Shown here one piece after another: positions 1 through 64,000 of a stretch of 64,000 nucleotides of DNA. The DNA is from a virus: positions 16,225 to 80,224 of the IMG/VR virus record IMGVR_UViG_3300034351_000048. One strand, 5' to 3'. The stretch's first letter is position 1, and each line of letters starts with the position of its first letter. The notes beneath the pieces were generated by a model. The model worked only from the letters and a program-made list of their open reading frames with translations. It ran no database searches and had not been told where the DNA came from. The position numbers and the translations under genes were made by a program.

Positions 1-161
1 AGTCGAATTTCCATTATGAAATTCTTTGTGTATATAGTGTTATTTATAATATCTTTAGATAAATCTTGATTAATCTCTATAAAATCTCCACTTCTTTTCA
101 GTTCGTATAAATCTTTTATGAATTTTTGTGAAATATCATATCTTTCTTTTAATGTTTTCAT
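1..161 (-). CDS. hypothetical protein, partial (runs off left edge)
   Basis: Read by hand on the minus strand: GGAGG SD, ATG at 161, open frame MKTLKERYDISQKFIKDLYELKRSGDF... to the edge. Confidence 0.7.
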   Translation of the reverse strand, partial: MKTLKERYDISQKFIKDLYELKRSGDFIEINQDLSKDIINNTIYTKNFIMEIR

Positions 162-448
162 TTTTCCTCCAATTTTTTAATATATTTGTCAAAATTTGTG
201 TAAATTTTAGGGAGAATCTTAAAGTTTATTATATCATTTACATTTACTTCAAATTCCCCTAATATATGATCCTCATAATCACTCAAGATAAGATTATTTA
301 AAGCATTTTTTATTAATTTATTTCTTTTTTCTTTTAAGTTTGTAGATATATTTTCTTTGTTTTCATGTAAACTTTGAAATATTATTATCTCAAAATTCAC
401 CAACTCGGTTATTTTTGTTTCAATATTAGATACTATTTCACTAATCAT
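158..448 (-). CDS. hypothetical protein
   Basis: ORF track; overlaps neighbours in coupled fashion; GGAGG SD. Confidence 0.7.
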   Translation of the reverse strand: MISEIVSNIETKITELVNFEIIIFQSLHENKENISTNLKEKRNKLIKNALNNLILSDYEDHILGEFEVNVNDIINFKILPKIYTNFDKYIKKLEEK

Positions 449-707
449 AGATCAAATCCTCCATTGTTTCATAAAGTTTATTATTATTGTCAGTTGATAA
501 TGTAGGATTGAATTTCATATATTTATCTTTGAAGTTACTTAAGAAGTCGATAGAAAAAACCCATAATTTATTGTCAGAGAAAGATAAATATACTTTTTGT
601 TGGTTTATAACGGTTACTTTGATATTATAATAACCTTTTTTGAACAAATAATTCATGTTGTCATGTATTAATTTTGTTTGTTCGTAAGATAATTCTTGAT
701 TTTCCAT
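441..707 (-). CDS. hypothetical protein
   Basis: ORF track; AGGAG SD; promoter upstream. Confidence 0.75.
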   Translation of the reverse strand: MENQELSYEQTKLIHDNMNYLFKKGYYNIKVTVINQQKVYLSFSDNKLWVFSIDFLSNFKDKYMKFNPTLSTDNNNKLYETMEDLIYD

Positions 708-749
708 TTTTTAATCTCCTATTTTTTATTTTCTAATCTATATGTTATA

Positions 750-778
750 AATATACTAATATAATTATAAAAAGTCAA
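750..778 (-). promoter_or_regulatory. sigma70-type promoter TTGACT-N17-TATATT
   Basis: Member of a promoter family repeated about 12 times in the window. Confidence 0.75.
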
Positions 779-894
779 CACTTTTGTAAAATATTTTTAA
801 AATAAATTTGAATTTTTTATTTAATGTTTTGTGTGTTTGCTTATTAGAAAAGTAAAATGGGTGGAATTAGAAAAATTAAAAAAGAAATTTTATG

Positions 895-1644
895 TTATTT
901 TTTGTATTCTTTGGCTACTTTCTTTCGTATATATTCAAACCCTTTTTTAGTAACTAAAGTTACGGGTTTATTTCCAACTTCTTTAATCATTTTCTCTTTA
1001 ACTTTGAAATATCCAAGTTCAATATAAGGTTGTTTAGGAACATTTGAACCATTCAGCATAAACAATATCTCTTCTTCTCTTAAGAACTTGAATAATCTTA
1101 CAACTCCAATATCAATGCCTTTACTACTTAACAACTTTGCAACTTCATTCATAGTCATTAAATTTTCATCATTCATAAAATCGTCGTAAGAATTTGCTTT
1201 TGGTAAAAGAACTTGTTTCTCAGCTTCTAATTTTTCATTTTCAAGTGCTAATCTTCCAGCTTCTAAGAGGGCTTCGGCATAGGATTGTGGAATGTTATAT
1301 TGTTTTTCTTGTATTTCTTTTAATTTAAAATAACTTTTAACAAGTTTATTATACACATCCCATGCTTCGGATGTACCAATACTTTTAGCGTGTTTCAAAG
1401 CTCCTGATTCTGTCCATAAGTATATAGGTCTTTGAGAATTCTCACTATTCGAAAATTTCGAATATTCTTTATTGGACTTAGAAATAAGTATATAATCGAT
1501 GTTTTCAGTATATTGATTTTTATTATTATTGAAATTTTGTTGGATTTTTATTGGTTTAACACCATAAAATTCTGCTAATTCTTTAGTTGTTAAGACTATT
1601 TTTTCTTTATATTGTTTTTGATTTAATTTTGTTAGGTCTGTCAT
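895..1644 (-). CDS. antirepressor-like protein, ORF6N N-terminal domain + KilAC/ANT C-terminal domain
   Basis: VLTTKELAEFYG...NFNNNK...LWTESGALKHAKSIGT..AW (ORF6N); PQSYAEAL...LPKA..YD...VAK.L..G..RLFKFLRE...GYF...T.KG (KilAC). Confidence 0.85.
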   Translation of the reverse strand: MTDLTKLNQKQYKEKIVLTTKELAEFYGVKPIKIQQNFNNNKNQYTENIDYILISKSNKEYSKFSNSENSQRPIYLWTESGALKHAKSIGTSEAWDVYNKLVKSYFKLKEIQEKQYNIPQSYAEALLEAGRLALENEKLEAEKQVLLPKANSYDDFMNDENLMTMNEVAKLLSSKGIDIGVVRLFKFLREEEILFMLNGSNVPKQPYIELGYFKVKEKMIKEVGNKPVTLVTKKGFEYIRKKVAKEYKK

Positions 1645-1770
1645 AATTAGACTCCATCAACTATAAAAAACGCTCATTCACCAAAGGTAAACGTAACCAC
1701 AGCATTTAAATATAGTTAATGGATCAAAGAGGGTGGTTATTTCTCTTAAATCCATTAAAATAACTATACA
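1645..1770 (-). ncRNA. structured 5' leader, copy L1 (loop UAACCAC / bulge GUGGUUA; SD-sequestering switch)
   Basis: Hairpin 1711-1768; its 3' arm UCCAUUAACUAUA can alternatively pair with UAUAGUUGAUGGA over the SD; same architecture in four loci. Confidence 0.8.
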
Positions 1771-1775
1771 AATAA

Positions 1776-1803
1776 AATATAACATATTTATTTTAAAAGT
1801 CAA
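1776..1803 (-). promoter_or_regulatory. promoter TTGACT-N16-TATATT (TG-extended) driving leader L1
   Basis: Repeated promoter family; predicted +1 falls at the H1 5' end. Confidence 0.7.
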
Positions 1804-2093
1804 ATATTTAAGTTTAATTTTTTGAACCTCTCATCATTTATAACTTTATTTAGAGCTATTTTAAATAGCCTTGTAACATTCGATTTGTTACATTTTAAGA
1901 CCTTACTTATTCGAACATTCGAGTAATTTTCAAATACACGTAATCCGAATGCTAATTCTTGTTTTTCACTTAACTTTTCATCAATAATATCCTGAATTGT
2001 ATGCTTATTTGTTTTATCTTTGAAAAGTTGTCTTATTATATCAATTTTTTTTAATGTGCTTAAATTTTCCATGTTTTCTAACGTATTTTCCAT
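1800..2093 (-). CDS. sigma70 region-4-like HTH protein
   Basis: LSEKQELAFGLRVFENYSNVRISKVLKCNKSNVTRLFKIALNKV pattern. Confidence 0.65.
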   Translation of the reverse strand: MENTLENMENLSTLKKIDIIRQLFKDKTNKHTIQDIIDEKLSEKQELAFGLRVFENYSNVRISKVLKCNKSNVTRLFKIALNKVINDERFKKLNLNI

Positions 2094-2112
2094 TAAAATA
2101 TATCTCCTTTTA

Positions 2113-2562
2113 TTAAATTTTAGACCATTTTATTAAGCCCGTTAAGAATTCTACTAATTCACTTCTTTTTATTATAATTTCACTTTCCCTACTGAAAGCC
2201 CCGGATGCTATTTTTATATATTCAGATTTTTTAGGTTCAAAAGAATCTATAAAAGTACCTCTTATGGATGTTCCCCATGATATTTTATCATATAAGAAAG
2301 GCATATTGACCATTATAATGTAATTTTTGTAGTTCTTTTCGTTTTCTATATAGTGAAAAGTATCCTTATAAAGAATAGCTTCTAATACTTCGAGCATATC
2401 TTTTGCTAACATCTCATCCATTTCTCCATCATAGGTAGTAAAATCAAAAATTTCATTCCCTAAATGTTCTAATTTGCTATAATCGTCACCACCAACACAT
2501 GGATCATTTACCCAATCTTGGTAGTTTTTTTCAAGCATTTCAATATAATCATTCTCACTCAT
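2113..2562 (-). CDS. hypothetical phage protein
   Basis: ORF track; AAGGTG SD. Confidence 0.75.
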   Translation of the reverse strand: MSENDYIEMLEKNYQDWVNDPCVGGDDYSKLEHLGNEIFDFTTYDGEMDEMLAKDMLEVLEAILYKDTFHYIENEKNYKNYIIMVNMPFLYDKISWGTSIRGTFIDSFEPKKSEYIKIASGAFSRESEIIIKRSELVEFLTGLIKWSKI

Positions 2563-2580
2563 ATAAACACCTTCTATAAA

Positions 2581-3060
2581 TCATATTTTTTTTAACGTTT
2601 CAGATAAAAAATCTTTAGTTTTTTCTTCTTTTGATTTTATTAGAGCTTCTTCTTTTTCCTTTTCTTCTATATATTCGTCATACAACTTTATTGATTCTGG
2701 AATAGCTTCTTTGAAGATATTAAGTATTGTTTCAATAGATTTTTCATTTAAATAAGGATTAATAGAAGATTCCTCCCAAAATTCTTCATGTTTATAATAT
2801 TCAGTAAATCCTTTATCTTCTACATTTAGTTTAACATCTGGATTAGTAGGGTTATAATAATTCATTATCAACTCAATTTTTTCATCTAATTGGAATTTAT
2901 ATACATATTTGTTACCACTACACTCTCTATAAAAGTCAAACATTCCTTTTTTATAATATGGATATGGTAAATGGCAATTATATTTTTTCAAATGTTTAGC
3001 TCTAAATTTATCAAAAACGGTTTTAATTATACTAACATAATTTATATCACTATTATTCAT
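2581..3060 (-). CDS. hypothetical protein
   Basis: ORF track; GAGG SD; coupled to upstream ORF. Confidence 0.7.
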   Translation of the reverse strand: MNNSDINYVSIIKTVFDKFRAKHLKKYNCHLPYPYYKKGMFDFYRECSGNKYVYKFQLDEKIELIMNYYNPTNPDVKLNVEDKGFTEYYKHEEFWEESSINPYLNEKSIETILNIFKEAIPESIKLYDEYIEEKEKEEALIKSKEEKTKDFLSETLKKI

Positions 3061-3341
3061 TTAAGCCTCTCTATGAATTTATCTAAATACAATATTTTTT
3101 CATCAGATTCTAAAAAATCTATAAATTTTAGGTTCAAAACATCCAATTTTAAATTTAAACTATCGGTTTTATTATGGCATCCAAATACCTTGATCTCTAT
3201 ATCAAGTTTTTTATTAATAAATTCTAACCATATACTAAATTTCTTACATGGTTCTAACATAGGGATTTCATAAATTATAAAATTAAAATTTATCAAATTA
3301 TCTAAATTATATACAACATCATTAATAATAATGAATCGCAT
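3057..3341 (-). CDS. hypothetical protein
   Basis: ORF track; GGAGG SD. Confidence 0.7.
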   Translation of the reverse strand: MRFIIINDVVYNLDNLINFNFIIYEIPMLEPCKKFSIWLEFINKKLDIEIKVFGCHNKTDSLNLKLDVLNLKFIDFLESDEKILYLDKFIERLK

Positions 3342-3473
3342 TCAAACCTCCAAAATTCATGAATATACTATAAAAATAATAAAAAATTTACAAAAATACA
3401 AAAAATTTTACAAAAAAATTTGTTTTAATTTAAAAGTGTTATTATTTTAATATATATAGTTAAAGGAATTTTA

Positions 3474-5177
3474 ATGATTGATGTTTTTAATAAGTTATTA
3501 CAAATAAACTCAGGTAAAAAGATATCTTTAAGTAAGAAAGAGATACAACAATTACCTATAGAATTACAATATGAGTTATATAAACAACGTATTGATTATT
3601 TTACGAGGGATTTTTTAGATTTATTTCTATATAAGCACCATAGGCGGTGGATTAATCATATAGACACACATAAAAATTCTTTATTAATGGCTCCAAGAGA
3701 TCACGGTAAAAGTGAAACAGTGGGTAAAGCATTAGTTACACATAAGATATGTTTTAATCTTAATATACGAATTTTATTTATATCTGAAACAGTAGATAGT
3801 GTAGCGTTAAAATCTTTAAATCAAGTAAGACACGAATTAGAATTTAATGTAGAATTATTGGAATTTTTTAGAAAATATTATAAAAATCCAAGTTTTTCTT
3901 TTAGATTAAGAGGTAATACGTGGACTCAATCAGATTTTTTAGTAAATAGAACAAAGAACTTGAAAGAAAACACTGTTCACGCAGCTGGGGCTAAGACATC
4001 TATTACAGGCCAACATTATGATTTGATTATATGCGATGATATTATATCTGATAAGAGTGTAAGAGTAGAGAAACAAAGGGAAATTTTAAGAGAATGGTTT
4101 TCTAAAACATTAATAAACTTATTAGTAGATACAGAAGATTCTAAAATATGTGTAATAGGAACTCCAAAACATTATGATGATATATATAAAACATTAGAAG
4201 AGGGAAATGTATTTTCTGTATTAAGAGACAAAGCTATTATAGAAGGTGATTTAAATTCTGAGTATTATCAATATATTATAGATGAAAAAAATGATAGTGT
4301 GAAGGTTGTATTTCCACATGAAGAAGATAAATTAAGATATAAATTATTATGGCCTTATAATGAGAAAACAGGGCATGGTAAAACTATAGAAGCTTTATTA
4401 TTAAAAAAATATACGATGGACTCTATTGATCCAGGTCAATTCACACGTGAAATTCAGTGTGAAATTCTTGATGATGATTTATCTCTTTTTAGTTATTCTT
4501 TATTAGATTCGGCTAAAGACATACATCTTTCTTATATAGATGATATAAAAGAATTACCTAATTGGTATAGTAGTAAAAACATTCGATATATAATTCAATC
4601 TTGGGATTTGGCAGTAGTGTCTGATAAAAATAGAGCTACTCAAAGAGACACCGATTATACAGTTGGGATTACTTTTGGATTAGATGAGAATTTCAATAAA
4701 TATCTTTTAAATATATTTAGAGATCGTGGATTATCTCAATATGACTTAAAATCTAAAATATTTGAATTAGCAACTATTTTTAACCCTGATGCGGTTATAA
4801 TCGAAAGAAATGCGGCTCAAGATTTTATGGTTCAAGAATTGGCTGCGAGTACTAATATTCCTATATACCCACATACAACTACTAAAATGAATAAAAGCGA
4901 TAGTCTAAGAGGTCTTTTACAATTATGGCATACAAACTTATATAACCATAAGATAAAATTTCCTTATCATACAATGCAAGATAAGCGTAAAACAGATATT
5001 ATTTTTAATGAGTTACATCGATATGGAAGTGAAAAACACGATGATACTATAATGTCTATATGGTTTACGTTGTATTTTATAAGTAATAGTGAATTAATGA
5101 AAGCTTATAGAGAAACCCATGCTTTTCAGAGACCTACAAGGTCAAATAGACCGCAAATCCAAAGAGGGAAGCTATAA
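3474..5177 (+). CDS. terL: terminase large subunit
   Basis: Walker A APRDHGKS, Walker B LIICDD, VIGTP coupling motif, RNase H-like SWDLA...DYT...IERN...HDD. Confidence 0.95.
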   Translation: MIDVFNKLLQINSGKKISLSKKEIQQLPIELQYELYKQRIDYFTRDFLDLFLYKHHRRWINHIDTHKNSLLMAPRDHGKSETVGKALVTHKICFNLNIRILFISETVDSVALKSLNQVRHELEFNVELLEFFRKYYKNPSFSFRLRGNTWTQSDFLVNRTKNLKENTVHAAGAKTSITGQHYDLIICDDIISDKSVRVEKQREILREWFSKTLINLLVDTEDSKICVIGTPKHYDDIYKTLEEGNVFSVLRDKAIIEGDLNSEYYQYIIDEKNDSVKVVFPHEEDKLRYKLLWPYNEKTGHGKTIEALLLKKYTMDSIDPGQFTREIQCEILDDDLSLFSYSLLDSAKDIHLSYIDDIKELPNWYSSKNIRYIIQSWDLAVVSDKNRATQRDTDYTVGITFGLDENFNKYLLNIFRDRGLSQYDLKSKIFELATIFNPDAVIIERNAAQDFMVQELAASTNIPIYPHTTTKMNKSDSLRGLLQLWHTNLYNHKIKFPYHTMQDKRKTDIIFNELHRYGSEKHDDTIMSIWFTLYFISNSELMKAYRETHAFQRPTRSNRPQIQRGKL

Positions 5178-5476
5178 TGAAATACAAATATTTTAGATAT
5201 ATAGAATCAGGTGTTATACAACCCCTTGATGATTTAGATAATATTAAAGAATTAAAGAAAGATAGGAATATAGAATTATTATCCACACACCAAATTCAAG
5301 AAGAAATTTATGAAGTTATAAAAGAAACAAGGTTATTGTATAAAATTAGGAATAAAAAGAAATTGCTTGAAACTTGTATTGAACGTGTTAATTTTTATGT
5401 AGGATTAGATTTTGATGAATTTGATAAAGAATTTTCATGTTTTTACAACTATATCGTATCTAAAATATACACGTAA
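5177..5476 (+). CDS. hypothetical protein
   Basis: ORF coupled to terL (TAATG). Confidence 0.65.
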   Translation: MKYKYFRYIESGVIQPLDDLDNIKELKKDRNIELLSTHQIQEEIYEVIKETRLLYKIRNKKKLLETCIERVNFYVGLDFDEFDKEFSCFYNYIVSKIYT

Positions 5477-5541
5477 TTATTTTAAATTTTAAATTTATTA
5501 TAATTTTAATTATATTTATAAACAAAATAAAGGATGGAAAT

Positions 5542-5781
5542 ATGGATACAAATAAAACTTTTATATGGGATTTGTTTTTTAAGTTGTTTGATACAGCAGT
5601 AGGAACAATTATAATAATGGCTTGTTATTTTAGCTATTATTTAACATTAGAAATTCAAGAATGTATACAAGCAAAAGAATTTTTAACAGGTGAAAACTTT
5701 GTTATGAGCTTAATTTCTTTAGGTGTATTAATTGGAAGTATTGTAACAGCTGTTAAAAAGACAGTAGATAAGAATGCTTGA
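5542..5781 (+). CDS. small two-TM membrane protein (holin-like topology)
   Basis: Two hydrophobic segments and a basic C-terminus. Confidence 0.5.
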   Translation: MDTNKTFIWDLFFKLFDTAVGTIIIMACYFSYYLTLEIQECIQAKEFLTGENFVMSLISLGVLIGSIVTAVKKTVDKNA

Positions 5782-5959
5782 AATTAAATGCTGTCATATC
5801 TGTAAATATTTTAAAAAGTGTAAAATTGTAAAACAAATACAGAGAAAAGAATCTAATTTAAAGAAAAAAACTGATTTTGGTAAATTGTTTTGTATAGAAT
5901 TTGAAAAAATAAAAAGGATGGGAAGAGACTATAATGGAAAAGACAGAACAAACGAATAA
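5774..5959 (+). CDS. small Cys-rich (Zn-binding-like) protein
   Basis: CCHICKYFKKC...FC motif. Confidence 0.55.
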   Translation: MLEIKCCHICKYFKKCKIVKQIQRKESNLKKKTDFGKLFCIEFEKIKRMGRDYNGKDRTNE

Positions 5960-7742
5960 AACTAATAGCAATGTAAGACTAAAGGTGATTTCTAAGTCTA
6001 CACAATCAACTTTAGCTACTTATTTTGTAACTTCAAATGATATTGTGGATGGGGGTATTTTAGCTCCCATTTTTAATGAAAATTTGTATGATTTGATAAA
6101 TGATTCAGCCCCTTTCTCAATTTCTATACGAACAATTGCCAAATATACATGCGATAATGGGTTTAAGTTAGTATTAAAACAAAAAGAGCATGAAGAATTG
6201 ATAAAACAAAGTGAAAAATTAAAACGTAGGATAGAAGAATTACAACAACGACAATACAATTTAAATACTGAATTAGAAACAATAAAAAACGAAATTGGCA
6301 AATCCAATAATACAGTTACAAATGATGAAATACTTAAAGCAGAGGAAGATATAACTACACAAATATCTATATTACAGCATGAATTAAACGAGGCCCTCGA
6401 TAAGGAACGCTATGAAGAAGAAATAAGAAAAGAAAAAGCTCATATAGAGAATATACTGAAAAATATTAATCCTGAAAAATCTATAAATACCTTATTAAAA
6501 GAGGGATTAATACAAGGTTTGATTTATGGGTATACCGGATATGAGGTTGTTTTCAATTCTTTAAAAGATAGATTCCAATTAATTAGAATACCTACGCATG
6601 AATTAAGAATAACACAAAGAGATAGGGAATTTACAACATATAAAATTGAAGATGAAAATGGAAATGAAGTAGAAATGGATTGGAGATTTAGGAAATATGT
6701 TCAATATCAAGGAAATTTAGATATAACTGATAGCACTAAGTTTTCTACAGTTTATTTTAAAGATATAAACGATCCAAGAAATTTGAATTACACAACAGGA
6801 GAATATACTACAGAAACTCTACCAGATAATGTAGAAGCTAATCCTTGTATGTTTTTGAATTTTGGTATATTACAAGATAGAGAATACCCTTATCCTATAT
6901 GGTTAGGTGGATTCAATGATATAATGGGTTTCTATTACGCTACAAAATTAAATAAAAACTGGTTTGAAGATGGCATGCTTGTATCTATGGCTGTTGTTGT
7001 CGATGGTGTTCTTGATGAGGATACATACAATGAATTAACCACATTATTAGATTCGGCTAAAGGTATAGAGAACTCGGCAAAACTGATTGTAATAGAAAAC
7101 CTACAAAAGAACAACTCAGGATCTACAGTAGGATTAAATTTTAATTCAGGTATGGATAATAAATTTAATGTGAGTTTTGAAAAATTACCTGCTATGGATT
7201 TAAAAGATGGGCAGTTCTTAGAATACATTAGACAAACAATTAAAAATATTCGTATGTTGTTTAATATCCCTGCTATTTTACTTGGATTAGAAGAAAGTTA
7301 TAACAGAAATACTGCGATAATGGCGGTTGAAATGGCTAATCAGCAGTTTCAATCGTATCGATCCGAATTAGAAAACATGGTAAATAGAATACTTAAAGAA
7401 ATAGGGATAAAATACCATGAATTTAAGCTTAATACTCCAAACATTACCGATTATAAAGAAGTTGTTGAGATGCTTAAACCTTTTATAGAAAATGATATCA
7501 TACCTGTTAAGAATATACATGATATTTTTAATGAAATATTTAATACCGATGTTAAAGTAGAAGGTGAGGAAGATTTATTAATTTCTGAATGGAAAAATGA
7601 ACGTATTACAGAATTTGATAATATGAATAACACGGAAGAATCTAATGAAAATAGCATTGAAATACCTGAAAATGTTCAAAATGAAATCGGTAAAGTGTTA
7701 CAAAAACATAATATAAACTATACATTTTTTAAAATAAAGTAA
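5934..7742 (+). CDS. portal protein (PBSX/HK97-like)
   Basis: Position after terL; NKNWFEDG, KDGQFLEY...IRMLFNIPAILLG...YNRNTA motifs. Confidence 0.9.
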   Translation: MEKTEQTNKTNSNVRLKVISKSTQSTLATYFVTSNDIVDGGILAPIFNENLYDLINDSAPFSISIRTIAKYTCDNGFKLVLKQKEHEELIKQSEKLKRRIEELQQRQYNLNTELETIKNEIGKSNNTVTNDEILKAEEDITTQISILQHELNEALDKERYEEEIRKEKAHIENILKNINPEKSINTLLKEGLIQGLIYGYTGYEVVFNSLKDRFQLIRIPTHELRITQRDREFTTYKIEDENGNEVEMDWRFRKYVQYQGNLDITDSTKFSTVYFKDINDPRNLNYTTGEYTTETLPDNVEANPCMFLNFGILQDREYPYPIWLGGFNDIMGFYYATKLNKNWFEDGMLVSMAVVVDGVLDEDTYNELTTLLDSAKGIENSAKLIVIENLQKNNSGSTVGLNFNSGMDNKFNVSFEKLPAMDLKDGQFLEYIRQTIKNIRMLFNIPAILLGLEESYNRNTAIMAVEMANQQFQSYRSELENMVNRILKEIGIKYHEFKLNTPNITDYKEVVEMLKPFIENDIIPVKNIHDIFNEIFNTDVKVEGEEDLLISEWKNERITEFDNMNNTEESNENSIEIPENVQNEIGKVLQKHNINYTFFKIK

Positions 7743-7933
7743 TAGAATATATTACTTATCAATCCTTAACGCAAATCTTAAAAAATAATTAAAAAAATTC
7801 AATAATTTTTACAAATCTTTTCAATACAAGGGTATAATACAGTTTAAGTTTGTATATTATATGTTTTTATTTTACTATAGTATATATTAAAATGTTATAT
7901 TACATATAGTTAAATTTAAATTGGAGAAATTCT

Positions 7934-8926
7934 ATGAGTAAAGCACTATTTAAATTATCCAATGTTGATATTCATGAAATTTCTGTTACAAAATCACCCG
8001 CAGTTGAGGAAGCTACAGTAATTGTAAGAAAATCTGATAATTCTATTCAAATAGAAACAAACATTATACATAAAAATGATAAAGGCCAAATATTTCAATA
8101 TGCATTAGTCCCAAATAAACCTGACAAACAAGGGGATGTAATAACCGATAGTGAAATAGAAAAAGCTACAGAGAGATTAAAGAAAACAATATTTGACGGT
8201 GGATTACGTATAGGCAAGGAACATACGGACTTTAACAATGATGTTGTGGATTATGCTTTTACAGAGTATGACGATTCAGGATTTATAGCAAAACATTATG
8301 GGTTTCCGGAAGATAAAATAGTTAAAGGTGCTATGATTGTTGGAATGCAATTAACAGAATTCGGTAAAAGTGAATTTGATAATGGGAATTTTAAAGGAAT
8401 TTCTATAGGTGGAATAGCAGAAAAAGAAGATATAGAAAAATCTATAAATAACAATTCTAATGATATAATAAAATCGTTATTATCTACAATTTTAGGTATA
8501 AAAACAGATATAAATTTAGAACAGTTAATAAAAAATGCTGTAAATGAACAAATAGAAATTTTAAAAAATGATAAAACAGATAAATCGGAGGTTAAAAAAT
8601 CTATGGCTGATGAAAATAAAGATCAAAAATTAGATGAAACAAAGACTGGAAATGAAGTTTCAAAATCTAATACAGATCCAACACAAGAAAAGTTGTTAGA
8701 GCTTGAAAAAAGCTACAATGAACAGGTGAACAATAACAAGATTTTAATGGATTCTATAACAGAATTGAAAGATATTGTTAAAAATCTTAGTGGCAAACTG
8801 GATACAAATATAGAAACTGTAGATAAATTAGCAAAAGCTAAGGGTGTATCTAAAACCAATGATCCTCAACCATTTGAAAAAATGTTCCAAAATGGTTTAT
8901 TCGGGGATGATGAAGATCAAAAGTAA
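7934..8926 (+). CDS. XkdF-like prohead protease with C-terminal scaffold coiled coil
   Basis: EISVT..PA, LVPNKPDKQGDVI...EIEKA, EH, GNFKGISIGG. Confidence 0.85.
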   Translation: MSKALFKLSNVDIHEISVTKSPAVEEATVIVRKSDNSIQIETNIIHKNDKGQIFQYALVPNKPDKQGDVITDSEIEKATERLKKTIFDGGLRIGKEHTDFNNDVVDYAFTEYDDSGFIAKHYGFPEDKIVKGAMIVGMQLTEFGKSEFDNGNFKGISIGGIAEKEDIEKSINNNSNDIIKSLLSTILGIKTDINLEQLIKNAVNEQIEILKNDKTDKSEVKKSMADENKDQKLDETKTGNEVSKSNTDPTQEKLLELEKSYNEQVNNNKILMDSITELKDIVKNLSGKLDTNIETVDKLAKAKGVSKTNDPQPFEKMFQNGLFGDDEDQK

Positions 8927-8946
8927 GAGCAAAGGAGTTTTAAATT

Positions 8947-9873
8947 ATGGGTAATGTAGTAGATTTAAGAAAAGCGTTATCAACAGATAAACTTGGTACA
9001 TTGGGTGTTAGATCACCTGAACAGGCAAGAAGATTTATAGAAAAGCTTAGAGCTGAACCAACAACGTTACAATACGCAAATGTTGTTCAAATGAGTAATG
9101 AGAGTAGAGTTTTTAATAAATTAGATATAACAAGTAGATTTATAAAACCTGCTAATGAAGGTATAAGATTAAGTGATGGAGATAAAGTAGATCCCGCACA
9201 TAGCACTGTAACACTAACAACTTATAAATACATTGGTGAAATGGATATTACATATGAAACTATTGAAGATAATATCGCAAGAAACCAATTAATCCCACAA
9301 CTTAGAAGTTTAATTTCTAGAAAAGTTGCTGAAGATATTAGTGATTATGTTATGAATGGCGATACTACAAGTTCCGATGTTGAACTGAAAAGAATGAATG
9401 GGTTTTTGAAATTAGCTACTTCAAATGTATATGATTTAGTAAACAATCCTATTTCTTTAACACACTTTGATGGAGCTTTAGCTTTATTTCCTCTTAGATA
9501 TAGAACTCAATTAAGAAACTGTAAATGGATTTTACAACCAAGAACAAGAGATACATATATTTTAGGATTAACAAATGTAGATACAATGCTCGGTGATGAG
9601 GCAAGAAACACAAGATTAAACCCTAATCCTTTAGGTTATCCTATACAATTAGATTCTATTATCGATACTTATGCAAGTGGAAGTAATACAGACACAAGAG
9701 GTCTTTTTACAACACCTGAAAACATGTTAATAGGAATCTATAGACAATTTAATATTGATTTAATCGATGATAGACATAGAGAAGTGTTTACACTTCATGT
9801 AAGTGGTAGAGTTGGTTGTCAATACTTAGAAGAAGAAATGGTTGTTAAATTAAACAATATTCAAATTGCTTAA
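8947..9873 (+). CDS. major capsid protein (HK97 fold, XkdG-like)
   Basis: PEQARRFI, ITYETIEDNI, NGDT...NGFLK, PENMLIG; position after protease. Confidence 0.92.
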   Translation: MGNVVDLRKALSTDKLGTLGVRSPEQARRFIEKLRAEPTTLQYANVVQMSNESRVFNKLDITSRFIKPANEGIRLSDGDKVDPAHSTVTLTTYKYIGEMDITYETIEDNIARNQLIPQLRSLISRKVAEDISDYVMNGDTTSSDVELKRMNGFLKLATSNVYDLVNNPISLTHFDGALALFPLRYRTQLRNCKWILQPRTRDTYILGLTNVDTMLGDEARNTRLNPNPLGYPIQLDSIIDTYASGSNTDTRGLFTTPENMLIGIYRQFNIDLIDDRHREVFTLHVSGRVGCQYLEEEMVVKLNNIQIA

Positions 9874-9895
9874 TTGAAAATTTTGGAGGAAGTGA

Positions 9896-10186
9896 ATGAA
9901 ATTAGCTTTAAAGGTTGGATCACAATATTCGGTGGCAATACCTAATAAAAAATCAACAGGGCATAATGATAAGTTTTTAAAAATTAAATTTGTTAAGAAT
10001 GAACCTGTTGAAGTAGATGAAACTTTAAAAACAAGTGATAATCAAAAATTAACTAAGTATCTTTTATCCATGAAAGAAATTATTTCACATGGTGGAGATA
10101 CAATTGAAAGAAATATTTTTGATGAAATTAAAGAAGAAATAGAAGAAGATAATAAAATAGATACAAACAAGAAAGGAGCTAAATAA
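9896..10186 (+). CDS. hypothetical head-region protein
   Basis: ORF; GGAGG SD. Confidence 0.7.
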   Translation: MKLALKVGSQYSVAIPNKKSTGHNDKFLKIKFVKNEPVEVDETLKTSDNQKLTKYLLSMKEIISHGGDTIERNIFDEIKEEIEEDNKIDTNKKGAK

Positions 10187-10187
10187 G

Positions 10188-10562
10188 ATGGCTGATATAA
10201 ATTGGATTAGATCCAAAAGACCATGTACTACAATTGTTGCTGCTAAAAGATTTATAAATACACAAGGAACAACCTATCCTACAGGAGCGGGCGATGATTC
10301 TTTAGGGTGTAACATGGTTACAGGCGCTATAGGTGATTATTTATCTTATGCGGGTATTGGAGCCGAAATTGTAGCTACATGTGCGGATTCAAGTGCCTTA
10401 ACTTTAGGAACAAGCTTTGAATTAATGGTAGAAGCTTTAACAGGTAAATTAATCGCAGCTACCACGGGTGAAAAAGTAGTTGCTGAATTGATTGATATTT
10501 TAGGTACACCTGGAGTAGATGGAGATATTGTAGTAAGAGTTGTAAGTTATTACATGCCTTAA
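10188..10562 (+). CDS. putative capsid decoration/cement protein
   Basis: Small Gly/Ala-rich protein after MCP with a decoration-like (GKLIAATTGEKVVA..GVDGDIV) pattern. Confidence 0.6.
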   Translation: MADINWIRSKRPCTTIVAAKRFINTQGTTYPTGAGDDSLGCNMVTGAIGDYLSYAGIGAEIVATCADSSALTLGTSFELMVEALTGKLIAATTGEKVVAELIDILGTPGVDGDIVVRVVSYYMP

Positions 10563-10585
10563 TATTAATACACAGAGAGGTTATT

Positions 10586-11599
10586 ATGGAATTTAAAAGA
10601 ATGGAAGATGGCACTATAGCTATAAAAAGTTATAAGGTAGCCAACGAAGCAATGGTTAAAGGTGATGCGTTAGACTCTCTTGGTGATAGAAAATCGACAA
10701 CAGGTTCATGTGTTGGTATTATGGCAGAAAATACTTCAAGTGGAACTTTTTTTTACTATTATCCATTGAATACAAACATTGCTAGAATAACAATAGCTAC
10801 CGGATTTGATGCTAATACCGGTATAGAATTAAAATATACTCATGGTACAGGTTGGGAACAGGCAAGCTCTACAGATATAGTTGGTGCTGTATTGATTGAA
10901 CCTGTAGACAAAACACCTACAGCCTCTACAATACTAGCTGGAGAAGATGTATATGCTGTTGTTATAAGAGGAGTAGGTGGGGCTTCTTCAGGAACTAATT
11001 TCTTATCCTTGACAGACACTCCAAGTGCTTATACTTCAAGTGGCAGTAAGTTACTTGCCGTAAATGCGGGTGGGACTGCTGTTGAATTCACGGATGCTTT
11101 AGCTACAAAAAAGACAATTACAATTGCGGATACAGTAAATTCTGAATGTTTAGCATTAGTTCAAAATGATGTTACAAATAATCCTGACACCTTATTAATA
11201 ACAAACACTGGAACAGGTAATGAAATTGAAGTAAACACAGATGAATTCGTAGTTGATAAAGGTTCTATATTACATAAAGGTCAAATAAGTGCTCCAATAG
11301 TAACACTTGTGGATGGTGCTACAATTACACCTGATTTCAATGATGGGAATGTTCAATCTATTACACTTGGAGATAATAGAAACATGGCTAACCCATTGAA
11401 TATGACAAGTGGAGCTAGATATACATTATTTGTTATACAAGATGGTACTGGTAGTAGAACTATAACTTGGGATACAGCTTATTTATGGGAAAGTGGCACA
11501 GCTCCAACATTATCTACTGGTGCAGGAGACGTTGATATTATAGAATTTATTAGTGACGGAACAAACATGTATGGAGTAGATTATTTAGATTTTAGCTAA
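10586..11599 (+). CDS. virion structural protein (head fibre/appendage-like)
   Basis: FLSLTDTPSAY motif; C-terminal LFVIQDGTGSRTITW...W.SGTAPTLST...DI domain typical of phage fibres. Confidence 0.7.
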   Translation: MEFKRMEDGTIAIKSYKVANEAMVKGDALDSLGDRKSTTGSCVGIMAENTSSGTFFYYYPLNTNIARITIATGFDANTGIELKYTHGTGWEQASSTDIVGAVLIEPVDKTPTASTILAGEDVYAVVIRGVGGASSGTNFLSLTDTPSAYTSSGSKLLAVNAGGTAVEFTDALATKKTITIADTVNSECLALVQNDVTNNPDTLLITNTGTGNEIEVNTDEFVVDKGSILHKGQISAPIVTLVDGATITPDFNDGNVQSITLGDNRNMANPLNMTSGARYTLFVIQDGTGSRTITWDTAYLWESGTAPTLSTGAGDVDIIEFISDGTNMYGVDYLDFS

Positions 11600-11609
11600 G
11601 GGTGGAAAT

Positions 11610-14021
11610 TTGGAAACTAGGTTGATAAATGACAAATTAGCATATAAAATATACAAAACATCCATTGAAGATGTTAATCAAGGCGATGGTATAGACCTAA
11701 GGGGAGACCGCTTAAACAGGGGGAACTCCCCTATCTTAGGTATATCAGCTTTGAATATTAAAGCAGGTCAAAATATTTGGGTTTATCTACCTGGTACTGT
11801 TTCTGAAATAGTAATAAATGAAATTGTAGATTTAACATCCAATGCAGAATTATATTATGATGCGGATTTCGGCGGATGGGTAAATTCAGCTTCTACAGAA
11901 TATACAAATTTTATTATAACTAACCCTTCAAATAAAACTTTAACATCCACTTTACCTATAGGGACTAAAGTTGAAGGTATAATTATATATAGTAAAGATA
12001 TAAATTCTTCCCCATCAACAATTTTTAATAAAATACAATTTGATACAACATATACACCAGGTACAGAACCCGAAGGATTGGTATGGTGGAATTCTGATGA
12101 TTATACATTAAATATCTCAACGGGTATTGGCCCTGTATTACAAGTAGGACAAGAAGACTATATAGTTGTATATAATGCTAATGCTTATCAAATTGATAAT
12201 GGGAAAGTCGTTCAACCGTCAGGTGGTTTAACGGGAAATATTATAAATATTGACAAAGCTATTGCAAATACTCATGAAGGTTTTGAACGTGCTATATGGG
12301 TAACAACAATGGATATCCCTGCCAGTTCTATAGGATTAGCTGTAAAATTTGGTAAGGTAAGAAATTTAGACACCTCAACTTTTAATCTTGGCGATACAGT
12401 TTATTTAAGTGATACTACAGCGGGTGAGTTAACTTCAACTCCTCCATCTTTTCCAAGTTATAGAGTTCAAATAGGTGGAATTGCTGTTAAGGATAGTACA
12501 AATGGGGAATTATTTGTATCTCCAAGAGGAGAAGAATCACAAGATACAGCAATTAATTTTTGGAATGGGGCGTTTAGGGAAAGTTTTGATTTTAGAATTG
12601 AAAGTAATGGCAGTGTTATAACCGGTTATCTTAATCCATCAAACGGGCATGATGATATGACAATGATATTTAGTGATGGATTCTCAATGCTTACAACAAT
12701 GCCACCTGTTGAAATAGTATTAACTGCAGGAACAGATACAAACCCACAGGTTAATTACGTATATGTTCCTAAATCAACTAAAACATTAACGGTATCTACG
12801 TCATCTTTTCCTTACGATAGTGAGCATATCAAAGTTGCACAAGTTTTACTACAATCAGTTGTAAGTGTTCAGCATAATGGTGCATTACGTAATCAAAATT
12901 GGAATGATCATATTGAAGATACTAAAACTTTTCAAGGTCACCTTTTACATATAGGGGAAAAACTTAGACAATTTGAAGCACAGTGGTTTTCTGGAACTTC
13001 AGGTTCTGTTACTATTAATTCAACTCCAACTCCTGATAATGTGTTTATAAAAGTAACTTCTGGTATAGTTTATCAGTTACATAGGCAAAATTTTCCTATA
13101 TTAGATATGAATCCTCATACAATTGATGCTGTAGATATAGTGTTAAAAACATTCACAATAAGTGGAGATGGGGACTTAAGTTCTATATTTCCTGATGGTA
13201 GATTAATAAATGTAAATGGGTCAACTGGAAATAATGGGTTATATACAATAGATTCAACAACATATTCAGCACCAGATTTTATTATAACAGTTGAAGAGCC
13301 TATACCAGATACAACCGCTGATGGATATATAGCTGATGATATACATGTTGTAAATAATTTTACAACTTCTTATAAAAAAATATTAAATCTTAATTCTGAA
13401 ACTACAGATGCTTTAGGAAATACATTAGCAAATAAATCTTTTAGTTTTGTTTTATGGGGGGTAGCAAATAAATCAGGTGAACCCTCACATATAATGTTAA
13501 ACTTACCTACTGGATCGTATGCAAGATTATCACCTGATTTGGCTGTAAATGATGCTAATAATTATTCAGTTTATTCTATACCAGATGAATTTAAGGGAGT
13601 AGGTTTTCTTATAGCAAGATTTACTTTCCAATTAGGACCTGTAGGACAATCATGGACATTATATAATACAGAAGATTTGAGAGGTAAAATTCCTAATTCA
13701 ACCGCTGGCGGTGGTGCTGGTGGTGGAGGAGTAACCGAGTTTACAGGACTTAACGATACACCCTCCACATATATAAGCGAAGCGGGGAATTTTACAAAAG
13801 TAAACGATTCTGAAAATGCGATAGAGTTTTCAAGCTTAAATGAAGATAGCTCTGGTAATATAAGCATAAGTGGGGTTCTTAAAATAGGTCAATTCAATGC
13901 AACTGAAGCCTCTGGATTGACACCCGCGAATGGGGATTTTATATATGTAACATCTACAAACGGAACTTTTACAAGCATTGGTTTTTGGGGTTATGAAAGC
14001 GGATCATGGGTAAAATTATAG
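11610..14021 (+). CDS. large virion structural protein (fibre/appendage-like)
   Basis: N-terminus paralogous to the 10586 gene; GDTVYLS..TAGELT, FTGLNDTPSTY motifs. Confidence 0.7.
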   Translation: METRLINDKLAYKIYKTSIEDVNQGDGIDLRGDRLNRGNSPILGISALNIKAGQNIWVYLPGTVSEIVINEIVDLTSNAELYYDADFGGWVNSASTEYTNFIITNPSNKTLTSTLPIGTKVEGIIIYSKDINSSPSTIFNKIQFDTTYTPGTEPEGLVWWNSDDYTLNISTGIGPVLQVGQEDYIVVYNANAYQIDNGKVVQPSGGLTGNIINIDKAIANTHEGFERAIWVTTMDIPASSIGLAVKFGKVRNLDTSTFNLGDTVYLSDTTAGELTSTPPSFPSYRVQIGGIAVKDSTNGELFVSPRGEESQDTAINFWNGAFRESFDFRIESNGSVITGYLNPSNGHDDMTMIFSDGFSMLTTMPPVEIVLTAGTDTNPQVNYVYVPKSTKTLTVSTSSFPYDSEHIKVAQVLLQSVVSVQHNGALRNQNWNDHIEDTKTFQGHLLHIGEKLRQFEAQWFSGTSGSVTINSTPTPDNVFIKVTSGIVYQLHRQNFPILDMNPHTIDAVDIVLKTFTISGDGDLSSIFPDGRLINVNGSTGNNGLYTIDSTTYSAPDFIITVEEPIPDTTADGYIADDIHVVNNFTTSYKKILNLNSETTDALGNTLANKSFSFVLWGVANKSGEPSHIMLNLPTGSYARLSPDLAVNDANNYSVYSIPDEFKGVGFLIARFTFQLGPVGQSWTLYNTEDLRGKIPNSTAGGGAGGGGVTEFTGLNDTPSTYISEAGNFTKVNDSENAIEFSSLNEDSSGNISISGVLKIGQFNATEASGLTPANGDFIYVTSTNGTFTSIGFWGYESGSWVKL

Positions 14022-14030
14022 GAGTGAATT

Positions 14031-14531
14031 ATGAGTGATTATTACACAAGCCCTAAATATGGGGTTGCAGTTAAAGAAGGTTCTTCTTCTTGGATAGTAA
14101 AATTAAATGATTTAAATCAAATTTTAACAGATTCAGATTTAGAACAATTACAAAATGAATACAGGGAATATTATGCACCTAATGCGGTCAAATGGTTATT
14201 ATTTTTAGAAGTAGATACAAATTATATAGCTCAAAATCCATTGTTATTAACAAATATAGATGATTTAATAACAGGTTATCAAACATCACCACCTTCAACC
14301 GAACCAAATGTAGGAACTAAATATATTGTTAAGACTACGGGTTTAAGCGGATGGGCATCACAGGATGAAAAATTAGCGGTTTATATTAATACTGCAAATC
14401 CTTATGACCCAACTGATGCAACACAATGGGCGTTTTTAACACCTTCGGATGGGTATGTTGTTCAAAATAAAGCGGATGATAAGGTTTATGAGTGGAGTAG
14501 TGCTATTTCAGCACAATGGGGTGAATTATAA
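14031..14531 (+). CDS. virion protein with DUF2793-like domain
   Basis: PPS.P.VG.KYIV...SGWASQD.KLAVY...WAFLTP.DG. Confidence 0.55.
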   Translation: MSDYYTSPKYGVAVKEGSSSWIVKLNDLNQILTDSDLEQLQNEYREYYAPNAVKWLLFLEVDTNYIAQNPLLLTNIDDLITGYQTSPPSTEPNVGTKYIVKTTGLSGWASQDEKLAVYINTANPYDPTDATQWAFLTPSDGYVVQNKADDKVYEWSSAISAQWGEL

Positions 14532-15076
14532 TGTATTGTAGTATAGAGGAAGTCAGAAATAAAGATACTTTAAATTTAACAACTGCTATGACAGATAGTG
14601 AAATAGAAAATTACATTCAAGTTTCTATGGATATGATAGACCATTTAACTAAAAGTATTTTTGATGTAAGATATTTAAAGTTTACATATGATGATTTGAA
14701 TATCTATGACTACTCTATATTTACACCCTATCCAGTAATTAGTTTGGATTATGTGAAAGATTATGATACTGAGATTGAAGTAAAATACACCAAAGGAAAA
14801 AGGAAAATAACGTCTATAATAAGCTATGTAGATAAATATAAATTTTCTAAATATACAACCGTTGAAGGTTATTTTGGTTATGAGGAAACACCTTTTGAAA
14901 TCAAAGAGGCTACATGTATATTAGCTTTATGGATTATAGAATATAAAGATGATTTAAGTCCTAATATATTAAGAGAAAGTATAGATACTATTACGGTTCA
15001 ATATGGCAGTAAATTACCTAATCAAGTATTGAATTTATTGTTTTCTAAGACAAGGACACGTATGAAGTTGATTTGA
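14531..15076 (+). CDS. head-tail adaptor/connector
   Basis: MYCSIEEV...ID..T...GYFGYEETP.EIKEA...ES pattern; position. Confidence 0.75.
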   Translation: MYCSIEEVRNKDTLNLTTAMTDSEIENYIQVSMDMIDHLTKSIFDVRYLKFTYDDLNIYDYSIFTPYPVISLDYVKDYDTEIEVKYTKGKRKITSIISYVDKYKFSKYTTVEGYFGYEETPFEIKEATCILALWIIEYKDDLSPNILRESIDTITVQYGSKLPNQVLNLLFSKTRTRMKLI

Positions 15077-15085
15077 GGTTAATAA

Positions 15086-15457
15086 ATGATTTCAAGATTT
15101 TTATGGGATCGATTTAAAGTATCCTTAACTATAAAAAATAATGATGAAATATTTTACATAAATGGAATTAGGAAATTAAAAAATCCTGGAACTAAATCAA
15201 GTTTATTAACTTCCCCTGAAACAAATGTAGGGTATTCAAGTGAGAAAACACAAACTTTTTATATATATCCGAAAGATAAAGAATTGTTAGAAGAAGGGTA
15301 TAACATAATACATATAGGAACAGATAATTATGAAAATAATCCTTTTGTAATTAAATATATACATCCAAATGCTTATAGATTAGGTAGTGCGATGTTTTAT
15401 GTAATAGAATGTGAGAATGACAGAAAAATAACCTTAAGTGAGGGGGGAATTTTATAA
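15086..15457 (+). CDS. putative head closure protein
   Basis: Size and synteny only. Confidence 0.5.
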   Translation: MISRFLWDRFKVSLTIKNNDEIFYINGIRKLKNPGTKSSLLTSPETNVGYSSEKTQTFYIYPKDKELLEEGYNIIHIGTDNYENNPFVIKYIHPNAYRLGSAMFYVIECENDRKITLSEGGIL

Positions 15458-15714
15458 TGGAATTTAGATATAAATTAAAAATAGATTATACAGACACAAA
15501 ATTAAAAAATGTTTATAAGGAATATGATAAAATCTACAATATACCAAATGAATTAGTAAAATACGCTAAAAATTTAAAATTTCAAGGAATTAATGTATTT
15601 GAAGAAATTTCAAAAATTGAAATCAAGAAAGTAGAAAAAAAAGAAAAGATTTCAAAAAATGAAGACTCTAAGAATGACAAAGATAAAAAAGATTTCAAAG
15701 AAGAAAAAGAGTAA
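15457..15714 (+). CDS. hypothetical protein, highly charged C-terminus
   Basis: ORF; SD. Confidence 0.65.
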   Translation: MEFRYKLKIDYTDTKLKNVYKEYDKIYNIPNELVKYAKNLKFQGINVFEEISKIEIKKVEKKEKISKNEDSKNDKDKKDFKEEKE

Positions 15715-15736
15715 AAAGTAAAGGTGTATTCACATA

Positions 15737-16165
15737 ATGGTTAATATTAGAGTAGATGATAGACAATTAAGAAATCACATACTTAAATTAAATACCAGAT
15801 TAAAAAGTGGTATGAAGAAAGTATTTAATAAATTGGCTAATGAGACATTAAAAAGAACTGATAAAAGATGGGATCAACAGGTCAACCCTGATTTCGAACC
15901 TTGGAAACCTTTAGCATTTTCCACAATTATGAGAAAAGGGCATGCTACTATTTTATATGATACAGGATTATTACAAGATTCAATAGAAAAAGAAATATAT
16001 AATGACGGATATAAAATATTTACAGATGTGGATTATGCCGTTTATCATCAATATGGAACACATAACATAGAAAAAAGAGAATTCTTAGGGTTTGAGGAAG
16101 AGGAAGTAAAAAGAGCAAGAGAAATAATAGTAAACTTCTTGGAAAAAGGTGATATACGTGAGTGA
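15737..16165 (+). CDS. virion morphogenesis protein (Mu gpG / P2 gpS family)
   Basis: PD..PWKPL...L.DTG.L..SI...YAVYHQYG...R.FLG. Confidence 0.88.
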   Translation: MVNIRVDDRQLRNHILKLNTRLKSGMKKVFNKLANETLKRTDKRWDQQVNPDFEPWKPLAFSTIMRKGHATILYDTGLLQDSIEKEIYNDGYKIFTDVDYAVYHQYGTHNIEKREFLGFEEEEVKRAREIIVNFLEKGDIRE

Positions 16166-16706
16166 TGTAAACAGTGTGGCTAACATAGTATATAGTTTCT
16201 TAAAAACGAAATTAATAACAATAGGTATTCCATCCGAAAAATGTTTTTTATATGTTTTGGATGATACACCTACAAAGTTTTATGATATACCCGCTGCCAT
16301 GATATACTTTGATATAGCTAATGATGAAAATATATTTACTAAACAGTATTCACAAAGAAATATTTCAAATACTGAAAATTATATTTATAATAAAGTTGTC
16401 AGTCAGACTTTAAATTGCATTGTTAATATCTTTGATTCAAGGGAAAAGATATTTTTACATAAAGATAGGTTTTATACTGTATTTAATACAGATGTAATAC
16501 CATATGAAGAAAACGATATTACAAATAACATAAAATTAAATTTTAAAAGAAATCAAATAGCATCTTTAGAATCTAAAAAACCAGGTGTATGTGTAGCACA
16601 GATTTTTATGGAATTTATGTACTCCTTATTTTTTATTCAAGAAGGTGGCTATAAAATTACAGATATCGATACAAGTAATGTAAGATATCGAGAAGAAATT
16701 CAATAA
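16149..16706 (+). CDS. putative tail terminator
   Basis: Synteny immediately before the sheath. Confidence 0.5.
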   Translation: MIYVSDVNSVANIVYSFLKTKLITIGIPSEKCFLYVLDDTPTKFYDIPAAMIYFDIANDENIFTKQYSQRNISNTENYIYNKVVSQTLNCIVNIFDSREKIFLHKDRFYTVFNTDVIPYEENDITNNIKLNFKRNQIASLESKKPGVCVAQIFMEFMYSLFFIQEGGYKITDIDTSNVRYREEIQ

Positions 16707-16718
16707 TAGGAGGGTTAA

Positions 16719-18428
16719 ATGACACCAAGAACGATTACAAGATTAGCAGAAACCGCAAGTATACCAAATTTAGAAGATGTTGATTTCACACCGTTAATTG
16801 TAGCTAACGGCCCAAGTGGTGCTATAAGTAGTGTAACAGCCGACGCAGGAAATACAGGTGATGGAACAGTTGCATTTGCTAATGAACCTACAGCGGATTT
16901 GGATTTAGTTATAGATGTAACAACAACAGGTGTAGTTGGTGTAATGGCTTTTAGATATTCAATCGATGGGGGAACTAATTATTCAGATCCTATATCTTCT
17001 GTAGGTCAAACAAGTGGAGTAGCTTTTGATTTTATAGAAAACATGACTATAACTTTAACAGATGGAACATCACCTTTTACATTAGGTGATAAATGGTACG
17101 CTACAATGAATGGATCAATGTTGGCTAATTATCCTGTATTAGTAACTCCTGATTCTGTAGATACTATAGTTAAAGGCGGACATTTATATGACGCTATAAA
17201 GATGTATTTTAATGCGAGTGTAAATACTTATGGATCACCAGGAAGATGTTATGCTATAAGACCTACAAATGATAATGCGGGTAGTTTAGGAACTGTAACA
17301 AGTGTTATAACAGGTAATGGAACTATAGGAATCGCGGGGACACCTACACGAGATATGGAAATAAAAGTAGAAATAATATTAGTAGGCGGTCAATGTGCAA
17401 CGGCTAAATATAGATATTCTATAAACGGTGGAGATACTTGGAGTGATACTTATACAACCCCTGCATCTGGAACAGGTGTTTATATAGGTTATGGTGTAAC
17501 AGTTACATTTACAGATGGTTCGGCTCCAAGTTATAACATAGGAGATTATGCCGAAGTTACTGCAACAGCACCTTACGCAACTGATATATTAAAAGCATTT
17601 TCCGATAGTTTAAGCACTATATTAGTAAGAGATGATGTTAAATATAATGGAAATTTCGGGATGATATTAGTTGCAGAGGATACAGAATATTCAGAATGGC
17701 TATACATGACAGAAATTCTTGACCAAATTGAGGATGCGGGTTATCCACAATGGTGTATAATGCAACCGGATCAAAGAACCTCTGTTGAAACTGTTTCAGC
17801 ATGGGTTACAGATACAGTTAATGAAGCAACACCGTTTTTTGATAAAAGAATTGCTATAACACCATTTTCTATAAATACAAATCTATATACAAATAAGAAC
17901 TTTTCATCCATATTAATGGGTGTTTATTCAGTAGTTCCAGTAGGATTCGACGCAGGAGATATCAATTATGTAAATTTATTAGACTCAGGTATAACAAGTG
18001 TAGTTGATAAAGATGCTTTAAGAGCTTATAGAGATACTTTGGATGAGGCAAGATATGTAGTTGTATATGACAAACCAAATATTGACGGGGACTTTATAGC
18101 TAATTCAAACTTGATGAGTACAAGTGGTAGTTCATATAAATATATAAGAGATATTAGAGTAGCTAATAGAGTAAGAAGATTGGCACAGGTTAAAGGTGAT
18201 ACGATGTTGAAGAGGACTTATTTAAATAATGCCTCTTCTCTAATAGCAATAGCTACAGAAATAGAAACTTATATACTGAATAATACTCGTGGCCAAGTTA
18301 CAGATATTAATGTAGAAGTTCTTTCAAGTTTAACAGATTTACAGAATGGTACTGTTAGATTAAAAATAGTTATAGATAAAACATTATTGCTTGATGAATT
18401 AGATATAACAGTTCAATATAGCGCATAG
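16719..18428 (+). CDS. tail sheath protein (DUF2586-like)
   Basis: 569 aa; RYS.DGG repeats; YIRDIRVANRV...V.L.I sheath C-terminus; followed by tube gene. Confidence 0.85.
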   Translation: MTPRTITRLAETASIPNLEDVDFTPLIVANGPSGAISSVTADAGNTGDGTVAFANEPTADLDLVIDVTTTGVVGVMAFRYSIDGGTNYSDPISSVGQTSGVAFDFIENMTITLTDGTSPFTLGDKWYATMNGSMLANYPVLVTPDSVDTIVKGGHLYDAIKMYFNASVNTYGSPGRCYAIRPTNDNAGSLGTVTSVITGNGTIGIAGTPTRDMEIKVEIILVGGQCATAKYRYSINGGDTWSDTYTTPASGTGVYIGYGVTVTFTDGSAPSYNIGDYAEVTATAPYATDILKAFSDSLSTILVRDDVKYNGNFGMILVAEDTEYSEWLYMTEILDQIEDAGYPQWCIMQPDQRTSVETVSAWVTDTVNEATPFFDKRIAITPFSINTNLYTNKNFSSILMGVYSVVPVGFDAGDINYVNLLDSGITSVVDKDALRAYRDTLDEARYVVVYDKPNIDGDFIANSNLMSTSGSSYKYIRDIRVANRVRRLAQVKGDTMLKRTYLNNASSLIAIATEIETYILNNTRGQVTDINVEVLSSLTDLQNGTVRLKIVIDKTLLLDELDITVQYSA

Positions 18429-18440
18429 GAGGTAATAAGA

Positions 18441-18914
18441 ATGGCAATAAGTAATTTTCCTGATTCAATCGGTGAGGTTATCGGTTGGAGTCAAATGGTT
18501 ATTACTATAAATGGAATAGTTTTCCCAGGTATACAAAGAATAAAAACACCTGATATAGAATTTGGAGTAGAAAACATTTATGGTCAAGGGGTAAGTGGTA
18601 TAGGTTATTCTGTAGGAAATACGGAACCAGATGTAGGTGCGATTGATGTATTAAAAGATAGTTATTTAGATATGTTAGTTCAATTAACTGCGAATGCTCA
18701 AGAAGTAGAATTAACAAATACACCATTGACAATTGTAATATCATCTGATCCAGATCAGAATGCTATCGTAGATCAAGTTATAGAAACATATAGAAATGTA
18801 AAAGTTACTAAGATAACTAAACCTGATATGAATCAAGGTGATAAATCATTTATGTATACTTTAGATTTAAGATTCCCTAATGAGGGTGATTTAGATATAA
18901 CAAGGAAAGTATAA
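18441..18914 (+). CDS. tail tube protein
   Basis: GWS..I...GI..I...ENIYGQG...GY..G, QGDK; position after sheath. Confidence 0.8.
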   Translation: MAISNFPDSIGEVIGWSQMVITINGIVFPGIQRIKTPDIEFGVENIYGQGVSGIGYSVGNTEPDVGAIDVLKDSYLDMLVQLTANAQEVELTNTPLTIVISSDPDQNAIVDQVIETYRNVKVTKITKPDMNQGDKSFMYTLDLRFPNEGDLDITRKV

Positions 18915-18915
18915 T

Positions 18916-19509
18916 ATGGCATTTGAAACCCTTGTAAATACTTTAGGAAATATAGAAAACACAGTGGGGATTATAAGTGGTCAAATAGCGGATTACGATG
19001 TAAGACAAATAACAGGTCTAATCCCCAACCTGTTTTTGCAACATGGATGGTCTTCCACAATGTATTTAATTAATGCGTTGTATCTACCAGGAATACAAGA
19101 ATTTGAACCTCCTACTTTTGGAGGTGTAAATGATATATCCAATATGGATTATGAGGAAGTATATACACCTAATTATAGTTTTCCAATAGGTAGAAGATAT
19201 AAAAACGCTTCGGGTTCTAATAATTCTGATACACAAAGTGGGTATTTTAATGTATTAAGACAAGATTTAGTATCATTCTTAAGATGGATAGAAACACCAC
19301 AAGCAGACAAAAACAATATGTTGATATTAGAAGTTATGGGATCGGCAAGAGCCGAACCAACTGTAAATTCTATAACTGTTTATAAAAATGTAAAATTGAA
19401 AAGTTGTAAAGAATCTACAAGAAAACAAGGTGATAAGGCATATACGGGTAGGATCAATTTAATTTTTACAGAAAGACCTCATATTTATACGGCATTAGGG
19501 GAAGTTTAA
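18916..19509 (+). CDS. second tail tube-like paralogue
   Basis: Shares GWS...IN...PGIQ and Y.NVK...QGDK with the 18441 gene. Confidence 0.65.
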   Translation: MAFETLVNTLGNIENTVGIISGQIADYDVRQITGLIPNLFLQHGWSSTMYLINALYLPGIQEFEPPTFGGVNDISNMDYEEVYTPNYSFPIGRRYKNASGSNNSDTQSGYFNVLRQDLVSFLRWIETPQADKNNMLILEVMGSARAEPTVNSITVYKNVKLKSCKESTRKQGDKAYTGRINLIFTERPHIYTALGEV

Positions 19510-19511
19510 AT

Positions 19512-19540
19512 TTGACTTATTTTTAAATTTGTATTATTTT
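19512..19540 (+). promoter_or_regulatory. promoter-like TTGACT-N17-TATTTT
   Basis: Matches the repeated promoter family. Confidence 0.5.
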
Positions 19541-19569
19541 AATTTAAAATATACAAAAAAGAGGAAAAT

Positions 19570-19860
19570 ATGACAAAAAATATAACTATTATAATATTAA
19601 TATTCGTAATATTAGTATTATTTATAAACACTAACCAAAATAATCTAAGCTCACAAGAATTAAAAATAGATACTGTAATTTTCAGTGATTCTACACAAGA
19701 TATATATGATGAATACCAAGAAATACTCAACAAAAATAATCCAAATACAAGTGATTTAAAGCGTCTTAATTCAATCTTTTTAACAATTATGTATGATAAC
19801 ATTAAAAATCAACAAAAGGTGTATAATAACCTTAAAATTTTAACTAAAAGTTGTAAATAA
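19570..19860 (+). CDS. membrane-anchored/secreted protein inserted in tail module (moron-like)
   Basis: N-terminal hydrophobic helix, own promoter, GAGG SD. Confidence 0.6.
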   Translation: MTKNITIIILIFVILVLFINTNQNNLSSQELKIDTVIFSDSTQDIYDEYQEILNKNNPNTSDLKRLNSIFLTIMYDNIKNQQKVYNNLKILTKSCK

Positions 19861-19871
19861 TCGGAGGAAAT

Positions 19872-20276
19872 ATGATAAAAATAGAGGAAAAAACAAATTA
19901 TCAACAAAGAATTGATAAGGTAATCAAAGAAGAAAAAGAGAAAAGACACAATCTTTTTGATTGGGAATTGGAAATACCTGAAGAAGATGGAAAACATATA
20001 GATTCAGAAGGCAATAAATATAACATTTATTATTGTGTATATAGAATGCCTACTTCACAAGAATTTAAAGAGATAAAAAAGAAAGCAAGCCTCTTTAATT
20101 CGGGTAAATTACAAGATTTTGATAATGAAGATATACTCCAAAATTGTTGTATATTTCCAACATTTCAGGAAATGCAACGTTTTGAAGAGGCACATTTAGG
20201 AACTTTTGATGAATTAGTAAAAGAAATTATATCTAAGACAAGTTTAAATGCGGTTAGCCGCTCAAAAAAGTTGTAG
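19872..20276 (+). CDS. tail assembly chaperone (gpG-like)
   Basis: Lies between tube and tape measure genes; ends in A AAA AAG slippery site. Confidence 0.8.
   Translation: MIKIEEKTNYQQRIDKVIKEEKEKRHNLFDWELEIPEEDGKHIDSEGNKYNIYYCVYRMPTSQEFKEIKKKASLFNSGKLQDFDNEDILQNCCIFPTFQEMQRFEEAHLGTFDELVKEIISKTSLNAVSRSKKL
20264..20270 (+). other. -1 programmed ribosomal frameshift site A AAA AAG
   Basis: -1 frame is open (KVVDYGKDYFKENELFNYLIE...) into the 20321-20596 ORF. Confidence 0.85.
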
Positions 20277-20596
20277 ACTATGGTAAGGACTACTTTAAAG
20301 AGAACGAGCTGTTCAATTATTTGATTGAAACTTTCTTTGTACAAGATTATATTAAAAATAATCTTAGAAATAATGTATTTTATAGAATAAAAAAGAATGT
20401 ATTAGCTCTCTTTGGTAAGGAACCTAAAAATAAAGTAAACGAGTTTTTTACTAAAGATATAAATAAAGTAGATGTGTTCTCTGATGAATACCTTACCGCG
20501 GTTGGATATGTGTTATCCTTAAGAGATTTCTTTAAGGATATAATAAGAGATGGAACTATGGAAGCCTTAGCAGAGGTGTTGAAAAAGGTAAAATAA
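20271..20596 (+). CDS. frameshifted C-terminal extension of tail chaperone (gpGT-like)
   Basis: The track ORF at 20321 has a TTG start and no SD; it is in the -1 frame of 19872. Confidence 0.8.
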
Positions 20597-23500
20597 ATGG
20601 CTAAAAATGTAGATGTTTCGATACATTTTCTAACAAAAGGTAAAGATGCTGTTTTAAACTCTATGAAGAGTATAACAGGTTCTATTGGGCATATGGCTAA
20701 AGTAGGTGCCGTTCAACTTGGTAATTTCTTCAAAGATTCTATTCAACTTGGCCAAGATTTTGAAATGGCTATTACACAAGTAGGAGTTACAGCGGGAGCT
20801 ACAGAAGAAGAATTTAATCAATTGTCTGAAGCCGCTAAAAAAGCAGGTGAAACAACTATGTTTACAGCCGTCGAATCCGCGGATGCTTTAAATAATTTAG
20901 CCTCTGCGGGTTTTGGTGTTAAAGGTTCTATAGATTTATTACAACCAACTTTAAAATTAGCAGTTGGAGGAAATTTAAGTTTAGAAAAATCATCTAAGGT
21001 TGTAACAGCCGCATTAAAAGGATTTGGAGTTGAAAGCGAAAATGCTGAGGGGCTTTTAGATAAATTATTAAAAACTACTCAAGTAAGTAGTATCAAAATG
21101 GGTGATTTAACGGCTGTTTTAGGTAATATGAGTGCTAAAGTAGTAGTATTCCAAGGGCACATTGAAGGTTTTATAGGGACTTCACTCGCAATGGCGGGTG
21201 CTTTAAAAGATTCAGGTATATCAGCAAGCAAGGCTGGGACTGATGTTGCGAGGTTAGTTGAGAGGTTTGGTGCGGCGGGTGAAAAGGAATCTGTAATAGC
21301 CAGTTTATTTGAAGGAGATGCGAAGGCTTTATTTGATACCGAAGGTAAAATGCTTGATGTTTTGGATATTGTAGATAAGTTTCAAGAAAAATTTAAAGGT
21401 TTTAAAAATGAAGGGTTATTATTTAAGGATTTAAATTCTACTTTTGAGAATTTAATGCCAAGATTCAATGAGTTATTACCTGACACTCAATCCGCATTAG
21501 ATGCTATAACTCAATTATACGCGGCTCATCCTGATCAATTAAAAAAAATAATGGAAACTTTTAATAAGACTTCTAAAGATTCTCAAAAGGATTTTTTAAT
21601 AGAGACACTTAATAAAAGTCAACAATCCTTAAATGCTTTAGGAAGACTTGGTACCGAAGGGGCTGTATCTTTTATAGGAAACTTGATAAAAGATAATGAG
21701 GAAATGTCAGAAAGATTCTTCAATAGTTTAGGCAAGTTTACAGATGCGGATACTTGGAACATAATGAAAGATTTATTAGGAACAAAAGGTCTTTCTACTT
21801 TCTTCACATTAGTTAATCAAGGAACTGATAACATAAGAGCTAACGCTAAAAAAATAAATGAAGCAAGTGGGGAATTAGCCGCGGCCGAAAAAAAGTTCAA
21901 TGATACTCTAAAAGGTCAAGTGGCTTTATTTCAATCGGCATGGCAAGGATTTCAATTAAGAACATCTGATCAATTACAAAGTACTATAAAAAATACTATA
22001 GGAGGCGTTAGAAATTTATTATTTGGTGGGGAAGAAGTTCAAATTCCAGTGGATTTAGGCCTGGATGAGGCTGATAAGTTTATAAGTCAAAAATTAAATG
22101 AAGGTTTTCAAAAAGTTGATGGAAAACTTGTAAAAAAAGGTTTGTTAGATTTAATTGATTTAGAAGCTATAGGAAACGCATTTAAAGGCCTTATGGATAG
22201 TGCTTTAAGTATGGCAAATAAACTTGTTCCAATTATAACAGATATATTTGATAAATTCAAAACAGGTGATTTTGGTGGAATTGTTACAATAATAATGGAT
22301 ATGGTAATTAAAGGATTAAATAAAATGGCTGAAAGGATACCCGCCATTATAAACTCTATTGCGGAAGCTTTACCTGGGATAATAACTTCCTTAGCAACAT
22401 CTTTGCCTAAAATAGCTACAGCTTTAACAAAGATATTAACTACTTTATTAAGTAGTTTTATAAAAGTATTACCGAATATAATAGAAGCAATATTAACAGA
22501 ATTACCTAAAATTATCGAGGCGATATTAACAGAATTACCTAAAATTGTTGAAATGTTAATTGGGTTATTACCTGATATTGTAGAATCTTTAAGTGCCTTA
22601 TTACCAAATCTTATTAATACTATAATAAGTGTTTTACCTCAAATAATAAATTCTATAATTCAACTATTGCCTACATTGATAAATAGTATTATAGGAATAT
22701 TACCAACGTTAATAAATGCTATTGTGGAATTATTACCTGGCCTTATTGCTGGTATTTTAGCTCTTTTACCAGGTTTAATTGAAAATATAATTGGGTTATT
22801 ACCAACATTGATTCAAGCTATAATATCCCTTATACCCGAACTTATTGGTGGTATAATTGAAGTTTTACCATATCTTATTCAATCTTTAGTAGAATTATTA
22901 CCTGGTATCATTACAGGGATTATTGATCTTTTACCTGGGTTGATAGAATCTATTATTTCACTATTACCAACATTAATTGAGGCTATTGTAACTTTAATAC
23001 CTACTTTAATAGATACAATAGTTAATTTAATTCCAATTATTATAAATTCTATTATTACAATGATACCAGAAATAATAAATTCAATAGTTGAGGCAATACC
23101 TCAAATTATAAATTCAATAGTCGAAGCTATTCCACAGATTATAACTTCTATATTAGATGCTTTGCCTGAAATAATAATGAGTATTATTGAAGCTATACCA
23201 GATATAATATTATCAATAGTTGAGGCAATACCTCAAATTATAACAGCAATAAATGAAAAAGCTCCTGATATAATATTAGCAATTTTAAAGGAACTTCCAA
23301 GAATAATTAAAGTCTTAGTGTTTGATTTACCTAAACAAATAATAGACGCGTTAATAGCTCAAGTTCCTAAATTAGCAACCGCGTTAGGTAAAGCCATATC
23401 TGGGGTTTTTAGTGGCATTAGTGGTTTTTTTGATAATTTATTTGGTAAAAGTGGCCCTCAAAAAAAAGCTAACGGTGGATTAATAACAGGCCCAAGTTCA

Positions 23501-23818
23501 CCATTAGATTCTATTCCAGCTTTATTAACAGGTGGCGAGTTTGTAGTAAATGCGGATTCTACAAGGAAATTTTTACCTTTATTGGAACAAATAAATACAA
23601 ACGGGTTTCCTAAATTCGCTACAGGTGGCAAGGTAGAATTACCAAATATTACACCTACAAATGTTACAAATATGGGAAGTGAAACACAAAATAAAAACGT
23701 TAGTTTAAGTATAGGTAATATAAGTATAAATGGTGTAAAGAGTGATATAAACGCATCAGAATTGGCTGCTATGATAAAGAAAGAAATAGCAGACGAATTA
23801 AATTTATTGATATCGTAG
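20597..23818 (+). CDS. tail tape measure protein (TP901-like core)
   Basis: FE.A...V....GAT.EEF..L..AA...G.TT.FTA.ESA.AL..LA.AG; 11-aa repeats; A.GG C-terminal motifs. Confidence 0.95.
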   Translation: MAKNVDVSIHFLTKGKDAVLNSMKSITGSIGHMAKVGAVQLGNFFKDSIQLGQDFEMAITQVGVTAGATEEEFNQLSEAAKKAGETTMFTAVESADALNNLASAGFGVKGSIDLLQPTLKLAVGGNLSLEKSSKVVTAALKGFGVESENAEGLLDKLLKTTQVSSIKMGDLTAVLGNMSAKVVVFQGHIEGFIGTSLAMAGALKDSGISASKAGTDVARLVERFGAAGEKESVIASLFEGDAKALFDTEGKMLDVLDIVDKFQEKFKGFKNEGLLFKDLNSTFENLMPRFNELLPDTQSALDAITQLYAAHPDQLKKIMETFNKTSKDSQKDFLIETLNKSQQSLNALGRLGTEGAVSFIGNLIKDNEEMSERFFNSLGKFTDADTWNIMKDLLGTKGLSTFFTLVNQGTDNIRANAKKINEASGELAAAEKKFNDTLKGQVALFQSAWQGFQLRTSDQLQSTIKNTIGGVRNLLFGGEEVQIPVDLGLDEADKFISQKLNEGFQKVDGKLVKKGLLDLIDLEAIGNAFKGLMDSALSMANKLVPIITDIFDKFKTGDFGGIVTIIMDMVIKGLNKMAERIPAIINSIAEALPGIITSLATSLPKIATALTKILTTLLSSFIKVLPNIIEAILTELPKIIEAILTELPKIVEMLIGLLPDIVESLSALLPNLINTIISVLPQIINSIIQLLPTLINSIIGILPTLINAIVELLPGLIAGILALLPGLIENIIGLLPTLIQAIISLIPELIGGIIEVLPYLIQSLVELLPGIITGIIDLLPGLIESIISLLPTLIEAIVTLIPTLIDTIVNLIPIIINSIITMIPEIINSIVEAIPQIINSIVEAIPQIITSILDALPEIIMSIIEAIPDIILSIVEAIPQIITAINEKAPDIILAILKELPRIIKVLVFDLPKQIIDALIAQVPKLATALGKAISGVFSGISGFFDNLFGKSGPQKKANGGLITGPSSPLDSIPALLTGGEFVVNADSTRKFLPLLEQINTNGFPKFATGGKVELPNITPTNVTNMGSETQNKNVSLSIGNISINGVKSDINASELAAMIKKEIADELNLLIS
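22330..23390 (+). repeat. about 30 degenerate 33-nt (11-aa) coding repeats in TMP (LPxIIxAIxEL)
   Basis: Proline periodicity of 11 residues in the translation. Confidence 0.85.
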
Positions 23819-23826
23819 GTTAAAAA

Positions 23827-25182
23827 ATGGCAAGAGTTACTTATGATTTAAAAATATACGATGGAACATTAACACCTAAGTTAAATATACCTGGAGTAAC
23901 AAAAGTTACTGTTAAACGTAAGCTTGAAGAACCAAGTGAAATAGAGATAATATTACCTACTTATGAGAATTTACCAAGAAAGTCAATAAAATTTGGAGAT
24001 AAAATAGTTTGGAAACGTGGTTATGATGATGAAAATGAAACGGTGTTTATAGGTTATGTTACAGAAATGACTGAAGAACAGCCTTATACGATAAGAGGGA
24101 AAGATATTCTATATTTTATTTTCAGAAATACAAATACAGTACCCCCTGTATTTAGAAGAACTGATTCTCTTTTATATATTAATGAATTTTTTTCAGAATT
24201 ATTAAAAGATCCTTCTCATAAAACAAGAATAAAAGTTGATTGGACATTAAAAAATAATTTTTTTCCAATGACACGGTTATTTTATACGTATGGAACTCCT
24301 AGTTATAAATTTTATTTTGATAGACTAAAATTAATAACAATACCGAGAATAAATTACTATATGGATTTTAATGATGAGGAAGAAGAGGTATTAACTTTTT
24401 TTGAAGATTTAAATTTAGTAGCAATACCTCGGGTTACTATTTCTGATAATAATATCATTTCAAAATCTTTAAAATTAAAAAAACAAGTTCAAAAAAATAT
24501 AAGGGTTTTTGTATATCAAGTATCGCCTTACACTGATTATAATGATGAAGGAAGAAAAAAATATGATTACAATGTGACTATGTATCCTCCAAGAGGATTT
24601 AATTACACATTGAAACAAAAAACTGACTTCCCTTCAATATATGAGATCGTAGAAACTGCTTCTAACGTGGTTGTTAATACTACTGTTGATTTGGCAAAAT
24701 CCCCATTAGATTTGACTCTTGTTGCAACAGATCTTGATCGGGATGCGTCAATGCGATTATATGCAGTAAAAAAAGAAAATGAAAAAGAAATTGTCACAAC
24801 TGGATTATTAAATCCCGATACATTAGAAGTAGAAATAGTAGAGTTTTATTTGAAAGTTAGTGATGTTAAAAGATTAAGAGATAATGCCATAGAAAAAGAA
24901 AGAGACCCGTTAACAGGAGAGGAAAGGGGCAGGTTTAATCCCAAGGATTATGCTATAGAACAATGGAAAAAACTTACATTGTTCAATGGGTTAGTAGGTG
25001 GAGAATTCACAATATTTGGTAAACCACTTGTAAAGCCTGGAGACAAAATTGATTTAATATTAACTAATTTAGAAGAATATCATTTTGGTCAATATGTCTC
25101 TGAAGTTGAGGATATAACCTATCAAGGTATAAAACAAAAAATAACTTTGAGAGAAAGGGATATAAATGAGTCAGCTAGTTAA
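23827..25182 (+). CDS. baseplate hub (gpD / late control D-like)
   Basis: GDKI....GYD....VFIGYV; G.FTIFGKP.VKPGDKI. Confidence 0.8.
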   Translation: MARVTYDLKIYDGTLTPKLNIPGVTKVTVKRKLEEPSEIEIILPTYENLPRKSIKFGDKIVWKRGYDDENETVFIGYVTEMTEEQPYTIRGKDILYFIFRNTNTVPPVFRRTDSLLYINEFFSELLKDPSHKTRIKVDWTLKNNFFPMTRLFYTYGTPSYKFYFDRLKLITIPRINYYMDFNDEEEEVLTFFEDLNLVAIPRVTISDNNIISKSLKLKKQVQKNIRVFVYQVSPYTDYNDEGRKKYDYNVTMYPPRGFNYTLKQKTDFPSIYEIVETASNVVVNTTVDLAKSPLDLTLVATDLDRDASMRLYAVKKENEKEIVTTGLLNPDTLEVEIVEFYLKVSDVKRLRDNAIEKERDPLTGEERGRFNPKDYAIEQWKKLTLFNGLVGGEFTIFGKPLVKPGDKIDLILTNLEEYHFGQYVSEVEDITYQGIKQKITLRERDINESAS

Positions 25183-25882
25183 TTCTATACAAAAAGCTAT
25201 ATATAAAACAATGGATAAACAATGTAAAATAATTGTAGGTACTATAACTGAAATCGACGAGGAAAATTATTCATGTACTATTGAATCAGGGGAAAAAACA
25301 TATCAAGGAGTTGAATTAGATACTATCCATTTAGAAGAAGAGAATAAGTTGTTTAGGAGTATTATAATAATACCTGAAATAAGCTCTTATTGTGTAGCTA
25401 TATCATACAGAGACGATCAAATAAGTTTAATATCGGCTAAATTGATAGATAGGATTTTAATTGGTAATAAAGAAAATGATTTTGTTTTCACTATAGATAT
25501 AATAAACAATACTTTTGATTTACAAAGTGGGGAAGATATAAACATTAATATAACAGATAGTACTATAAATATTACAAATAAAAATTCAAGTGCGGTTTTA
25601 GAAAACGATAAAATAACTGTTAATTCTACAGCATTAGAACTAAATGGAAACGGTGAATCCGCACCTTTAGGGGATACTATATCAAGTGCCTTAGCTTCTA
25701 CTTTAGGATATATAAGTGACACTTTAGGATTTATTACATCACATACACATGTTGATCCTATAAGTGGATTATTGCCTATAAACCCTGCGGATATACCATT
25801 TATAACCGCAAAACAAGGAGAAGTTTCGGCGTTACAAGGACAAGAAAGCACGTGGAAAAGCACAAAAACGAAATTGGAGTAA
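25166..25882 (+). CDS. baseplate central spike (gpV / Mu gp45-like)
   Basis: OB-fold-like N-terminus, beta-repeat, HTH (HxH) iron-binding tip motif. Confidence 0.8.
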   Translation: MSQLVNSIQKAIYKTMDKQCKIIVGTITEIDEENYSCTIESGEKTYQGVELDTIHLEEENKLFRSIIIIPEISSYCVAISYRDDQISLISAKLIDRILIGNKENDFVFTIDIINNTFDLQSGEDININITDSTINITNKNSSAVLENDKITVNSTALELNGNGESAPLGDTISSALASTLGYISDTLGFITSHTHVDPISGLLPINPADIPFITAKQGEVSALQGQESTWKSTKTKLE

Positions 25883-25888
25883 TTTAAA

Positions 25889-26503
25889 ATGGCTACAAAT
25901 TTACCATTAACGTTAAACGATCCTACATATTTATCACAACTTGGTGTTGCTTCTTATGACAATACAAGAATTTATGTTCCAACGGGTTATACTGATGAGT
26001 ATATTAATCAAGAATTTTGGGAAAATAGAGTTGTAATTAATGGTAATATAATAAATTTTCCAATTTCTATTACAAATATGACTGCTAAAAACAGAATATT
26101 TGAATACCCTGTAGAATCTGGATTAGGAAACGGGTTAGAATTTTCAGGTAGGGATCCTTATTCTTTTACTATAAATATTAAAATTCTTGATGATACTACG
26201 TATACATACGAAAGTTCTTTAAATCTGATATTAAATCTATTAAATACATCTGTTAATGAACAATTAACCATAGTGCATCCTTTATTACTACAACATGGAA
26301 TAAATCAATTTTATGTGTTAGGTTGGTCTAAAACAGATATAGATAGAACAAGTGAGATTAATATTAGTTGTAAAGAATACAGAGATAATTTTGTAGAATT
26401 TTTAGGTTCGTTTATTTATGAAAATGATGAACAAGATATTAATAATAATTTAAATCCAACATTAATTGATGAGTTTACAAATTATTTAGAATCTTTATCT
26501 TAA
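25889..26503 (+). CDS. putative tail tube initiator / baseplate protein
   Basis: Synteny; EFSG...F.I.I...I.HPLL...GI pattern. Confidence 0.55.
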   Translation: MATNLPLTLNDPTYLSQLGVASYDNTRIYVPTGYTDEYINQEFWENRVVINGNIINFPISITNMTAKNRIFEYPVESGLGNGLEFSGRDPYSFTINIKILDDTTYTYESSLNLILNLLNTSVNEQLTIVHPLLLQHGINQFYVLGWSKTDIDRTSEINISCKEYRDNFVEFLGSFIYENDEQDINNNLNPTLIDEFTNYLESLS

Positions 26504-26512
26504 GGAGGAAAA

Positions 26513-26872
26513 ATGCTTGATTGGGATTTAGTTAAAGAAACGAGTGAAGAAACGGGAGTAATAGCAGGCGATATTATTATAAATTCCAAAGGTGATATAA
26601 AAACTATAGGTGATTATACATCAGAATCTTATACAAATCTATTAACTGGAAATAATATTCTTAATGGGTTAATATGGGAAAGAACGGCTATTTTTAATTT
26701 ATATAGAACTGATATAAGTGCGGCTATGACTTATATAGAAAGTTTATATGAAACAAATAATAAAATACAAAGTATAATTGTTAGTTTAGATACGGATACA
26801 AATACTTTAATTATTACTTATACTACAAACAACGAATCAAATTTATTGGAGGTGCAGTTAAGTGGCATTTAG
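26513..26872 (+). CDS. baseplate wedge protein (gpW / gp46-like)
   Basis: GDI...GDI.T pattern; immediately before baseplate J. Confidence 0.6.
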   Translation: MLDWDLVKETSEETGVIAGDIIINSKGDIKTIGDYTSESYTNLLTGNNILNGLIWERTAIFNLYRTDISAAMTYIESLYETNNKIQSIIVSLDTDTNTLIITYTTNNESNLLEVQLSGI

Positions 26873-27977
26873 TAGACCTACAATTGACGATATAAAAGCC
26901 GATTATATAGCGGCTGCGGTTTCTAATTTTCCAGAAGCAAGTGCTATACTTGATTGGAGTAATTTTTCTATTATAAGGGGGCATTCTCTTGCCTTTGTAG
27001 TAATGACAGATAAATTATATGAAAATTTAGAACAAGCAAGAAATGATATTTGGTATGATACAGCATCCGAGGATGCATTAGAGCAACATTTGGAAGATAA
27101 AGGTTTAACAAGAGGTGTTGCAACAAAAGCAAGTGGAACCGTAAGAATAGGTAGTACAACTTTACCTACAAGTACCATAACAATACCTGGACTTTTTCAG
27201 GTTTCTACAAGCGATGAAACGCCAATAGTCTTTGAAACTGATGAACAAGTAACAATAAGCCCGGCTACTCCTGTTGATGGATTAGGATATTATACCGTTG
27301 AAGTCGATGTAACAGCTTTTCAAGCAGGCAGTGATGGGAATACAGTTCAGGGTGCTATAAATACAGTAGTTACAAGTTTAGCGGGTGTAAATATAGTGTA
27401 TTCAACAACCGTAACAGGTGGTGGAACTGATGAAGAAAGTATCGCTTCCATGAGAGAAAGACTTAAAAACGTTATAACTCCTGCACCACACACTAAAAGT
27501 TGGTATATAACTGAAGCAAGCAATTTTGCTTTTATAAAAGATGCTTATGTAGAATGTTCTTCAGAAGGCAATGGTCATGTAAATATATTCTTAGCGGGGG
27601 TAGCTTCCTTATCTCCTGCTCAAATACAAGAAGTTGAAGATTATTTTAACGATCCTGAACAAAGCGAATGTGTTGCTAATGTAGTTACTGCAAGTGAAGT
27701 TATGGATGTTCCAATTAATATTACTATAAATGTTTATAGAACGGATACAAGTGTGGATGTAACCACTATACAAAACGCAATAGATGGATTCTTTACTACT
27801 TTAGGTGTTAAAGAAGATTTTGTTTTGAGTGCATGTGCGGGTTATATAAGAGATAATGTAGATTATATTTACGATATAACATTTACATTACCAACCGCAA
27901 ATGTGGTTATAAATGCGGGGGAAGTAGCTACATTGAACACCTTAAATGTAAATCTTATTGATACTACAAATGATTAA
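26862..27977 (+). CDS. baseplate J-like protein
   Basis: DTA....L....GLTR..AT.A.G, A.QAG..GN, GGTDEES...RER. Confidence 0.92.
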   Translation: MAFSRPTIDDIKADYIAAAVSNFPEASAILDWSNFSIIRGHSLAFVVMTDKLYENLEQARNDIWYDTASEDALEQHLEDKGLTRGVATKASGTVRIGSTTLPTSTITIPGLFQVSTSDETPIVFETDEQVTISPATPVDGLGYYTVEVDVTAFQAGSDGNTVQGAINTVVTSLAGVNIVYSTTVTGGGTDEESIASMRERLKNVITPAPHTKSWYITEASNFAFIKDAYVECSSEGNGHVNIFLAGVASLSPAQIQEVEDYFNDPEQSECVANVVTASEVMDVPINITINVYRTDTSVDVTTIQNAIDGFFTTLGVKEDFVLSACAGYIRDNVDYIYDITFTLPTANVVINAGEVATLNTLNVNLIDTTND

Positions 27978-27988
27978 GGGGAAATTAG

Positions 27989-29362
27989 ATGTATAGTTTT
28001 AATTTAGATGATATAAAAAAAGATGAAAATTTTCCTAAAAATCTTAATGTGTTAGAATATGATTATTTAAATAATACAAACTTAAATAAACCAAATTCTA
28101 TTAAATTATTAGAAACGGATTATAATTTCAGTGATCCTGCAAATGACAATATTAATGATTATGTATATAACGCTATTTTTATTACAACTGCAACCGGAAC
28201 AGACTTAGATAATTTGGGTAGAAACTTAGGTATACCAAGAATTTCAGGCGAAAGTGATAATGATTACAGATTTAGGCTATTAGGTTTAACGGGATTATTT
28301 GATGGATATGCTTATGTTCAAAAAATATTGGATTATTTCACATATTTTGGAGAAACTGTAAATTTTTGGTATAAATATTTTTTTGTTAAAAGAAAAAGTA
28401 TGTATGATAATGCCATGTGTTTTGATATTGACGCAGGATCTAATCTTGAGGATAATTTAGCAAATGGTATACCTCTTACAGTAGCTTCTTATCTTAATTA
28501 TACAATAAGATTCGATTTAGACCCTAAGGTTACAACATTAGCAGGGGGTTCTACATACTCCCCTGTTTTAGATAGTGTTATAAGTGGATTAGTTTTAAAT
28601 GATTATACAGGATTAGACTTTTTAACACAAGCTGAAATTGATGCGCATATCTTAGCTATAAGTAAGTTAGCAAAGATATGCTCAAAATTTATTGTTACAC
28701 CTACACAAGTTCATATACCAGATCATAATTGGAATTTACAAGAAACAAGTGGAACTGATGTTTTTGATACAGGTTTTGTTGGTAGAAATGGAACAAATAC
28801 AAACGCTACTGTAAATAATGCGGGTGTGTCTACAAATCATAAAAGTTATTATTTCGGTGGAACAGCTTATCTTAAACATGATACAATTCCATCTTATCAT
28901 AATTTCTTTTATTCAATTTGGATAAATACTACAAATACAAGTGGAAATATAATTAATATTGTTGATACAAGTGGAAACTTAGATTGGGAACTTAAATTAA
29001 ATACTAATGTATTAAGATTAGTCGTAGATAGGTTTGAAGGTTCACCATTAACTTACGATGGAACAACTACAGTGAATGATGGAAATTGGCATCATATTGT
29101 TATAAAGAGTGATAATGATAAATTTTATTTATATATAGATACAGTTGAAGAATTCACACAAGATAAAACATTAACAAATTTATCAAAATGGGCTTATACA
29201 AGTAAGGCTGTAGAAATATATCATGGTGTAAGTTATGAAGGTGCTTCTTTAAATAATTACATCAATAATACATATATGGAAAATATTCAATTTATTACAA
29301 ACCCGTTATCATTGGCTTATGTAGATTATTATTACAATAATGGTGATGGAAGATTATTATAA
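27989..29362 (+). CDS. baseplate gpI-like protein fused to LamG/concanavalin domain
   Basis: TATG.DLD.LG...R..GESD.DYR.R; S.WI.T...NDGNWHHIV...LYID. Confidence 0.8.
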   Translation: MYSFNLDDIKKDENFPKNLNVLEYDYLNNTNLNKPNSIKLLETDYNFSDPANDNINDYVYNAIFITTATGTDLDNLGRNLGIPRISGESDNDYRFRLLGLTGLFDGYAYVQKILDYFTYFGETVNFWYKYFFVKRKSMYDNAMCFDIDAGSNLEDNLANGIPLTVASYLNYTIRFDLDPKVTTLAGGSTYSPVLDSVISGLVLNDYTGLDFLTQAEIDAHILAISKLAKICSKFIVTPTQVHIPDHNWNLQETSGTDVFDTGFVGRNGTNTNATVNNAGVSTNHKSYYFGGTAYLKHDTIPSYHNFFYSIWINTTNTSGNIINIVDTSGNLDWELKLNTNVLRLVVDRFEGSPLTYDGTTTVNDGNWHHIVIKSDNDKFYLYIDTVEEFTQDKTLTNLSKWAYTSKAVEIYHGVSYEGASLNNYINNTYMENIQFITNPLSLAYVDYYYNNGDGRLL

Positions 29363-29376
29363 AACGGAGGATATGA

Positions 29377-32019
29377 ATGAGTACAAGTTTAGATAAATAT
29401 TCAAAATATAGAGATTCTTTAGGTGTTAAATTACCTATCAAACAATTTGTGGAAGATTTTGAATTAAACAGAGACAACTTCTTAGATATGTCTCAAAATA
29501 TACGTGAAGATTTAATAAATGATGGAATTTTAAGTGGATTATTAGGTTCAGGTGCAACTACTTCTCAATTCGACTTATCAACTGGGTATTTTCAACAAAC
29601 AAATATAAGAAGTGGATTAGAAACTATTTATAATTTAGATGTATCCTTATATGTGGATGATACTTATTATGTATATATCAATAATGCAGAAACTACATTA
29701 AATATATCTGTTCCACAAGATCCAGTATTAACATCACACCCTTACATACAAAATCAAGGAACTGTAACTGTAAGTTCTAATGACGCTTTATCTGGAATAA
29801 AGGTATGTAGTTTTATAACCGTAAGTGGTGTAATATCGAGTGTTGATAATAATACCTTTAGAGATATAGCCACAATAAAAACTGTAACGGATGATACAAA
29901 AGTTGAATCAGATACACCTAATTCATATACATCGGGTGTGACAATTACTCAAGGCGTTCAAGCTGATTGGGGAATAAATGCGAGTAATATTTATAGTGAT
30001 GTTATAGTAATAACTTATAAAACGGATTCTGATAATATAGTAACACAAAAAGTCTCTGGATTTGATTCAAGTTCAAGTGGGGATTTAAGACCTATAGCTA
30101 CAAGAACTTCTACAAGTGGTTCAGCTTGGAGTAGTTGGTATATATCAGGTATAAGCACTACAAATTGGGAATTTTTACACACAACTCAAGCGGGTAATGC
30201 TGATTTAGTAATGGCAAAAGATGGAAGTGGTGATTTAACATTTAAAAAATTAGAAAATGATAATTTCGATTACAATAGAAATAGAACTGTATCTGTAACT
30301 GTCGCGGCTTACAATTCAACTGCAAAAGATAAAGCAACAGCTGACTATGTGTGTGATGGAACATCTGATGAGGTAGAAATAAACGCCGCGATTGTAGAAA
30401 CCGGGGCTGCCAATGGGGGTATCGTAATGTTATTGCCCGGAACATATGCATTAGATGATACAATTGATATTACTTATGACGATGTATATCTAAAAGGAAG
30501 TGGTAAGCAATCTACAGATATAAAAACAGTTGTTAGTGATACTTTCCATTCTATAGAAATTCAAGGTGCCTCGAATATAGTTGTTTCGGATTTAGCTATT
30601 ACAAGAGCTGATTCTACTGGTTATGGTATACGTTGTGTTAATGCCATAGGAACTAATAGAATACAAGTAAATAATTGTCATATAGAAGGTGGGGCTTATA
30701 ATGTAGCTATAGATTCAAATCAATTTTGTAATATTACAAATTGTGAATTAGAAGCGGATACTTCGGCTATTTTTGTAAATGACGGCGATAATATAGAAAT
30801 TTCAAGTAATAATTTCACAAATACATCCACTCCTATTTCTATTAGTGTAGTAGGATTATCACCTTCTAAACTTAAAATTTTAAACAACTATTCTGTATCA
30901 GATCAGTTTTTGACAATGACAGGTTGCGATGATAGTGTTATTTCAGGTAATACCCAAATTGCGGGAAATGATACGGCGATAGAATTAATCTCAAGCGATA
31001 ACAATCATATTATTAATAACAATATATCTACTTCTACAACTTATGGTGCTATTGAAATAACAGGAACAAGTGAGGGTAATATTATTTCTGAAAATATTAT
31101 AGAGAATAGAAGTTATGGTATTTTATTTAGTAATTCTACAGCGGGAAACAAATATTACAATAAAATCCAAAACAATGTTTTCAATGATATGAATGGAACT
31201 ATAATTACGCTTACATCTGAGTGCTTTAATACTGAAATAAACTCAAACAAGTTTATAGGTTCTAATGTTGCAGCGGCTGAACATGGTATATCCGCTACAA
31301 GTGATGATAATACAGTTATACAAAACAACCAATTTACAGAATTTGCAAGTGGGTTAAGTAGTGCTTTAATAGTATGTACTGGTAGCTCTGTTTTAAAAAT
31401 ACATAATAATACATTGATTGATAATTCTGCAAGTAACATACGATTAACAGGGTGTAGTAATACACAAGTTACATCTAACTATATTACGAGTGGAACTAAT
31501 GGTATATATATAGAAAATGGTACTTATCATCAAATAAGTAATAATCATATTTTAAGTGTAGCAAATGAAGGTATATTATGTACTAATACAGGTGGTGCGG
31601 GTGATGACAGTATAATAACAGGAAATATTATATATAATGCTTCCTCAGATGGGATAGGATTATCTGGAAATAATATAACTATAACAGGAAATGGTATTAC
31701 TCATTGTTCAGGATATGGGGTAAGGATATATACAAGTGGTAATTATTGCACTGTAACTGGAAATACCATTACAGATAACGGTAATGCTGGGATTTATGTG
31801 GGTGATGGGGATTATAATACAGTAACAGGTAATAGTCTTTATAATAACACAACATATGAAATTTGGGTAAGAGGTAGTGGATTAAGAAATACAATCACAG
31901 GGAATAATTGTAGAGCGGGTATCATACAAATAGACGGCGATTATAACGCGATTGTTTCAAATATAGCTACTGTCAACAATACAGGTACAGGTAATCAATT
32001 ATCTACAAATATTGTATAA
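29377..32019 (+). CDS. tail spike / receptor-binding protein with right-handed beta-helix (pectin lyase-like depolymerase)
   Basis: ADYVCDGT.D.VEINAAI...GG.V.LLPGTY; many parallel beta-helix (ITGN) repeats. Confidence 0.88.
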   Translation: MSTSLDKYSKYRDSLGVKLPIKQFVEDFELNRDNFLDMSQNIREDLINDGILSGLLGSGATTSQFDLSTGYFQQTNIRSGLETIYNLDVSLYVDDTYYVYINNAETTLNISVPQDPVLTSHPYIQNQGTVTVSSNDALSGIKVCSFITVSGVISSVDNNTFRDIATIKTVTDDTKVESDTPNSYTSGVTITQGVQADWGINASNIYSDVIVITYKTDSDNIVTQKVSGFDSSSSGDLRPIATRTSTSGSAWSSWYISGISTTNWEFLHTTQAGNADLVMAKDGSGDLTFKKLENDNFDYNRNRTVSVTVAAYNSTAKDKATADYVCDGTSDEVEINAAIVETGAANGGIVMLLPGTYALDDTIDITYDDVYLKGSGKQSTDIKTVVSDTFHSIEIQGASNIVVSDLAITRADSTGYGIRCVNAIGTNRIQVNNCHIEGGAYNVAIDSNQFCNITNCELEADTSAIFVNDGDNIEISSNNFTNTSTPISISVVGLSPSKLKILNNYSVSDQFLTMTGCDDSVISGNTQIAGNDTAIELISSDNNHIINNNISTSTTYGAIEITGTSEGNIISENIIENRSYGILFSNSTAGNKYYNKIQNNVFNDMNGTIITLTSECFNTEINSNKFIGSNVAAAEHGISATSDDNTVIQNNQFTEFASGLSSALIVCTGSSVLKIHNNTLIDNSASNIRLTGCSNTQVTSNYITSGTNGIYIENGTYHQISNNHILSVANEGILCTNTGGAGDDSIITGNIIYNASSDGIGLSGNNITITGNGITHCSGYGVRIYTSGNYCTVTGNTITDNGNAGIYVGDGDYNTVTGNSLYNNTTYEIWVRGSGLRNTITGNNCRAGIIQIDGDYNAIVSNIATVNNTGTGNQLSTNIV

Positions 32020-32666
32020 TGAATACAAATGGAGGTAAAATAATGAAAAACTTTTTATTTAAACTATATTTGGTTTTTTCTTATATATATACATATATGA
32101 TAATTCTATTTACAACAATAATATTTAATTTATATTATTTTATTAAATTTAAAAAAATGGGTGTATATAATAAGAAAAAAAATGATTTGTTATATATGAT
32201 AAATCACGTTAAAAATATACAAGATATGTTTGATTTACAAAAAACTCTTATACCAAATTATTATAATGATCCCTTATTTGGGGCATTAAATTGGTTTTCA
32301 ACAACATTAATAACATATCTTAGAACTTTTTATTTAAATCTTGAAAAACATTCCAAAAATTGTTATGAATACGCAAGAATTATAAAAGATGTTATAGATA
32401 AAAGTGATTTAGGAGAAACTTATTTTAAAACAGAATTAGTAAGTTTACTTTCTTATAAACCTTTTATAAAATACAATCATGTTATTACACTTGCGTATAG
32501 AAAAAGCTCTACAAATAAAACTGTTGTGGATGTTTTTTCACCTTACGATTTAATTGAAACTGTTTTAGAAGAAGATTTAAAGAGTAAATTATATAAAATA
32601 ATGGAAAAATATTTTGAAAAAGACAATGTAAAATATATTCCATATTATTTAAGAATATTGTTTTAG
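32019..32666 (+). CDS. membrane-anchored protein with putative transglutaminase/papain-like triad
   Basis: N-terminal TM; NCYEYA...NHVIT...VDV. Confidence 0.5.
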   Translation: MNTNGGKIMKNFLFKLYLVFSYIYTYMIILFTTIIFNLYYFIKFKKMGVYNKKKNDLLYMINHVKNIQDMFDLQKTLIPNYYNDPLFGALNWFSTTLITYLRTFYLNLEKHSKNCYEYARIIKDVIDKSDLGETYFKTELVSLLSYKPFIKYNHVITLAYRKSSTNKTVVDVFSPYDLIETVLEEDLKSKLYKIMEKYFEKDNVKYIPYYLRILF

Positions 32667-32669
32667 AAT

Positions 32670-32963
32670 TTGGAGGAAACAATGGATAAAGAAAATAAAA
32701 AAGTAAAAATATTTAATTTATTACTAGTACTTATAGGCATTTTATGTACAAGTTTAGCGATACTTGTTATATCCACAGGTATATTCGGGTTAGACTTGGA
32801 AGCCAATACCTTAATAGAATTTGGGGATGAGATTAATAATAAAGACGAAAGCTTGAAACAAGATAGAACCTTTGAAAATGTAGAAGGGGATGATTATTTA
32901 TATAAATTTGAGATAGATTCTAATAAGAACTCTCAATTCTTAAAAAATTACAACAAAAAATAA
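32670..32963 (+). CDS. single-TM membrane protein (holin candidate)
   Basis: One hydrophobic helix; lysis-region position. Confidence 0.45.
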   Translation: MEETMDKENKKVKIFNLLLVLIGILCTSLAILVISTGIFGLDLEANTLIEFGDEINNKDESLKQDRTFENVEGDDYLYKFEIDSNKNSQFLKNYNKK

Positions 32964-32981
32964 TAAAAAGTTGGAGGAAAT

Positions 32982-34103
32982 ATGAAGAAGATAGATAAAA
33001 AATCTTTGATAACATCTATAATTTCTATTGTTTTACTTATCCTATCTTTAGTATTTAGTAATAAAGTAAAATTGAAAATGGAATTATCTGTTCTACATAC
33101 AGAATCATCTATAGTTATAGAAAAAGATAATAAATTATATAAACCAATAGATGGGCTGAATGAAAAAGATGGAATAAATGACGTATTAGAAATAGAATTA
33201 GCATTAAACAATACAAAATTATATTATCCAAATGTTGTTAATAATAAAATAGAAGAAGATGATATAAAATTAATTGAAGAATTTAACGATTTTTATTTTA
33301 TAGATAAAGAAGTAGATACAGAGGATATTTTAAAAGATGTAAATTTTTTGAATAGATTGTATGAATTAACCACAAAAATTATAAAAAGAAATGACACCAA
33401 ATATTTGAATCAAAGGTTAAGTAGTGATCCTAAAATAGCTTATAATAGTTGTGTTCCTTATTCAGCAACAATTGGGTTGCAAACACTTGGTATTGATATA
33501 AATCCAGATGATTTAACACATTATTTCAAAGGGGAATTAAAAGAATATGCTTTACAATACCATAGCATTGTAGATTATGCAGTTAGAAATTATGGAAACT
33601 GGATTGAAACTTATGTAAGAGATAGAAAACTATACCAAATATTTGGTGTTTTAAAATATGGCATAAATATCCACCCTAAAGTGATGAAATCAAAATATTA
33701 TTTAAAATTTGGTTATAAGAATATAAACTGGATAGAAAACTATATAAACAAAAATAACACAGGGTTAGTTATAAGCACATTTTTACCTTATTTAGTAGAT
33801 AACAAATGGGAACCTGAGAATAAAACTAAATTTAAGGGGGGGCATGCTGTTTATTTAAGAGATATATTATCTTTAAATATAAAGGAAAATGATTATACAA
33901 GTAAAGAAATTCTCGGTGTTATTTTACAAGATCCTTTCGGTAATCCTAATACTAATTATGATTTATTAGATGGACATGGAGTATTATTAAGAATAGACAA
34001 GTTTCAAAAATGTGTAAAAACAGACTTAACCGATAATAGGAAATTCTATAGTAGTGATGATGAAATTCGGGTTTTATATTGGGATTTAAAAACAAATTAT
34101 TAA
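32982..34103 (+). CDS. signal-anchored C39-like cysteine peptidase, endolysin candidate
   Basis: YLNQR...NSCVPYS, GGHAV, QDPFG; N-terminal hydrophobic anchor. Confidence 0.7.
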   Translation: MKKIDKKSLITSIISIVLLILSLVFSNKVKLKMELSVLHTESSIVIEKDNKLYKPIDGLNEKDGINDVLEIELALNNTKLYYPNVVNNKIEEDDIKLIEEFNDFYFIDKEVDTEDILKDVNFLNRLYELTTKIIKRNDTKYLNQRLSSDPKIAYNSCVPYSATIGLQTLGIDINPDDLTHYFKGELKEYALQYHSIVDYAVRNYGNWIETYVRDRKLYQIFGVLKYGINIHPKVMKSKYYLKFGYKNINWIENYINKNNTGLVISTFLPYLVDNKWEPENKTKFKGGHAVYLRDILSLNIKENDYTSKEILGVILQDPFGNPNTNYDLLDGHGVLLRIDKFQKCVKTDLTDNRKFYSSDDEIRVLYWDLKTNY

Positions 34104-34113
34104 GGAGACAGTT

Positions 34114-34794
34114 ATGAGAAAGTTTATTATATATATATTAATTATATTTGCATTCATATTTTCCTCCATTTATGGATGTGATAAGGGGTATAACCCTGAT
34201 TTAGGCATACATGTAGATAAGAAATTAAGTTTTGAGTTAAACTCTATAGATTCTCAAAATCTTAAAAATAATATCTATAGCCTCACAAAAGATTACTACA
34301 AAAAAGGTTATACTTCTTATCTATTTTTGGATAGGTATTATAATATACCAAAATTAAATGATGATAGTGAAAAAAATGATTTGAAAGATATCTTGTTGGA
34401 ATTTGACAATAATTTTAAATATAGAGATGGAACGTTTGATTGTGATAAGTTTTCACGAATATTTCAAGCTTTCTGCATTCTGAGTAATAATGATGATATT
34501 ATTAAGAATGAAAAGATGCTTTCAATTGGTATTTTAAATTTCTATTATACCAATTTACATAATGAAAAATCAGGGCATAGTATTAATATTCTTGCTTACT
34601 TGAATGATAAAGATGAAATAGAAATAAGATTATTAGAACCTCAATTATTATCAACAAAATTTCTTAGATCATATGTAGACACATTTGAAGAAGATCAAAA
34701 GAAAAAAGATATAATTTTCCAATATGCTATTACTACAATAGATGATTATTTTGAAGATTTTAAAGATGTATATATAGGATTAATGTTATTTTGA
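34114..34794 (+). CDS. lipoprotein with papain-like (agglutinin C-terminal type) domain
   Basis: Lipobox IYGC; FDCDKFS...GHSIN...LEPQ. Confidence 0.65.
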   Translation: MRKFIIYILIIFAFIFSSIYGCDKGYNPDLGIHVDKKLSFELNSIDSQNLKNNIYSLTKDYYKKGYTSYLFLDRYYNIPKLNDDSEKNDLKDILLEFDNNFKYRDGTFDCDKFSRIFQAFCILSNNDDIIKNEKMLSIGILNFYYTNLHNEKSGHSINILAYLNDKDEIEIRLLEPQLLSTKFLRSYVDTFEEDQKKKDIIFQYAITTIDDYFEDFKDVYIGLMLF

Positions 34795-35435
34795 AAAAAT
34801 TTAAAGAAATCCTAAAAAAAGTTTGGGAATTTATAAAAAAACATCTCGATAAAATAATAATTATTGGGGTTATATTAATTTTAATATTAAATATTTTTAA
34901 TTTAAATAAAACTAACCCCGATATATCTAAACTTGAAAAAACGATTGAAGAACAAAGAAAAAAATTAGATAAAAAAGATAGCGAATTACAAGTAAAAATC
35001 CAAGAACTTAAAAATAAGAGCTCAGAATCAGAACTTTTTAGGCAAAAAGGTATACAATTACTAAACGAGTTAAAAAGTGCTAAAAATGATAGTAATTTTA
35101 ACGCCTATTTGAATTATTTTACATTTGCTTCTGAGTTTTCTATTTTTAACGAGAATTTTGCTAAAGAAAATGAACAAACTTATATAATGCTTACTGGATA
35201 TTATAACGAATTAGTTGTATATGATAATCAACTAAAAGAATATAAAAAAGCTGTAGACACACAAATATATAAATTATCTGTAATACCTTATGTAATGGGT
35301 TGGAAATCAGATAAGTTTTATATAGGTGGTGGAATAGATTTAAGAGTTCCTATTAACTATAAATTTGCTATTATTGGAGGGGTTGGATATTATAATCAAC
35401 CTTTTGTTAAAATTGGAATTGATATAAAATTTTAA
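34791..35435 (+). CDS. spanin-like protein: N-terminal TM, coiled coil, C-terminal beta strands ending in Phe
   Basis: Sequence topology; last gene of the lysis block. Confidence 0.55.
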   Translation: MKKFKEILKKVWEFIKKHLDKIIIIGVILILILNIFNLNKTNPDISKLEKTIEEQRKKLDKKDSELQVKIQELKNKSSESELFRQKGIQLLNELKSAKNDSNFNAYLNYFTFASEFSIFNENFAKENEQTYIMLTGYYNELVVYDNQLKEYKKAVDTQIYKLSVIPYVMGWKSDKFYIGGGIDLRVPINYKFAIIGGVGYYNQPFVKIGIDIKF

Positions 35436-35440
35436 TTTAA

Positions 35441-35770
35441 TTATATTCCTATACTTGTATCTGATTTTGTATTACTATTATCTACGATATTATGAGTTAC
35501 TTTACACTTATCATCAAATATATCACTCCAAGTATTATTTGGATATTCACAATCTTGAAATTTACAATCCTTAATAATACAATTATCAAAAGAAGCTTTC
35601 TTAAAGTCGCAATTTATGAATCTCATATGTTTGAATGTAATGTTTTCAAAAACAGTTGTAATAGTTTCGTTTTCGATTGTTTCATTTTCAAAAGTTGTAT
35701 TATTCCCGATAAAATAAAGTTCACTTTTCCCATCTATTTTATCGAACTCTAAAAATTTTTTAAAAGTCAT
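35441..35770 (-). CDS. pentapeptide-repeat protein
   Basis: TVFEN ITFKH MRFIN CDFKK ASFDN CIIKD CKFQD. Confidence 0.8.
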   Translation of the reverse strand: MTFKKFLEFDKIDGKSELYFIGNNTTFENETIENETITTVFENITFKHMRFINCDFKKASFDNCIIKDCKFQDCEYPNNTWSDIFDDKCKVTHNIVDNSNTKSDTSIGI

Positions 35771-36144
35771 TATTTATTCTCCTTATTTGAAATCTTTTCC
35801 ATAAAATTTTCTAATACACTTTTACATATAAATAACATATCGTTTTGTGTATAAAAATCTTCGTAAAATTTGATTTTTATTTTTCTTATTTCGACAAATT
35901 TAGATAAATTCTCATCTTCATAAATATTTTCTATAATTTCAAAATGTGAATCATTTATATCTATAAATCCATGACTGAATATGATTTCATATGATTTCTC
36001 ATTTTCATAAAAATATTCTAAATATAAATATTGAGCTTTATCAGAAAAAGACATATCTCTTTCTATCTTAATATTTGGGTTATATTTATATATTATATTT
36101 CTGAATTCATTTTTTGTCTTATGTATAAAATCTAAATTATCCAT
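35770..36144 (-). CDS. hypothetical protein
   Basis: Coupled ORF with AAGGAG SD. Confidence 0.7.
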   Translation of the reverse strand: MDNLDFIHKTKNEFRNIIYKYNPNIKIERDMSFSDKAQYLYLEYFYENEKSYEIIFSHGFIDINDSHFEIIENIYEDENLSKFVEIRKIKIKFYEDFYTQNDMLFICKSVLENFMEKISNKENK

Positions 36145-36914
36145 TATCGATTCTCCTTACCGAATAATTCAGAAGCTAAATCATACAAATCTTTTAATTT
36201 ACCATTTTGATCTATAATATCTAATTTTGTTAATTTACCTGTTTCTTTTTGTTTTCTTTCTCTTGCGTATACATCAAAATGATATCTATACTTGAACTGT
36301 AAATATAACTTTTTCCAAGTATCATGCATACTCAAATATTTAGTTTGAGCGTATGTTCTAACAATAAGATTAATTTTTGATCTTGTAGTTAATTCATTTG
36401 CATTGTCATGAGAAAGGGGTAATTCATTAAAAGTATTCTCGTTTTCTTCCTGAACTTGTTTTATAGAATTTACATCTTCTTGTAATTTTAGCATGTTTTC
36501 TTCATGTTCAACTAATTTATTTACACAAGCTTGTAAAGCATATATATTAGACAAATCAGGCCTTTCTATTTGTTTTTCTTGTATTTCTTTTAATTTAAAG
36601 TAACTTTTAACAAGTTTATTATAAACATCCCATGCCTCAGGAGTCCCAATACTTTTAGCGTGTTTTAAGGCTCCTGATTCTGTCCATAGATATATAGGGC
36701 GTTTTCCATTTTTGTTATCTTGAAATTCACGATAACTATTATCACTAAATGATATAATCAAATAATCAATATTTTCAATATATTTCTCATTGTTTCTATT
36801 AAAATTGTAACTTATAATTTTTGTATCAACACCATAAAATTCTGCTAATTCTTTAGTTGTTAATACAATAGTGTCATTATATTGTTTTTGATTTAATTTT
36901 GAAATGTCGGTCAT
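36144..36914 (-). CDS. antirepressor-like protein, ORF6N domain + distinct (ORF6C-like) C-terminus
   Basis: N-terminus closely similar to the 895-1644 gene; true start 36914 (AGGAG SD, MTDISKLNQKQY). Confidence 0.85.
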   Translation of the reverse strand: MTDISKLNQKQYNDTIVLTTKELAEFYGVDTKIISYNFNRNNEKYIENIDYLIISFSDNSYREFQDNKNGKRPIYLWTESGALKHAKSIGTPEAWDVYNKLVKSYFKLKEIQEKQIERPDLSNIYALQACVNKLVEHEENMLKLQEDVNSIKQVQEENENTFNELPLSHDNANELTTRSKINLIVRTYAQTKYLSMHDTWKKLYLQFKYRYHFDVYARERKQKETGKLTKLDIIDQNGKLKDLYDLASELFGKENR

Positions 36915-37020
36915 GTTAAGACTCCTATTAAATAAAATATCATTCATTATAAAATGAAAGGGGATAAAAATTTCATTTAATAGGATTAGAGAATTATCCC
37001 GGTTTCCTAATCCTATTAAA
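36915..37020 (-). ncRNA. structured 5' leader, copy L2 (loop GGGAUAA / bulge UUAUCCC)
   Basis: Perfect 14-bp stem 36976-37020; its 3' arm alternatively pairs 16 nt over the SD. Confidence 0.8.
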
Positions 37021-37080
37021 AATCTATGTAAAATAAACCCCGAAGTATATAGATCGTAAATGAGGTGGTATCGGGGTTTA
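37021..37080 (-). other. GC-rich hairpin (UAAACCCCGA/UCGGGGUUUA) with potential pseudoknot, between tRNA-Leu and L2
   Basis: 10-bp perfect stem followed by UUUU; loop GAUCUAU complementary to downstream AUAGAUU. Confidence 0.55.
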
Positions 37081-37136
37081 TACTAAAAAATATTAAAGGA
37101 GATCAAATGAAAAAATTAATTTTCAATATTAGAAAA

Positions 37137-37220
37137 TGCGAAGTAAAGGAATCGAACCTTCAAGCTCTTACGAGCGGCAGATTTTAAGTCTGTTGCGTTT
37201 ACCTGTTTCGCCAACCTCGC
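37137..37220 (-). tRNA. tRNA-Leu(TAA)
   Basis: GCGAGGT acceptor, TGGCGAAACAGGTAAACGC D-arm, loop CTTAAAA, long variable arm, AAGGTTCGATTCCTT T-arm; CCA not encoded. Confidence 0.92.
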
Positions 37221-37279
37221 AAAATTACCACTTAACGTGGTAAAAACAATTTGCCAAAAAGTATTTTTATCATAATTTA

Positions 37280-37362
37280 AATATACTAAATTAGATTAAA
37301 ACAGTCAAATTTATTTTAAATAAAATTTAAAAGTTGACTTTTTATAATCATTTTAGTATATT
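37280..37362. promoter_or_regulatory. back-to-back divergent promoters (minus 37280-37308; plus 37334-37362)
   Basis: Both TTGACT-N17-TATATT. Confidence 0.8.
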
Positions 37363-37381
37363 TAAATTGTGGAGGTGAAAT

Positions 37382-38146
37382 ATGATAGATAAAGATAAAT
37401 TAAGATTATCACCAACAAAAATTTTATTATACCAACAATGCCCTTATAAATTTAAAAAACAGGTTATAGATAAAGATTATAAACCTTCAATATGGTTAGA
37501 TTTAGGATCAGTTACACATGGTATTATTGAAGAACTCACAAAAAATCGTATGGAAAAAGATACAAGTTTTATAAATTTGTTTATAGATGATTATTTAGAT
37601 AAAACAGAATATAATAATACAGAAAAACAAGAAATTAAAAAAACATCCACAAATATGGTTGATACTTGTTATAATTCTATAGATGATTTTATAAGGAAAT
37701 TGGAAGATTATTATGTAGAAATGTGGTTTGAAACTAATTTAAATGGATTTAAGTTTGTAGGTAAATCAGATTTAATAGGTAAATCCAAAAACGGTAATTA
37801 TTATATTGTAGATTACAAAACAAGTAAACCAAATAAAAAAACAGGTTTACACTATGAAACGGATTTTGACCAATGGTTAATGTATGCTCTATTGTTTAGA
37901 ATAGATAAAAGATTAGAAGGATTGAACCCTATTTGTAGGGCTTGGTATTTAAGAACTAATACCATACATGAAAAAAAGTTCACAAATGATGATATAGATA
38001 AAATATTTATAAAAGCTCATTGTATATTGGATATGATAGACAATGACATATATAATTACAATAAAAGCGGTGAGCGAAAAGGATTTCACCCAAAAAGAAA
38101 CAAATTTTGTAATTGGTGTGATTATAATAGGATATGCAGGAGGTAA
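37382..38146 (+). CDS. PD-(D/E)XK RecB/Cas4-like nuclease with Fe-S cysteines
   Basis: LSPT..L..QCP, G.SD.I...IVDYKTS, Q..MYA, CNWC....C. Confidence 0.88.
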   Translation: MIDKDKLRLSPTKILLYQQCPYKFKKQVIDKDYKPSIWLDLGSVTHGIIEELTKNRMEKDTSFINLFIDDYLDKTEYNNTEKQEIKKTSTNMVDTCYNSIDDFIRKLEDYYVEMWFETNLNGFKFVGKSDLIGKSKNGNYYIVDYKTSKPNKKTGLHYETDFDQWLMYALLFRIDKRLEGLNPICRAWYLRTNTIHEKKFTNDDIDKIFIKAHCILDMIDNDIYNYNKSGERKGFHPKRNKFCNWCDYNRICRR

Positions 38147-38147
38147 T

Positions 38148-39044
38148 GTGGCAAATATTCTTAAAGAATTAAATGGTGTAAATTATCATACAATTGGAAA
38201 GTATCTTGGAAGTAATAAAGAACATATATTCTACCTTGTATATTTGGATGAGGAACAAAAATTACAAAAAAGAATTGAAGAAAACAAAGATAAAATATAT
38301 TCTGATATAATACGAATACCTATACAAAGCTTTATAGATAATGATGTGTTTAAAAAGTGGAGTTCTAAAGATATTGTAGTTGATTATTTCAGTGATAAAA
38401 CAAAAATAGAAAAAAAATTAGTAAATGATTTTATAGATGGAAAAGAAAATTCTTATGAAATAGCATTAGAAATAAATAGGTATATAAAATTCTTTGATTG
38501 TGAGTTAAAATCTATACATAGAAATAAATCGTTAAAAGAACAAAAAAAACAAAAGATAAGAGTTATAATGAACCGATTGTTTGATTTATTCTATGATTAC
38601 AATATATCTTTAAAATCTTTTATTATGATAATGGAATCAAGCAAAGGTAAACTCTATAATGCTGTAAATAATTATAGAATTAGTAGAAATATACAACAAC
38701 ATTTAAACCTATTTTTACATGATTTTCCTACTAAATATGAAGAAAAGAAGAGATTATTTTTAGAATATATTGAACTATACAAAGATGTTAAAAACATGCT
38801 ATGTGTTTATAGAGACAAAATAAATAAAGAGAGATTTAAGCTAAACTATCAATACTACAAAATATTTTTAGATACTCCTATAGTAAAGGTTCAAAAGCTT
38901 ATGGATATTTATACATACGTGAGAAATAGAGGTTTAATGTCTGTTGATGAGCCTTTAAGATTAAATTTTAATGAAAATATAGAGAAGTTGAAAGTCTTAA
39001 ATCAAATTGCGGATATAAAAGAATTTAAAGATTTGGCTTTGTAA
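38148..39044 (+). CDS. hypothetical protein
   Basis: Track ORF 38043; GTG at 38148 has a GGAGG SD. Confidence 0.7.
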   Translation: MANILKELNGVNYHTIGKYLGSNKEHIFYLVYLDEEQKLQKRIEENKDKIYSDIIRIPIQSFIDNDVFKKWSSKDIVVDYFSDKTKIEKKLVNDFIDGKENSYEIALEINRYIKFFDCELKSIHRNKSLKEQKKQKIRVIMNRLFDLFYDYNISLKSFIMIMESSKGKLYNAVNNYRISRNIQQHLNLFLHDFPTKYEEKKRLFLEYIELYKDVKNMLCVYRDKINKERFKLNYQYYKIFLDTPIVKVQKLMDIYTYVRNRGLMSVDEPLRLNFNENIEKLKVLNQIADIKEFKDLAL

Positions 39045-39061
39045 AAATATTTTATTTAAAT

Positions 39062-39089
39062 TTGACTTTTTTAAATTTATTGTTATATT
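39062..39089 (+). promoter_or_regulatory. promoter TTGACT-N16-TATATT
   Basis: Repeated promoter family. Confidence 0.65.
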
Positions 39090-39285
39090 TTAATATATAT
39101 TATTTATCATAGATTAATTAATTGCTTCCCATAACCTCTTTTAAAAAGAATTATGAGGAGTTGGAATTCAAAATCAATATCTTCAATAGAAGAAATAATT
39201 TGCTTTACATGCCTTTTATATGAGCTATGGTCGGAACTCATATGATAAAAATCTAAACACCTCTTAATTTTTCAAATAAAATTAC

Positions 39286-39313
39286 TTGACTTTTAAAATA
39301 GTTTTATTATTAT
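39286..39313 (+). promoter_or_regulatory. promoter driving leader L3
   Basis: TTGACT-N16-TATTAT immediately 5' of H1. Confidence 0.65.
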
Positions 39314-39319
39314 TTATAA

Positions 39320-39442
39320 GTATAAACTAAAAATTAACCAGATTAAGATATATACCGACTTTCTTAATCTTGTTAGTTTATATGTTGTCGGTACATCCAC
39401 CTTTGGTGGGTGAACATATTTTCTAACAAGGTGATAAAAACC
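39320..39442 (+). ncRNA. structured 5' leader, copy L3 (loop UACCGAC / bulge GUCGGUA)
   Basis: AGAUUAAGA/UCUUAAUCU stem; CUUGUUAG alternatively pairs CUAACAAG at the SD. Confidence 0.8.
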
Positions 39443-40126
39443 ATGTCAAATTTAATAAAAATAACAAATAACATCTCAATTGAAGAAATACTCTACAAAG
39501 GACAAAGAGTATTAACTTCAAAGCAACTTGCCGAAATTTACAATTGTAATGAAAGGCAAATCCGTCAAAACTTTAATAATAATAAGGATAAATTTATTGA
39601 AGGTAAACATTATGTTAAGCTTATTGGAGAAGATTTAAAAGAATTTAAGAAAGATATTAAAACAAAAAATTTAGTAAATAAATACACACCTGAATTAAAT
39701 TTATTCACTTTGAAAGGTTGCTTATTACAAAGTAACTTCATTACATCTATCAATGATAAAAATTTACAGTCTATTTATAAATATTTTGGGGTTGAAAATA
39801 ATCTTACAATAGGTAATTCTATTCAAAGAACAGAGTATTATTATTTAGATGAACTTAGAAAGGCTTTCGATGGAATATTTGATATAACTTCACAATTGAC
39901 TATAGGAATGTATAGAATAGATTATTACATACAGAAATACAATATAGCAATAGAATGTGATGAAAACAATCATAACGATAGAGATAGAGACTATGAAATA
40001 CAAAGAGAAAAGTTTATAAAAAAAGAATTAGGTTGTAAAATTATACGATTTGATCCTAAATTTATATCTATTGGAGAATTAATAAATAAAATCTTATGTG
40101 CTATAAAGGAGATGGATAATGAATAG
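39443..40126 (+). CDS. ORF6N domain fused to DUF559/Vsr-like endonuclease domain
   Basis: YKGQRVLTSKQLAEIY; Q..IG.YRID.Y....IAIECDE..H....R...I...LGC.IIRF; true start 39443. Confidence 0.8.
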   Translation: MSNLIKITNNISIEEILYKGQRVLTSKQLAEIYNCNERQIRQNFNNNKDKFIEGKHYVKLIGEDLKEFKKDIKTKNLVNKYTPELNLFTLKGCLLQSNFITSINDKNLQSIYKYFGVENNLTIGNSIQRTEYYYLDELRKAFDGIFDITSQLTIGMYRIDYYIQKYNIAIECDENNHNDRDRDYEIQREKFIKKELGCKIIRFDPKFISIGELINKILCAIKEMDNE

Positions 40127-40883
40127 TATTGTTAAAATAACTGAAAATATCATGATAGAGGAAATAATTTATAATGGCAAAAGAATGCTTACTTCAAAGC
40201 AATTAGCAAGTATCTATGATACAGAGTTGAAAAACATACAATATAACTTTAAATATCATGAAAATAAATTTATTGAAGGTAAGCATTATATTAAACTTTC
40301 TGGAAATGAATTAAAAGAATTTAAAGACTTACCTGGAATTTCAAGGTTAGTTTCTAAAAATACCCCCACGCTGGTTTTATGGTGTGAAGAAGGTGCCGTT
40401 TTAATGGCTAAAACTATAAACACAGATCAAGCATGGGAAGTTTCACATAAGCTTGTAAATTTTTATTTTGAAAATAAAGATCAAAAACAAATTCCTGAAA
40501 ACCTATCTAAACTTGAAATATTAAAGATGGCTTTGGAAAGTGAAGAAAAGAGAATAAAATTAGAAGAAGAAAATAAAAAATTACTTCCAAAAGCTGAATT
40601 TTACGATGCCGTTACACAAAGTGAAAACTGGACTTCTATTGGAAAAGTTTCAAAAATATTATCAATTAAGAATTTAGGTAGGAATAATTTATTCAAAAAA
40701 TTAAGAGAATTAGGATTATTAAGTCCTGAGAATGAACCTTATCAACCTGGTATTGAAGCTGGATATTTTAAAGTTATAGAAGAACCTTATGAAAAATCCG
40801 ACGGCAGTGTAGATATATACTACAAAACCGTCGTTTCTCAAAAAGGTATTGACTATATACTAAAAAAATTGAAAGAACAATAA
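40119..40883 (+). CDS. antirepressor-like protein, ORF6N + KilAC
   Basis: LTSKQLA..Y, LW.EEGA...AK...TD.AW; PKAEFYD...GRN.LF..LRE...GYF...QKG. Confidence 0.88.
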   Translation: MNSIVKITENIMIEEIIYNGKRMLTSKQLASIYDTELKNIQYNFKYHENKFIEGKHYIKLSGNELKEFKDLPGISRLVSKNTPTLVLWCEEGAVLMAKTINTDQAWEVSHKLVNFYFENKDQKQIPENLSKLEILKMALESEEKRIKLEEENKKLLPKAEFYDAVTQSENWTSIGKVSKILSIKNLGRNNLFKKLRELGLLSPENEPYQPGIEAGYFKVIEEPYEKSDGSVDIYYKTVVSQKGIDYILKKLKEQ

Positions 40884-40893
40884 TTGATAAACA

Positions 40894-40912
40894 ACCCCCT
40901 GGTGTAGGGGGT
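40894..40912 (+). other. intergenic GC-rich hairpin (no U-tract)
   Basis: ACCCCCT-GGTGT-AGGGGGT. Confidence 0.5.
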
Positions 40913-40944
40913 GTAACTATATTAACTTAGAGGAGATTTTACAT

Positions 40945-41703
40945 ATGATTTTACCAATCATCTTTAATAAAGATAATAAAACTAATCTAAAAAGGCAAAT
41001 TTTAAAAGAAAAAAAATTAACTCCAACCGAAAGATTAATTTTAATGGATATATGTGATTACATTGATATTGGCTATCATAAAGAGAAAATCAACTATGCT
41101 TATTGTTCTTATATACACCTAAGTGAAGAATTAGGAATTTCTAAAAAAACTGTTATAAATTCTATAAAAAAATTAGAATATTTAAAATATATAAAAATCG
41201 AAAAAACTAAAAATTCTACTAATAAATATTTTTTATTATCAAATAATTTTACAAAAAATAAGAATTTTGAAGATGATACAAGTAGTGAAAAAATTACACC
41301 ACCTAAAAATATAGAACAGAATAACATTAAAGATGAATTTATACCTAAAGAAGGTAGTGAAAAATTTACACTGGGGGTGGTGAAAAATTTACACCCAATA
41401 TATAAGAATATAAGAATTAAGAATTCTAGAATAAAGAAATTTAAAAAAAAGAAAGAAAAAAATTTGATTAATAATAAAAATTTTATATCATTTACAGATG
41501 AGTATAATAAATTTAAAAAAGGAGCTTTTATGAAAGATCCAGATGATATGACTTTAGAAGAGAAAAGAGAAGAGGTATTGAAAATGTTTGAGAATGTTCA
41601 AACAGAGGAAGAAATATTAAAAAAAAGAAAGAAAATGGAAGAACAAAAAAAGAAGTTTATGAAAGAGTGTGAAGAAAAAGAAAATAATGAATTTTATTAT
41701 TAG
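40945..41703 (+). CDS. replication initiator (HTH_36 / lambda O-like)
   Basis: LTPTERLI...SY.HLSEELGISKKTVI.SIKKLE...YI...N.Y; internal iterons; precedes DnaB. Confidence 0.8.
   Translation: MILPIIFNKDNKTNLKRQILKEKKLTPTERLILMDICDYIDIGYHKEKINYAYCSYIHLSEELGISKKTVINSIKKLEYLKYIKIEKTKNSTNKYFLLSNNFTKNKNFEDDTSSEKITPPKNIEQNNIKDEFIPKEGSEKFTLGVVKNLHPIYKNIRIKNSRIKKFKKKKEKNLINNKNFISFTDEYNKFKKGAFMKDPDDMTLEEKREEVLKMFENVQTEEEILKKRKKMEEQKKKFMKECEEKENNEFYY
41282..41440 (+). repeat. probable replication origin: three 19-bp iterons plus AT-rich TAAGAAT repeats
   Basis: GT(A/G)GTGAAAAA(A/T)TTACAC(C/T) at 41282, 41354 and 41377. Confidence 0.75.
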
Positions 41704-41711
41704 GAGATTTT

Positions 41712-43037
41712 ATGACTGATACACTTAGAATGAGTTTACCTTATAATGAATATGCTGAAAAGGCTTTATTAATAAAGATATTACAAAATATAGATAACGA
41801 TATCATGGAAAACATGGTGTCGAGGCTTAAACCAAATGATTTTTATAATTCTGAATATAAGAAAATTTATAAGAAATTTTATGATTTATATAATGCTGAT
41901 AAGGAATTTACAAAATCTAATTTAATTGAAACTATGAATGACGGTTCTATTTTAGATGATACTCTTAGATCACTAATGGAACCAAGTTATAACACGGATA
42001 CTACGAACACTTTAATTAATGTGATAAAGCAAAAATCCTTATTGAGAGTTTTTATAAAAAAACAAACTGCCTTAATTGAGAAGGCTTATCAAAGCGATAA
42101 TTTAGAATCTTTAACAGAAGAAGCTAACCAGATATTTACACAATTATCTAATATGACTACAGATCAGGATTTGAAACAAATTGGAGAAGATTTTGACAAC
42201 TTCGTTTATGGGTTAGAAAAGAAAGTAGTTGGGCATATTATACCAACTTATTTGAAAGATCTTGATAATACAATAGTTGGGTTTAAAAAAGGCGAGTTTG
42301 TAACTTTAGCCGGTAGACCTGGAATGGGTAAGAGTGCTTACATGTCAACAATGGCAAAAAATCAAGCTCAACACGGATTTAAAGTTGGTATTTATAGCTT
42401 AGAAATGACTAAAGATACCGTTTTTTCAAGGTTGGTTTGTGATATTTGTAATGTTGATTCAAAAAAGATTAGACAACGAGATTTTACAAACGATGAAATA
42501 GAAAGAATTGTTGATAAAAGAAAAGAGATTAGAGATTTACCAATATATCTTAGTGATAGTCCTTATACGGATGTATTAAAAATAAAAGCAAATGTCCGTA
42601 AATTACATAAACAAACAGGTATTGATATTCTATACATAGATTACCTTGATTATTTACTTAATTTTTCTGATAAAAATGTAAATGTTAAAGATCAAATAGC
42701 AAACATCACAAAACATTTATCGCAATTAGCTAAGGAACTTGGAATAGTTGTTGTGTTACTATCACAATTAAACAGAGATATTGAAAGCCGAAAAGACAAA
42801 ACACCTAAACTGTCAGATTTAAAGAATAGTTCAAATATTGAACAAGAAAGCGACATGGTGTTATTTGTGGATAGACCTGACTATTACACTGATAAAAAGT
42901 ATGAAGATAAAGAATGTGAAATAGCTTCTATACATATAGCTAAAAACAGGTCGGGTTCTCCTGGTAAGATAGATATAGAATTTGAGAAGAAATATATAAG
43001 ATTTAAAGATTTATCATCAGAAAATTTTGATTCTTGA
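41712..43037 (+). CDS. dnaB: replicative DNA helicase
   Basis: LAGRPGMGKS, SLEM, IDYL, LSQLNR, DLK.S..IEQ.SD, IAKNRSG. Confidence 0.96.
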   Translation: MTDTLRMSLPYNEYAEKALLIKILQNIDNDIMENMVSRLKPNDFYNSEYKKIYKKFYDLYNADKEFTKSNLIETMNDGSILDDTLRSLMEPSYNTDTTNTLINVIKQKSLLRVFIKKQTALIEKAYQSDNLESLTEEANQIFTQLSNMTTDQDLKQIGEDFDNFVYGLEKKVVGHIIPTYLKDLDNTIVGFKKGEFVTLAGRPGMGKSAYMSTMAKNQAQHGFKVGIYSLEMTKDTVFSRLVCDICNVDSKKIRQRDFTNDEIERIVDKRKEIRDLPIYLSDSPYTDVLKIKANVRKLHKQTGIDILYIDYLDYLLNFSDKNVNVKDQIANITKHLSQLAKELGIVVVLLSQLNRDIESRKDKTPKLSDLKNSSNIEQESDMVLFVDRPDYYTDKKYEDKECEIASIHIAKNRSGSPGKIDIEFEKKYIRFKDLSSENFDS

Positions 43038-43096
43038 TAAAATTTTATTATATTATAAATGATTTTCTAATTTTGAAAATTTAAATTGTTCATAAT

Positions 43097-43123
43097 TACC
43101 CTCCTTTATTGGAGGGGTATTTT
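43097..43123 (+). terminator. terminator-like hairpin upstream of the AntA gene
   Basis: TACCCTCC-TTTATT-GGAGGGGTA-TTTT. Confidence 0.55.
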
Positions 43124-43140
43124 AACAAAGAGGAAATAAG

Positions 43141-43974
43141 ATGAGAGAATTTAATAGAAATGAGTTTGAATCTTTAGTAAAAATCCAAAACAATAATAAG
43201 TTACAAATAGATACTATAAATGCCCGTGATCTATGGGAATATTTGGAAGTGGATACTCGATTTAACGATTGGATAAAGAATCGTATTTATAAATATCAAT
43301 TTGTTGAATCACACGATTATATATGCCTTACTAAAAAAAAAGAAACGCGTAGAAATGACGGTCAAAAAGGCTCTGCAGTCATTACTGAATACCATATTTC
43401 TATTAATATGGCAAAAGAGTTGTCTATGGTAGAAAACAGTAATCTTGGTAGGGCAGTAAGATTATATTATATAGAATTAGAAAAAGAATTAAAAGAAATT
43501 AGAAATAATGATGATAGACAAACGGCTTTATGGGAAACAATAAGAGTAGAATCTAAAATAGAAAGAAAAGATTTTACTGATTCTATACAATCTTTAGTAA
43601 ATTATGCAATTGATATGGGTGCGAGTGATGGCGTTAAATGGTATTATAAGCACATTACAAGTGCTTTAAACAAAGCTCTTTTTAGAATAGAATCTTTACA
43701 AAAAGTTCATAAAAACCTAAGGGATGAAATAAGTTATATTCAATTAAGTCATATTATCACATTAGAAACTATCCTTAGAAATAGAATATTAGAAATGGTA
43801 AATATGGGGTTTGAATATAAGACAATATATGAGAATTTAAAGGAATTATGTATACAACAAGGAAAACTTATAGGCAAAGAAAAACCACGATATATTACAG
43901 AAAAAGAATACAAATCATGTATGAATAAAAAGGAATTAAAATTATATAGCAAAGATCAAAATTTATTATTTTAG
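43141..43974 (+). CDS. AntA/AntB antirepressor-family protein
   Basis: NARDLWEYLEV.TRFNDWIK.RI..Y.F.E..DY...MAKELSMVE....GR..R.YYI..EK. Confidence 0.88.
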   Translation: MREFNRNEFESLVKIQNNNKLQIDTINARDLWEYLEVDTRFNDWIKNRIYKYQFVESHDYICLTKKKETRRNDGQKGSAVITEYHISINMAKELSMVENSNLGRAVRLYYIELEKELKEIRNNDDRQTALWETIRVESKIERKDFTDSIQSLVNYAIDMGASDGVKWYYKHITSALNKALFRIESLQKVHKNLRDEISYIQLSHIITLETILRNRILEMVNMGFEYKTIYENLKELCIQQGKLIGKEKPRYITEKEYKSCMNKKELKLYSKDQNLLF

Positions 43975-43983
43975 GAGGAATTT

Positions 43984-44232
43984 ATGAGTAAAATTGATAA
44001 GAACTCACAGGCTTATGAAATAGTAAAAAATTTTTTATATTATATTTTATATACTTTATTAAGTCCGATTATCATTATTATACCTACTTTGATAACGTTC
44101 GTATTATATAATAATGTTATTCGTTATACTTTTAATTTAAAAAATTTGGCTTTTTTAGAAATTTGGAGTATATTTATTATTATATATATTATTATCTTAA
44201 GTTTTGTAAAATTTATTAAAAAATTTAATTAG
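43984..44232 (+). CDS. small membrane protein
   Basis: Two hydrophobic segments; GGAGG SD. Confidence 0.65.
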   Translation: MSKIDKNSQAYEIVKNFLYYILYTLLSPIIIIIPTLITFVLYNNVIRYTFNLKNLAFLEIWSIFIIIYIIILSFVKFIKKFN

Positions 44233-44243
44233 GATTTAAAATC

Positions 44244-44546
44244 TTGGATAAAAAAAAGTTTATAGAAGAATTTCAATTATACTTAGCAATAAAAGGCGAA
44301 AGATATTCACACAGAAAATTAAAATTTATTGTAAGTTCTTTTTTTGAACTTATGGAAAAGGTTTTAATAGAAAATGAAGAGAACATAAAATTCAGTGAAT
44401 TTGGCGTATTTAGTTCTTATATTAGAAAGCCGAGAGATTCATATGATCCTTATAATCGACAGAAAGTAAAAATTAAAATGTCTCGATATCCTAAATTTAA
44501 ATTTTCTAAGAAATTACTTACAAGATTTAAAAAGAAAAGGATATGA
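44244..44546 (+). CDS. HU/IHF-family DNA-binding protein
   Basis: I.F.EFG.F....RK.R..Y.P.....KI.....PKFK.SK.L. Confidence 0.85.
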   Translation: MDKKKFIEEFQLYLAIKGERYSHRKLKFIVSSFFELMEKVLIENEENIKFSEFGVFSSYIRKPRDSYDPYNRQKVKIKMSRYPKFKFSKKLLTRFKKKRI

Positions 44547-44725
44547 TTATGGAACATCAAACATGTGCTTGTTGTGGGATTACCTTATATGATTCATCTA
44601 AGATTAGAACAATCTATTTACCAGATCATAACAAAGAAATATTATCGCTTGTATGTATAGATTGTTATAATAGATTGAAAAGTCAAAAGCATAAAACAGA
44701 GGAGATAAAAGATAATGAATGTTGA
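44543..44725 (+). CDS. small zinc-finger protein
   Basis: CACCG...CIDC. Confidence 0.6.
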   Translation: MIMEHQTCACCGITLYDSSKIRTIYLPDHNKEILSLVCIDCYNRLKSQKHKTEEIKDNEC

Positions 44726-45056
44726 TTTTAAATATTATACAGAAAGATCGTTAAGGACCTGTAATTATTATAACGAAATAAAAAAACATAATGACAACCC
44801 ATATTTGATTGAGGAATTAGATTATAAACGTATGAATAATAATGCTATGGGTATAGGTGGAGAAAGTGGTGAAATAATAGATATTTTAAAAAAACATTTA
44901 CATCAAGGTAAAAATTTGGATAAAGAACATTTAAAAGAAGAGATTGGGGATTTGTTTTGGTATTTATCTAATTTAATAAATCAAATGGGTTTTGATTTAA
45001 ATGAAATTTTGGAAGAAAATATAAAAAAATTAGAGAATAGATACTTAAATTGTTGA
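44715..45056 (+). CDS. MazG-like nucleotide pyrophosphohydrolase
   Basis: GI.GESGE..D..KK...EEIGD..WY...N..KL..RY. Confidence 0.88.
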   Translation: MNVDFKYYTERSLRTCNYYNEIKKHNDNPYLIEELDYKRMNNNAMGIGGESGEIIDILKKHLHQGKNLDKEHLKEEIGDLFWYLSNLINQMGFDLNEILEENIKKLENRYLNC

Positions 45057-45081
45057 CTTTTTATAATTATTTTATTACATT
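45053..45081 (+). promoter_or_regulatory. promoter TTGACT-N17-TACATT
   Basis: Repeated promoter family. Confidence 0.65.
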
Positions 45082-45117
45082 TAATATATCCTTACTAAAT
45101 TATAAAAAGAGGTTTTT

Positions 45118-46029
45118 ATGAAATATATAAAAAATGATTTACCTAAAATGAGTATAAAAGGTAATGATTATGTTAAGGTGCACGAAAGAATCTTATTTTT
45201 TAGAGAGAATTACCCAGAATTTTCGATATTAACAGAAATATTAAATATTATTAACTCAAGTGTAGTTATTAAAGCTTCTATACTTGATGAAAAAAGGGAA
45301 ATTAGGTTTACAGGATTAGCTTGTGGTTCTTTTGGGAATGAAAAAGAATTAGAAAAAACAGAAAGTGTGGCGGTAGGAAGAGCATTAGCTAACGCGGGCA
45401 TTGGGATTATTGACGGCATAGCAAGTGCGGATGAGATGGCAAATTATTACAATAAAGCTGAAAATAATAATACACAAGATAAATCAACTCAAAGAACTAA
45501 TACTAATACACAATCTTCTAAAAAACAATATAATAAGGTTAATAATGATGAACAATGGTATCAAATAGAAGAAAAGAAAAAAGGCTTCTTATATAAAAAC
45601 AAAGATACTTTAAAAAAAGAATACTTAATTAGATACGATATACACAAGTTAGGAAATAAAAAATGGTATGTAAGTGAATCCCAAAAAGACAGGTTATTAG
45701 GAGATTATATAGATTCAATATCGGTTTTAGATGCGGATACAAAAAACGATACACAAGCCGTAACTTCTAATACTGAAAGAACAGATTTGACACCTATATT
45801 TATAGAATTATCAGATGTAATAGCGGATTCAAAAGAGTTGGCTCAGAAGTGTAAAGATCTATATGAGGATCAATCAGAAATGGGAAAAACTTTTAGAAAA
45901 CAGATTATAGGATTTACAGGTAAAGATTTAAAAACGGTTACAGAAAAAGACCTTAACGAAATGATAAATATGATAAAAATTGGAGAAGATGAGATAATCA
46001 ATAATATCAATAGTTTAGTAGCATTTTAA
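45118..46029 (+). CDS. single-strand annealing protein (Rad52/Sak-like)
   Basis: KG.DYV.V.ER...FR...E..ES.AVGRALA..GIG....IASA.E. Confidence 0.7.
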   Translation: MKYIKNDLPKMSIKGNDYVKVHERILFFRENYPEFSILTEILNIINSSVVIKASILDEKREIRFTGLACGSFGNEKELEKTESVAVGRALANAGIGIIDGIASADEMANYYNKAENNNTQDKSTQRTNTNTQSSKKQYNKVNNDEQWYQIEEKKKGFLYKNKDTLKKEYLIRYDIHKLGNKKWYVSESQKDRLLGDYIDSISVLDADTKNDTQAVTSNTERTDLTPIFIELSDVIADSKELAQKCKDLYEDQSEMGKTFRKQIIGFTGKDLKTVTEKDLNEMINMIKIGEDEIINNINSLVAF

Positions 46030-46038
46030 GGATTATAA

Positions 46039-46782
46039 ATGATTAAACAAAATGTTTTAGAAGCTTTGAACAAAGAATATACCCTTATAGACTTATCCAC
46101 TGATGTGGATAAGTCCCTTCTTTTTATTAATTATTTCAGCACATTTTTTCCTAATGTTGAAAGCACTTCATATATGGATGATAATAATGATAGGGTATTA
46201 ATCTTATTATTGAAAAAATATGATTTTAAAATATTTAAAACATTTATGGAATTAACTTTTCTTTACGATAATTTTAAAAAATATGTAGTTCTATTTAGAA
46301 AGATGAAAAAAGGATTAATACCTATTTACAAAATGGATTTTTATGATATAGAAAAACATAGGTTATTTTATAGTAATCTGTTATCATCACACCAAAGAAA
46401 TACTACAAAAGCAGAATTAATTAAGTTGCATTTTGAAAACGATACACAAGTAGAAATTTTTGATACATATATTGAAAAGATAAAAAAAGAATATCAAGAA
46501 GTAATTTCAAAAGTATTTGATTACAATGTGTTTATGTATCATATAAATAAATATAGTATTATACCCATTGATGATTTTGATGAGAGTGATATAGATTTAT
46601 ATAATACCATGCATATATATAATATAGATACAAAAAAGATTGAGTATGAAAAATGTAAATTTTTATGTTTGAAAGGTAAAAAGATGTATGTGAAAAAAAA
46701 TGGTAAAATGATACCTTATCACGAATTTTTGATTGATGAGAAACTAAAAATATTTGATTTTATAATTGGAGAAAAGAAATGA
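46039..46782 (+). CDS. hypothetical protein
   Basis: ORF track. Confidence 0.7.
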   Translation: MIKQNVLEALNKEYTLIDLSTDVDKSLLFINYFSTFFPNVESTSYMDDNNDRVLILLLKKYDFKIFKTFMELTFLYDNFKKYVVLFRKMKKGLIPIYKMDFYDIEKHRLFYSNLLSSHQRNTTKAELIKLHFENDTQVEIFDTYIEKIKKEYQEVISKVFDYNVFMYHINKYSIIPIDDFDESDIDLYNTMHIYNIDTKKIEYEKCKFLCLKGKKMYVKKNGKMIPYHEFLIDEKLKIFDFIIGEKK

Positions 46783-47288
46783 GAGTTTTGGCAGTTGACC
46801 CATCTATATTAGATTTAGGCATAGTAGTTATAAATGATCTAAACGATAGATTAAATATAATGGATACAAGACATGTAAATTTTAAACCTTCCACTAAAAA
46901 AAACTTAAAAACTGTAAAGAAACCGATGTTACAAAGATTTAAAGAATATTCAGATGTGGTTTTAGAATATATAGATAAATATACCCCCGACTATATATGT
47001 ATAGAAATGCCTTTTGTAAGAGTATCACAAAGAAGTCTTATTCTTTTAGTAAAATTTATAGGATATTTACTAAAATGTTTTATGCTTAAAGTAGATGAGG
47101 CTCATATAATAGAGATAGACCCACAAGAGGTTAAAGGATTTATTACGGGTAATAGGCGTGGATCAAAAGAGGAAATAAGGGATTTAATGGGTAAGTATTT
47201 CAGAGTAGATATGAGTGAACTTACATTAGATCAAAGTGATGCTATTGCTATAGCTTATACATGCTATTTTACAAAAATCAATTCTTAA
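46779..47288 (+). CDS. ruvC: Holliday junction resolvase RuvC-like
   Basis: VLAVDPS, ICIE, P.EVK..ITG.....KE, D.SDAIAIA. Confidence 0.88.
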   Translation: MRVLAVDPSILDLGIVVINDLNDRLNIMDTRHVNFKPSTKKNLKTVKKPMLQRFKEYSDVVLEYIDKYTPDYICIEMPFVRVSQRSLILLVKFIGYLLKCFMLKVDEAHIIEIDPQEVKGFITGNRRGSKEEIRDLMGKYFRVDMSELTLDQSDAIAIAYTCYFTKINS

Positions 47289-47307
47289 AATTTAATAGGA
47301 AAAATAT

Positions 47308-47634
47308 ATGGAAGAAAAATTTAATTTAATTAAAGTTTCTTTAAATAACTATGATTTTTTGTTATTTATAACTGAAGTAATGACAGATATTACATTACAC
47401 CGTATAGAGAATGAAAATAAGGGTTATGGGCTAAATAATTCGGATTTGGATTTTTGTTATAATTGTATAGAATATTCTAAAAATAAGATTTTATCAAACA
47501 AACAGAAAGCTATGTTAGAAAAGATAATGTATAAATACAGAAAACAACTTTTAGGAATAATTTTTCAGAATCAATTTTATGTAAATGAATTAAATAAATC
47601 TATAAAAAAGGAAGTGGCTAATGAAATTCTTTGA
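47308..47634 (+). CDS. hypothetical protein
   Basis: ORF; G....D..F...LS.KQ......KYRKQL motif. Confidence 0.7.
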   Translation: MEEKFNLIKVSLNNYDFLLFITEVMTDITLHRIENENKGYGLNNSDLDFCYNCIEYSKNKILSNKQKAMLEKIMYKYRKQLLGIIFQNQFYVNELNKSIKKEVANEIL

Positions 47635-47917
47635 TATTGATGATAAAAGATTTTTGATAAAAGATACTATAAGAAATAGAAAGACAATAAATATTAATTT
47701 GGAAAATGGAAACGGATATCATGAATGTAAGTTCTCATATGAATTTGATAAGATAGAACATGCTGAATATATAGAATCTGAGTTGAAATATAAATATATT
47801 TATTCAAAAAATGATTTGGATTTTTTCATGAACGAATCAGGAATACAATTTAAGTTTGAAATAAAAAAACCTATCTATAAAAAATCTAAAAACAAATCTA
47901 AGATTTATATAAATTAA
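47621..47917 (+). CDS. hypothetical protein
   Basis: ORF track. Confidence 0.65.
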   Translation: MKFFDIDDKRFLIKDTIRNRKTININLENGNGYHECKFSYEFDKIEHAEYIESELKYKYIYSKNDLDFFMNESGIQFKFEIKKPIYKKSKNKSKIYIN

Positions 47918-47948
47918 TCGAAAAAACTAATTATTTATATGTAAATAT

Positions 47949-48083
47949 TTGATTTTTAAAATAATTTTATTATATTTAGTATATTACTACCTTAATATTT
48001 ATTTTATGGGGCTCATTATGTATTATGTAATGGGCTCTTATTTATAGGGTAGCAATAAAATATAAATATTGAGGTATTCAATT
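47949..48083 (+). promoter_or_regulatory. promoter plus SD-sequestering structured leader (architecture differs from L1-L4)
   Basis: UACCUUAAUAUUUA pairs UAAAUAUUGAGGUA (SD); internal 13-bp G-U-rich hairpin. Confidence 0.65.
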
Positions 48084-48854
48084 ATGCATAACAATTCTAT
48101 CCAATTATTTAATTTCCAAGAAAATGAAGTAAGAACATTTACGGATGAAAACAATAATATATGGTTTTGTTTAAAAGATATTTGTGATATTTTAGAGTTA
48201 AGTAATCCAAGAAAAGTAGCTTCCGATTTAGACAAAGACGACGTAACTATTAGTTACGTAGGGGTGAAAACAGGCGTGAAAAAGGATGGAACAGATGCTG
48301 TTCAAAATATTGAAATGAACTTTATAAATGAGAGCGGTTTATATCAAGTAATATTCAAAAGTCGTAAACTTATAGCTAAGAAATTTAGTAAATGGATAAC
48401 AAGTGAAGTAATCCCATCTATTAGAAAAACGGGTCAATACGGCATAGAGAACTTATCAAGATTAGAAATTCTTAAAATAGCATTAGATAGTGAAGAAAAG
48501 AGACTACAATTAGAAGAAGAAAACAAAAAATTGCTTCCAAAAGCACAGATTTTTGATGATTTTCTTGAAAGTATTAATACGATTAGTGTTGGAGAATTAG
48601 CGAAATTATTATGTAAAAATGGTTATAATACAGGTCAAAAAAGATTATTCAAATTTTTAAGAGAAAATAAAATTCTTATGGAAAAAGATAACCTCCCCTA
48701 TCAAGAATATATAGACAGGGGTTATTTTGAGGTATCTACTTTCATAATTAATCATACACATAGTAATTACAAAGAGACTAAACCACAAACTAAAGTTACA
48801 AAGAAAGGTTGTTTGTTTATACGGAATTTATTTATTAAAGCAACTTCTATGTAA
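48084..48854 (+). CDS. Bro-N + KilAC antirepressor
   Basis: FNF...EVRT...WF..KD.C..L.L.N, INESGLY..IF.SR...AK.F..W.T.EVIPSIRKTG.Y; KilAC C-terminus; true start 48084. Confidence 0.92.
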   Translation: MHNNSIQLFNFQENEVRTFTDENNNIWFCLKDICDILELSNPRKVASDLDKDDVTISYVGVKTGVKKDGTDAVQNIEMNFINESGLYQVIFKSRKLIAKKFSKWITSEVIPSIRKTGQYGIENLSRLEILKIALDSEEKRLQLEEENKKLLPKAQIFDDFLESINTISVGELAKLLCKNGYNTGQKRLFKFLRENKILMEKDNLPYQEYIDRGYFEVSTFIINHTHSNYKETKPQTKVTKKGCLFIRNLFIKATSM

Positions 48855-49152
48855 TAAAATCGATATATTTTAAATCAATGTTAGTAATATTATTACTTTT
48901 AACAGTAAGATTGTTCCTTTCTAAAAATGCTTTTACCCTATCCATAGTCCACCCATAATCTGTTTTATTGAAAATATAAGATTGAGCTACCATAGAATCA
49001 TTTCCGTTTAACAACTTCCCCATTACAACCTTTATTCCATTTTCTTTTCCATCTTTATCTTTTAAAGTTATGGTTCTAAAAGAAGATTGTATAAATTCAT
49101 TTGGTAATCGAACTCTCGCCCTAATAGAATTTTGATTTTCTTCAATTGGCAT
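48847..49152 (-). CDS. conserved-looking small phage protein, lone minus-strand gene
   Basis: GGAGG SD; R.R.P..F...SFRTI...GI..V.GKL...QSY.F....WT pattern. Confidence 0.75.
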   Translation of the reverse strand: MPIEENQNSIRARVRLPNEFIQSSFRTITLKDKDGKENGIKVVMGKLLNGNDSMVAQSYIFNKTDYGWTMDRVKAFLERNNLTVKSNNITNIDLKYIDFIT

Positions 49153-49238
49153 AATTGCCTCCTAAATAATTTAAGTTTATAGTATAAATATAATACAAAT
49201 TCTTTATAAATAAAATTTAATTTTTTTATTAAATTTTG

Positions 49239-49267
49239 TTGACTTTTTATAATCATTTTAGTATATT
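49239..49267 (+). promoter_or_regulatory. promoter TTGACT-N17-TATATT
   Basis: 32-bp identity to the promoter at 37333-37364. Confidence 0.8.
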
Positions 49268-49306
49268 TATAATATATAGATTAGAAAATAAAAAAGAGGT
49301 ATAAAG

Positions 49307-49462
49307 ATGAAAACTAAAAAAACAAAAAAAGAAAATCAAACAAAAGAGATTTTAGCAGGATTTGATAGAATTGAAGCGATGTTATCAGAATTAAAAAAGA
49401 CAAAAACACCAAAGCAAATGGAAAAAATATACAAAAGCTTAAACAAAATATTAGGAGGCTAA
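49307..49462 (+). CDS. 51-aa basic protein (not in ORF track)
   Basis: GAGGT SD; MKTKKTKKENQTKEILAGFDRIEAMLSELKK...; first gene after a promoter. Confidence 0.7.
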   Translation: MKTKKTKKENQTKEILAGFDRIEAMLSELKKTKTPKQMEKIYKSLNKILGG

Positions 49463-49463
49463 A

Positions 49464-49853
49464 ATGAAATTAGCAATTATCGGCTCAAGAACCTTGTTTC
49501 CATCAACAAAATGTATATATAATATTATTACTAAAAAACTATTCCTAAAAATAGAAAATATAGAAACTGTCATTAGTGGCGGAGCTAAGGGAGTAGATAC
49601 ACAAGCAGGCTTATTCGCAAATGAATACAACATAAGTTTAAAAGAAATATTTCCTAATTATAAGAAATTCTCATCTAAACAAGCACCTATAATTAGAAAT
49701 ACAGAGATTGTAGAATCTTGTGATATGTTATTAGCTTTTTGGGATGGATTTAGTAGAGGCACCTTGGATACTATCAACAAAGCAAGGAAATCAGGTAAAA
49801 ATATTATTATTATAGAAAAAGATTATATCGATAAGGAGAATAGAAATGAATAA
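49464..49853 (+). CDS. SLOG-superfamily (YspA/DUF2493-like) protein
   Basis: IIGSR, VISGGAKGVD, AP.IRN..IV...D..LAFWDG.SRGT. Confidence 0.85.
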   Translation: MKLAIIGSRTLFPSTKCIYNIITKKLFLKIENIETVISGGAKGVDTQAGLFANEYNISLKEIFPNYKKFSSKQAPIIRNTEIVESCDMLLAFWDGFSRGTLDTINKARKSGKNIIIIEKDYIDKENRNE

Positions 49854-50091
49854 AGTTGAATCGGCATTAGAAATGATAAATGAAATAATAGAGATTACAA
49901 ATAACATGACTAATATTGCAGAAAATATGGATATGGAAGACATGCTAAGTCCTAATAGTTCAAACATAGAACCTTATGTTGATTTTGATGATACTTTTAT
50001 TATTGATGTGGCTTTATACATTAGAAAATATAATAAAGTTACAGATAAACAATATCAAGCGATATTAAATATATATAACACTTATGTTTAG
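49846..50091 (+). CDS. hypothetical protein
   Basis: ORF; SD. Confidence 0.65.
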   Translation: MNKVESALEMINEIIEITNNMTNIAENMDMEDMLSPNSSNIEPYVDFDDTFIIDVALYIRKYNKVTDKQYQAILNIYNTYV

Positions 50092-50101
50092 GAGATTAAA
50101 A

Positions 50102-50554
50102 ATGAAAAATAATGGATATTATGGAATAGGTGTGGAAAACATGAAAAACACCATAAACTATGGAACTCTGTTTAGATCAGCGGTATTATTAGGGGCTGGG
50201 TTTATATTTTTAATTGGAAAAAGATTTAAAAGGCAGGCTTCGGATACTGTAAATTCTCATAAGAGAATTCCTCTTTATGAATATGAAACTTTTGAAGACT
50301 TTTATGCACATATTCCACATGGTTGTATATTGGTAGGTATAGAATTAACAGATACAGCAAAGAACCTTGTAGAATACACTCATCAAAGAAATTGTATATA
50401 TTTACTTGGATCGGAAGATAAAGGATTATCAAAAGAAGCTATGAAGAAATGTCATGACTTTATAAAAATACCCATGCCAAGTTCTTTGAATGTGGCAACT
50501 ACTGGGAGTATTGTTATGTATGATAGATTATTAAAGCAAACAAGAAAAATATAA
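50102..50554 (+). CDS. SPOUT (SpoU/TrmH/TrmL-family) RNA methyltransferase
   Basis: N.GTL.RSA...G, LLGSED.GLS, IKIPM..SLNVA..GSIVMYD. Confidence 0.9.
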   Translation: MKNNGYYGIGVENMKNTINYGTLFRSAVLLGAGFIFLIGKRFKRQASDTVNSHKRIPLYEYETFEDFYAHIPHGCILVGIELTDTAKNLVEYTHQRNCIYLLGSEDKGLSKEAMKKCHDFIKIPMPSSLNVATTGSIVMYDRLLKQTRKI

Positions 50555-50566
50555 GGAGAATTAATT

Positions 50567-50908
50567 ATGAATAGATACATAAAATCTAATCTTGAAGTAA
50601 TAAAATTTGAAACTTTTGATGTTTGGGAATTTAATGTTTTTTGTAAATTTTTTAATATAGAAAAAAGTAGACTCGATGAAATATATCGAAAATACAATAA
50701 CCTTGATGATAAGGATATATTACGTTATTCTTTAGAAGATGTATTATTTAACAAAGAAGATTTAATAAGAAAAGAATTTCAAGAACATATTAGTAATTTA
50801 CTTTCATCTAAACAATATTTTGATATAGAATATCATGAAAACTATCATAGCATAGATGGGGCGTATATATCCTATACATTATATCAATTAAAAGGGAAAA
50901 ATAAATGA
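50567..50908 (+). CDS. hypothetical protein
   Basis: ORF; SD. Confidence 0.65.
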   Translation: MNRYIKSNLEVIKFETFDVWEFNVFCKFFNIEKSRLDEIYRKYNNLDDKDILRYSLEDVLFNKEDLIRKEFQEHISNLLSSKQYFDIEYHENYHSIDGAYISYTLYQLKGKNK

Positions 50909-52686
50909 ATTACGAATTTATAACTACAAAAGAAAATTTATATAAAAGTATAGATAAATTAAGTAATAATAATATAATAGCGGTTGATACTGAAACAACA
51001 GGATTAAGCATTTTTGAAAATAATTTACTTTTAATCCAAATTTCAGATAAAACAAACAATTTTATATATGATTGTAGAAAATTAAAAGAAGATATAGGAA
51101 ATTTAAAGTATATATTAGAAAATGAGGATGTAATTAAAATACTACATAACGCCAAATTTGACTATAAGTTTTTAAAATATAAATATAATATAGAAATGAA
51201 TAATATATATGATACACAAGAAACTGAAAAATTAATTCAAAACGGATTACAAAAGAGAGGGTTTGCTTTAAAGGATTTAATAAGTAAATATTTAAAGATT
51301 GAAATAGATAAAACAGAAAGAGAATCATTTATAGATTTTAAAGGTGAATTTAATCAATCACAATTAGAATATGCCATTAAGGATGTTTTATATTTGTTTG
51401 ATATTAGGAAAGAACAATTAAAAAATTTGGAATTATTCAAATTAGAAAATGTCCATAAAATGGAAATGGCTTTAATACCAGTTATTGCCGAGATGGAAAT
51501 TAATGGAATGAAAGTAGACAAGGAAAATTGGAAAAAGTTAATAACAAAATACGAAAAATTATTAAAAGAAAAAAAGGAATTTTTAGAAGATTACATAAAA
51601 AATAGTGGTGTTTTGGATGAAAAATTTAACCAAATGGATTTATTCTCATCTGATTATAATTTCGATATAAATTTAGATTCTCCTAAACAATTATCGGATA
51701 TACTTAAAAAGCTTGATTACAAATGTAGCTCTACAAATATAGATGAATTAGAAAAATATAAAGATGATAAATTTATAAAGCAGCTTATAGAATATAAAAC
51801 ATATTCAAAAATCCTTAGTAGTTTTGGGGAATCTTTCTTAGAAAAAATCAACAAAAAAACAGGTAGAATCCATACAGAATTCTTTCCTTTGGATATGCTC
51901 GCGGGTAGAATAGCCTCTCGACACCCTAATATGCAACAAATACCAAATACAGAAGAGTTCAGAAGTTTATTTATATCTGAAAAAGGATATAAATTAATAG
52001 ATGCCGATTATTCACAAGCCGAGTTAAGAATATTAGCCGAATTTAGCAATGATAAAAATATGTTGAAAGCTATAAATGATGGATTAGATTTACACAAAGC
52101 AACCGCAAGTATGATGTTTAATATAAAGTTTGATGATATAACAAAATCGCAAAGAAGTCAAGCAAAAGCTATTAATTTCGGATTAGCTTATGGAAGAGGT
52201 GCGGGTAGTTTATCGGGTCAACTTGGGGTAAGTTATAAAGAAGGTAAGAAATTAATTGACTTATATTTCAAAAATTATTATTCTGTAAAATATTGGTTAG
52301 ACAAACAAAAAAAACTTGCATTTGATAATTTATCAGTTAGAACTATTTCAAACAGGATAAGAAGATTTAAATTAAAGTATGATAATGAAAAAGACTTTCA
52401 ATCACAAAAGGCAAGTATAGAAAGACAGGGCGTAAATACACCTATACAAGGAAGTAATGCCGATATTACAAAAATGGCTTTGATATTATTACATAACAGA
52501 CTAAAAGGAAAGAAAGCTTTTATAATAAATACTGTCCATGACGAAATTATTGTAGAATGTAAAGAGGAAATTTCAGATGAAATAAGTAAAATTGTAAGAG
52601 AATCTATGATTGACGGTGCAAGATATTTTCTAAAAAAAGTATCTATGGAAGTAGATTTAAATGTAAACACTTACTGGGAGCATTAG
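50905..52686 (+). CDS. polA: family A DNA polymerase (3'-5' exonuclease + polymerase; no 5'-3' exonuclease)
   Basis: DTETTGL, HNAKFD, YA..D, DADYSQAELR, R.QAKAINFGLAYG, N.PIQGS.AD, VHDE. Confidence 0.96.
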   Translation: MNYEFITTKENLYKSIDKLSNNNIIAVDTETTGLSIFENNLLLIQISDKTNNFIYDCRKLKEDIGNLKYILENEDVIKILHNAKFDYKFLKYKYNIEMNNIYDTQETEKLIQNGLQKRGFALKDLISKYLKIEIDKTERESFIDFKGEFNQSQLEYAIKDVLYLFDIRKEQLKNLELFKLENVHKMEMALIPVIAEMEINGMKVDKENWKKLITKYEKLLKEKKEFLEDYIKNSGVLDEKFNQMDLFSSDYNFDINLDSPKQLSDILKKLDYKCSSTNIDELEKYKDDKFIKQLIEYKTYSKILSSFGESFLEKINKKTGRIHTEFFPLDMLAGRIASRHPNMQQIPNTEEFRSLFISEKGYKLIDADYSQAELRILAEFSNDKNMLKAINDGLDLHKATASMMFNIKFDDITKSQRSQAKAINFGLAYGRGAGSLSGQLGVSYKEGKKLIDLYFKNYYSVKYWLDKQKKLAFDNLSVRTISNRIRRFKLKYDNEKDFQSQKASIERQGVNTPIQGSNADITKMALILLHNRLKGKKAFIINTVHDEIIVECKEEISDEISKIVRESMIDGARYFLKKVSMEVDLNVNTYWEH

Positions 52687-52694
52687 GATATAAT

Positions 52695-53383
52695 ATGGAA
52701 ACAAATAAAATATATTTGGGGGATTGCTTAGAAGTCATGGGGGCTTTTCCTAATAATTCTATAGATTGTATTGTAACTGATCCTCCTTATATGATTAATT
52801 ATAAAACAGGATACCGTAAGAATAAGAATCATGATTTTTGTAATGTTATAAATAATGATGATAATTTTGATTTAATTGTAACCATAATGCCTGAAATGTA
52901 TAGAATATTAAAAGATAATACTGCAATTTATATGTTTTGTAATTCTACCTATATAGATAAATTTAAGGTTGAATTTGAAAAATATTTTAATTTAAAAAAT
53001 ATAGTCGTTTGGGTAAAAAATAACTGGACAGCGGGGGATTTAAAAAACGCATTTGGTAAACAATACGAGTTTATATTGTATGGAAACAAGGGGGCTTGTA
53101 ATATAAAATCAAAAAGGTATTCAGATATATGGAATTTCAAAAGAATAGTTGGTAGTAATCAATTACATCAAAATCAAAAACCAGTATCTTTAATACAAAG
53201 ATGTTTATATCAAGTAGCAACGAGGGCGACGTTGTATTCGATCCTTTTATGGGTAGTGGAACTACCGCGGTAGCTTGTATACAGAATAACCGTCAATATA
53301 TAGGATGTGAGATATACAAAGACTATTACGATATTATTATGAATAGGATAAAACAAGAAAATCAACAAGAGAGGTTGTTTTAA
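52695..53383 (+). pseudogene. beta-class N6/N4 DNA methyltransferase split by a -1 frameshift
   Basis: DPPY and H.NQKP in frame 1 (52695-53273); SSNEGDVVFDPFMGSGTT in the -1 frame (53201-53383). Confidence 0.8.
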
Positions 53384-53392
53384 GGAGATTTT

Positions 53393-54028
53393 ATGTTATT
53401 TAGAGTAGATAGGAATAATTATTTTGATAAACCAAAAGATAACGCCATATTTACACCGAAAATGGTGATTGATATGATTATGTATATTTTAGATGAAAGA
53501 TTTAATAATTTTAATCCGGAATATATTTTAGAACCAAATTTCGGATCGGGTAATATTTTAAATCCATTATTAGAAAAATATCCAAAATCAAAATTCTATG
53601 CTATAGAGATGAACAAAAAAACTTTTGATAAATTTGATAAAAAAAATAAAAATGTTAAATTTATAAATAAAGATTTTTTAATCTCAGATATTTATCAAGA
53701 ATTTGATTTATGTATATGTAATCCACCTTTCAATTGCTTTTATGGTGAAAAGGTTAAAAAGGGAGCTTGGAAAGACTTTTTAAATAAAACATTCAACTTG
53801 TTATCAGATAAGGGTAAGATGATATATATTTTACCTAATTATTGGTGTATGAATTCTCCTAAATATATTATAGAGTATGTGAAATATATGCCAAGTATGA
53901 ATTTTATACCATTGCCAAAGGATGTTTTTTATAAGAATTCTATTCCATGCCAAATAGTAATTTTTGATAAAGAGAATAAAGATTTTAAATTACACGAAAT
54001 TTATAAGAAATTGTATAGGATTGATTGA
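53393..54028 (+). CDS. gamma-class N6-adenine DNA methyltransferase (small, lacks obvious TRD)
   Basis: FTP, LEPNFGSG, NPPF. Confidence 0.85.
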   Translation: MLFRVDRNNYFDKPKDNAIFTPKMVIDMIMYILDERFNNFNPEYILEPNFGSGNILNPLLEKYPKSKFYAIEMNKKTFDKFDKKNKNVKFINKDFLISDIYQEFDLCICNPPFNCFYGEKVKKGAWKDFLNKTFNLLSDKGKMIYILPNYWCMNSPKYIIEYVKYMPSMNFIPLPKDVFYKNSIPCQIVIFDKENKDFKLHEIYKKLYRID

Positions 54029-54029
54029 T

Positions 54030-54761
54030 ATGGGAAAAATAAATAAGAAGTTCAATAAAAAAGAAATAAATGAAAAGCAAATGGAGATGTTAAAAAGATA
54101 TATAGATACGGGTAGAACGGATATTAAACTTAGAAATGAAATAGTTTTATCATACACACCCTTGTTGATGTGGATTTTATCACGTAAGCTTAATTTTTTT
54201 AAATTGTTTCCAAATTTAATTGATAGTGAAGATTTATATCATTGGTGCGTATTAGGCATGATACAAGCTTTAAAAACATTCAATATAGTTGAGGGTAAAG
54301 ATCAAAACATAATATATTTGACGTATAAGATCATGGGTGATTCTTTAACATATGGTATTAGATACATAAGAGGTTCCCAAAAAAATGCTAAACAAACTAA
54401 ACATTTAGTAAAAAATTTAAAAGATTTGGAAACGAATAATTTTTTTCATTATTTAACACCTATAAAAATCACTTCTAAATTAAGTATAAAAGATATAAGG
54501 ATAAATATCGAAAAAGATTATATAAAAAAAGAAAGAGACCGAGATATATTCAAAGTATTATATAAAATATGCCCAGATAGAATACCTTTAAAAATATTAA
54601 AAATGCAATATATTTATGGGTATCAACTTAAAGAAATAGCAAAAATTTTACAAATTAACCTTTCAACAATAGGAACATTAAAAAGAAGATACTTAGAGAA
54701 ATTAAGAGAACGTTTAAATGATCCTAAAAATCAAGAAATAAAAGAATATTTATTATCTTAA
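54030..54761 (+). CDS. sigma70-family RNA polymerase sigma factor
   Basis: RNEIV..Y..L...I...EDL......G.I.A...F (region 2); LKEIAKIL.I..STI......L.KLR (region 4); likely start 54030. Confidence 0.8.
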   Translation: MGKINKKFNKKEINEKQMEMLKRYIDTGRTDIKLRNEIVLSYTPLLMWILSRKLNFFKLFPNLIDSEDLYHWCVLGMIQALKTFNIVEGKDQNIIYLTYKIMGDSLTYGIRYIRGSQKNAKQTKHLVKNLKDLETNNFFHYLTPIKITSKLSIKDIRINIEKDYIKKERDRDIFKVLYKICPDRIPLKILKMQYIYGYQLKEIAKILQINLSTIGTLKRRYLEKLRERLNDPKNQEIKEYLLS

Positions 54762-54777
54762 AATAAAGGAGATTTTT

Positions 54778-56481
54778 ATGAATATTGTATCAATCAACGA
54801 ATTAAAGTCTTATGTTAATATTTTAGATGTTGTTTCAGATTATGTTTTTGATATACAAAAGATAGGGAAAGATTATAAATGTATATGCCCTTTCCATAAT
54901 GAAAAGACACCCTCATTTATTATAAGCCCTGAAAAGAATTTATATAATTGTTTTGGATGTGGGGAAAGTGGCGATGCTTTTACTTTTGTGATGAAACACG
55001 AGAATTGCTCTTTTATAGAAGCTTCTAAAATAATAGCAAGATACTACAACTTAGAATTAGATATAAAGGTATCTAAAACTAATGAACTTAAGAAAATATA
55101 TTATAGAATAAATGAATTAGCTATGAACTATTTCCACGATAGTTTAATAGAAGATTATAAAGAAGCTATTAATTATTTAAAGGATAGAGCCTTGCATCTA
55201 TCAATTCCTACACAAAAAATAGGATATTGTGATAATAATTCAGATGGGTTGTATTTATATTTAAAAAATCATGGTATTGAAGATAAATATATTTTTAATT
55301 CTGATATTTTATACAAAAAAAATGATTATATTTATTCAAAGTTTCATGATAGGATAATATTCCCTATAAGAGATAAAAACAAAAATGTTATAGCGTTTAT
55401 TGGTAGAACTATTGATGAAAATACCCAACCAAAATATTTACATTCTAAAGATACTATATTTTTTAGAAAATCTGAAATGTTTTATAATATAGAAAGTGCT
55501 AATTTAAAGGATTATGTTATTATAACAGAGGGGAATATAGATACATTAAAAATCAAACAAAAAAGTGATTTTAATGTTGTCAGTTGTTTAGGAACTAAAA
55601 TATCAGATTACCAACTGAAATATATTAAAAAACATTATGAAAAAGTATACTTAATATTTGATTCAGACAAAGCGGGTAAAACTGCGATGTTTAACCTTGT
55701 TGATTTATTTTATAAATACGGAATATCTTTATATATTGTTGATTTAGGGGAAGGTTTAGACCCAGATAATTATATAGATAAATACGGTATAGACCTACTT
55801 AAAATAAAAATATTCAATGAATCTATATCGGGCATACAATTTAAAATAAATTCTTATTTATCTAAATATGATGTAAAGGATTCTAATCAAAAGATAGAAT
55901 TTATAAAAAAAGTCATGAATTTTGGGAATAAATTAGATAAATTTTATCAACAAGAAATTTTACATATATTGTCAAAACTTTTAAATTTGAATAATGAAGA
56001 TTTAAATTACTATGCTTTTAAAAACACGTCAAAAAACACCTCAAATTTGAATGTTTCCAATGCAAGTAATACCAAAACACTTAGAAATGAAAAAGAGCTT
56101 AATTTGATATCAATTTTGTTGTATTATGAGGAATCTATTAATTTTTTAGATTCTATTAAAGAAAATCTGTTTAAAAATTTAGAATTTCGTAAAATCTTTG
56201 ATATCATGAAAGAAAATTTGGAAGAAAAATTAAAGATTGACGATATCTCATTTATTTTAGATAAAGATTTGAAAAAAGAAATATTTAAATTTGAAACAAA
56301 TGAACCAATAAGTAATGAAATTTTTAAACTGATTTACCAATTAAAATTAATGAATATTGATGAACAAATAAATGAATTAAGAGTAGAGAATCAAGAAACT
56401 AAAATAAAATTTGATATAAATAAATTACAATTACTTGATTTATACAAAGAAAGAGAAAGAATAGTAAAATTAATAGGATAA
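54778..56481 (+). CDS. dnaG: DNA primase
   Basis: CPFHNEKTPSF...CFGCG, RIIFPI, F.GR, PKYL.S, TEG..D, FDSD.AG, DPD. Confidence 0.96.
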   Translation: MNIVSINELKSYVNILDVVSDYVFDIQKIGKDYKCICPFHNEKTPSFIISPEKNLYNCFGCGESGDAFTFVMKHENCSFIEASKIIARYYNLELDIKVSKTNELKKIYYRINELAMNYFHDSLIEDYKEAINYLKDRALHLSIPTQKIGYCDNNSDGLYLYLKNHGIEDKYIFNSDILYKKNDYIYSKFHDRIIFPIRDKNKNVIAFIGRTIDENTQPKYLHSKDTIFFRKSEMFYNIESANLKDYVIITEGNIDTLKIKQKSDFNVVSCLGTKISDYQLKYIKKHYEKVYLIFDSDKAGKTAMFNLVDLFYKYGISLYIVDLGEGLDPDNYIDKYGIDLLKIKIFNESISGIQFKINSYLSKYDVKDSNQKIEFIKKVMNFGNKLDKFYQQEILHILSKLLNLNNEDLNYYAFKNTSKNTSNLNVSNASNTKTLRNEKELNLISILLYYEESINFLDSIKENLFKNLEFRKIFDIMKENLEEKLKIDDISFILDKDLKKEIFKFETNEPISNEIFKLIYQLKLMNIDEQINELRVENQETKIKFDINKLQLLDLYKERERIVKLIG

Positions 56482-56484
56482 TTT

Positions 56485-57141
56485 ATGAATTATATTTATA
56501 ATGATGATTGTTTTGAAGTAATTAATAATTTAAACTTAAACAATAAAAAAATATGCTTGCTCACGGATCCTCCTTATGGAATTTTAGGAGGTTCTAAATC
56601 TATAGGAGGTTCTAAATTATACCATGCTAATAATTATGATTGTAGTTGGGATAATAACAGATTGACGAAAGAACAAATTAATTTATTAATTTCTTTATCC
56701 AATAAGGCATTTATTTTTGGTTATAATTACATATCTGATTTATTACCTCCTACAAATTCTTTAATTGTATGGGATAAAAAGTGCAAAAATAATTGGTTTG
56801 ATAATTTTTCAGATGGGGAAATAATATGGACAAATATAAATACCCCATTAAGAATCTATAGGCATTTATGGATGGGGGCATTAAGAAAAGGTAAGAACAC
56901 CAAAAGAATACATCCTACACAAAAACCAGTAGAATTAATGGGTTGGATAATAGAAAATTTTACAAAAAATGATGATATAATATTTGACCCTTTTATGGGT
57001 TCAGGTTCTACTATAATTGCATGTATAGAATTAAATAGACAATATATAGGTATTGAAAAGAATAAACATTATTTTGATATAGCAAAAAATAGAATAGATG
57101 AATATAGATATAATAAAGATTCTCAAAATAACTTGTTTTAA
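56485..57141 (+). CDS. beta-class N6/N4 DNA methyltransferase
   Basis: TDPPYG, HPTQKP, DPFMGSGST. Confidence 0.92.
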   Translation: MNYIYNDDCFEVINNLNLNNKKICLLTDPPYGILGGSKSIGGSKLYHANNYDCSWDNNRLTKEQINLLISLSNKAFIFGYNYISDLLPPTNSLIVWDKKCKNNWFDNFSDGEIIWTNINTPLRIYRHLWMGALRKGKNTKRIHPTQKPVELMGWIIENFTKNDDIIFDPFMGSGSTIIACIELNRQYIGIEKNKHYFDIAKNRIDEYRYNKDSQNNLF

Positions 57142-57144
57142 ATT

Positions 57145-57172
57145 TTGTATTTTTTAATTTTATTGTTATATT
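57145..57172 (+). promoter_or_regulatory. promoter TTGTAT-N16-TATATT (TG-extended)
   Basis: Lies 6 nt upstream of the tRNA-like RNA. Confidence 0.6.
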
Positions 57173-57178
57173 ATATAT

Positions 57179-57300
57179 AGAATAATAGCAGAATTGGCAA
57201 ATGCCTTAATTGAGATATAATCTAATTTGATAAAAAACGATTTTGGTTATATTGAGATTAAGCCTCTTTGAGGGTGGGGGTTCAAGTCCCCCTTATTCTT
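57179..57300 (+). ncRNA. tRNA-like RNA (class II cloverleaf) with extended hairpin replacing the anticodon loop
   Basis: Acceptor AGAATAA/TTATTCT, D-arm GCAGAATTGGCAAATGC, variable arm CCTC-TTT-GAGG, T-arm GGGGG-TTCAAGT-CCCCC. Confidence 0.8.
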
Positions 57301-57301
57301 A

Positions 57302-57412
57302 TAATAGGATTAGAAAACAAGATCGTTTCTCTAATCCTGTTAGAAATATTACGATCTCGTTTGTTTTAAATTAAAAATAATTCAAATGAATATTGTCTAA
57401 CAGGAGGTATTA
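57302..57412 (+). ncRNA. structured 5' leader, copy L4 (loop AGAUCGU / bulge ACGAUCU)
   Basis: UAAUAGGAUUAGA/UCUAAUCCUGUUA stem; UCCUGUUAGA alternatively pairs UCUAACAGGA at the SD. Confidence 0.8.
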
Positions 57413-58192
57413 ATGAAAGATAATATAATCAAATTAAATAAAGAAAATGAACCAATGACTACAAGTTTAATTATAGCTAAAGAATTCGGTAAACCGCATG
57501 ATGATGTTTTAAAAGCTATACGAAGCTTAAAATGTAGCGAGAAATTTAGAGTCGGTAATTTTACCGAGTCCTCTTATACTAATACCCAAAATAAAAAACA
57601 ACCTATGTATGAAATGAAAAGAGATGGATTTATGTTTTTAGTAATGGGTTTTACTGGTGATAAGGCTGCGGAGATTAAAGAAAAGTTTATATATGCGTTT
57701 AATGATATGTATACCTATATAAAACAATTAGAACAAAACAAATACAATGAACACTGGTTGGATATACGATTCAAAGGTAAATTATTACGATGTAGTTTAA
57801 CAGATGAAATAAAAAAGTTTGTTGAATATGCCAAAAGTCAAGGAAGCCAGCATGCTGAATTCTACTACATGGCAATAACAAAACTTGTAAATAATAAATT
57901 ATTTGGTGTAACTTCTTTAAATAAAATAGGTAAGAACTTAAGAGATTATTGTGATTTCGTTCAATTGGCACATATAACAACCGCGGAGAGTATAATAATT
58001 ACTACATTAGTAAATGAAATAGATAATGGAACCGTTTACAAAGAAATTTATGAAATTATAAGAAGTAAAATAGATGATTTTGGGTTGTTAATTCCTCAAG
58101 ATAAGCCTTCAAACATCCCACAAATTGAATACAATAAATGCTTATCTAAAAAGAAACAAAAAGAATTAGCTAATAGTAAATTATTAAATTAG
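57413..58192 (+). CDS. Rha-family regulatory protein
   Basis: TTSL.IA..FGK.H..VL.AI..L...NF..SSY.....K..PMY.M.RDGF.FLVMGFTG.KA...K..FI.AFN.M. Confidence 0.92.
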   Translation: MKDNIIKLNKENEPMTTSLIIAKEFGKPHDDVLKAIRSLKCSEKFRVGNFTESSYTNTQNKKQPMYEMKRDGFMFLVMGFTGDKAAEIKEKFIYAFNDMYTYIKQLEQNKYNEHWLDIRFKGKLLRCSLTDEIKKFVEYAKSQGSQHAEFYYMAITKLVNNKLFGVTSLNKIGKNLRDYCDFVQLAHITTAESIIITTLVNEIDNGTVYKEIYEIIRSKIDDFGLLIPQDKPSNIPQIEYNKCLSKKKQKELANSKLLN

Positions 58193-58202
58193 GAGACCTA
58201 TT

Positions 58203-58628
58203 ATGGGTATGTATACAAAATTTAAAGTTGTAACAATAGTAAAAAATCTATATATATCTTTTATAGAAGAGATAATAAATGGAAAATATAGTTTTTCTGA
58301 TATTATAAAAGAAGAGAATTTAAAAGAATTTGAATTTATTCCTGGTGAAATAAAAAAATTTATTGAAGAAGATGTTAAATCAGGTGGTAGAATAGACCAT
58401 ATTCCAGGCAACTGCAATTATTTTGATAAAGAATCTGGTCTTTGGATTTTCTCTGTCGAAATAAAAAATTATTGGAATACTATAGAAAATTTTATGCCTA
58501 TTTTAGGGTTTATCTCTAAAAAAATTATATATGCTCATAATTGGTATGAAGAAAATAAAAAACCTCGTGTAATGATTGGAGATAAGATAACCACCGAATT
58601 GTTTACCGATTATTATATGTATGAATAA
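58203..58628 (+). CDS. hypothetical phage protein (MGMYT family)
   Basis: MGMYT...KNY...IE.F pattern. Confidence 0.7.
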   Translation: MGMYTKFKVVTIVKNLYISFIEEIINGKYSFSDIIKEENLKEFEFIPGEIKKFIEEDVKSGGRIDHIPGNCNYFDKESGLWIFSVEIKNYWNTIENFMPILGFISKKIIYAHNWYEENKKPRVMIGDKITTELFTDYYMYE

Positions 58629-58665
58629 ATCAAATAATTTTCATAAAATTTTTTTCCTTTCCCTT

Positions 58666-58696
58666 AACCTCAAATTTTTAATTTGGGGTTTTTTTT
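58666..58696 (+). terminator. rho-independent terminator
   Basis: AACCTCAAAT-TTTTA-ATTTGGGGTT followed by a T-run. Confidence 0.75.
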
Positions 58697-58715
58697 GTAT
58701 TATTTTAAATAATTG

Positions 58716-58744
58716 TTGACTTTTTATAATTTAATTGTTAAATT
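58716..58744 (+). promoter_or_regulatory. promoter TTGACT-N17-TAAATT
   Basis: Repeated promoter family. Confidence 0.65.
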
Positions 58745-58795
58745 TATAATAAATGGAGGAAGATATGAAATTCTAATATCTTCTAAGGATAAACA

Positions 58796-58885
58796 ATGAA
58801 CAAAACAAATTTAATAATATTTTTATTTATAATATTAGCAGTTACTATAACAATAGGTTTCATAATGTGGAGGCTTAATTTATAA
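58796..58885 (+). CDS. 29-aa single-TM peptide (not in ORF track)
   Basis: AAGGA SD; MNKTNLIIFLFIILAVTITIGFIMWRLNL; stop abuts next ATG. Confidence 0.6.
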   Translation: MNKTNLIIFLFIILAVTITIGFIMWRLNL

Positions 58886-59476
58886 ATGGTAGAGATAAAG
58901 AATGTAAATGTTTATGGGTTAGATAAGAGTATTTTAGATAGTCATTATCCAAAATCTACTATTAATTGGTATGATATCTCAACTCCAAAAGTTGTATTAG
59001 ATAAAGATATTCAAAGGGCGGTTCGATTAGGTAAAGTCAGTACCGGTACTGGGCATGATAGCTTTTTAAAAGGAATAATCGTTCAATTTGATATAAAATA
59101 CCCTCAATATTGGATACCCGAAGCAGATAGATATCACTGGTTTGATATTGTATCAAGTCAAACAAAATCTTTTACTTTAAAATTTATTTCAATAGAAAAA
59201 TCAATTAACAAATATGTTGATCAAAAAAGTTTAGATATTATGAATGAGTATAGGGAAAAGTGGTTAGAAAACCCAACTTATGACAACTACATACGATTAC
59301 TTTCTAATGTAGTGTTAGGATATGAGATGATTATGGGTATTACTACAAATTATTTACAATTAAAGACAATGTATTTCCAAAGGAAAAATCACAGGCTTAA
59401 AGAAGATTGGGGAAACTTTATAAAAATGTGTGAAGAATTGCCTTTATTTTTGGAAATAATAGGAGAAAAGAAATGA
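58886..59476 (+). CDS. ThyX-like (FAD-dependent thymidylate synthase fold) protein, divergent
   Basis: GHDSFL, RYHW...SSQ, TNY.QL...YFQR..H...DW; canonical RHRxxS motif not intact. Confidence 0.5.
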   Translation: MVEIKNVNVYGLDKSILDSHYPKSTINWYDISTPKVVLDKDIQRAVRLGKVSTGTGHDSFLKGIIVQFDIKYPQYWIPEADRYHWFDIVSSQTKSFTLKFISIEKSINKYVDQKSLDIMNEYREKWLENPTYDNYIRLLSNVVLGYEMIMGITTNYLQLKTMYFQRKNHRLKEDWGNFIKMCEELPLFLEIIGEKK

Positions 59477-60021
59477 TAGAACCAATTAAAATATTAATAA
59501 ACTTTATAAAAAAACAATTTAATATTAAATTATATATCATATATATGAGTATATTTATAATAATTTATACGTTGTTATATAATGCTTCAATTATAAAAGA
59601 AATACCCGTTATAGCTATATTAATAGGTGGATTGATTGGAATAATTTGTGGTGATTGTTTTATATTCTCATCTATAGTAAATAAAAAAATCAAGGTTATT
59701 AAAGAGCTACAAAAGTTTCTTGATAATATATATACTGATACTGAAAACATAAGAAAGTATATTTCAAAATATAAGCATGCTACTAAAGATGTTATATCGG
59801 ATCATTCTTATAAATTTATAGTAATGATATTGGAATATTTTATTTATAAGATAAGAGATAAAAAGTTTGATCTGAGTGGAGAACTTATATTAAAAAGTTA
59901 TATATCATATATAACATATATATTAGCCAATCCAGATTTCATATATATGAATGAGGTTGAATATAACAACCATAAGGTAAATTTAAGCCTAATATTATTA
60001 GGCCGTGAACCAGTTGAATAA
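59473..60021 (+). CDS. membrane protein
   Basis: Two N-terminal TM segments. Confidence 0.65.
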   Translation: MIEPIKILINFIKKQFNIKLYIIYMSIFIIIYTLLYNASIIKEIPVIAILIGGLIGIICGDCFIFSSIVNKKIKVIKELQKFLDNIYTDTENIRKYISKYKHATKDVISDHSYKFIVMILEYFIYKIRDKKFDLSGELILKSYISYITYILANPDFIYMNEVEYNNHKVNLSLILLGREPVE

Positions 60022-60038
60022 AGAGAGAGGAAAATTTT

Positions 60039-60326
60039 ATGACTAAAACTGAACAATTAAATAAAAAAGCTTTGTTATTTCATATATATTCACAAACACA
60101 CAATCAAGATCAATTATATTGGTTAAGATATTCTTATACACAAAAAGAATGTGAAATGGGTATTTATTTTGCTTTAGATGAATTAGAAAAAGTTGTAAAT
60201 CCACCTGAAAATTATTTAGAGGATACAACGTTTTATCAAAGATTGATGGCTTATGAGAGTTTGAATAAAAGGAATATGTTTAATTTACCAATGTTCGATT
60301 TTAAGAAGGGAGAAAGAATTTTATGA
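60039..60326 (+). CDS. hypothetical protein
   Basis: ORF; SD. Confidence 0.65.
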   Translation: MTKTEQLNKKALLFHIYSQTHNQDQLYWLRYSYTQKECEMGIYFALDELEKVVNPPENYLEDTTFYQRLMAYESLNKRNMFNLPMFDFKKGERIL

Positions 60327-60709
60327 GTTTTAAAGAACATAAAAAAATGTTAAATGAAATAATGTATTATAACGTTTATTCATATCTTGATGGAATAATT
60401 AAATCTTATAGGATAGAGAAACCTGAAGATTATGGGTATATTTGTAAGTTGTTTATAGAACTATCTGAAAAAAACGATATCGAATCAGATAAACATTACA
60501 ACATATTTAAGTTGGAAATGGAATTAGATTTAAGTTTTGATGATGGAACTTATTGTTATACGGATGATTTTGGCAATAAATATGATTTACAAGATAAACA
60601 AGCTATAAGCTTATTAATATTCCAATTTCTACTAACACATATAGATAAATTACAATCTACATTAGAGAAAGAAAGATATCTATATAACAAAAAGGAGGAA
60701 AACAAATGA
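60323..60709 (+). CDS. hypothetical protein
   Basis: Coupled ORF. Confidence 0.65.
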   Translation: MSFKEHKKMLNEIMYYNVYSYLDGIIKSYRIEKPEDYGYICKLFIELSEKNDIESDKHYNIFKLEMELDLSFDDGTYCYTDDFGNKYDLQDKQAISLLIFQFLLTHIDKLQSTLEKERYLYNKKEENK

Positions 60710-60975
60710 AAGAATTCACAACTTTTAGAGAATTTGTAGATTATCTTGATGATGAAATATTTTATAATTCGCATAGTTATGTATATAGTTTATTCTACAA
60801 ACAATATAAATTTGATACTTCTTATCAAGGACATTATTCGGATTTTTTAGATTTAAAATTATATGATAAGGATAGTTTAGAAAATATTATGGATGGTTTG
60901 GAAAATGACTTTGATATAGATTATACAATAGAAAAGGTTAAATATAATAATTACAAGGTTGTAATAAAGAACTAA
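60706..60975 (+). CDS. hypothetical acidic protein
   Basis: Coupled ORF; GGAGG SD. Confidence 0.65.
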   Translation: MKEFTTFREFVDYLDDEIFYNSHSYVYSLFYKQYKFDTSYQGHYSDFLDLKLYDKDSLENIMDGLENDFDIDYTIEKVKYNNYKVVIKN

Positions 60976-60994
60976 AGTTTGGAGAACAAATAAA

Positions 60995-61348
60995 ATGGAA
61001 GAAATAGAACAAAAGTTTATTAAAGATGATTTACTATATAAATTAGAAGATATATTAGAATCTAATAGTATAATTTACAATGATATTAGCCCCTCAGGAG
61101 ATACTCTTTTGACCTTAGAACTTAATATCAATAATAATATTATTTATATACATACGTTTGAATTTTTCCTAAAATTAGGAGAAAATATTATAAATAATAT
61201 AGAATTTTCTTTATATAAAGATATAAACAATAGACCTTACAAAAACCACCAATTTTTACAAATAGAATTCGATAGACTTGTATTTTCTAATGAATTTATT
61301 ATTAATTTCATATGCGATTCGATTATTAATCTTAAAATAAATGAATGA
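60995..61348 (+). CDS. hypothetical protein
   Basis: ORF; SD. Confidence 0.65.
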   Translation: MEEIEQKFIKDDLLYKLEDILESNSIIYNDISPSGDTLLTLELNINNNIIYIHTFEFFLKLGENIINNIEFSLYKDINNRPYKNHQFLQIEFDRLVFSNEFIINFICDSIINLKINE

Positions 61349-61359
61349 GGAAATAAATA

Positions 61360-61461
61360 ATGGAAATAATATTAAACCAGTGGAGTATTTTTGATATAAT
61401 TAATATAGCGATTGGTATTATAGCTATACTAATAAGCTTATATGTTCTTATAAAGAATTAA
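61360..61461 (+). CDS. 33-aa single-TM peptide (not in ORF track)
   Basis: GAGG SD; MEIILNQWSIFDIINIAIGIIAILISLYVLIKN; fills the intergenic gap. Confidence 0.6.
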   Translation: MEIILNQWSIFDIINIAIGIIAILISLYVLIKN

Positions 61462-61476
61462 AATGGAGTATAATAA

Positions 61477-61827
61477 ATGAATAAATATATTTTTCATAAT
61501 TTTGGTGTATGTAACAACTTAGAATGGGAGAATATAAATGAAAAACCTTACAAATTTGATAAAATAATTGTAGATAAAATTTCCACTAAGGATAAATATA
61601 TAGTTTTATATTTACATAATGAAGATATTGAACATGATATGGGGTTATTTATACACATAGATTACAATGCTTCTTATACATATACACGAGGGAAATTACT
61701 TTATTTAATAAAAAACTATAAAGAAAGTAATATAGAACCAACTTTACTTATAGATTATTTAAATGAAACTGAAAAAGATAATTTTTATATAGAAAAATTG
61801 GAGGAAAATAAATATGAGGAGGAATAA
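61477..61827 (+). CDS. hypothetical protein, tandem paralogue A
   Basis: MNKYIFHNFG...W....KPY.F.KI shared with the next gene. Confidence 0.7.
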   Translation: MNKYIFHNFGVCNNLEWENINEKPYKFDKIIVDKISTKDKYIVLYLHNEDIEHDMGLFIHIDYNASYTYTRGKLLYLIKNYKESNIEPTLLIDYLNETEKDNFYIEKLEENKYEEE

Positions 61828-62142
61828 ATGTATAAATATATTTTTCACCACTATGGTGATTCTATATGCCATTGGTTGGAAGTAATTCAAAAACCTTACT
61901 ATTTTAATAAAATATCACTTGAATTACCTAATGACAGTAAAACCCATATACATATAAGATTATATAAAGATAAAAAAGATGATACCAAAAATATTTTACT
62001 TAATATAGATACTGATTGTAGCACACCGAAAACAAATTATTTTCTTAAGAACTTTTCGGAAGGTAGGATAAATGAATATATTTTCATTGAATATTTAAAT
62101 TCTTTATATCCTTATGATTGGTTTATTGAAACGGTAAGTTAA
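61828..62142 (+). CDS. hypothetical protein, tandem paralogue B
   Basis: MYKYIFHHYG...W....KPY.F.KI. Confidence 0.7.
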   Translation: MYKYIFHHYGDSICHWLEVIQKPYYFNKISLELPNDSKTHIHIRLYKDKKDDTKNILLNIDTDCSTPKTNYFLKNFSEGRINEYIFIEYLNSLYPYDWFIETVS

Positions 62143-62170
62143 ATTATAATATAAAACACGGGAGAAATAA

Positions 62171-62536
62171 ATGAAATTTGAAAAAAGAAAAGAAATCCTA
62201 ACACATGTTATATCTAAATTTGATTTAATTATAAAACAACATTATAAAACTAAAACATCTCTTGAAGTCCATATAAGTGAAGATGAATCTTATTTTTCTA
62301 TATTATTCGATCAATATAGTATTTGTTTCAATTATAACAATATATATGATGCTACTACAACCTTTGAATTAAATAAAATAATATATACTGATAAGAAATA
62401 TAAAAAATATAACGTGAAACCACTTATAAATATAGAATTTCTTGTAGACTACAATAATATTGATGAAATAGTAGATACTTGTTGTCAGAACATAATAATA
62501 CAATCTAATATCCTAAAAAATCGGGAAGAAATATAA
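62171..62536 (+). CDS. hypothetical protein
   Basis: ORF; GGAG SD. Confidence 0.65.
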   Translation: MKFEKRKEILTHVISKFDLIIKQHYKTKTSLEVHISEDESYFSILFDQYSICFNYNNIYDATTTFELNKIIYTDKKYKKYNVKPLINIEFLVDYNNIDEIVDTCCQNIIIQSNILKNREEI

Positions 62537-63110
62537 ATATTATCTATATATACTATACAACCTATATAAATATATATAAAATCTACATATCTATATAAAA
62601 TATATTAAACTTAAAATTATTATATTACTATTATTACTAATAATACTACTATTATTAATTCAAATTCATATCCTTATTCTTATTATCTTAATATTATTAT
62701 TATAACATATTAGTTGAAATATATAATATATATCTTTATATCAAATTACCAATATATTTATATACCATATATAAAAAAAATAATAAAAAATATACATCAA
62801 TTCTTTACTTTATTTAAATTCAATATTATTATATACATATAGATTGAATTTTATTTTTATCTATACAAAATTTCAAATTCATATGTGAAATATATACAAC
62901 AAGATCTAAATATAACTATATAATTAAATTAGTATATATTAATACAAACAATTGAAATATACAATAATCAATCTATATAAGCATATTAGCAATTACTAAT
63001 ATACTACAAAAGTTATATTTATAAAATATGTCCAGAATATGGACATTTATCCAGAATATGGACATCTACAATGTTAGTATCACAAATAATGTGAATAACA
63101 AAATTAATTA
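62537..63110. other. long non-coding, extremely AT-rich and G-poor tract
   Basis: No ORF of 60 aa or more in the track; low-complexity TAT/TAC runs. Confidence 0.7.
63028..63065. repeat. tandem 16-bp direct repeat TCCAGAATATGGACAT; first unit lies in palindrome ATGTCCA-N5-TGGACAT
   Basis: Copies at 63031-63046 and 63050-63065. Confidence 0.85.
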
Positions 63111-63123
63111 TAAGGAAATGTGT

Positions 63124-64000
63124 ATGAAAATAACTAAAGATTTATGGAAGGAAATTTATGAGCTTGCCCAACTGAATGCGGACTTGACAATAAAAGAACT
63201 ACACGCACTTGTGCACAACACGATACTTGAGCCAGCGGGTATGAAAATTTCTTTTCAAGGTCTGCTAACTAATTTAAATCGAAATGGTATATACTTAAAT
63301 GGTCAGTTACCTATTAAACAGGAAAAGGAAAAGGTAAGGCGAAAACAGGAAATTGTTGAAAGAAAAACAAAATTTACTCATCTTGATAAAAGAGGTAGGG
63401 AGAAATGGAATGAAGAAACGGTTCTTGAAGCTTTTGTTCGATCTGGATTAAGCACGGAAAGGTTCTCTAAACAATCCGAAAGTATAATAGGCAAACATAT
63501 CAAATTTAGTAGATTAACGACTATGATTAAGGCCAATATACGATATATGAAAGCACTGACTAATGAAAGATTAAGAAGGTTAGGTGTTGAGGTTGGATTA
63601 GAATTAGAGCATGAATTAAGTAATAATATTAATATACAGTCTATTCTTAGAGAGAGTAAAGAAAAGACTATTGAACAGTTGGTTACTAAATTAGATGGAT
63701 TAATGAGCGAATTTACTGTTACAGATCCATCAGATACAAGTAAATCTATACCTCTTAAAAAAGATATAGAATTTTGTCTTAGTATGATAAAGAAGATGAA
63801 AAATTTGAATATGGTTGATGAAATAAAAAATATTAGAAATAACTTCTTAGTAGATTTTCAGATAAATTTGGAAAATTTGGAAGAGAATGAGAGAGGGATG
63901 CTTACGGATAATCAATTGAATGATGATAAAGTCTTTATACAACAATTTAAAGATGCTATGAAAAAGCTTGTTATTAATCCCGAGTTGGAAGAAATGGCGG
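63124..64000 (+). CDS. hypothetical protein, partial (runs off right edge); terminase small subunit candidate
   Basis: AAGGA SD; open frame MKITKDLWKEIYELAQLNADLTIKELHALVHN... of about 290 codons to the edge; function inferred from context only. Confidence 0.65.
   Translation, partial: MKITKDLWKEIYELAQLNADLTIKELHALVHNTILEPAGMKISFQGLLTNLNRNGIYLNGQLPIKQEKEKVRRKQEIVERKTKFTHLDKRGREKWNEETVLEAFVRSGLSTERFSKQSESIIGKHIKFSRLTTMIKANIRYMKALTNERLRRLGVEVGLELEHELSNNINIQSILRESKEKTIEQLVTKLDGLMSEFTVTDPSDTSKSIPLKKDIEFCLSMIKKMKNLNMVDEIKNIRNNFLVDFQINLENLEENERGMLTDNQLNDDKVFIQQFKDAMKKLVINPELEEMA

Follow-up and report, generated by a model that had tools for sequence, protein, structure and literature searches.

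An uncultured 80-kb phage carries related folded RNA leaders in front of five regulator-type genes, four of which (L1 to L4) lie within the 64,000-nucleotide stretch of DNA analysed here (the window) and one (L5) outside it. The leaders are ~110-125 nt long in all five copies, and their arrangement is suggestive of a bistable translational leader in which a pseudoknot private to each copy stabilises a fold with the Shine-Dalgarno (SD) region open, as in the timP and IncI/IncB rep leaders. We give this reading roughly even chances of being correct. The leaders fall outside all catalogued RNA families.

Architecture of the leaders

The initial annotation described four leaders with a common architecture, consisting of a hairpin, H1, and a long alternative hairpin, H2, with a bulge that is the perfect complement of a heptamer in the H1 loop, each leader being followed by an ORF6N or Rha gene. 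Every one of these features is present in the sequence, the four heptamer pairs and their coordinates were confirmed, and Pfam assigns the downstream genes to ORF6N+ANT (L1), ORF6N (L2), ORF6N+DUF559 (L3) and Rha (L4). The family numbers five rather than four, however, with the extra copy preceding an AntA gene. The features of the window leaders are as follows.

1642-1769, minus strand: L1 leader, predicted +1 to the AUG of the ORF6N+ANT gene (sequence; 115-bit match to covariance model R1)
1776-1803, minus strand: predicted L1 promoter, TTGACT-16-TATATT, TG-extended
1717-1757, minus strand: L1 H1 (5' arm 1757-1743, loop 1742-1732, 3' arm/anti-SD 1731-1717)
1733-1739, minus strand: L1 loop heptamer UAACCAC (sequence)
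1694-1700, minus strand: L1 bulge heptamer GUGGUUA (sequence)
1668-1707, minus strand: L1 inner H2, flagged terminator-like (lower stem 1707-1701/1674-1668, apical hairpin 1693-1675)
1653-1665, minus strand: L1 SD-region strand, with GGAG at 1655-1652; partner is 1723-1711 of the H1 3' arm
895-1644, minus strand: ORF6N + ANT (KilAC) gene behind L1 (Pfam)
36912-37029, minus strand: L2 leader, to the AUG of the ORF6N gene (sequence; R1 match 84.7 bits)
36978-37018, minus strand: L2 H1 (5' arm 37018-37004, 3' arm 36992-36978)
36994-37000, minus strand: L2 loop heptamer GGGAUAA (sequence)
36961-36967, minus strand: L2 bulge heptamer UUAUCCC (sequence)
36941-36960, minus strand: predicted L2 apical hairpin, AU-rich, not terminator-like
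36922-36926, minus strand: L2 SD AGGAG, within the strand pairing with the H1 3' arm (sequence)
36144-36914, minus strand: ORF6N gene behind L2 (Pfam)
37136-37221, minus strand: tRNA-Leu(UAA), co-oriented, upstream of L2 and probably on a common transcript (covariance-model match)
37280-37308, minus strand: predicted promoter of the tRNA-Leu/L2 unit, TTGACT-17-TATATT
39320-39445, plus strand: L3 leader, predicted +1 to the AUG of the ORF6N+DUF559 gene (sequence; R1 match 115 bits)
39286-39313, plus strand: predicted L3 promoter, TTGACT-16-TATTAT
39335-39375, plus strand: L3 H1 (predicted fold)
39353-39359, plus strand: L3 loop heptamer UACCGAC (sequence)
39387-39393, plus strand: L3 bulge heptamer GUCGGUA (sequence)
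39394-39412, plus strand: predicted L3 apical hairpin, flagged terminator-like
39423-39432, plus strand: L3 SD-region strand CUAACAAGGU; partner is 39367-39376 of the H1 3' arm
39443-40126, plus strand: ORF6N + DUF559 nuclease-like gene behind L3 (Pfam)
57302-57415, plus strand: L4 leader, to the AUG of the Rha gene (sequence; R1 match 77 bits)
57302-57342, plus strand: L4 H1 (predicted fold), stem 28/30 identical to the L2 stem
57320-57326, plus strand: L4 loop heptamer AGAUCGU (sequence)
57351-57357, plus strand: L4 bulge heptamer ACGAUCU (sequence)
57358-57388, plus strand: predicted L4 apical hairpin, 6-bp stem, 19-nt loop, no U tail
57396-57407, plus strand: L4 SD region, AGGAGG at 57402-57407; UCUAACAGG pairs with the H1 3' arm (sequence)
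57413-58192, plus strand: Rha-family gene behind L4 (Pfam)
57179-57300, plus strand: tRNA-like element abutting L4, a candidate only for a role in the switch (covariance-model search)

H1 can be aligned without gaps in all copies, as 15 pairs and an 11-nt loop, and forms the extreme 5' end of each predicted primary or tRNA-processed transcript. The loop layout is fixed in every copy (3 nt, the heptamer at positions 4-10, and 1 nt), with the L3 loop being closed by a U.U that brings its effective size to 13 nt. In the four window leaders, loop positions 4-10 are matched exactly by a complementary 7-nt bulge in H2, from which they are separated by 24-32 nt. The context of the bulge is constant, with a U directly 5' and the C of a C-G closed apical stem following, and loop-bulge pairing stops at 7 bp in every copy. 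The bulge of L2 is less clean, as its UAUC has an alternative partner, GAUA. RNAfold z scores for L1, L2, L3 and L4 are -4.1, -1.7, -3.8 and -3.5. Hairpins of at least 12 pairs with the complement of a loop 7-mer 18-50 nt downstream occur five times in the real genome (the four window leaders and one mirror image) as against 0-3 times, with a mean of 0.8, in shuffles.

Covariation and the fifth copy

The fifth copy, at genome positions 9465-9584 on the minus strand, lies 6.6 kb before the window and upstream of an AntA-domain gene. It was recovered by R1, a covariance model built without the loop-bulge pairing, and its heptamers form a fifth distinct pair that includes one G.U; the chance of full pairing between the aligned heptamers is ~2e-3. 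The covariation previously noted in four heptamer pairs extends to this independently found copy: among the five copies, all drawn from one metagenomic genome, 35 of 35 cells of the pseudoknot are paired and each of its 7 pairs varies on both sides. The H1 and inner H2 stems covary too, as 25/37 pairs differ on both sides and 0/500 shuffles equalled the observed values. In the leaders, G.U combinations outnumber A.C by 18 to 4, which identifies the structure as a sense-strand RNA, and the G.U pairing of L5 can exist only at the RNA level. Each of the five copies has an H1, an anti-SD and a pseudoknot, and only 3/5 have the terminator-like tail.

Searches for known families and homologues

The initial annotation did not recognise the fold, and Rfam 15 (including int-alpA and c4-2) agrees, in that only tRNA matches pass, all others having E>0.1 and falling far below the gathering threshold. 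For C4 (RF01695) there is no match at the gathering threshold in the whole window, and none at E<=10 in the four leader regions with lax filters. The expectation of many homologues upstream of ant, rha and ORF6N genes was not borne out in the viral, genome and metagenome searches made. Megablast of the phage against phages and plasmids gave no matches, nor did searches of IMG/VR with the Ant, Rha and TerL proteins or of the JGI metagenomes with protein alignment A5. TerL is only ~23% identical to that of GenBank phages. The closest homologue found in the searches (P0002) has 45% identity.

Pattern searches were similarly negative. A DNA pattern for the H1 stem, which is palindromic, gave at least 116 chance matches, including one partial look-alike (L020) that is a plain hairpin; a promoter plus apical pattern gave 0 matches; and none of the 68 loci found with an apical-hairpin pattern in viral and metagenome collections matched R1. 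R1 had no match upstream of 160 distant ORF6N loci (80 viral, 80 from genomes), where the architecture is not enriched (0.135 versus 0.10 and 0.10 versus 0.085 per kb), and one candidate, L263, is a pair of operator-like palindromes. The Rha/KilA upstream regions of BTP1, PVA1, Riker and Bak6 were also without an R1 match, the rha leader of the P22-like BTP1 having a different fold. In 5 plus ~450 sampled Bacillota/Clostridia genomes, R1 matched three times at 34-41 bits, in each case to terminator hairpins without bulge or pseudoknot. For the two of these three whose downstream genes were read (L355 and L357), the genes are permease-like and a membrane-protein gene.

The proposed translational switch

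Complementarity between the H1 3' arm and the 28 nt before the AUG has z scores of -3.5 to -6.8 (0-3/1000 shuffles), such that the pairing across the SD region suggested at the outset is a statistically significant anti-SD. The anti-SD helix is kept at 10-18 bp. All five paralogous leaders would act in cis on translation of their own KilA-N-type DNA-binding gene (three ORF6N, one Rha, one AntA) by means of two mutually exclusive folds. In fold A, H1 would keep the anti-SD, its own 3' arm, occupied and leave the SD region free, whereas in fold B the 3' arm would lie on the SD region and close the long hairpin H2.

The nested energies of the two folds are only 1-6 kcal/mol apart, and a cognate loop-bulge duplex contributes -7.9 to -11.0 kcal/mol. 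Because the folds are near-equal in energy, the 7-bp pseudoknot could decide between them. Loop-bulge pairing would be geometrically easy in fold A only, so that its energy would pick the fold; within fold B, by a geometric estimate, the pseudoknot would be strained, though not strictly impossible. By established pseudoknot and kissing-loop geometry, an invariant loop layout is expected for a helix that stacks on H1. We infer that a formed pseudoknot corresponds to translation being on, and a prevented one to a sequestered SD, with the heptamer pair private to each copy. Candidate triggers would be a protein, a competing RNA, or the 5' processing or degradation of H1. For L5, the nested energies are already on the side of fold B.

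If this model holds, the leaders are a compact natural riboregulator of ~110 nt, built from a hairpin, an anti-SD and a lock in the form of a 7-bp pseudoknot, whose specificity could be rewritten by seven base pairs on a constant scaffold. The five variants in one genome would in effect be a natural compensatory-mutation experiment, and a phage of Gram-positive type would join the few translation switches known to be gated by a pseudoknot (IncI/IncB rep, timP). Synthetic biology, too, has a direct interest in orthogonal heptamers of this design.

Comparison with known systems

One close mechanistic likeness is to the 5' UTR of timP (RyfA), of the enterobacterial timPR type I toxin-antitoxin system, where the SD is buried in a hairpin and translation requires a covarying 7-bp pseudoknot between SL1 and SL3 (Eleftheraki & Holmqvist 2024, PMC11228461). 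Common to both would be an SD in a stable hairpin, mutually exclusive conformations, and a covarying 7-bp pseudoknot between upstream and downstream stem-loops in the translatable form; SD sequestration and the covarying pseudoknot are seen in the phage leaders, and we infer the active conformer. There is no sequence or Rfam relation, however, and the phage differs in that the loop forms its pseudoknot with a 7-nt bulge, the upstream hairpin itself supplies the anti-SD with its 3' arm, and no antisense or antitoxin gene was found. In addition, five paralogues with differing pseudoknot sequences are present in one phage genome, the host of which is probably Gram-positive.

Pseudoknot activation of rep translation has reportedly been described for repZ of ColIb-P9 (IncI-alpha), and is likewise said to operate in repA of pMU720 (IncB) and the IncL/M class. 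In these systems, too, an upstream hairpin loop pairs with a distal sequence to turn on a gene with a structured RBS, and in IncI/IncB a few loop nucleotides set the specificity (there, incompatibility). The loop-to-distal pairing trait is present in the phage leaders, in all 35 cells and with all 7 pairs covarying. The IncI/IncB rep systems require leader-peptide translation and a counter-transcribed RNA acting on the same loop, whereas no credible leader ORF with an SD was found in the phage leaders; 4/5 leaders do contain a short ORF (8-14 codons) starting close to the lower H2 stem, but these ORFs have no SD, are unaligned and end at differing stops. Moreover, the IncI/IncB distal partner adjoins the RBS, whereas the phage partner, a bulge, lies 45-60 nt before the SD.

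The P1/P7 c4 antisense RNA (RF01695), which is accompanied by the upstream element a1b1 (Weinberg et al. 2010, PMC2864571), has as kin P4 CI, N15 CA and Gifsy-1 IsrK (PMC4825925). As in c4, the leader of an antirepressor-type gene holds a short single-stranded recognition element with an upstream hairpin complement, and a few covarying bases set specificity; the H1 loop heptamer is complementary to the bulge in 5/5 copies, which resembles a1b1 as an analogy of layout only. The phage leaders have one 7-nt element rather than two (a', b'), have no covariance-model match to c4, block the SD by a cis anti-SD, and lie in a genome with no recognisable lysogeny module. No copy of the loop heptamer is found in the SD or start region of the five genes as read, and the RBS target of the c4 type is thus absent.

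Alternative readings

The relation between heptamers lends some support to an intermolecular mechanism. The H1 stems of L2 and L4 are identical at 28/30 positions, yet the heptamers match at 1/7 and 1/7 (p=3.5e-7), and in L1, L3 and L5 the outer heptamer pairs are constant while the central triplet varies. Non-cognate heptamer duplexes are at or above -5.8 kcal/mol, well apart from the cognate range, and the 'address code' proposed earlier is in that sense physically real. Like stems with unlike heptamers hint at selection for orthogonality, making kissing in trans a live reading. A system resembling c4, CI and IsrK can be envisaged, whereby a stable leader fragment (the inner H2 with its bulge exposed, or else the complete terminated leader) accumulates, makes a kissing contact with the H1 loop on other transcripts of its gene, competes with the cis pseudoknot and shuts off translation. 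The heptamer would be the address separating five circuits, which could sense gene dosage or superinfection.

We consider such a system rather unlikely. In its favour, near-identical stems with wholly different heptamers in L2/L4, a varied central triplet in L1/L3/L5 and weak non-cognate duplexes form the pattern to be expected under selection for orthogonality, which would be of use only to molecules that meet in trans. L2 lies directly behind a tRNA and L4 directly behind a tRNA-like element, recalling c4, which is reportedly processed by RNase P. In addition, c4 has an upstream structured complement, a1b1 (PMC2864571), and the short IsrK isoform acts in trans on its own read-through transcript (PMC4825925). 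However, reading the sequence of the five genes by eye revealed no second target over any RBS or start codon, and the target loop is ~80 nt from the SD, so a cis switch would still be required, with pairing in cis enjoying a large kinetic and concentration advantage. In addition, no consistent antisense promoter was found at L1-L4 (antisense promoter-like sites are weak, 9/12, occur only opposite L1 and L2, and appear at about the chance rate), there is no Rfam C4 match, and no lysogeny genes were detected.

That the heptamers are addresses for intermolecular kissing, by which leader fragments or sibling transcripts would recognise only those of the same kind at a loop-bulge contact, forming five orthogonal RNA-RNA channels that flip cis anti-SD switches, is a rather unlikely extension. 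If true, each DNA-binding gene would have its own sensor of dosage or superinfection, and the leaders would be a natural class of modular, re-addressable riboregulator. ACGAUCU also occurs within a hairpin at 37040-37084; its count in the genome equals the chance expectation for a 7-mer, and cross-talk through this hairpin was not upheld. The cis switch itself has points against it: with the pseudoknot added, fold A would dominate in 4/5 copies, so that fold B would need a trigger, and a device acting in cis alone leaves the extreme divergence of the L2 and L4 heptamers without an obvious cause.

Transcription attenuation, with the inner H2 serving as an intrinsic terminator whose read-through is tuned by loop-bulge pairing to the 5' hairpin, is improbable. 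In L1, L3 and L5 the apical hairpin and U-rich tail do score as terminator-like, where shuffles would be expected to give 0.0-0.1, but the AU-rich apical hairpin of L2 and the large-loop hairpin of L4 were not scored as such, and L4 has no usable U tract. Even in L1, L3 and L5 the U run starts several nucleotides past the G+C-containing stem and doubles as the 3' strand of the lower stem, and the highly significant anti-SD complementarity is left unexplained.

We find it equally hard to credit a constitutive element, whereby a compact pseudoknotted 5' domain shields the mRNA against 5'-end-dependent decay or tags a site for processing, with anti-SD pairing merely damping translation of a toxic DNA-binding protein. 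The 5'-terminal position of H1 in all predicted transcripts fits such a role, as does the finding that the timP pseudoknot raised mRNA levels too (PMC11228461). Near-balanced exclusive folds in five diverged copies nevertheless look designed rather than a by-product, as does the maintained 10-18-bp anti-SD helix, and the private heptamers are left without a reason.

Finally, it is very improbable that the heptamer pairs are inverted-repeat operator half-sites at the DNA level, each recognised by the protein encoded downstream with its own specificity: every downstream gene has a KilA-N-type DNA-binding domain and every copy its own inverted repeat, but the half-site spacing of 31 to 39 bp gives different helical phases, the pairing in L5 is kept only through a G.U that is a mismatch in DNA, and the positions of the heptamers coincide exactly with the unpaired loop and bulge in RNA helices that covary and are strand-specific.

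Genome context

No integrase, resolvase or HTH_3 repressor was detected in this phage genome, and the framing of the leaders as part of an antirepressor or immunity system is doubtful. The L3 gene is the first of a replication operon with ORF6N-ANT, an O-like initiator and DnaB; with no lysogeny genes detected, its position makes an immunity circuit improbable. To judge from gene content, the downstream genes probably serve a virulent phage as early DNA-binding genes of the KilA-N type. A possible sixth copy before the Ant gene at 43141 proved to be merely a terminator and an SD, and the leader of the BroN-ANT gene at 48084 has a different structure.

Architecture of the leaders

Four leaders that share one fold ahead of antirepressor-family genes were described in the initial annotation, and this description is borne out by the sequence at all four regions. 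Together with a fifth copy, found 6.6 kb ahead of the window, the leaders are as follows:

Window 1642..1769 (-), leader L1
Window 36912..37029 (-), leader L2
Window 39320..39445 (+), leader L3
Window 57302..57415 (+), leader L4
Genome 9465-9584 (-), leader L5

The 5' hairpin, H1, is gap-free across all copies in a MAFFT alignment, with 15 pairs and an 11-nt loop in which a heptamer occupies positions 4-10 throughout. The second hairpin, H2, lies 3' of H1 and comprises a lower stem and an apical stem with a C-G closure, between which the 5' strand carries a bulge of 7 nt. In each of the four window leaders the loop heptamer is exactly complementary to the bulge, and the coordinates of the parts were verified; the RNAfold z-scores of these leaders are -4.1, -1.7, -3.8 and -3.5. 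A search of the genome for hairpins with 12 or more pairs and with the complement of their loop 7-mer 18-50 nt downstream detected five sites (each of the four leaders, plus a single mirror image), versus 0-3 sites (mean 0.8) in shuffled sequences.

The fifth leader was found with a covariance model, R1, that is blind to the loop-bulge pairing because it was built from H1 and the inner part of H2 only. Over the whole genome, R1 scores the four window leaders at 77-115 bits and L5 at 49 bits. Since R1, whose E-values are rough, also gives false positives of ~40 bits on AT-rich terminator hairpins, the score alone is insufficient for L5, and it is the architecture that is decisive. This architecture is complete, and includes a fifth heptamer pair, UGGGCAC/GUGCCUA, that forms 7 pairs with one G.U among them; full pairing by chance at the aligned positions has p ~2e-3. 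L5 has its own promoter (TTGACT-17-TATATT) and is followed by an AntA-domain gene.

Covariation between loop and bulge

The loop-bulge covariation first noticed in four copies extends to five, with the pseudoknot helix paired in 35 of 35 cells of the alignment and changed on both sides in all seven pairs. When all helices of the five copies, which come from one genome, are considered, both sides have changed in 25 of 37 pairs, and the observed measures were reached by none of 500 shuffles. Sliding the partners by 1-3 columns halved the pairing. The loop-bulge pairing always stops at 7 bp, as an invariant U and an invariant C occupy the columns on either side. The excess of G.U over A.C pairs (18 versus 4) places the structure in the RNA of the sense strand.

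Proposed translational control by alternative folds

The 3' arm of H1 is complementary to the 28 nt ahead of each AUG codon (-11.7 to -17.6 kcal/mol, z -3.5 to -6.8), forming an anti-SD duplex that contains the SD and is matched by only 0-3 of 1000 shuffles. Constrained folding was used to compare fold A, where H1 and the inner H2 leave the SD free, with fold B, where full H2 pairs the anti-SD across the SD.

Energies of the two folds from constrained folding (kcal/mol)
Leader, fold A, fold B
L1, -31.4, -28.7
L2, -22.4, -21.1
L3, -31.7, -27.7
L4, -26.9, -20.5
L5, -24.1, -29.0

Loop-bulge duplexes contribute -7.9 to -11.0 kcal/mol when cognate and at most -5.8 kcal/mol when non-cognate. With the two folds nearly equal in energy, the pseudoknot is big enough to decide between them, and the gap between cognate and non-cognate duplexes makes the five heptamer codes physically orthogonal, as anticipated by the earlier proposal of a private 'address code'.

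Translational control is the favoured mechanism, since H1, the anti-SD and the pseudoknot are common to all five copies, whereas a terminator-like tail is scored for L1, L3 and L5 alone, being implausible for L2 and L4. The pseudoknot would stabilise the fold in which the anti-SD stays locked within H1. Geometry would favour pairing in cis in fold A, where the layout of the loop (3 nt, heptamer, 1 nt) should allow the new helix to stack on H1. In fold B, the geometry would place the heptamer on a 7-9-nt tether at the base of a ~17-22-bp helix, with the bulge at the top. The IncI/IncB rep leaders operate on the same working principle. So does the timP leader, which has been studied experimentally (PMC11228461).

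Four of the five leaders (L1, L2, L3 and L5) have an AUG in or adjoining the lower H2 stem that starts an ORF of 8-14 codons. These ORFs are taken as chance occurrences because no SD precedes them and their frames and stops are unaligned.

Possible pairing in trans and other readings

A live rival is kissing between transcripts in trans, with a c4/IsrK-like logic. The H1 arms of L2 and L4 are identical at 28 of 30 positions, yet their heptamers are alike at only 1/7 and 1/7 (Fisher p=3.5e-7), a divergence that is left unexplained by a cis-only device. In L1, L3 and L5 the outer heptamer pairs are kept and the central triplet varies. Judged from these comparisons, heptamer divergence looks like selection for orthogonality, which keeps trans kissing in contention beside translational control in cis. 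That the heptamers are DNA operator half-sites is unlikely, given that their spacing ranges over 31-39 bp, that the pairing in L5 requires a G.U, and that they occupy the unpaired stretches within RNA helices that covary.

Comparison with known systems

The fold, which was not recognised in the initial annotation, matches no Rfam 15 family. Unlike c4, the leaders show no match to the c4 model, no two recognition elements, and no target over the RBS; unlike IncI/IncB, they have no credible leader-peptide ORF. As for an IncI/IncB-type counter-transcript, weak antisense promoter-like sites (9/12) occur only opposite L1 and L2, at about the chance rate. Homologues had been expected ahead of other ant/rha/ORF6N genes, but none were found in IMG/VR, JGI metagenomes or GTDB genomes, at 160 ORF6N loci, at four Rha/KilA loci searched with R1 (including the P22-like BTP1 rha leader), or in ~450 sampled Bacillota genomes, so that all members of the family known to date come from one genome. 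The leaders may be classed as a pseudoknot-gated, RBS-sequestering device of an already known kind, within a new, uncatalogued RNA family.

In a Lachnospiraceae MAG, the palindrome TAGTGCCA-N6-TGGCACTA occurs twice (L263:1425-1500) ahead of a distant ORF6N gene, overlapping the promoter. This layout is operator-like and bears no relation to the RNA leaders.

Genomic setting

The virus record, from mangrove sediment metagenomes, is 80,224 bp long with direct terminal repeats, and its TerL has only ~23% identity to that of any GenBank phage. The window spans bases 16225-80224 and has a G+C content of 23-31%. The genome carries at least seven genes of the KilA-N type (ORF6N, Rha, AntA, Bro-N, ANT), one of which (39443-40126) is fused to a DUF559/Vsr-like nuclease domain. 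The genes behind the leaders are ORF6N+ANT, ORF6N, ORF6N+DUF559, Rha and AntA, with L3 at the head of an operon that includes a replication initiator and DnaB; two more Ant-type genes (43141 and 48084) are without this leader. Because integrase, resolvase and HTH_3 families have no match across the genome, the phage is probably virulent. The 'antirepressor/immunity' label is thus to be taken in a loose sense only, the genes concerned being DNA-binding genes of the KilA-N type.

Promoters and elements near the leaders

L1, L3 and L5 start ~7 nt past a promoter of the form TTGACT-16/17-TATATT/TATTAT, L2 lies downstream of a tRNA-Leu in a unit with the same kind of promoter, and L4 starts 2 nt past the 3' end of a tRNA-like element. 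The surrounding elements are:

Window 37280-37362, divergent back-to-back TTGACT-17-TATATT promoters, of the type that also heads L1, L3 and L5
Window 57179-57300 (+), tRNA-like element whose acceptor stem has 7 bp and whose T-arm is canonical, the anticodon arm being longer by ~58 nt (Rfam tRNA model score 38.6 bits, no ARAGORN call)
Window 57194-57221, strong promoter-like site TTGGCA-16-TATAAT within the tRNA-like element
Window ~37040-37084 (-), G+C-rich hairpin between tRNA-Leu and L2, in which 9-11 bp close an open loop of 27 nt and which has a U tail
Window 47940-48083 (+), leader of the BroN-ANT gene (48084-48854)

The recurrence of one promoter type at 37280-37362 and ahead of L1, L3 and L5 suggests that these units all share a single class of early promoter. 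The BroN-ANT gene has a promoter box, TTGATTTTTAAAATA, identical to that of L1 and L3, and a different leader, with two direct repeats (GGGCTCATTATGTA / ATGGGCTCTTATTTA) within a long imperfect hairpin.

Heptamer sequences also recur elsewhere. The loop of the hairpin at ~37040-37084 contains UACCAC and ACGAUCU, the latter being the L4 bulge heptamer, complementary to the L4 H1 loop. Across the genome this 7-mer occurs just as often as chance predicts, so that cross-talk between the L2 unit and L4 is at most conjectural. The L3 bulge heptamer, GTCGGTA, is found again in the Rha gene (window 57551-57557, +), and ACCGAC, six of the seven positions of the L3 loop heptamer, makes up the second and third codons of the gene that L2 precedes (36911-36906, -); both may be due to chance.

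Follow-up and report, generated by a model that had tools for sequence, protein, structure and literature searches.

Candidate two-layer RNA switches with seven-nucleotide addresses ahead of antirepressor-family genes in an AT-rich phage

What lies between the promoter and the start codon of an antirepressor-family gene in an 80-kb phage genome, and what might it do there? The locus that raises this question sits in a 64,000-nt stretch of DNA (the window). The parent record, from IMG/VR, is a phage sequence of 80,224 bp (26.5% G+C) bounded by 141-bp terminal repeats, and the window takes up its bases 16225-80224. On the minus strand, the interval 1803-1645, designated L1, lies between the stop codon of a gene at 1800-2093 and the ATG of a gene at 895-1644. 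A sequence-only reading had described it as a leader that begins at the promoter +1 and has an apical hairpin in common with a second leader, L3. All of the elements listed there (the promoter, two hairpins termed H1 and H2, and the SD) were found in their places, and what its title overlooked is the main point: a heptamer in the H1 loop is complementary to a bulge in H2 (Table 1). Our leading reading, held tentatively and with slightly less than even confidence, is that L1 would form the 5′ leader in the mRNA of an antirepressor-family gene, where it would act as a two-layer RNA switch with a 7-nt address.

Table 1. Elements of L1 and of the related leaders, in window coordinates except where marked.
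Feature	Position	Strand	Composition	Loop/target heptamers	Basis
L1, -35 hexamer	1798..1803	-	TTGACT; overlaps stop codon of upstream gene 1800-2093		promoter scan, sequence
L1, extended -10	1776..1784	-	TGtTATATT		promoter scan, sequence
L1, H1	1710..1769	-	hinged hairpin from predicted +1 (G1769): 5′ arm 1769-1743, 11-nt loop 1742-1732, 3′ arm 1731-1710		folding
L1, loop heptamer h′	1733..1739	-	exact complement of H2 bulge	UAACCAC	sequence, duplex energies, shuffles
L1, a′ (H1 3′ arm)	1711..1725	-	GAUCCAUUAACUAUA; partner either H1 5′ arm or SD region (anti-SD)		folding, shuffles
L1, H2	1668..1707	-	terminator-like: 7-bp lower stem, 7-nt bulge, 8-bp upper stem, UUU loop; -11.1 kcal/mol		folding
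L1, bulged heptamer h	1694..1700	-	target of H1 loop	GUGGUUA	sequence, duplex energies, shuffles
L1, U6 tract	1665..1670	-	follows H2; first three U pair with AAA of lower stem		sequence, terminator scan
L1, a″	1652..1665	-	UAUAGUUGAUGGAG, near copy of H1 5′ arm; contains SD GGAG 1655-1652		sequence
L1, controlled gene	895..1644	-	ORF6N+KilAC antirepressor-family protein, 249 aa		Pfam E 6e-17 and 1e-22; PHROG anti-repressor Ant E 6e-44
L1, whole leader	1645..1803	-	elements as above	UAACCAC/GUGGUUA, exact	
L2	36912..37308	-	promoter, tRNA-Leu(UAA), large-loop hairpin, H1 37020-36976 with loop GGGAUAA, target 36967-36961, SD, ATG 36914 of ORF6N gene	GGGAUAA/UUAUCCC, exact	sequence, folding
L3	39286..39445	+	promoter, H1 loop UACCGAC 39353-39359, H2 39380-39419, bulge GUCGGUA 39387-39393, ATG 39443 of ORF6N-DUF559 gene	UACCGAC/GUCGGUA, exact	sequence, folding
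L4	57140..57415	+	promoter, tRNA-like RNA, H1 57302-57342 with loop AGAUCGU, target 57351-57357, U-rich tract, SD, ATG 57413 of Rha gene	AGAUCGU/ACGAUCU, exact	sequence, folding
L0	genome 9594-9466 (outside window)		AntA gene	UGGGCAC/GUGCCUA, one G-U	
Lx	metagenome contig Ga0272441_10100700, locus L192 1500-1608		ORF6N+KilAC gene behind	AUAACCGC/GCGGUUAU, exact	

The predicted L1 promoter has a 16-nt spacer and scores 10/12 with a TG in the promoter scan. Genome-wide, the pattern TTGAC[AT]-N16-18-TAT[AT][AT]T occurs at 13 sites, compared with 3.2 in shuffles, and all 13 start with TTGACT; by this pattern, the L1 promoter is part of a phage promoter set. Members of the family with an extended motif, TTGACTTTTTATAAT...TAGTATATT, include those at window 778 (-), 37334 (+) and 49239 (+), and two divergent promoter pairs are present, 37308(-)/37334(+) and genome 9626(-)/9709(+). 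Because the first H1 pair (G1769/U1768) lies 7-8 nt past the -10 hexamer, H1 would start at the expected +1, a distance that suits the leader start proposed earlier. The gene just upstream ends within the -35 hexamer without a terminator, so longer transcripts could also run into L1. Its 97-aa product (1800-2093, minus strand) bears weak similarity to sigma-70 region 4 (E 8e-4) and to a sigma-factor PHROG (E 4e-4), both below the curated cut-off.

Downstream of this promoter, H1 is built from 9 bp, a 5-nt bulge, 7 bp (6-7), a 1x1 internal loop and 5 bp below the 11-nt loop 1742-1732. The hairpin is thus the one described before, except that the pairings there assigned to UAAUGGAU and UAACUAUA overlap by 2 nt, which leaves a middle helix of 6-7 bp, not 8. 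H2 reads AAAUGCU (1707-1701), the bulge GUGGUUA (1700-1694), CGUUUACC-UUU-GGUGAAUG (1693-1675) and AGCGUUU (1674-1668), and the ATG follows at 1644-1642. Three of the 15 bp in H2 are G-U pairs and, the bulge aside, there are zero mismatches; on the other strand the same positions are A-C mismatches, in line with the earlier remark that deviations in H2 are mostly wobbles. Folding of both strands gave a minus-strand minimum free energy of -32.6 to -33.5 kcal/mol (z -4.1, 0/200 shuffles as good) and a plus-strand value of -19.0 to -20.3 kcal/mol (z -2.6), with H2 not predicted on the plus strand. Across all six leaders the fold is 3.4-4.6 SD better than that of shuffles, and in four of them it is clearly better in the sense direction.

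These data bear on whether the repeats act in DNA, as an operator or a cruciform, or are chance palindromes in AT-rich sequence. H1 directly follows the promoter, where operators often sit, and many weak hairpins arise in AT-rich DNA; the G-U pairs and the energy asymmetry nevertheless point to RNA from one of the two strands, the heptamer pairs and SD copies described below are not palindromic sites, and finding an exact pairing six times independently ahead of the same gene families lies far beyond chance. We consider a DNA-level origin extremely improbable. Together with compensatory changes among the paralogues, the asymmetry and the wobbles favor what the sequence-only reading had argued, an RNA of minus polarity rather than a cruciform.

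H2 resembles an intrinsic terminator in having a G+C-containing hairpin followed by a U tract, and the terminator scan called 1693-1675 plus AGCGTTTTTT in L1 and the equivalent in L3. Counting from the base, its stem runs for 7 bp before the 7-nt bulge breaks it, and three lower-stem pairs use the U tract. Because of the bulge, the lower stem contributes only 3-5 kcal/mol beyond the upper hairpin in L1 and L3 (about 5 in L1), so that termination at H2 could plausibly need help. The apex is a 10-mer, ACCTTTGGTG, with exactly two copies in 64 kb, 1688-1679 (-) and 39399-39408 (+), which are the H2 apices of L1 and L3; by our own estimate from base composition, the chance expectation for an exact copy is about 0.03. 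The apical identity noted earlier is therefore real, as is the difference between the bulged heptamers beside it, GUGGUUA in L1 and GUCGGUA in L3. The apices of L0 (CAC-UUU-GUG) and Lx (CUAA-UUU-UUAG) differ, and thus the conserved feature is a stem with a UUU loop, not an apex sequence; the ACC-UUU-GGUG apex common to L1 and L3 is best read as paralogy.

The L1 plan is repeated in four paralogous leaders of the same 80-kb phage, three of them in the window, and in one unrelated metagenome contig (Lx). In all six cases the gene behind belongs to an antirepressor family: ORF6N+KilAC for L1, ORF6N for L2, ORF6N-DUF559 for L3, Rha for L4, AntA for L0 and ORF6N+KilAC for Lx. The ORF6N-DUF559 gene of L3 is itself followed by an ORF6N+KilAC gene, and Lx has a small UUU-loop hairpin after its target as well as an SD-region copy of the H1 arm. 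In L1, the H1 loop is AAAUAACCACC, with UAACCAC at 1739-1733, and it would pair with the bulge over exactly 7 bp, since the flanks cannot extend the helix. In L2 and L4, the loop pairing extends 4 bp further across a small internal loop and is then followed directly by a U-rich tract; given this extension and the adjacent tract, the pairing itself looks like the terminator stem there.

The heptamers differ among leaders in a compensated manner. Relative to the L1 pair, double changes number two in L3, two in L0 (which adds one G-U) and one in Lx; the heptamers of L2 and L4 are unrelated to those of L1. Cognate duplexes have energies of -7.4 to -9.5 kcal/mol, as compared with -3.4 kcal/mol or weaker for all non-cognate combinations. 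Cognate Watson-Crick runs span 7-8 nt, or 5 nt in L0, where the 7-bp pairing includes the G-U, and non-cognate runs reach at most 6 within matched 31-nt target windows. Composition-preserving shuffles of the loop attain a run of 7 in 0.2-2.4% of trials per leader, and multiplying across the five Watson-Crick leaders gives, by our own arithmetic, a joint chance of about 1e-10. Both heptamers are single-stranded in the nested ensemble, in which opening both partners costs 1.0 kcal/mol in L1 and 0.55-4.6 kcal/mol across the six leaders. Between L1 and L3, pairing in H2 is likewise kept through change: the lower stem differs by two double changes, the upper by one double change and three one-sided ones. 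Pairs were counted by hand, MAFFT having misplaced gaps for L0 and Lx in the H2 alignment. The comparison comprises five paralogues from one genome and one outside sequence, and with a single relative outside this genome the covariation rests mostly on paralogues. Genome-wide heptamer counts were near expectation, with no clear extra target set.

A second set of complementarities involves the ribosome-binding region. In all six leaders the SD region copies the H1 5′ arm in part, so the H1 3′ arm can pair with the SD region instead. This anti-SD pairing is worth -11.7 to -18 kcal/mol in the six leaders, and shuffles as good were found in 0/1000 trials in five of them and in 16/1000 in L3. Both components of an SD-sequestering switch are present, an anti-SD segment and an alternative partner for it, the H1 5′ arm. 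In RNAfold predictions of the full leader, L1, L2 and L3 each have two conformers 1-2 kcal/mol apart, one with H1 and H2 and the SD free, the other a long hairpin around H2 in which the SD is buried. L0 has its energy minimum in the masked form; in L4 and Lx, H1 is the dominant structure. Since H1 is far more stable than the anti-SD pairing in these last two, masking may not operate there.

Long hairpins with internal loops are the usual look of phage RNase III sites, and the alternative fold, at about 28 bp, is a hairpin of this kind. The leader might accordingly be a processing or stability element, a long irregular helix of the H1 3′ arm and the SD region around H2 that would mainly set mRNA half-life. 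We regard such a role as highly improbable: it leaves the covarying loop and bulge heptamers and the U tracts unexplained, and in L4 and Lx a fold other than the long helix is the stable one.

The two-layer reading that we prefer would work as follows. Transcription would first yield H1 with UAACCAC in its loop and then the weak terminator H2 with the bulge GUGGUUA; the 7-bp loop-bulge pairing would stabilize H2, and most transcripts would stop at U6 with a length of about 105 nt. In those RNAs that read through, the H1 3′ arm would exchange its 5′ partner for the ribosome-binding region, masking the SD. The 7-nt pair would serve as an address, such that each of the six leaders would recognize only its own terminator, and with such private codes the five leaders of one phage would not cross-react. 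The codes would also let a terminated RNA act in trans on nascent copies of its own leader, in the manner of P1 c4, P4 CI and IsrK.

The pairing competes with neither H2 stem, so its sign, for or against termination, cannot be read from the sequence. We prefer a termination-favoring pairing because H2 is a weak, bulged terminator and because L2 and L4 have a terminator-stem layout. Two points weigh against attenuation: a fully paired 7-nt bulge must kink H2 and might weaken the terminator, and a genome with 26.5% G+C has many runs of U4-U6. Moreover, if the loop always paired in cis, no regulatory input would be evident, which speaks against a switch; any input signal is, like the trans action, something that we infer.

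Were the sign reversed, the H1 loop, once docked on the H2 bulge, would be an ON-lock. It would kink H2 such that the lower stem could not form in the RNA exit channel, leading to read-through, and it would hold H1 closed with the SD unmasked; without docking, the outcome would be termination or a masked SD. This is unlikely, although several features agree with it: the SD is free once H1 has formed, prefix folds indicate that H1 is the first to form as the RNA is transcribed, H1 is the stable state in L4 and Lx, and a fully paired 7-nt bulge without an opposite linker would be geometrically incompatible with coaxial stacking of the H2 stems. What tells against it is that the pairing in L2 and L4 lies directly before a U-rich tract, as a terminator stem would, and that the functional relatives, P4 CI and the plasmid attenuators, pair to cause termination.

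Alternatively, L1 could be a constitutive promoter-proximal terminator cassette, comparable to lambda PR′-6S RNA-tR′, at which a phage antiterminator or another protein would grant read-through and the pairing would only shape the RNA or a protein site, with no regulatory code. Consistent with such a cassette, the regulatory genes are preceded by a short structured RNA that lies between a strong promoter and a terminator, and a small sigma-70 region 4-like protein is encoded just upstream of L1. Nonetheless, six different, exactly compensated 7-nt pairs are hard to fit with one protein reading all leaders, the promoter is the sole sequence element common to all of them, and no Q/N-like antiterminator was identified; we judge this explanation quite unlikely. 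Four further candidates were discarded. T-box-like tRNA sensing would involve UGGN, which occurs only in the L1 bulge; the small ORFs in L1 and L3, as possible leader peptides, lack conservation as well as an SD; H2 as the terminator of an upstream operon does not suit L0 and L2, which lie at divergent promoters without an upstream gene; and a further leader candidate at 34933-34899 (-) lies inside a coding region and is probably due to chance.

Searches for relatives returned Lx and little else. Rfam gave only tRNA matches at gathering score in the whole window, and no relevant model, including C4 (RF01695), IsrK (RF01394) and sRNA-Xcc1 (RF02221), matched any of the six leaders at E<=10. The L1 region had no blastn match among GenBank phages. 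Protein-seeded searches of IMG/VR with Ant, the portal protein and the Lx Ant found nothing, and a search there with ORF6N-DUF559 found only distant ORF6N genes from which the leader was absent. Four DNA-pattern designs, run over IMG/VR, metagenome contigs and genome contigs, yielded matches that were chance or coding except for Lx, the one true relative among >220 matches to a pattern built on the H1 stem common to L2 and L4; such scans reach sequence-similar relatives only. The closest Ant homologue of the L1 gene product in a protein-database search is 45% identical, and the region upstream of the ORF6N-KilAC gene of Fusobacterium phage Fnu1 contains no such leader. Among the sequencing runs listed, this DNA occurs in two DNA metagenome runs, from which it may derive, and in no RNA run.

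The L1 element looks like an undescribed variant of the RNA switches of P1, P4 and Gifsy-1. As in C4, IsrK and sRNA-Xcc1, all six leaders lie on the same strand before an antirepressor-family gene, and all six have a loop complementary to a downstream site on the same transcript. A C4-type target overlapping the ribosome-binding site was not found, the L1 target being the H2 bulge 1700-1694, 39 nt upstream of an SD that is covered by the H1 3′ arm. By sequence, the six leaders would form a small and apparently undescribed family of coded leader switches, analogous to phage antirepressor RNA controls without detected homology to them.

In Salmonella prophage Gifsy-1, the IsrK-orf45-anrP locus (Hershko-Shalev et al. 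2016, PMC4825925) yields a terminated sRNA, IsrK, and by read-through a longer mRNA that leads into the antirepressor gene anrP but is silent in translation; two conformers exist. The likeness lies in a promoter-proximal small RNA with its own terminator, an antirepressor mRNA that is silent on read-through because part of the leader pairs downstream, two near-isoenergetic conformers, and a same-strand RNA acting on its own mRNA, which in the leaders here is predicted. Unlike IsrK, these leaders have no sequence or covariance-model similarity to it and no orf45-like coupling ORF, and their contact is a 7-nt loop-bulge pairing in a terminator rather than a helix of about 30 nt with an upstream ORF. 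The P4 CI RNA pairs with seqA/seqC and causes premature termination (PMC4825925); a leader-derived RNA pairing with short sites on a nascent transcript to that end is what we propose here. CI differs in that it targets one upstream and one downstream site of the seqA/seqB/seqC set, is a processed RNA and controls replication genes, not ant, and no homology to it was detected.

In P1, synthesis of Ant is repressed by c4, an RNA that acts in trans (PMC8546580). The P1/P7 immI c4-icd-ant system (Rfam C4, RF01695) also has a structured RNA co-transcribed upstream of an antirepressor gene and short loops complementary to downstream sites, and between P1 and P7 the specificity of c4 is set by loop sequence. 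It differs in having two loop/target pairs, a target that covers the icd ribosome-binding site, and Rho-dependent polarity, whereas the present leaders have one heptamer and, as target, the bulge of a terminator-like hairpin, match no C4 model, and belong to an AT-rich genome. The c4 antisense RNA of P1/P7 immI was reportedly described by Citron and Schuster in 1990 and 1992.

Other attenuators offer looser parallels. In the T-box, pairing of an external RNA with a 7-nt bulge stabilizes the bulged helix and decides termination, much as proposed here; that helix is an antiterminator and its partner is the tRNA 3′ end (4 nt), whereas in the present leaders the U tract belongs to the bulged helix, which would pair with a loop of the same leader (7 nt). 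UGGU was found in L1 only (L0 has GUGCCUA and L3 GUCGGUA), and there was no Rfam T-box match. In the pT181 and pIP501 attenuators, alternative leader folds decide an intrinsic terminator before a regulatory gene, and recognition begins by loop kissing; those plasmid antisense RNAs are fully complementary counter-transcripts, in contrast to the 7 nt on the same strand that here spare both terminator stems. The zipper-type attenuator of pLS20 also lets alternative leader folds determine whether an intrinsic terminator forms upstream of a regulatory gene, but its long complementary flanks remove the terminator that the 7-nt pairing here spares (PMC13401043).

Several features of the neighboring leader RNAs are of interest in their own right. 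A tRNA-Leu(UAA) gene at 37136-37221 (-) lies about 115 nt upstream of the L2 H1 on the same transcript, and a 122-nt tRNA-like RNA at 57179-57300 (+), matched by the Rfam tRNA model but not detected by ARAGORN, ends immediately before the L4 H1. The c4 RNA is processed by RNase P, which these genes ahead of H1 in L2 and L4 recall; tRNA processing could help to free the leader RNAs. Between tRNA-Leu and H1 in the L2 leader, a 12-bp hairpin (37074-37029, -) has a 26-nt loop that contains ACGAUCU at 37057-37051 and also ACCACC, similar to the L1 loop. ACGAUCU is the exact L4 target heptamer, and the hairpin is thus a possible decoy tying L2 transcription to Rha expression; that one of the six extra genomic copies of ACGAUCU should fall inside a leader has, by our own estimate, a chance of roughly 2%.

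Upstream of L3, the segment 39062-39285 (+) holds a second consensus promoter (TTGACT-16-TATATT with TG), 224 nt before the L3 promoter, and a possible 30-codon ORF. The transcript from this promoter would include a hairpin at about 39219-39249 whose loop contains GGUCGGAA, a 5-6-nt mimic of the L3 target GUCGGUA. A different arrangement precedes the Bro-N+KilAC gene at 48084-48854: in its leader (47945-48087, +), 15 nt close to the 5′ end would likewise mask the SD by pairing with the region around it, one of the pairs being G-U, two direct GGGCUC repeats flank a small hairpin, and no loop/target heptamer pair was found. Upstream of Lx, L192:1190-1345 (+) carries two copies of a repeat of about 30 nt (GTATCAAAAATTACCGGGATT.TAATAAAATT).

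Taken further, the phage may carry a multi-channel riboregulator set, of an origin independent of C4, IsrK and sRNA-Xcc1, in which each antirepressor-family gene would be gated by its own leader-derived small RNA through a private 7-nt loop-bulge code. We put this forward as possible but doubtful. Decoy hairpins in other leaders could wire such channels into a cascade, as with the L4 target in the L2 leader loop.

Antirepressor-family genes are dangerous when expressed at the wrong time. To our knowledge, the antirepressor controls that have been studied (P1 c4, P4 CI, N15 and IsrK) are few, and all are leader-derived RNAs of enterobacterial phages. An uncultured, AT-rich mangrove phage would have arrived at the same logic from unrelated parts, a loop-bulge pairing in a terminator and a ribosome-binding site that copies the hairpin's own 5′ arm. 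This would be relevant to phage decision circuits, to co-transcriptional RNA folding and to synthetic attenuators. If true, swapping the 7-nt code should re-address a switch, a compact and testable design, and the five differently coded copies in one genome would constitute a natural orthogonal set.
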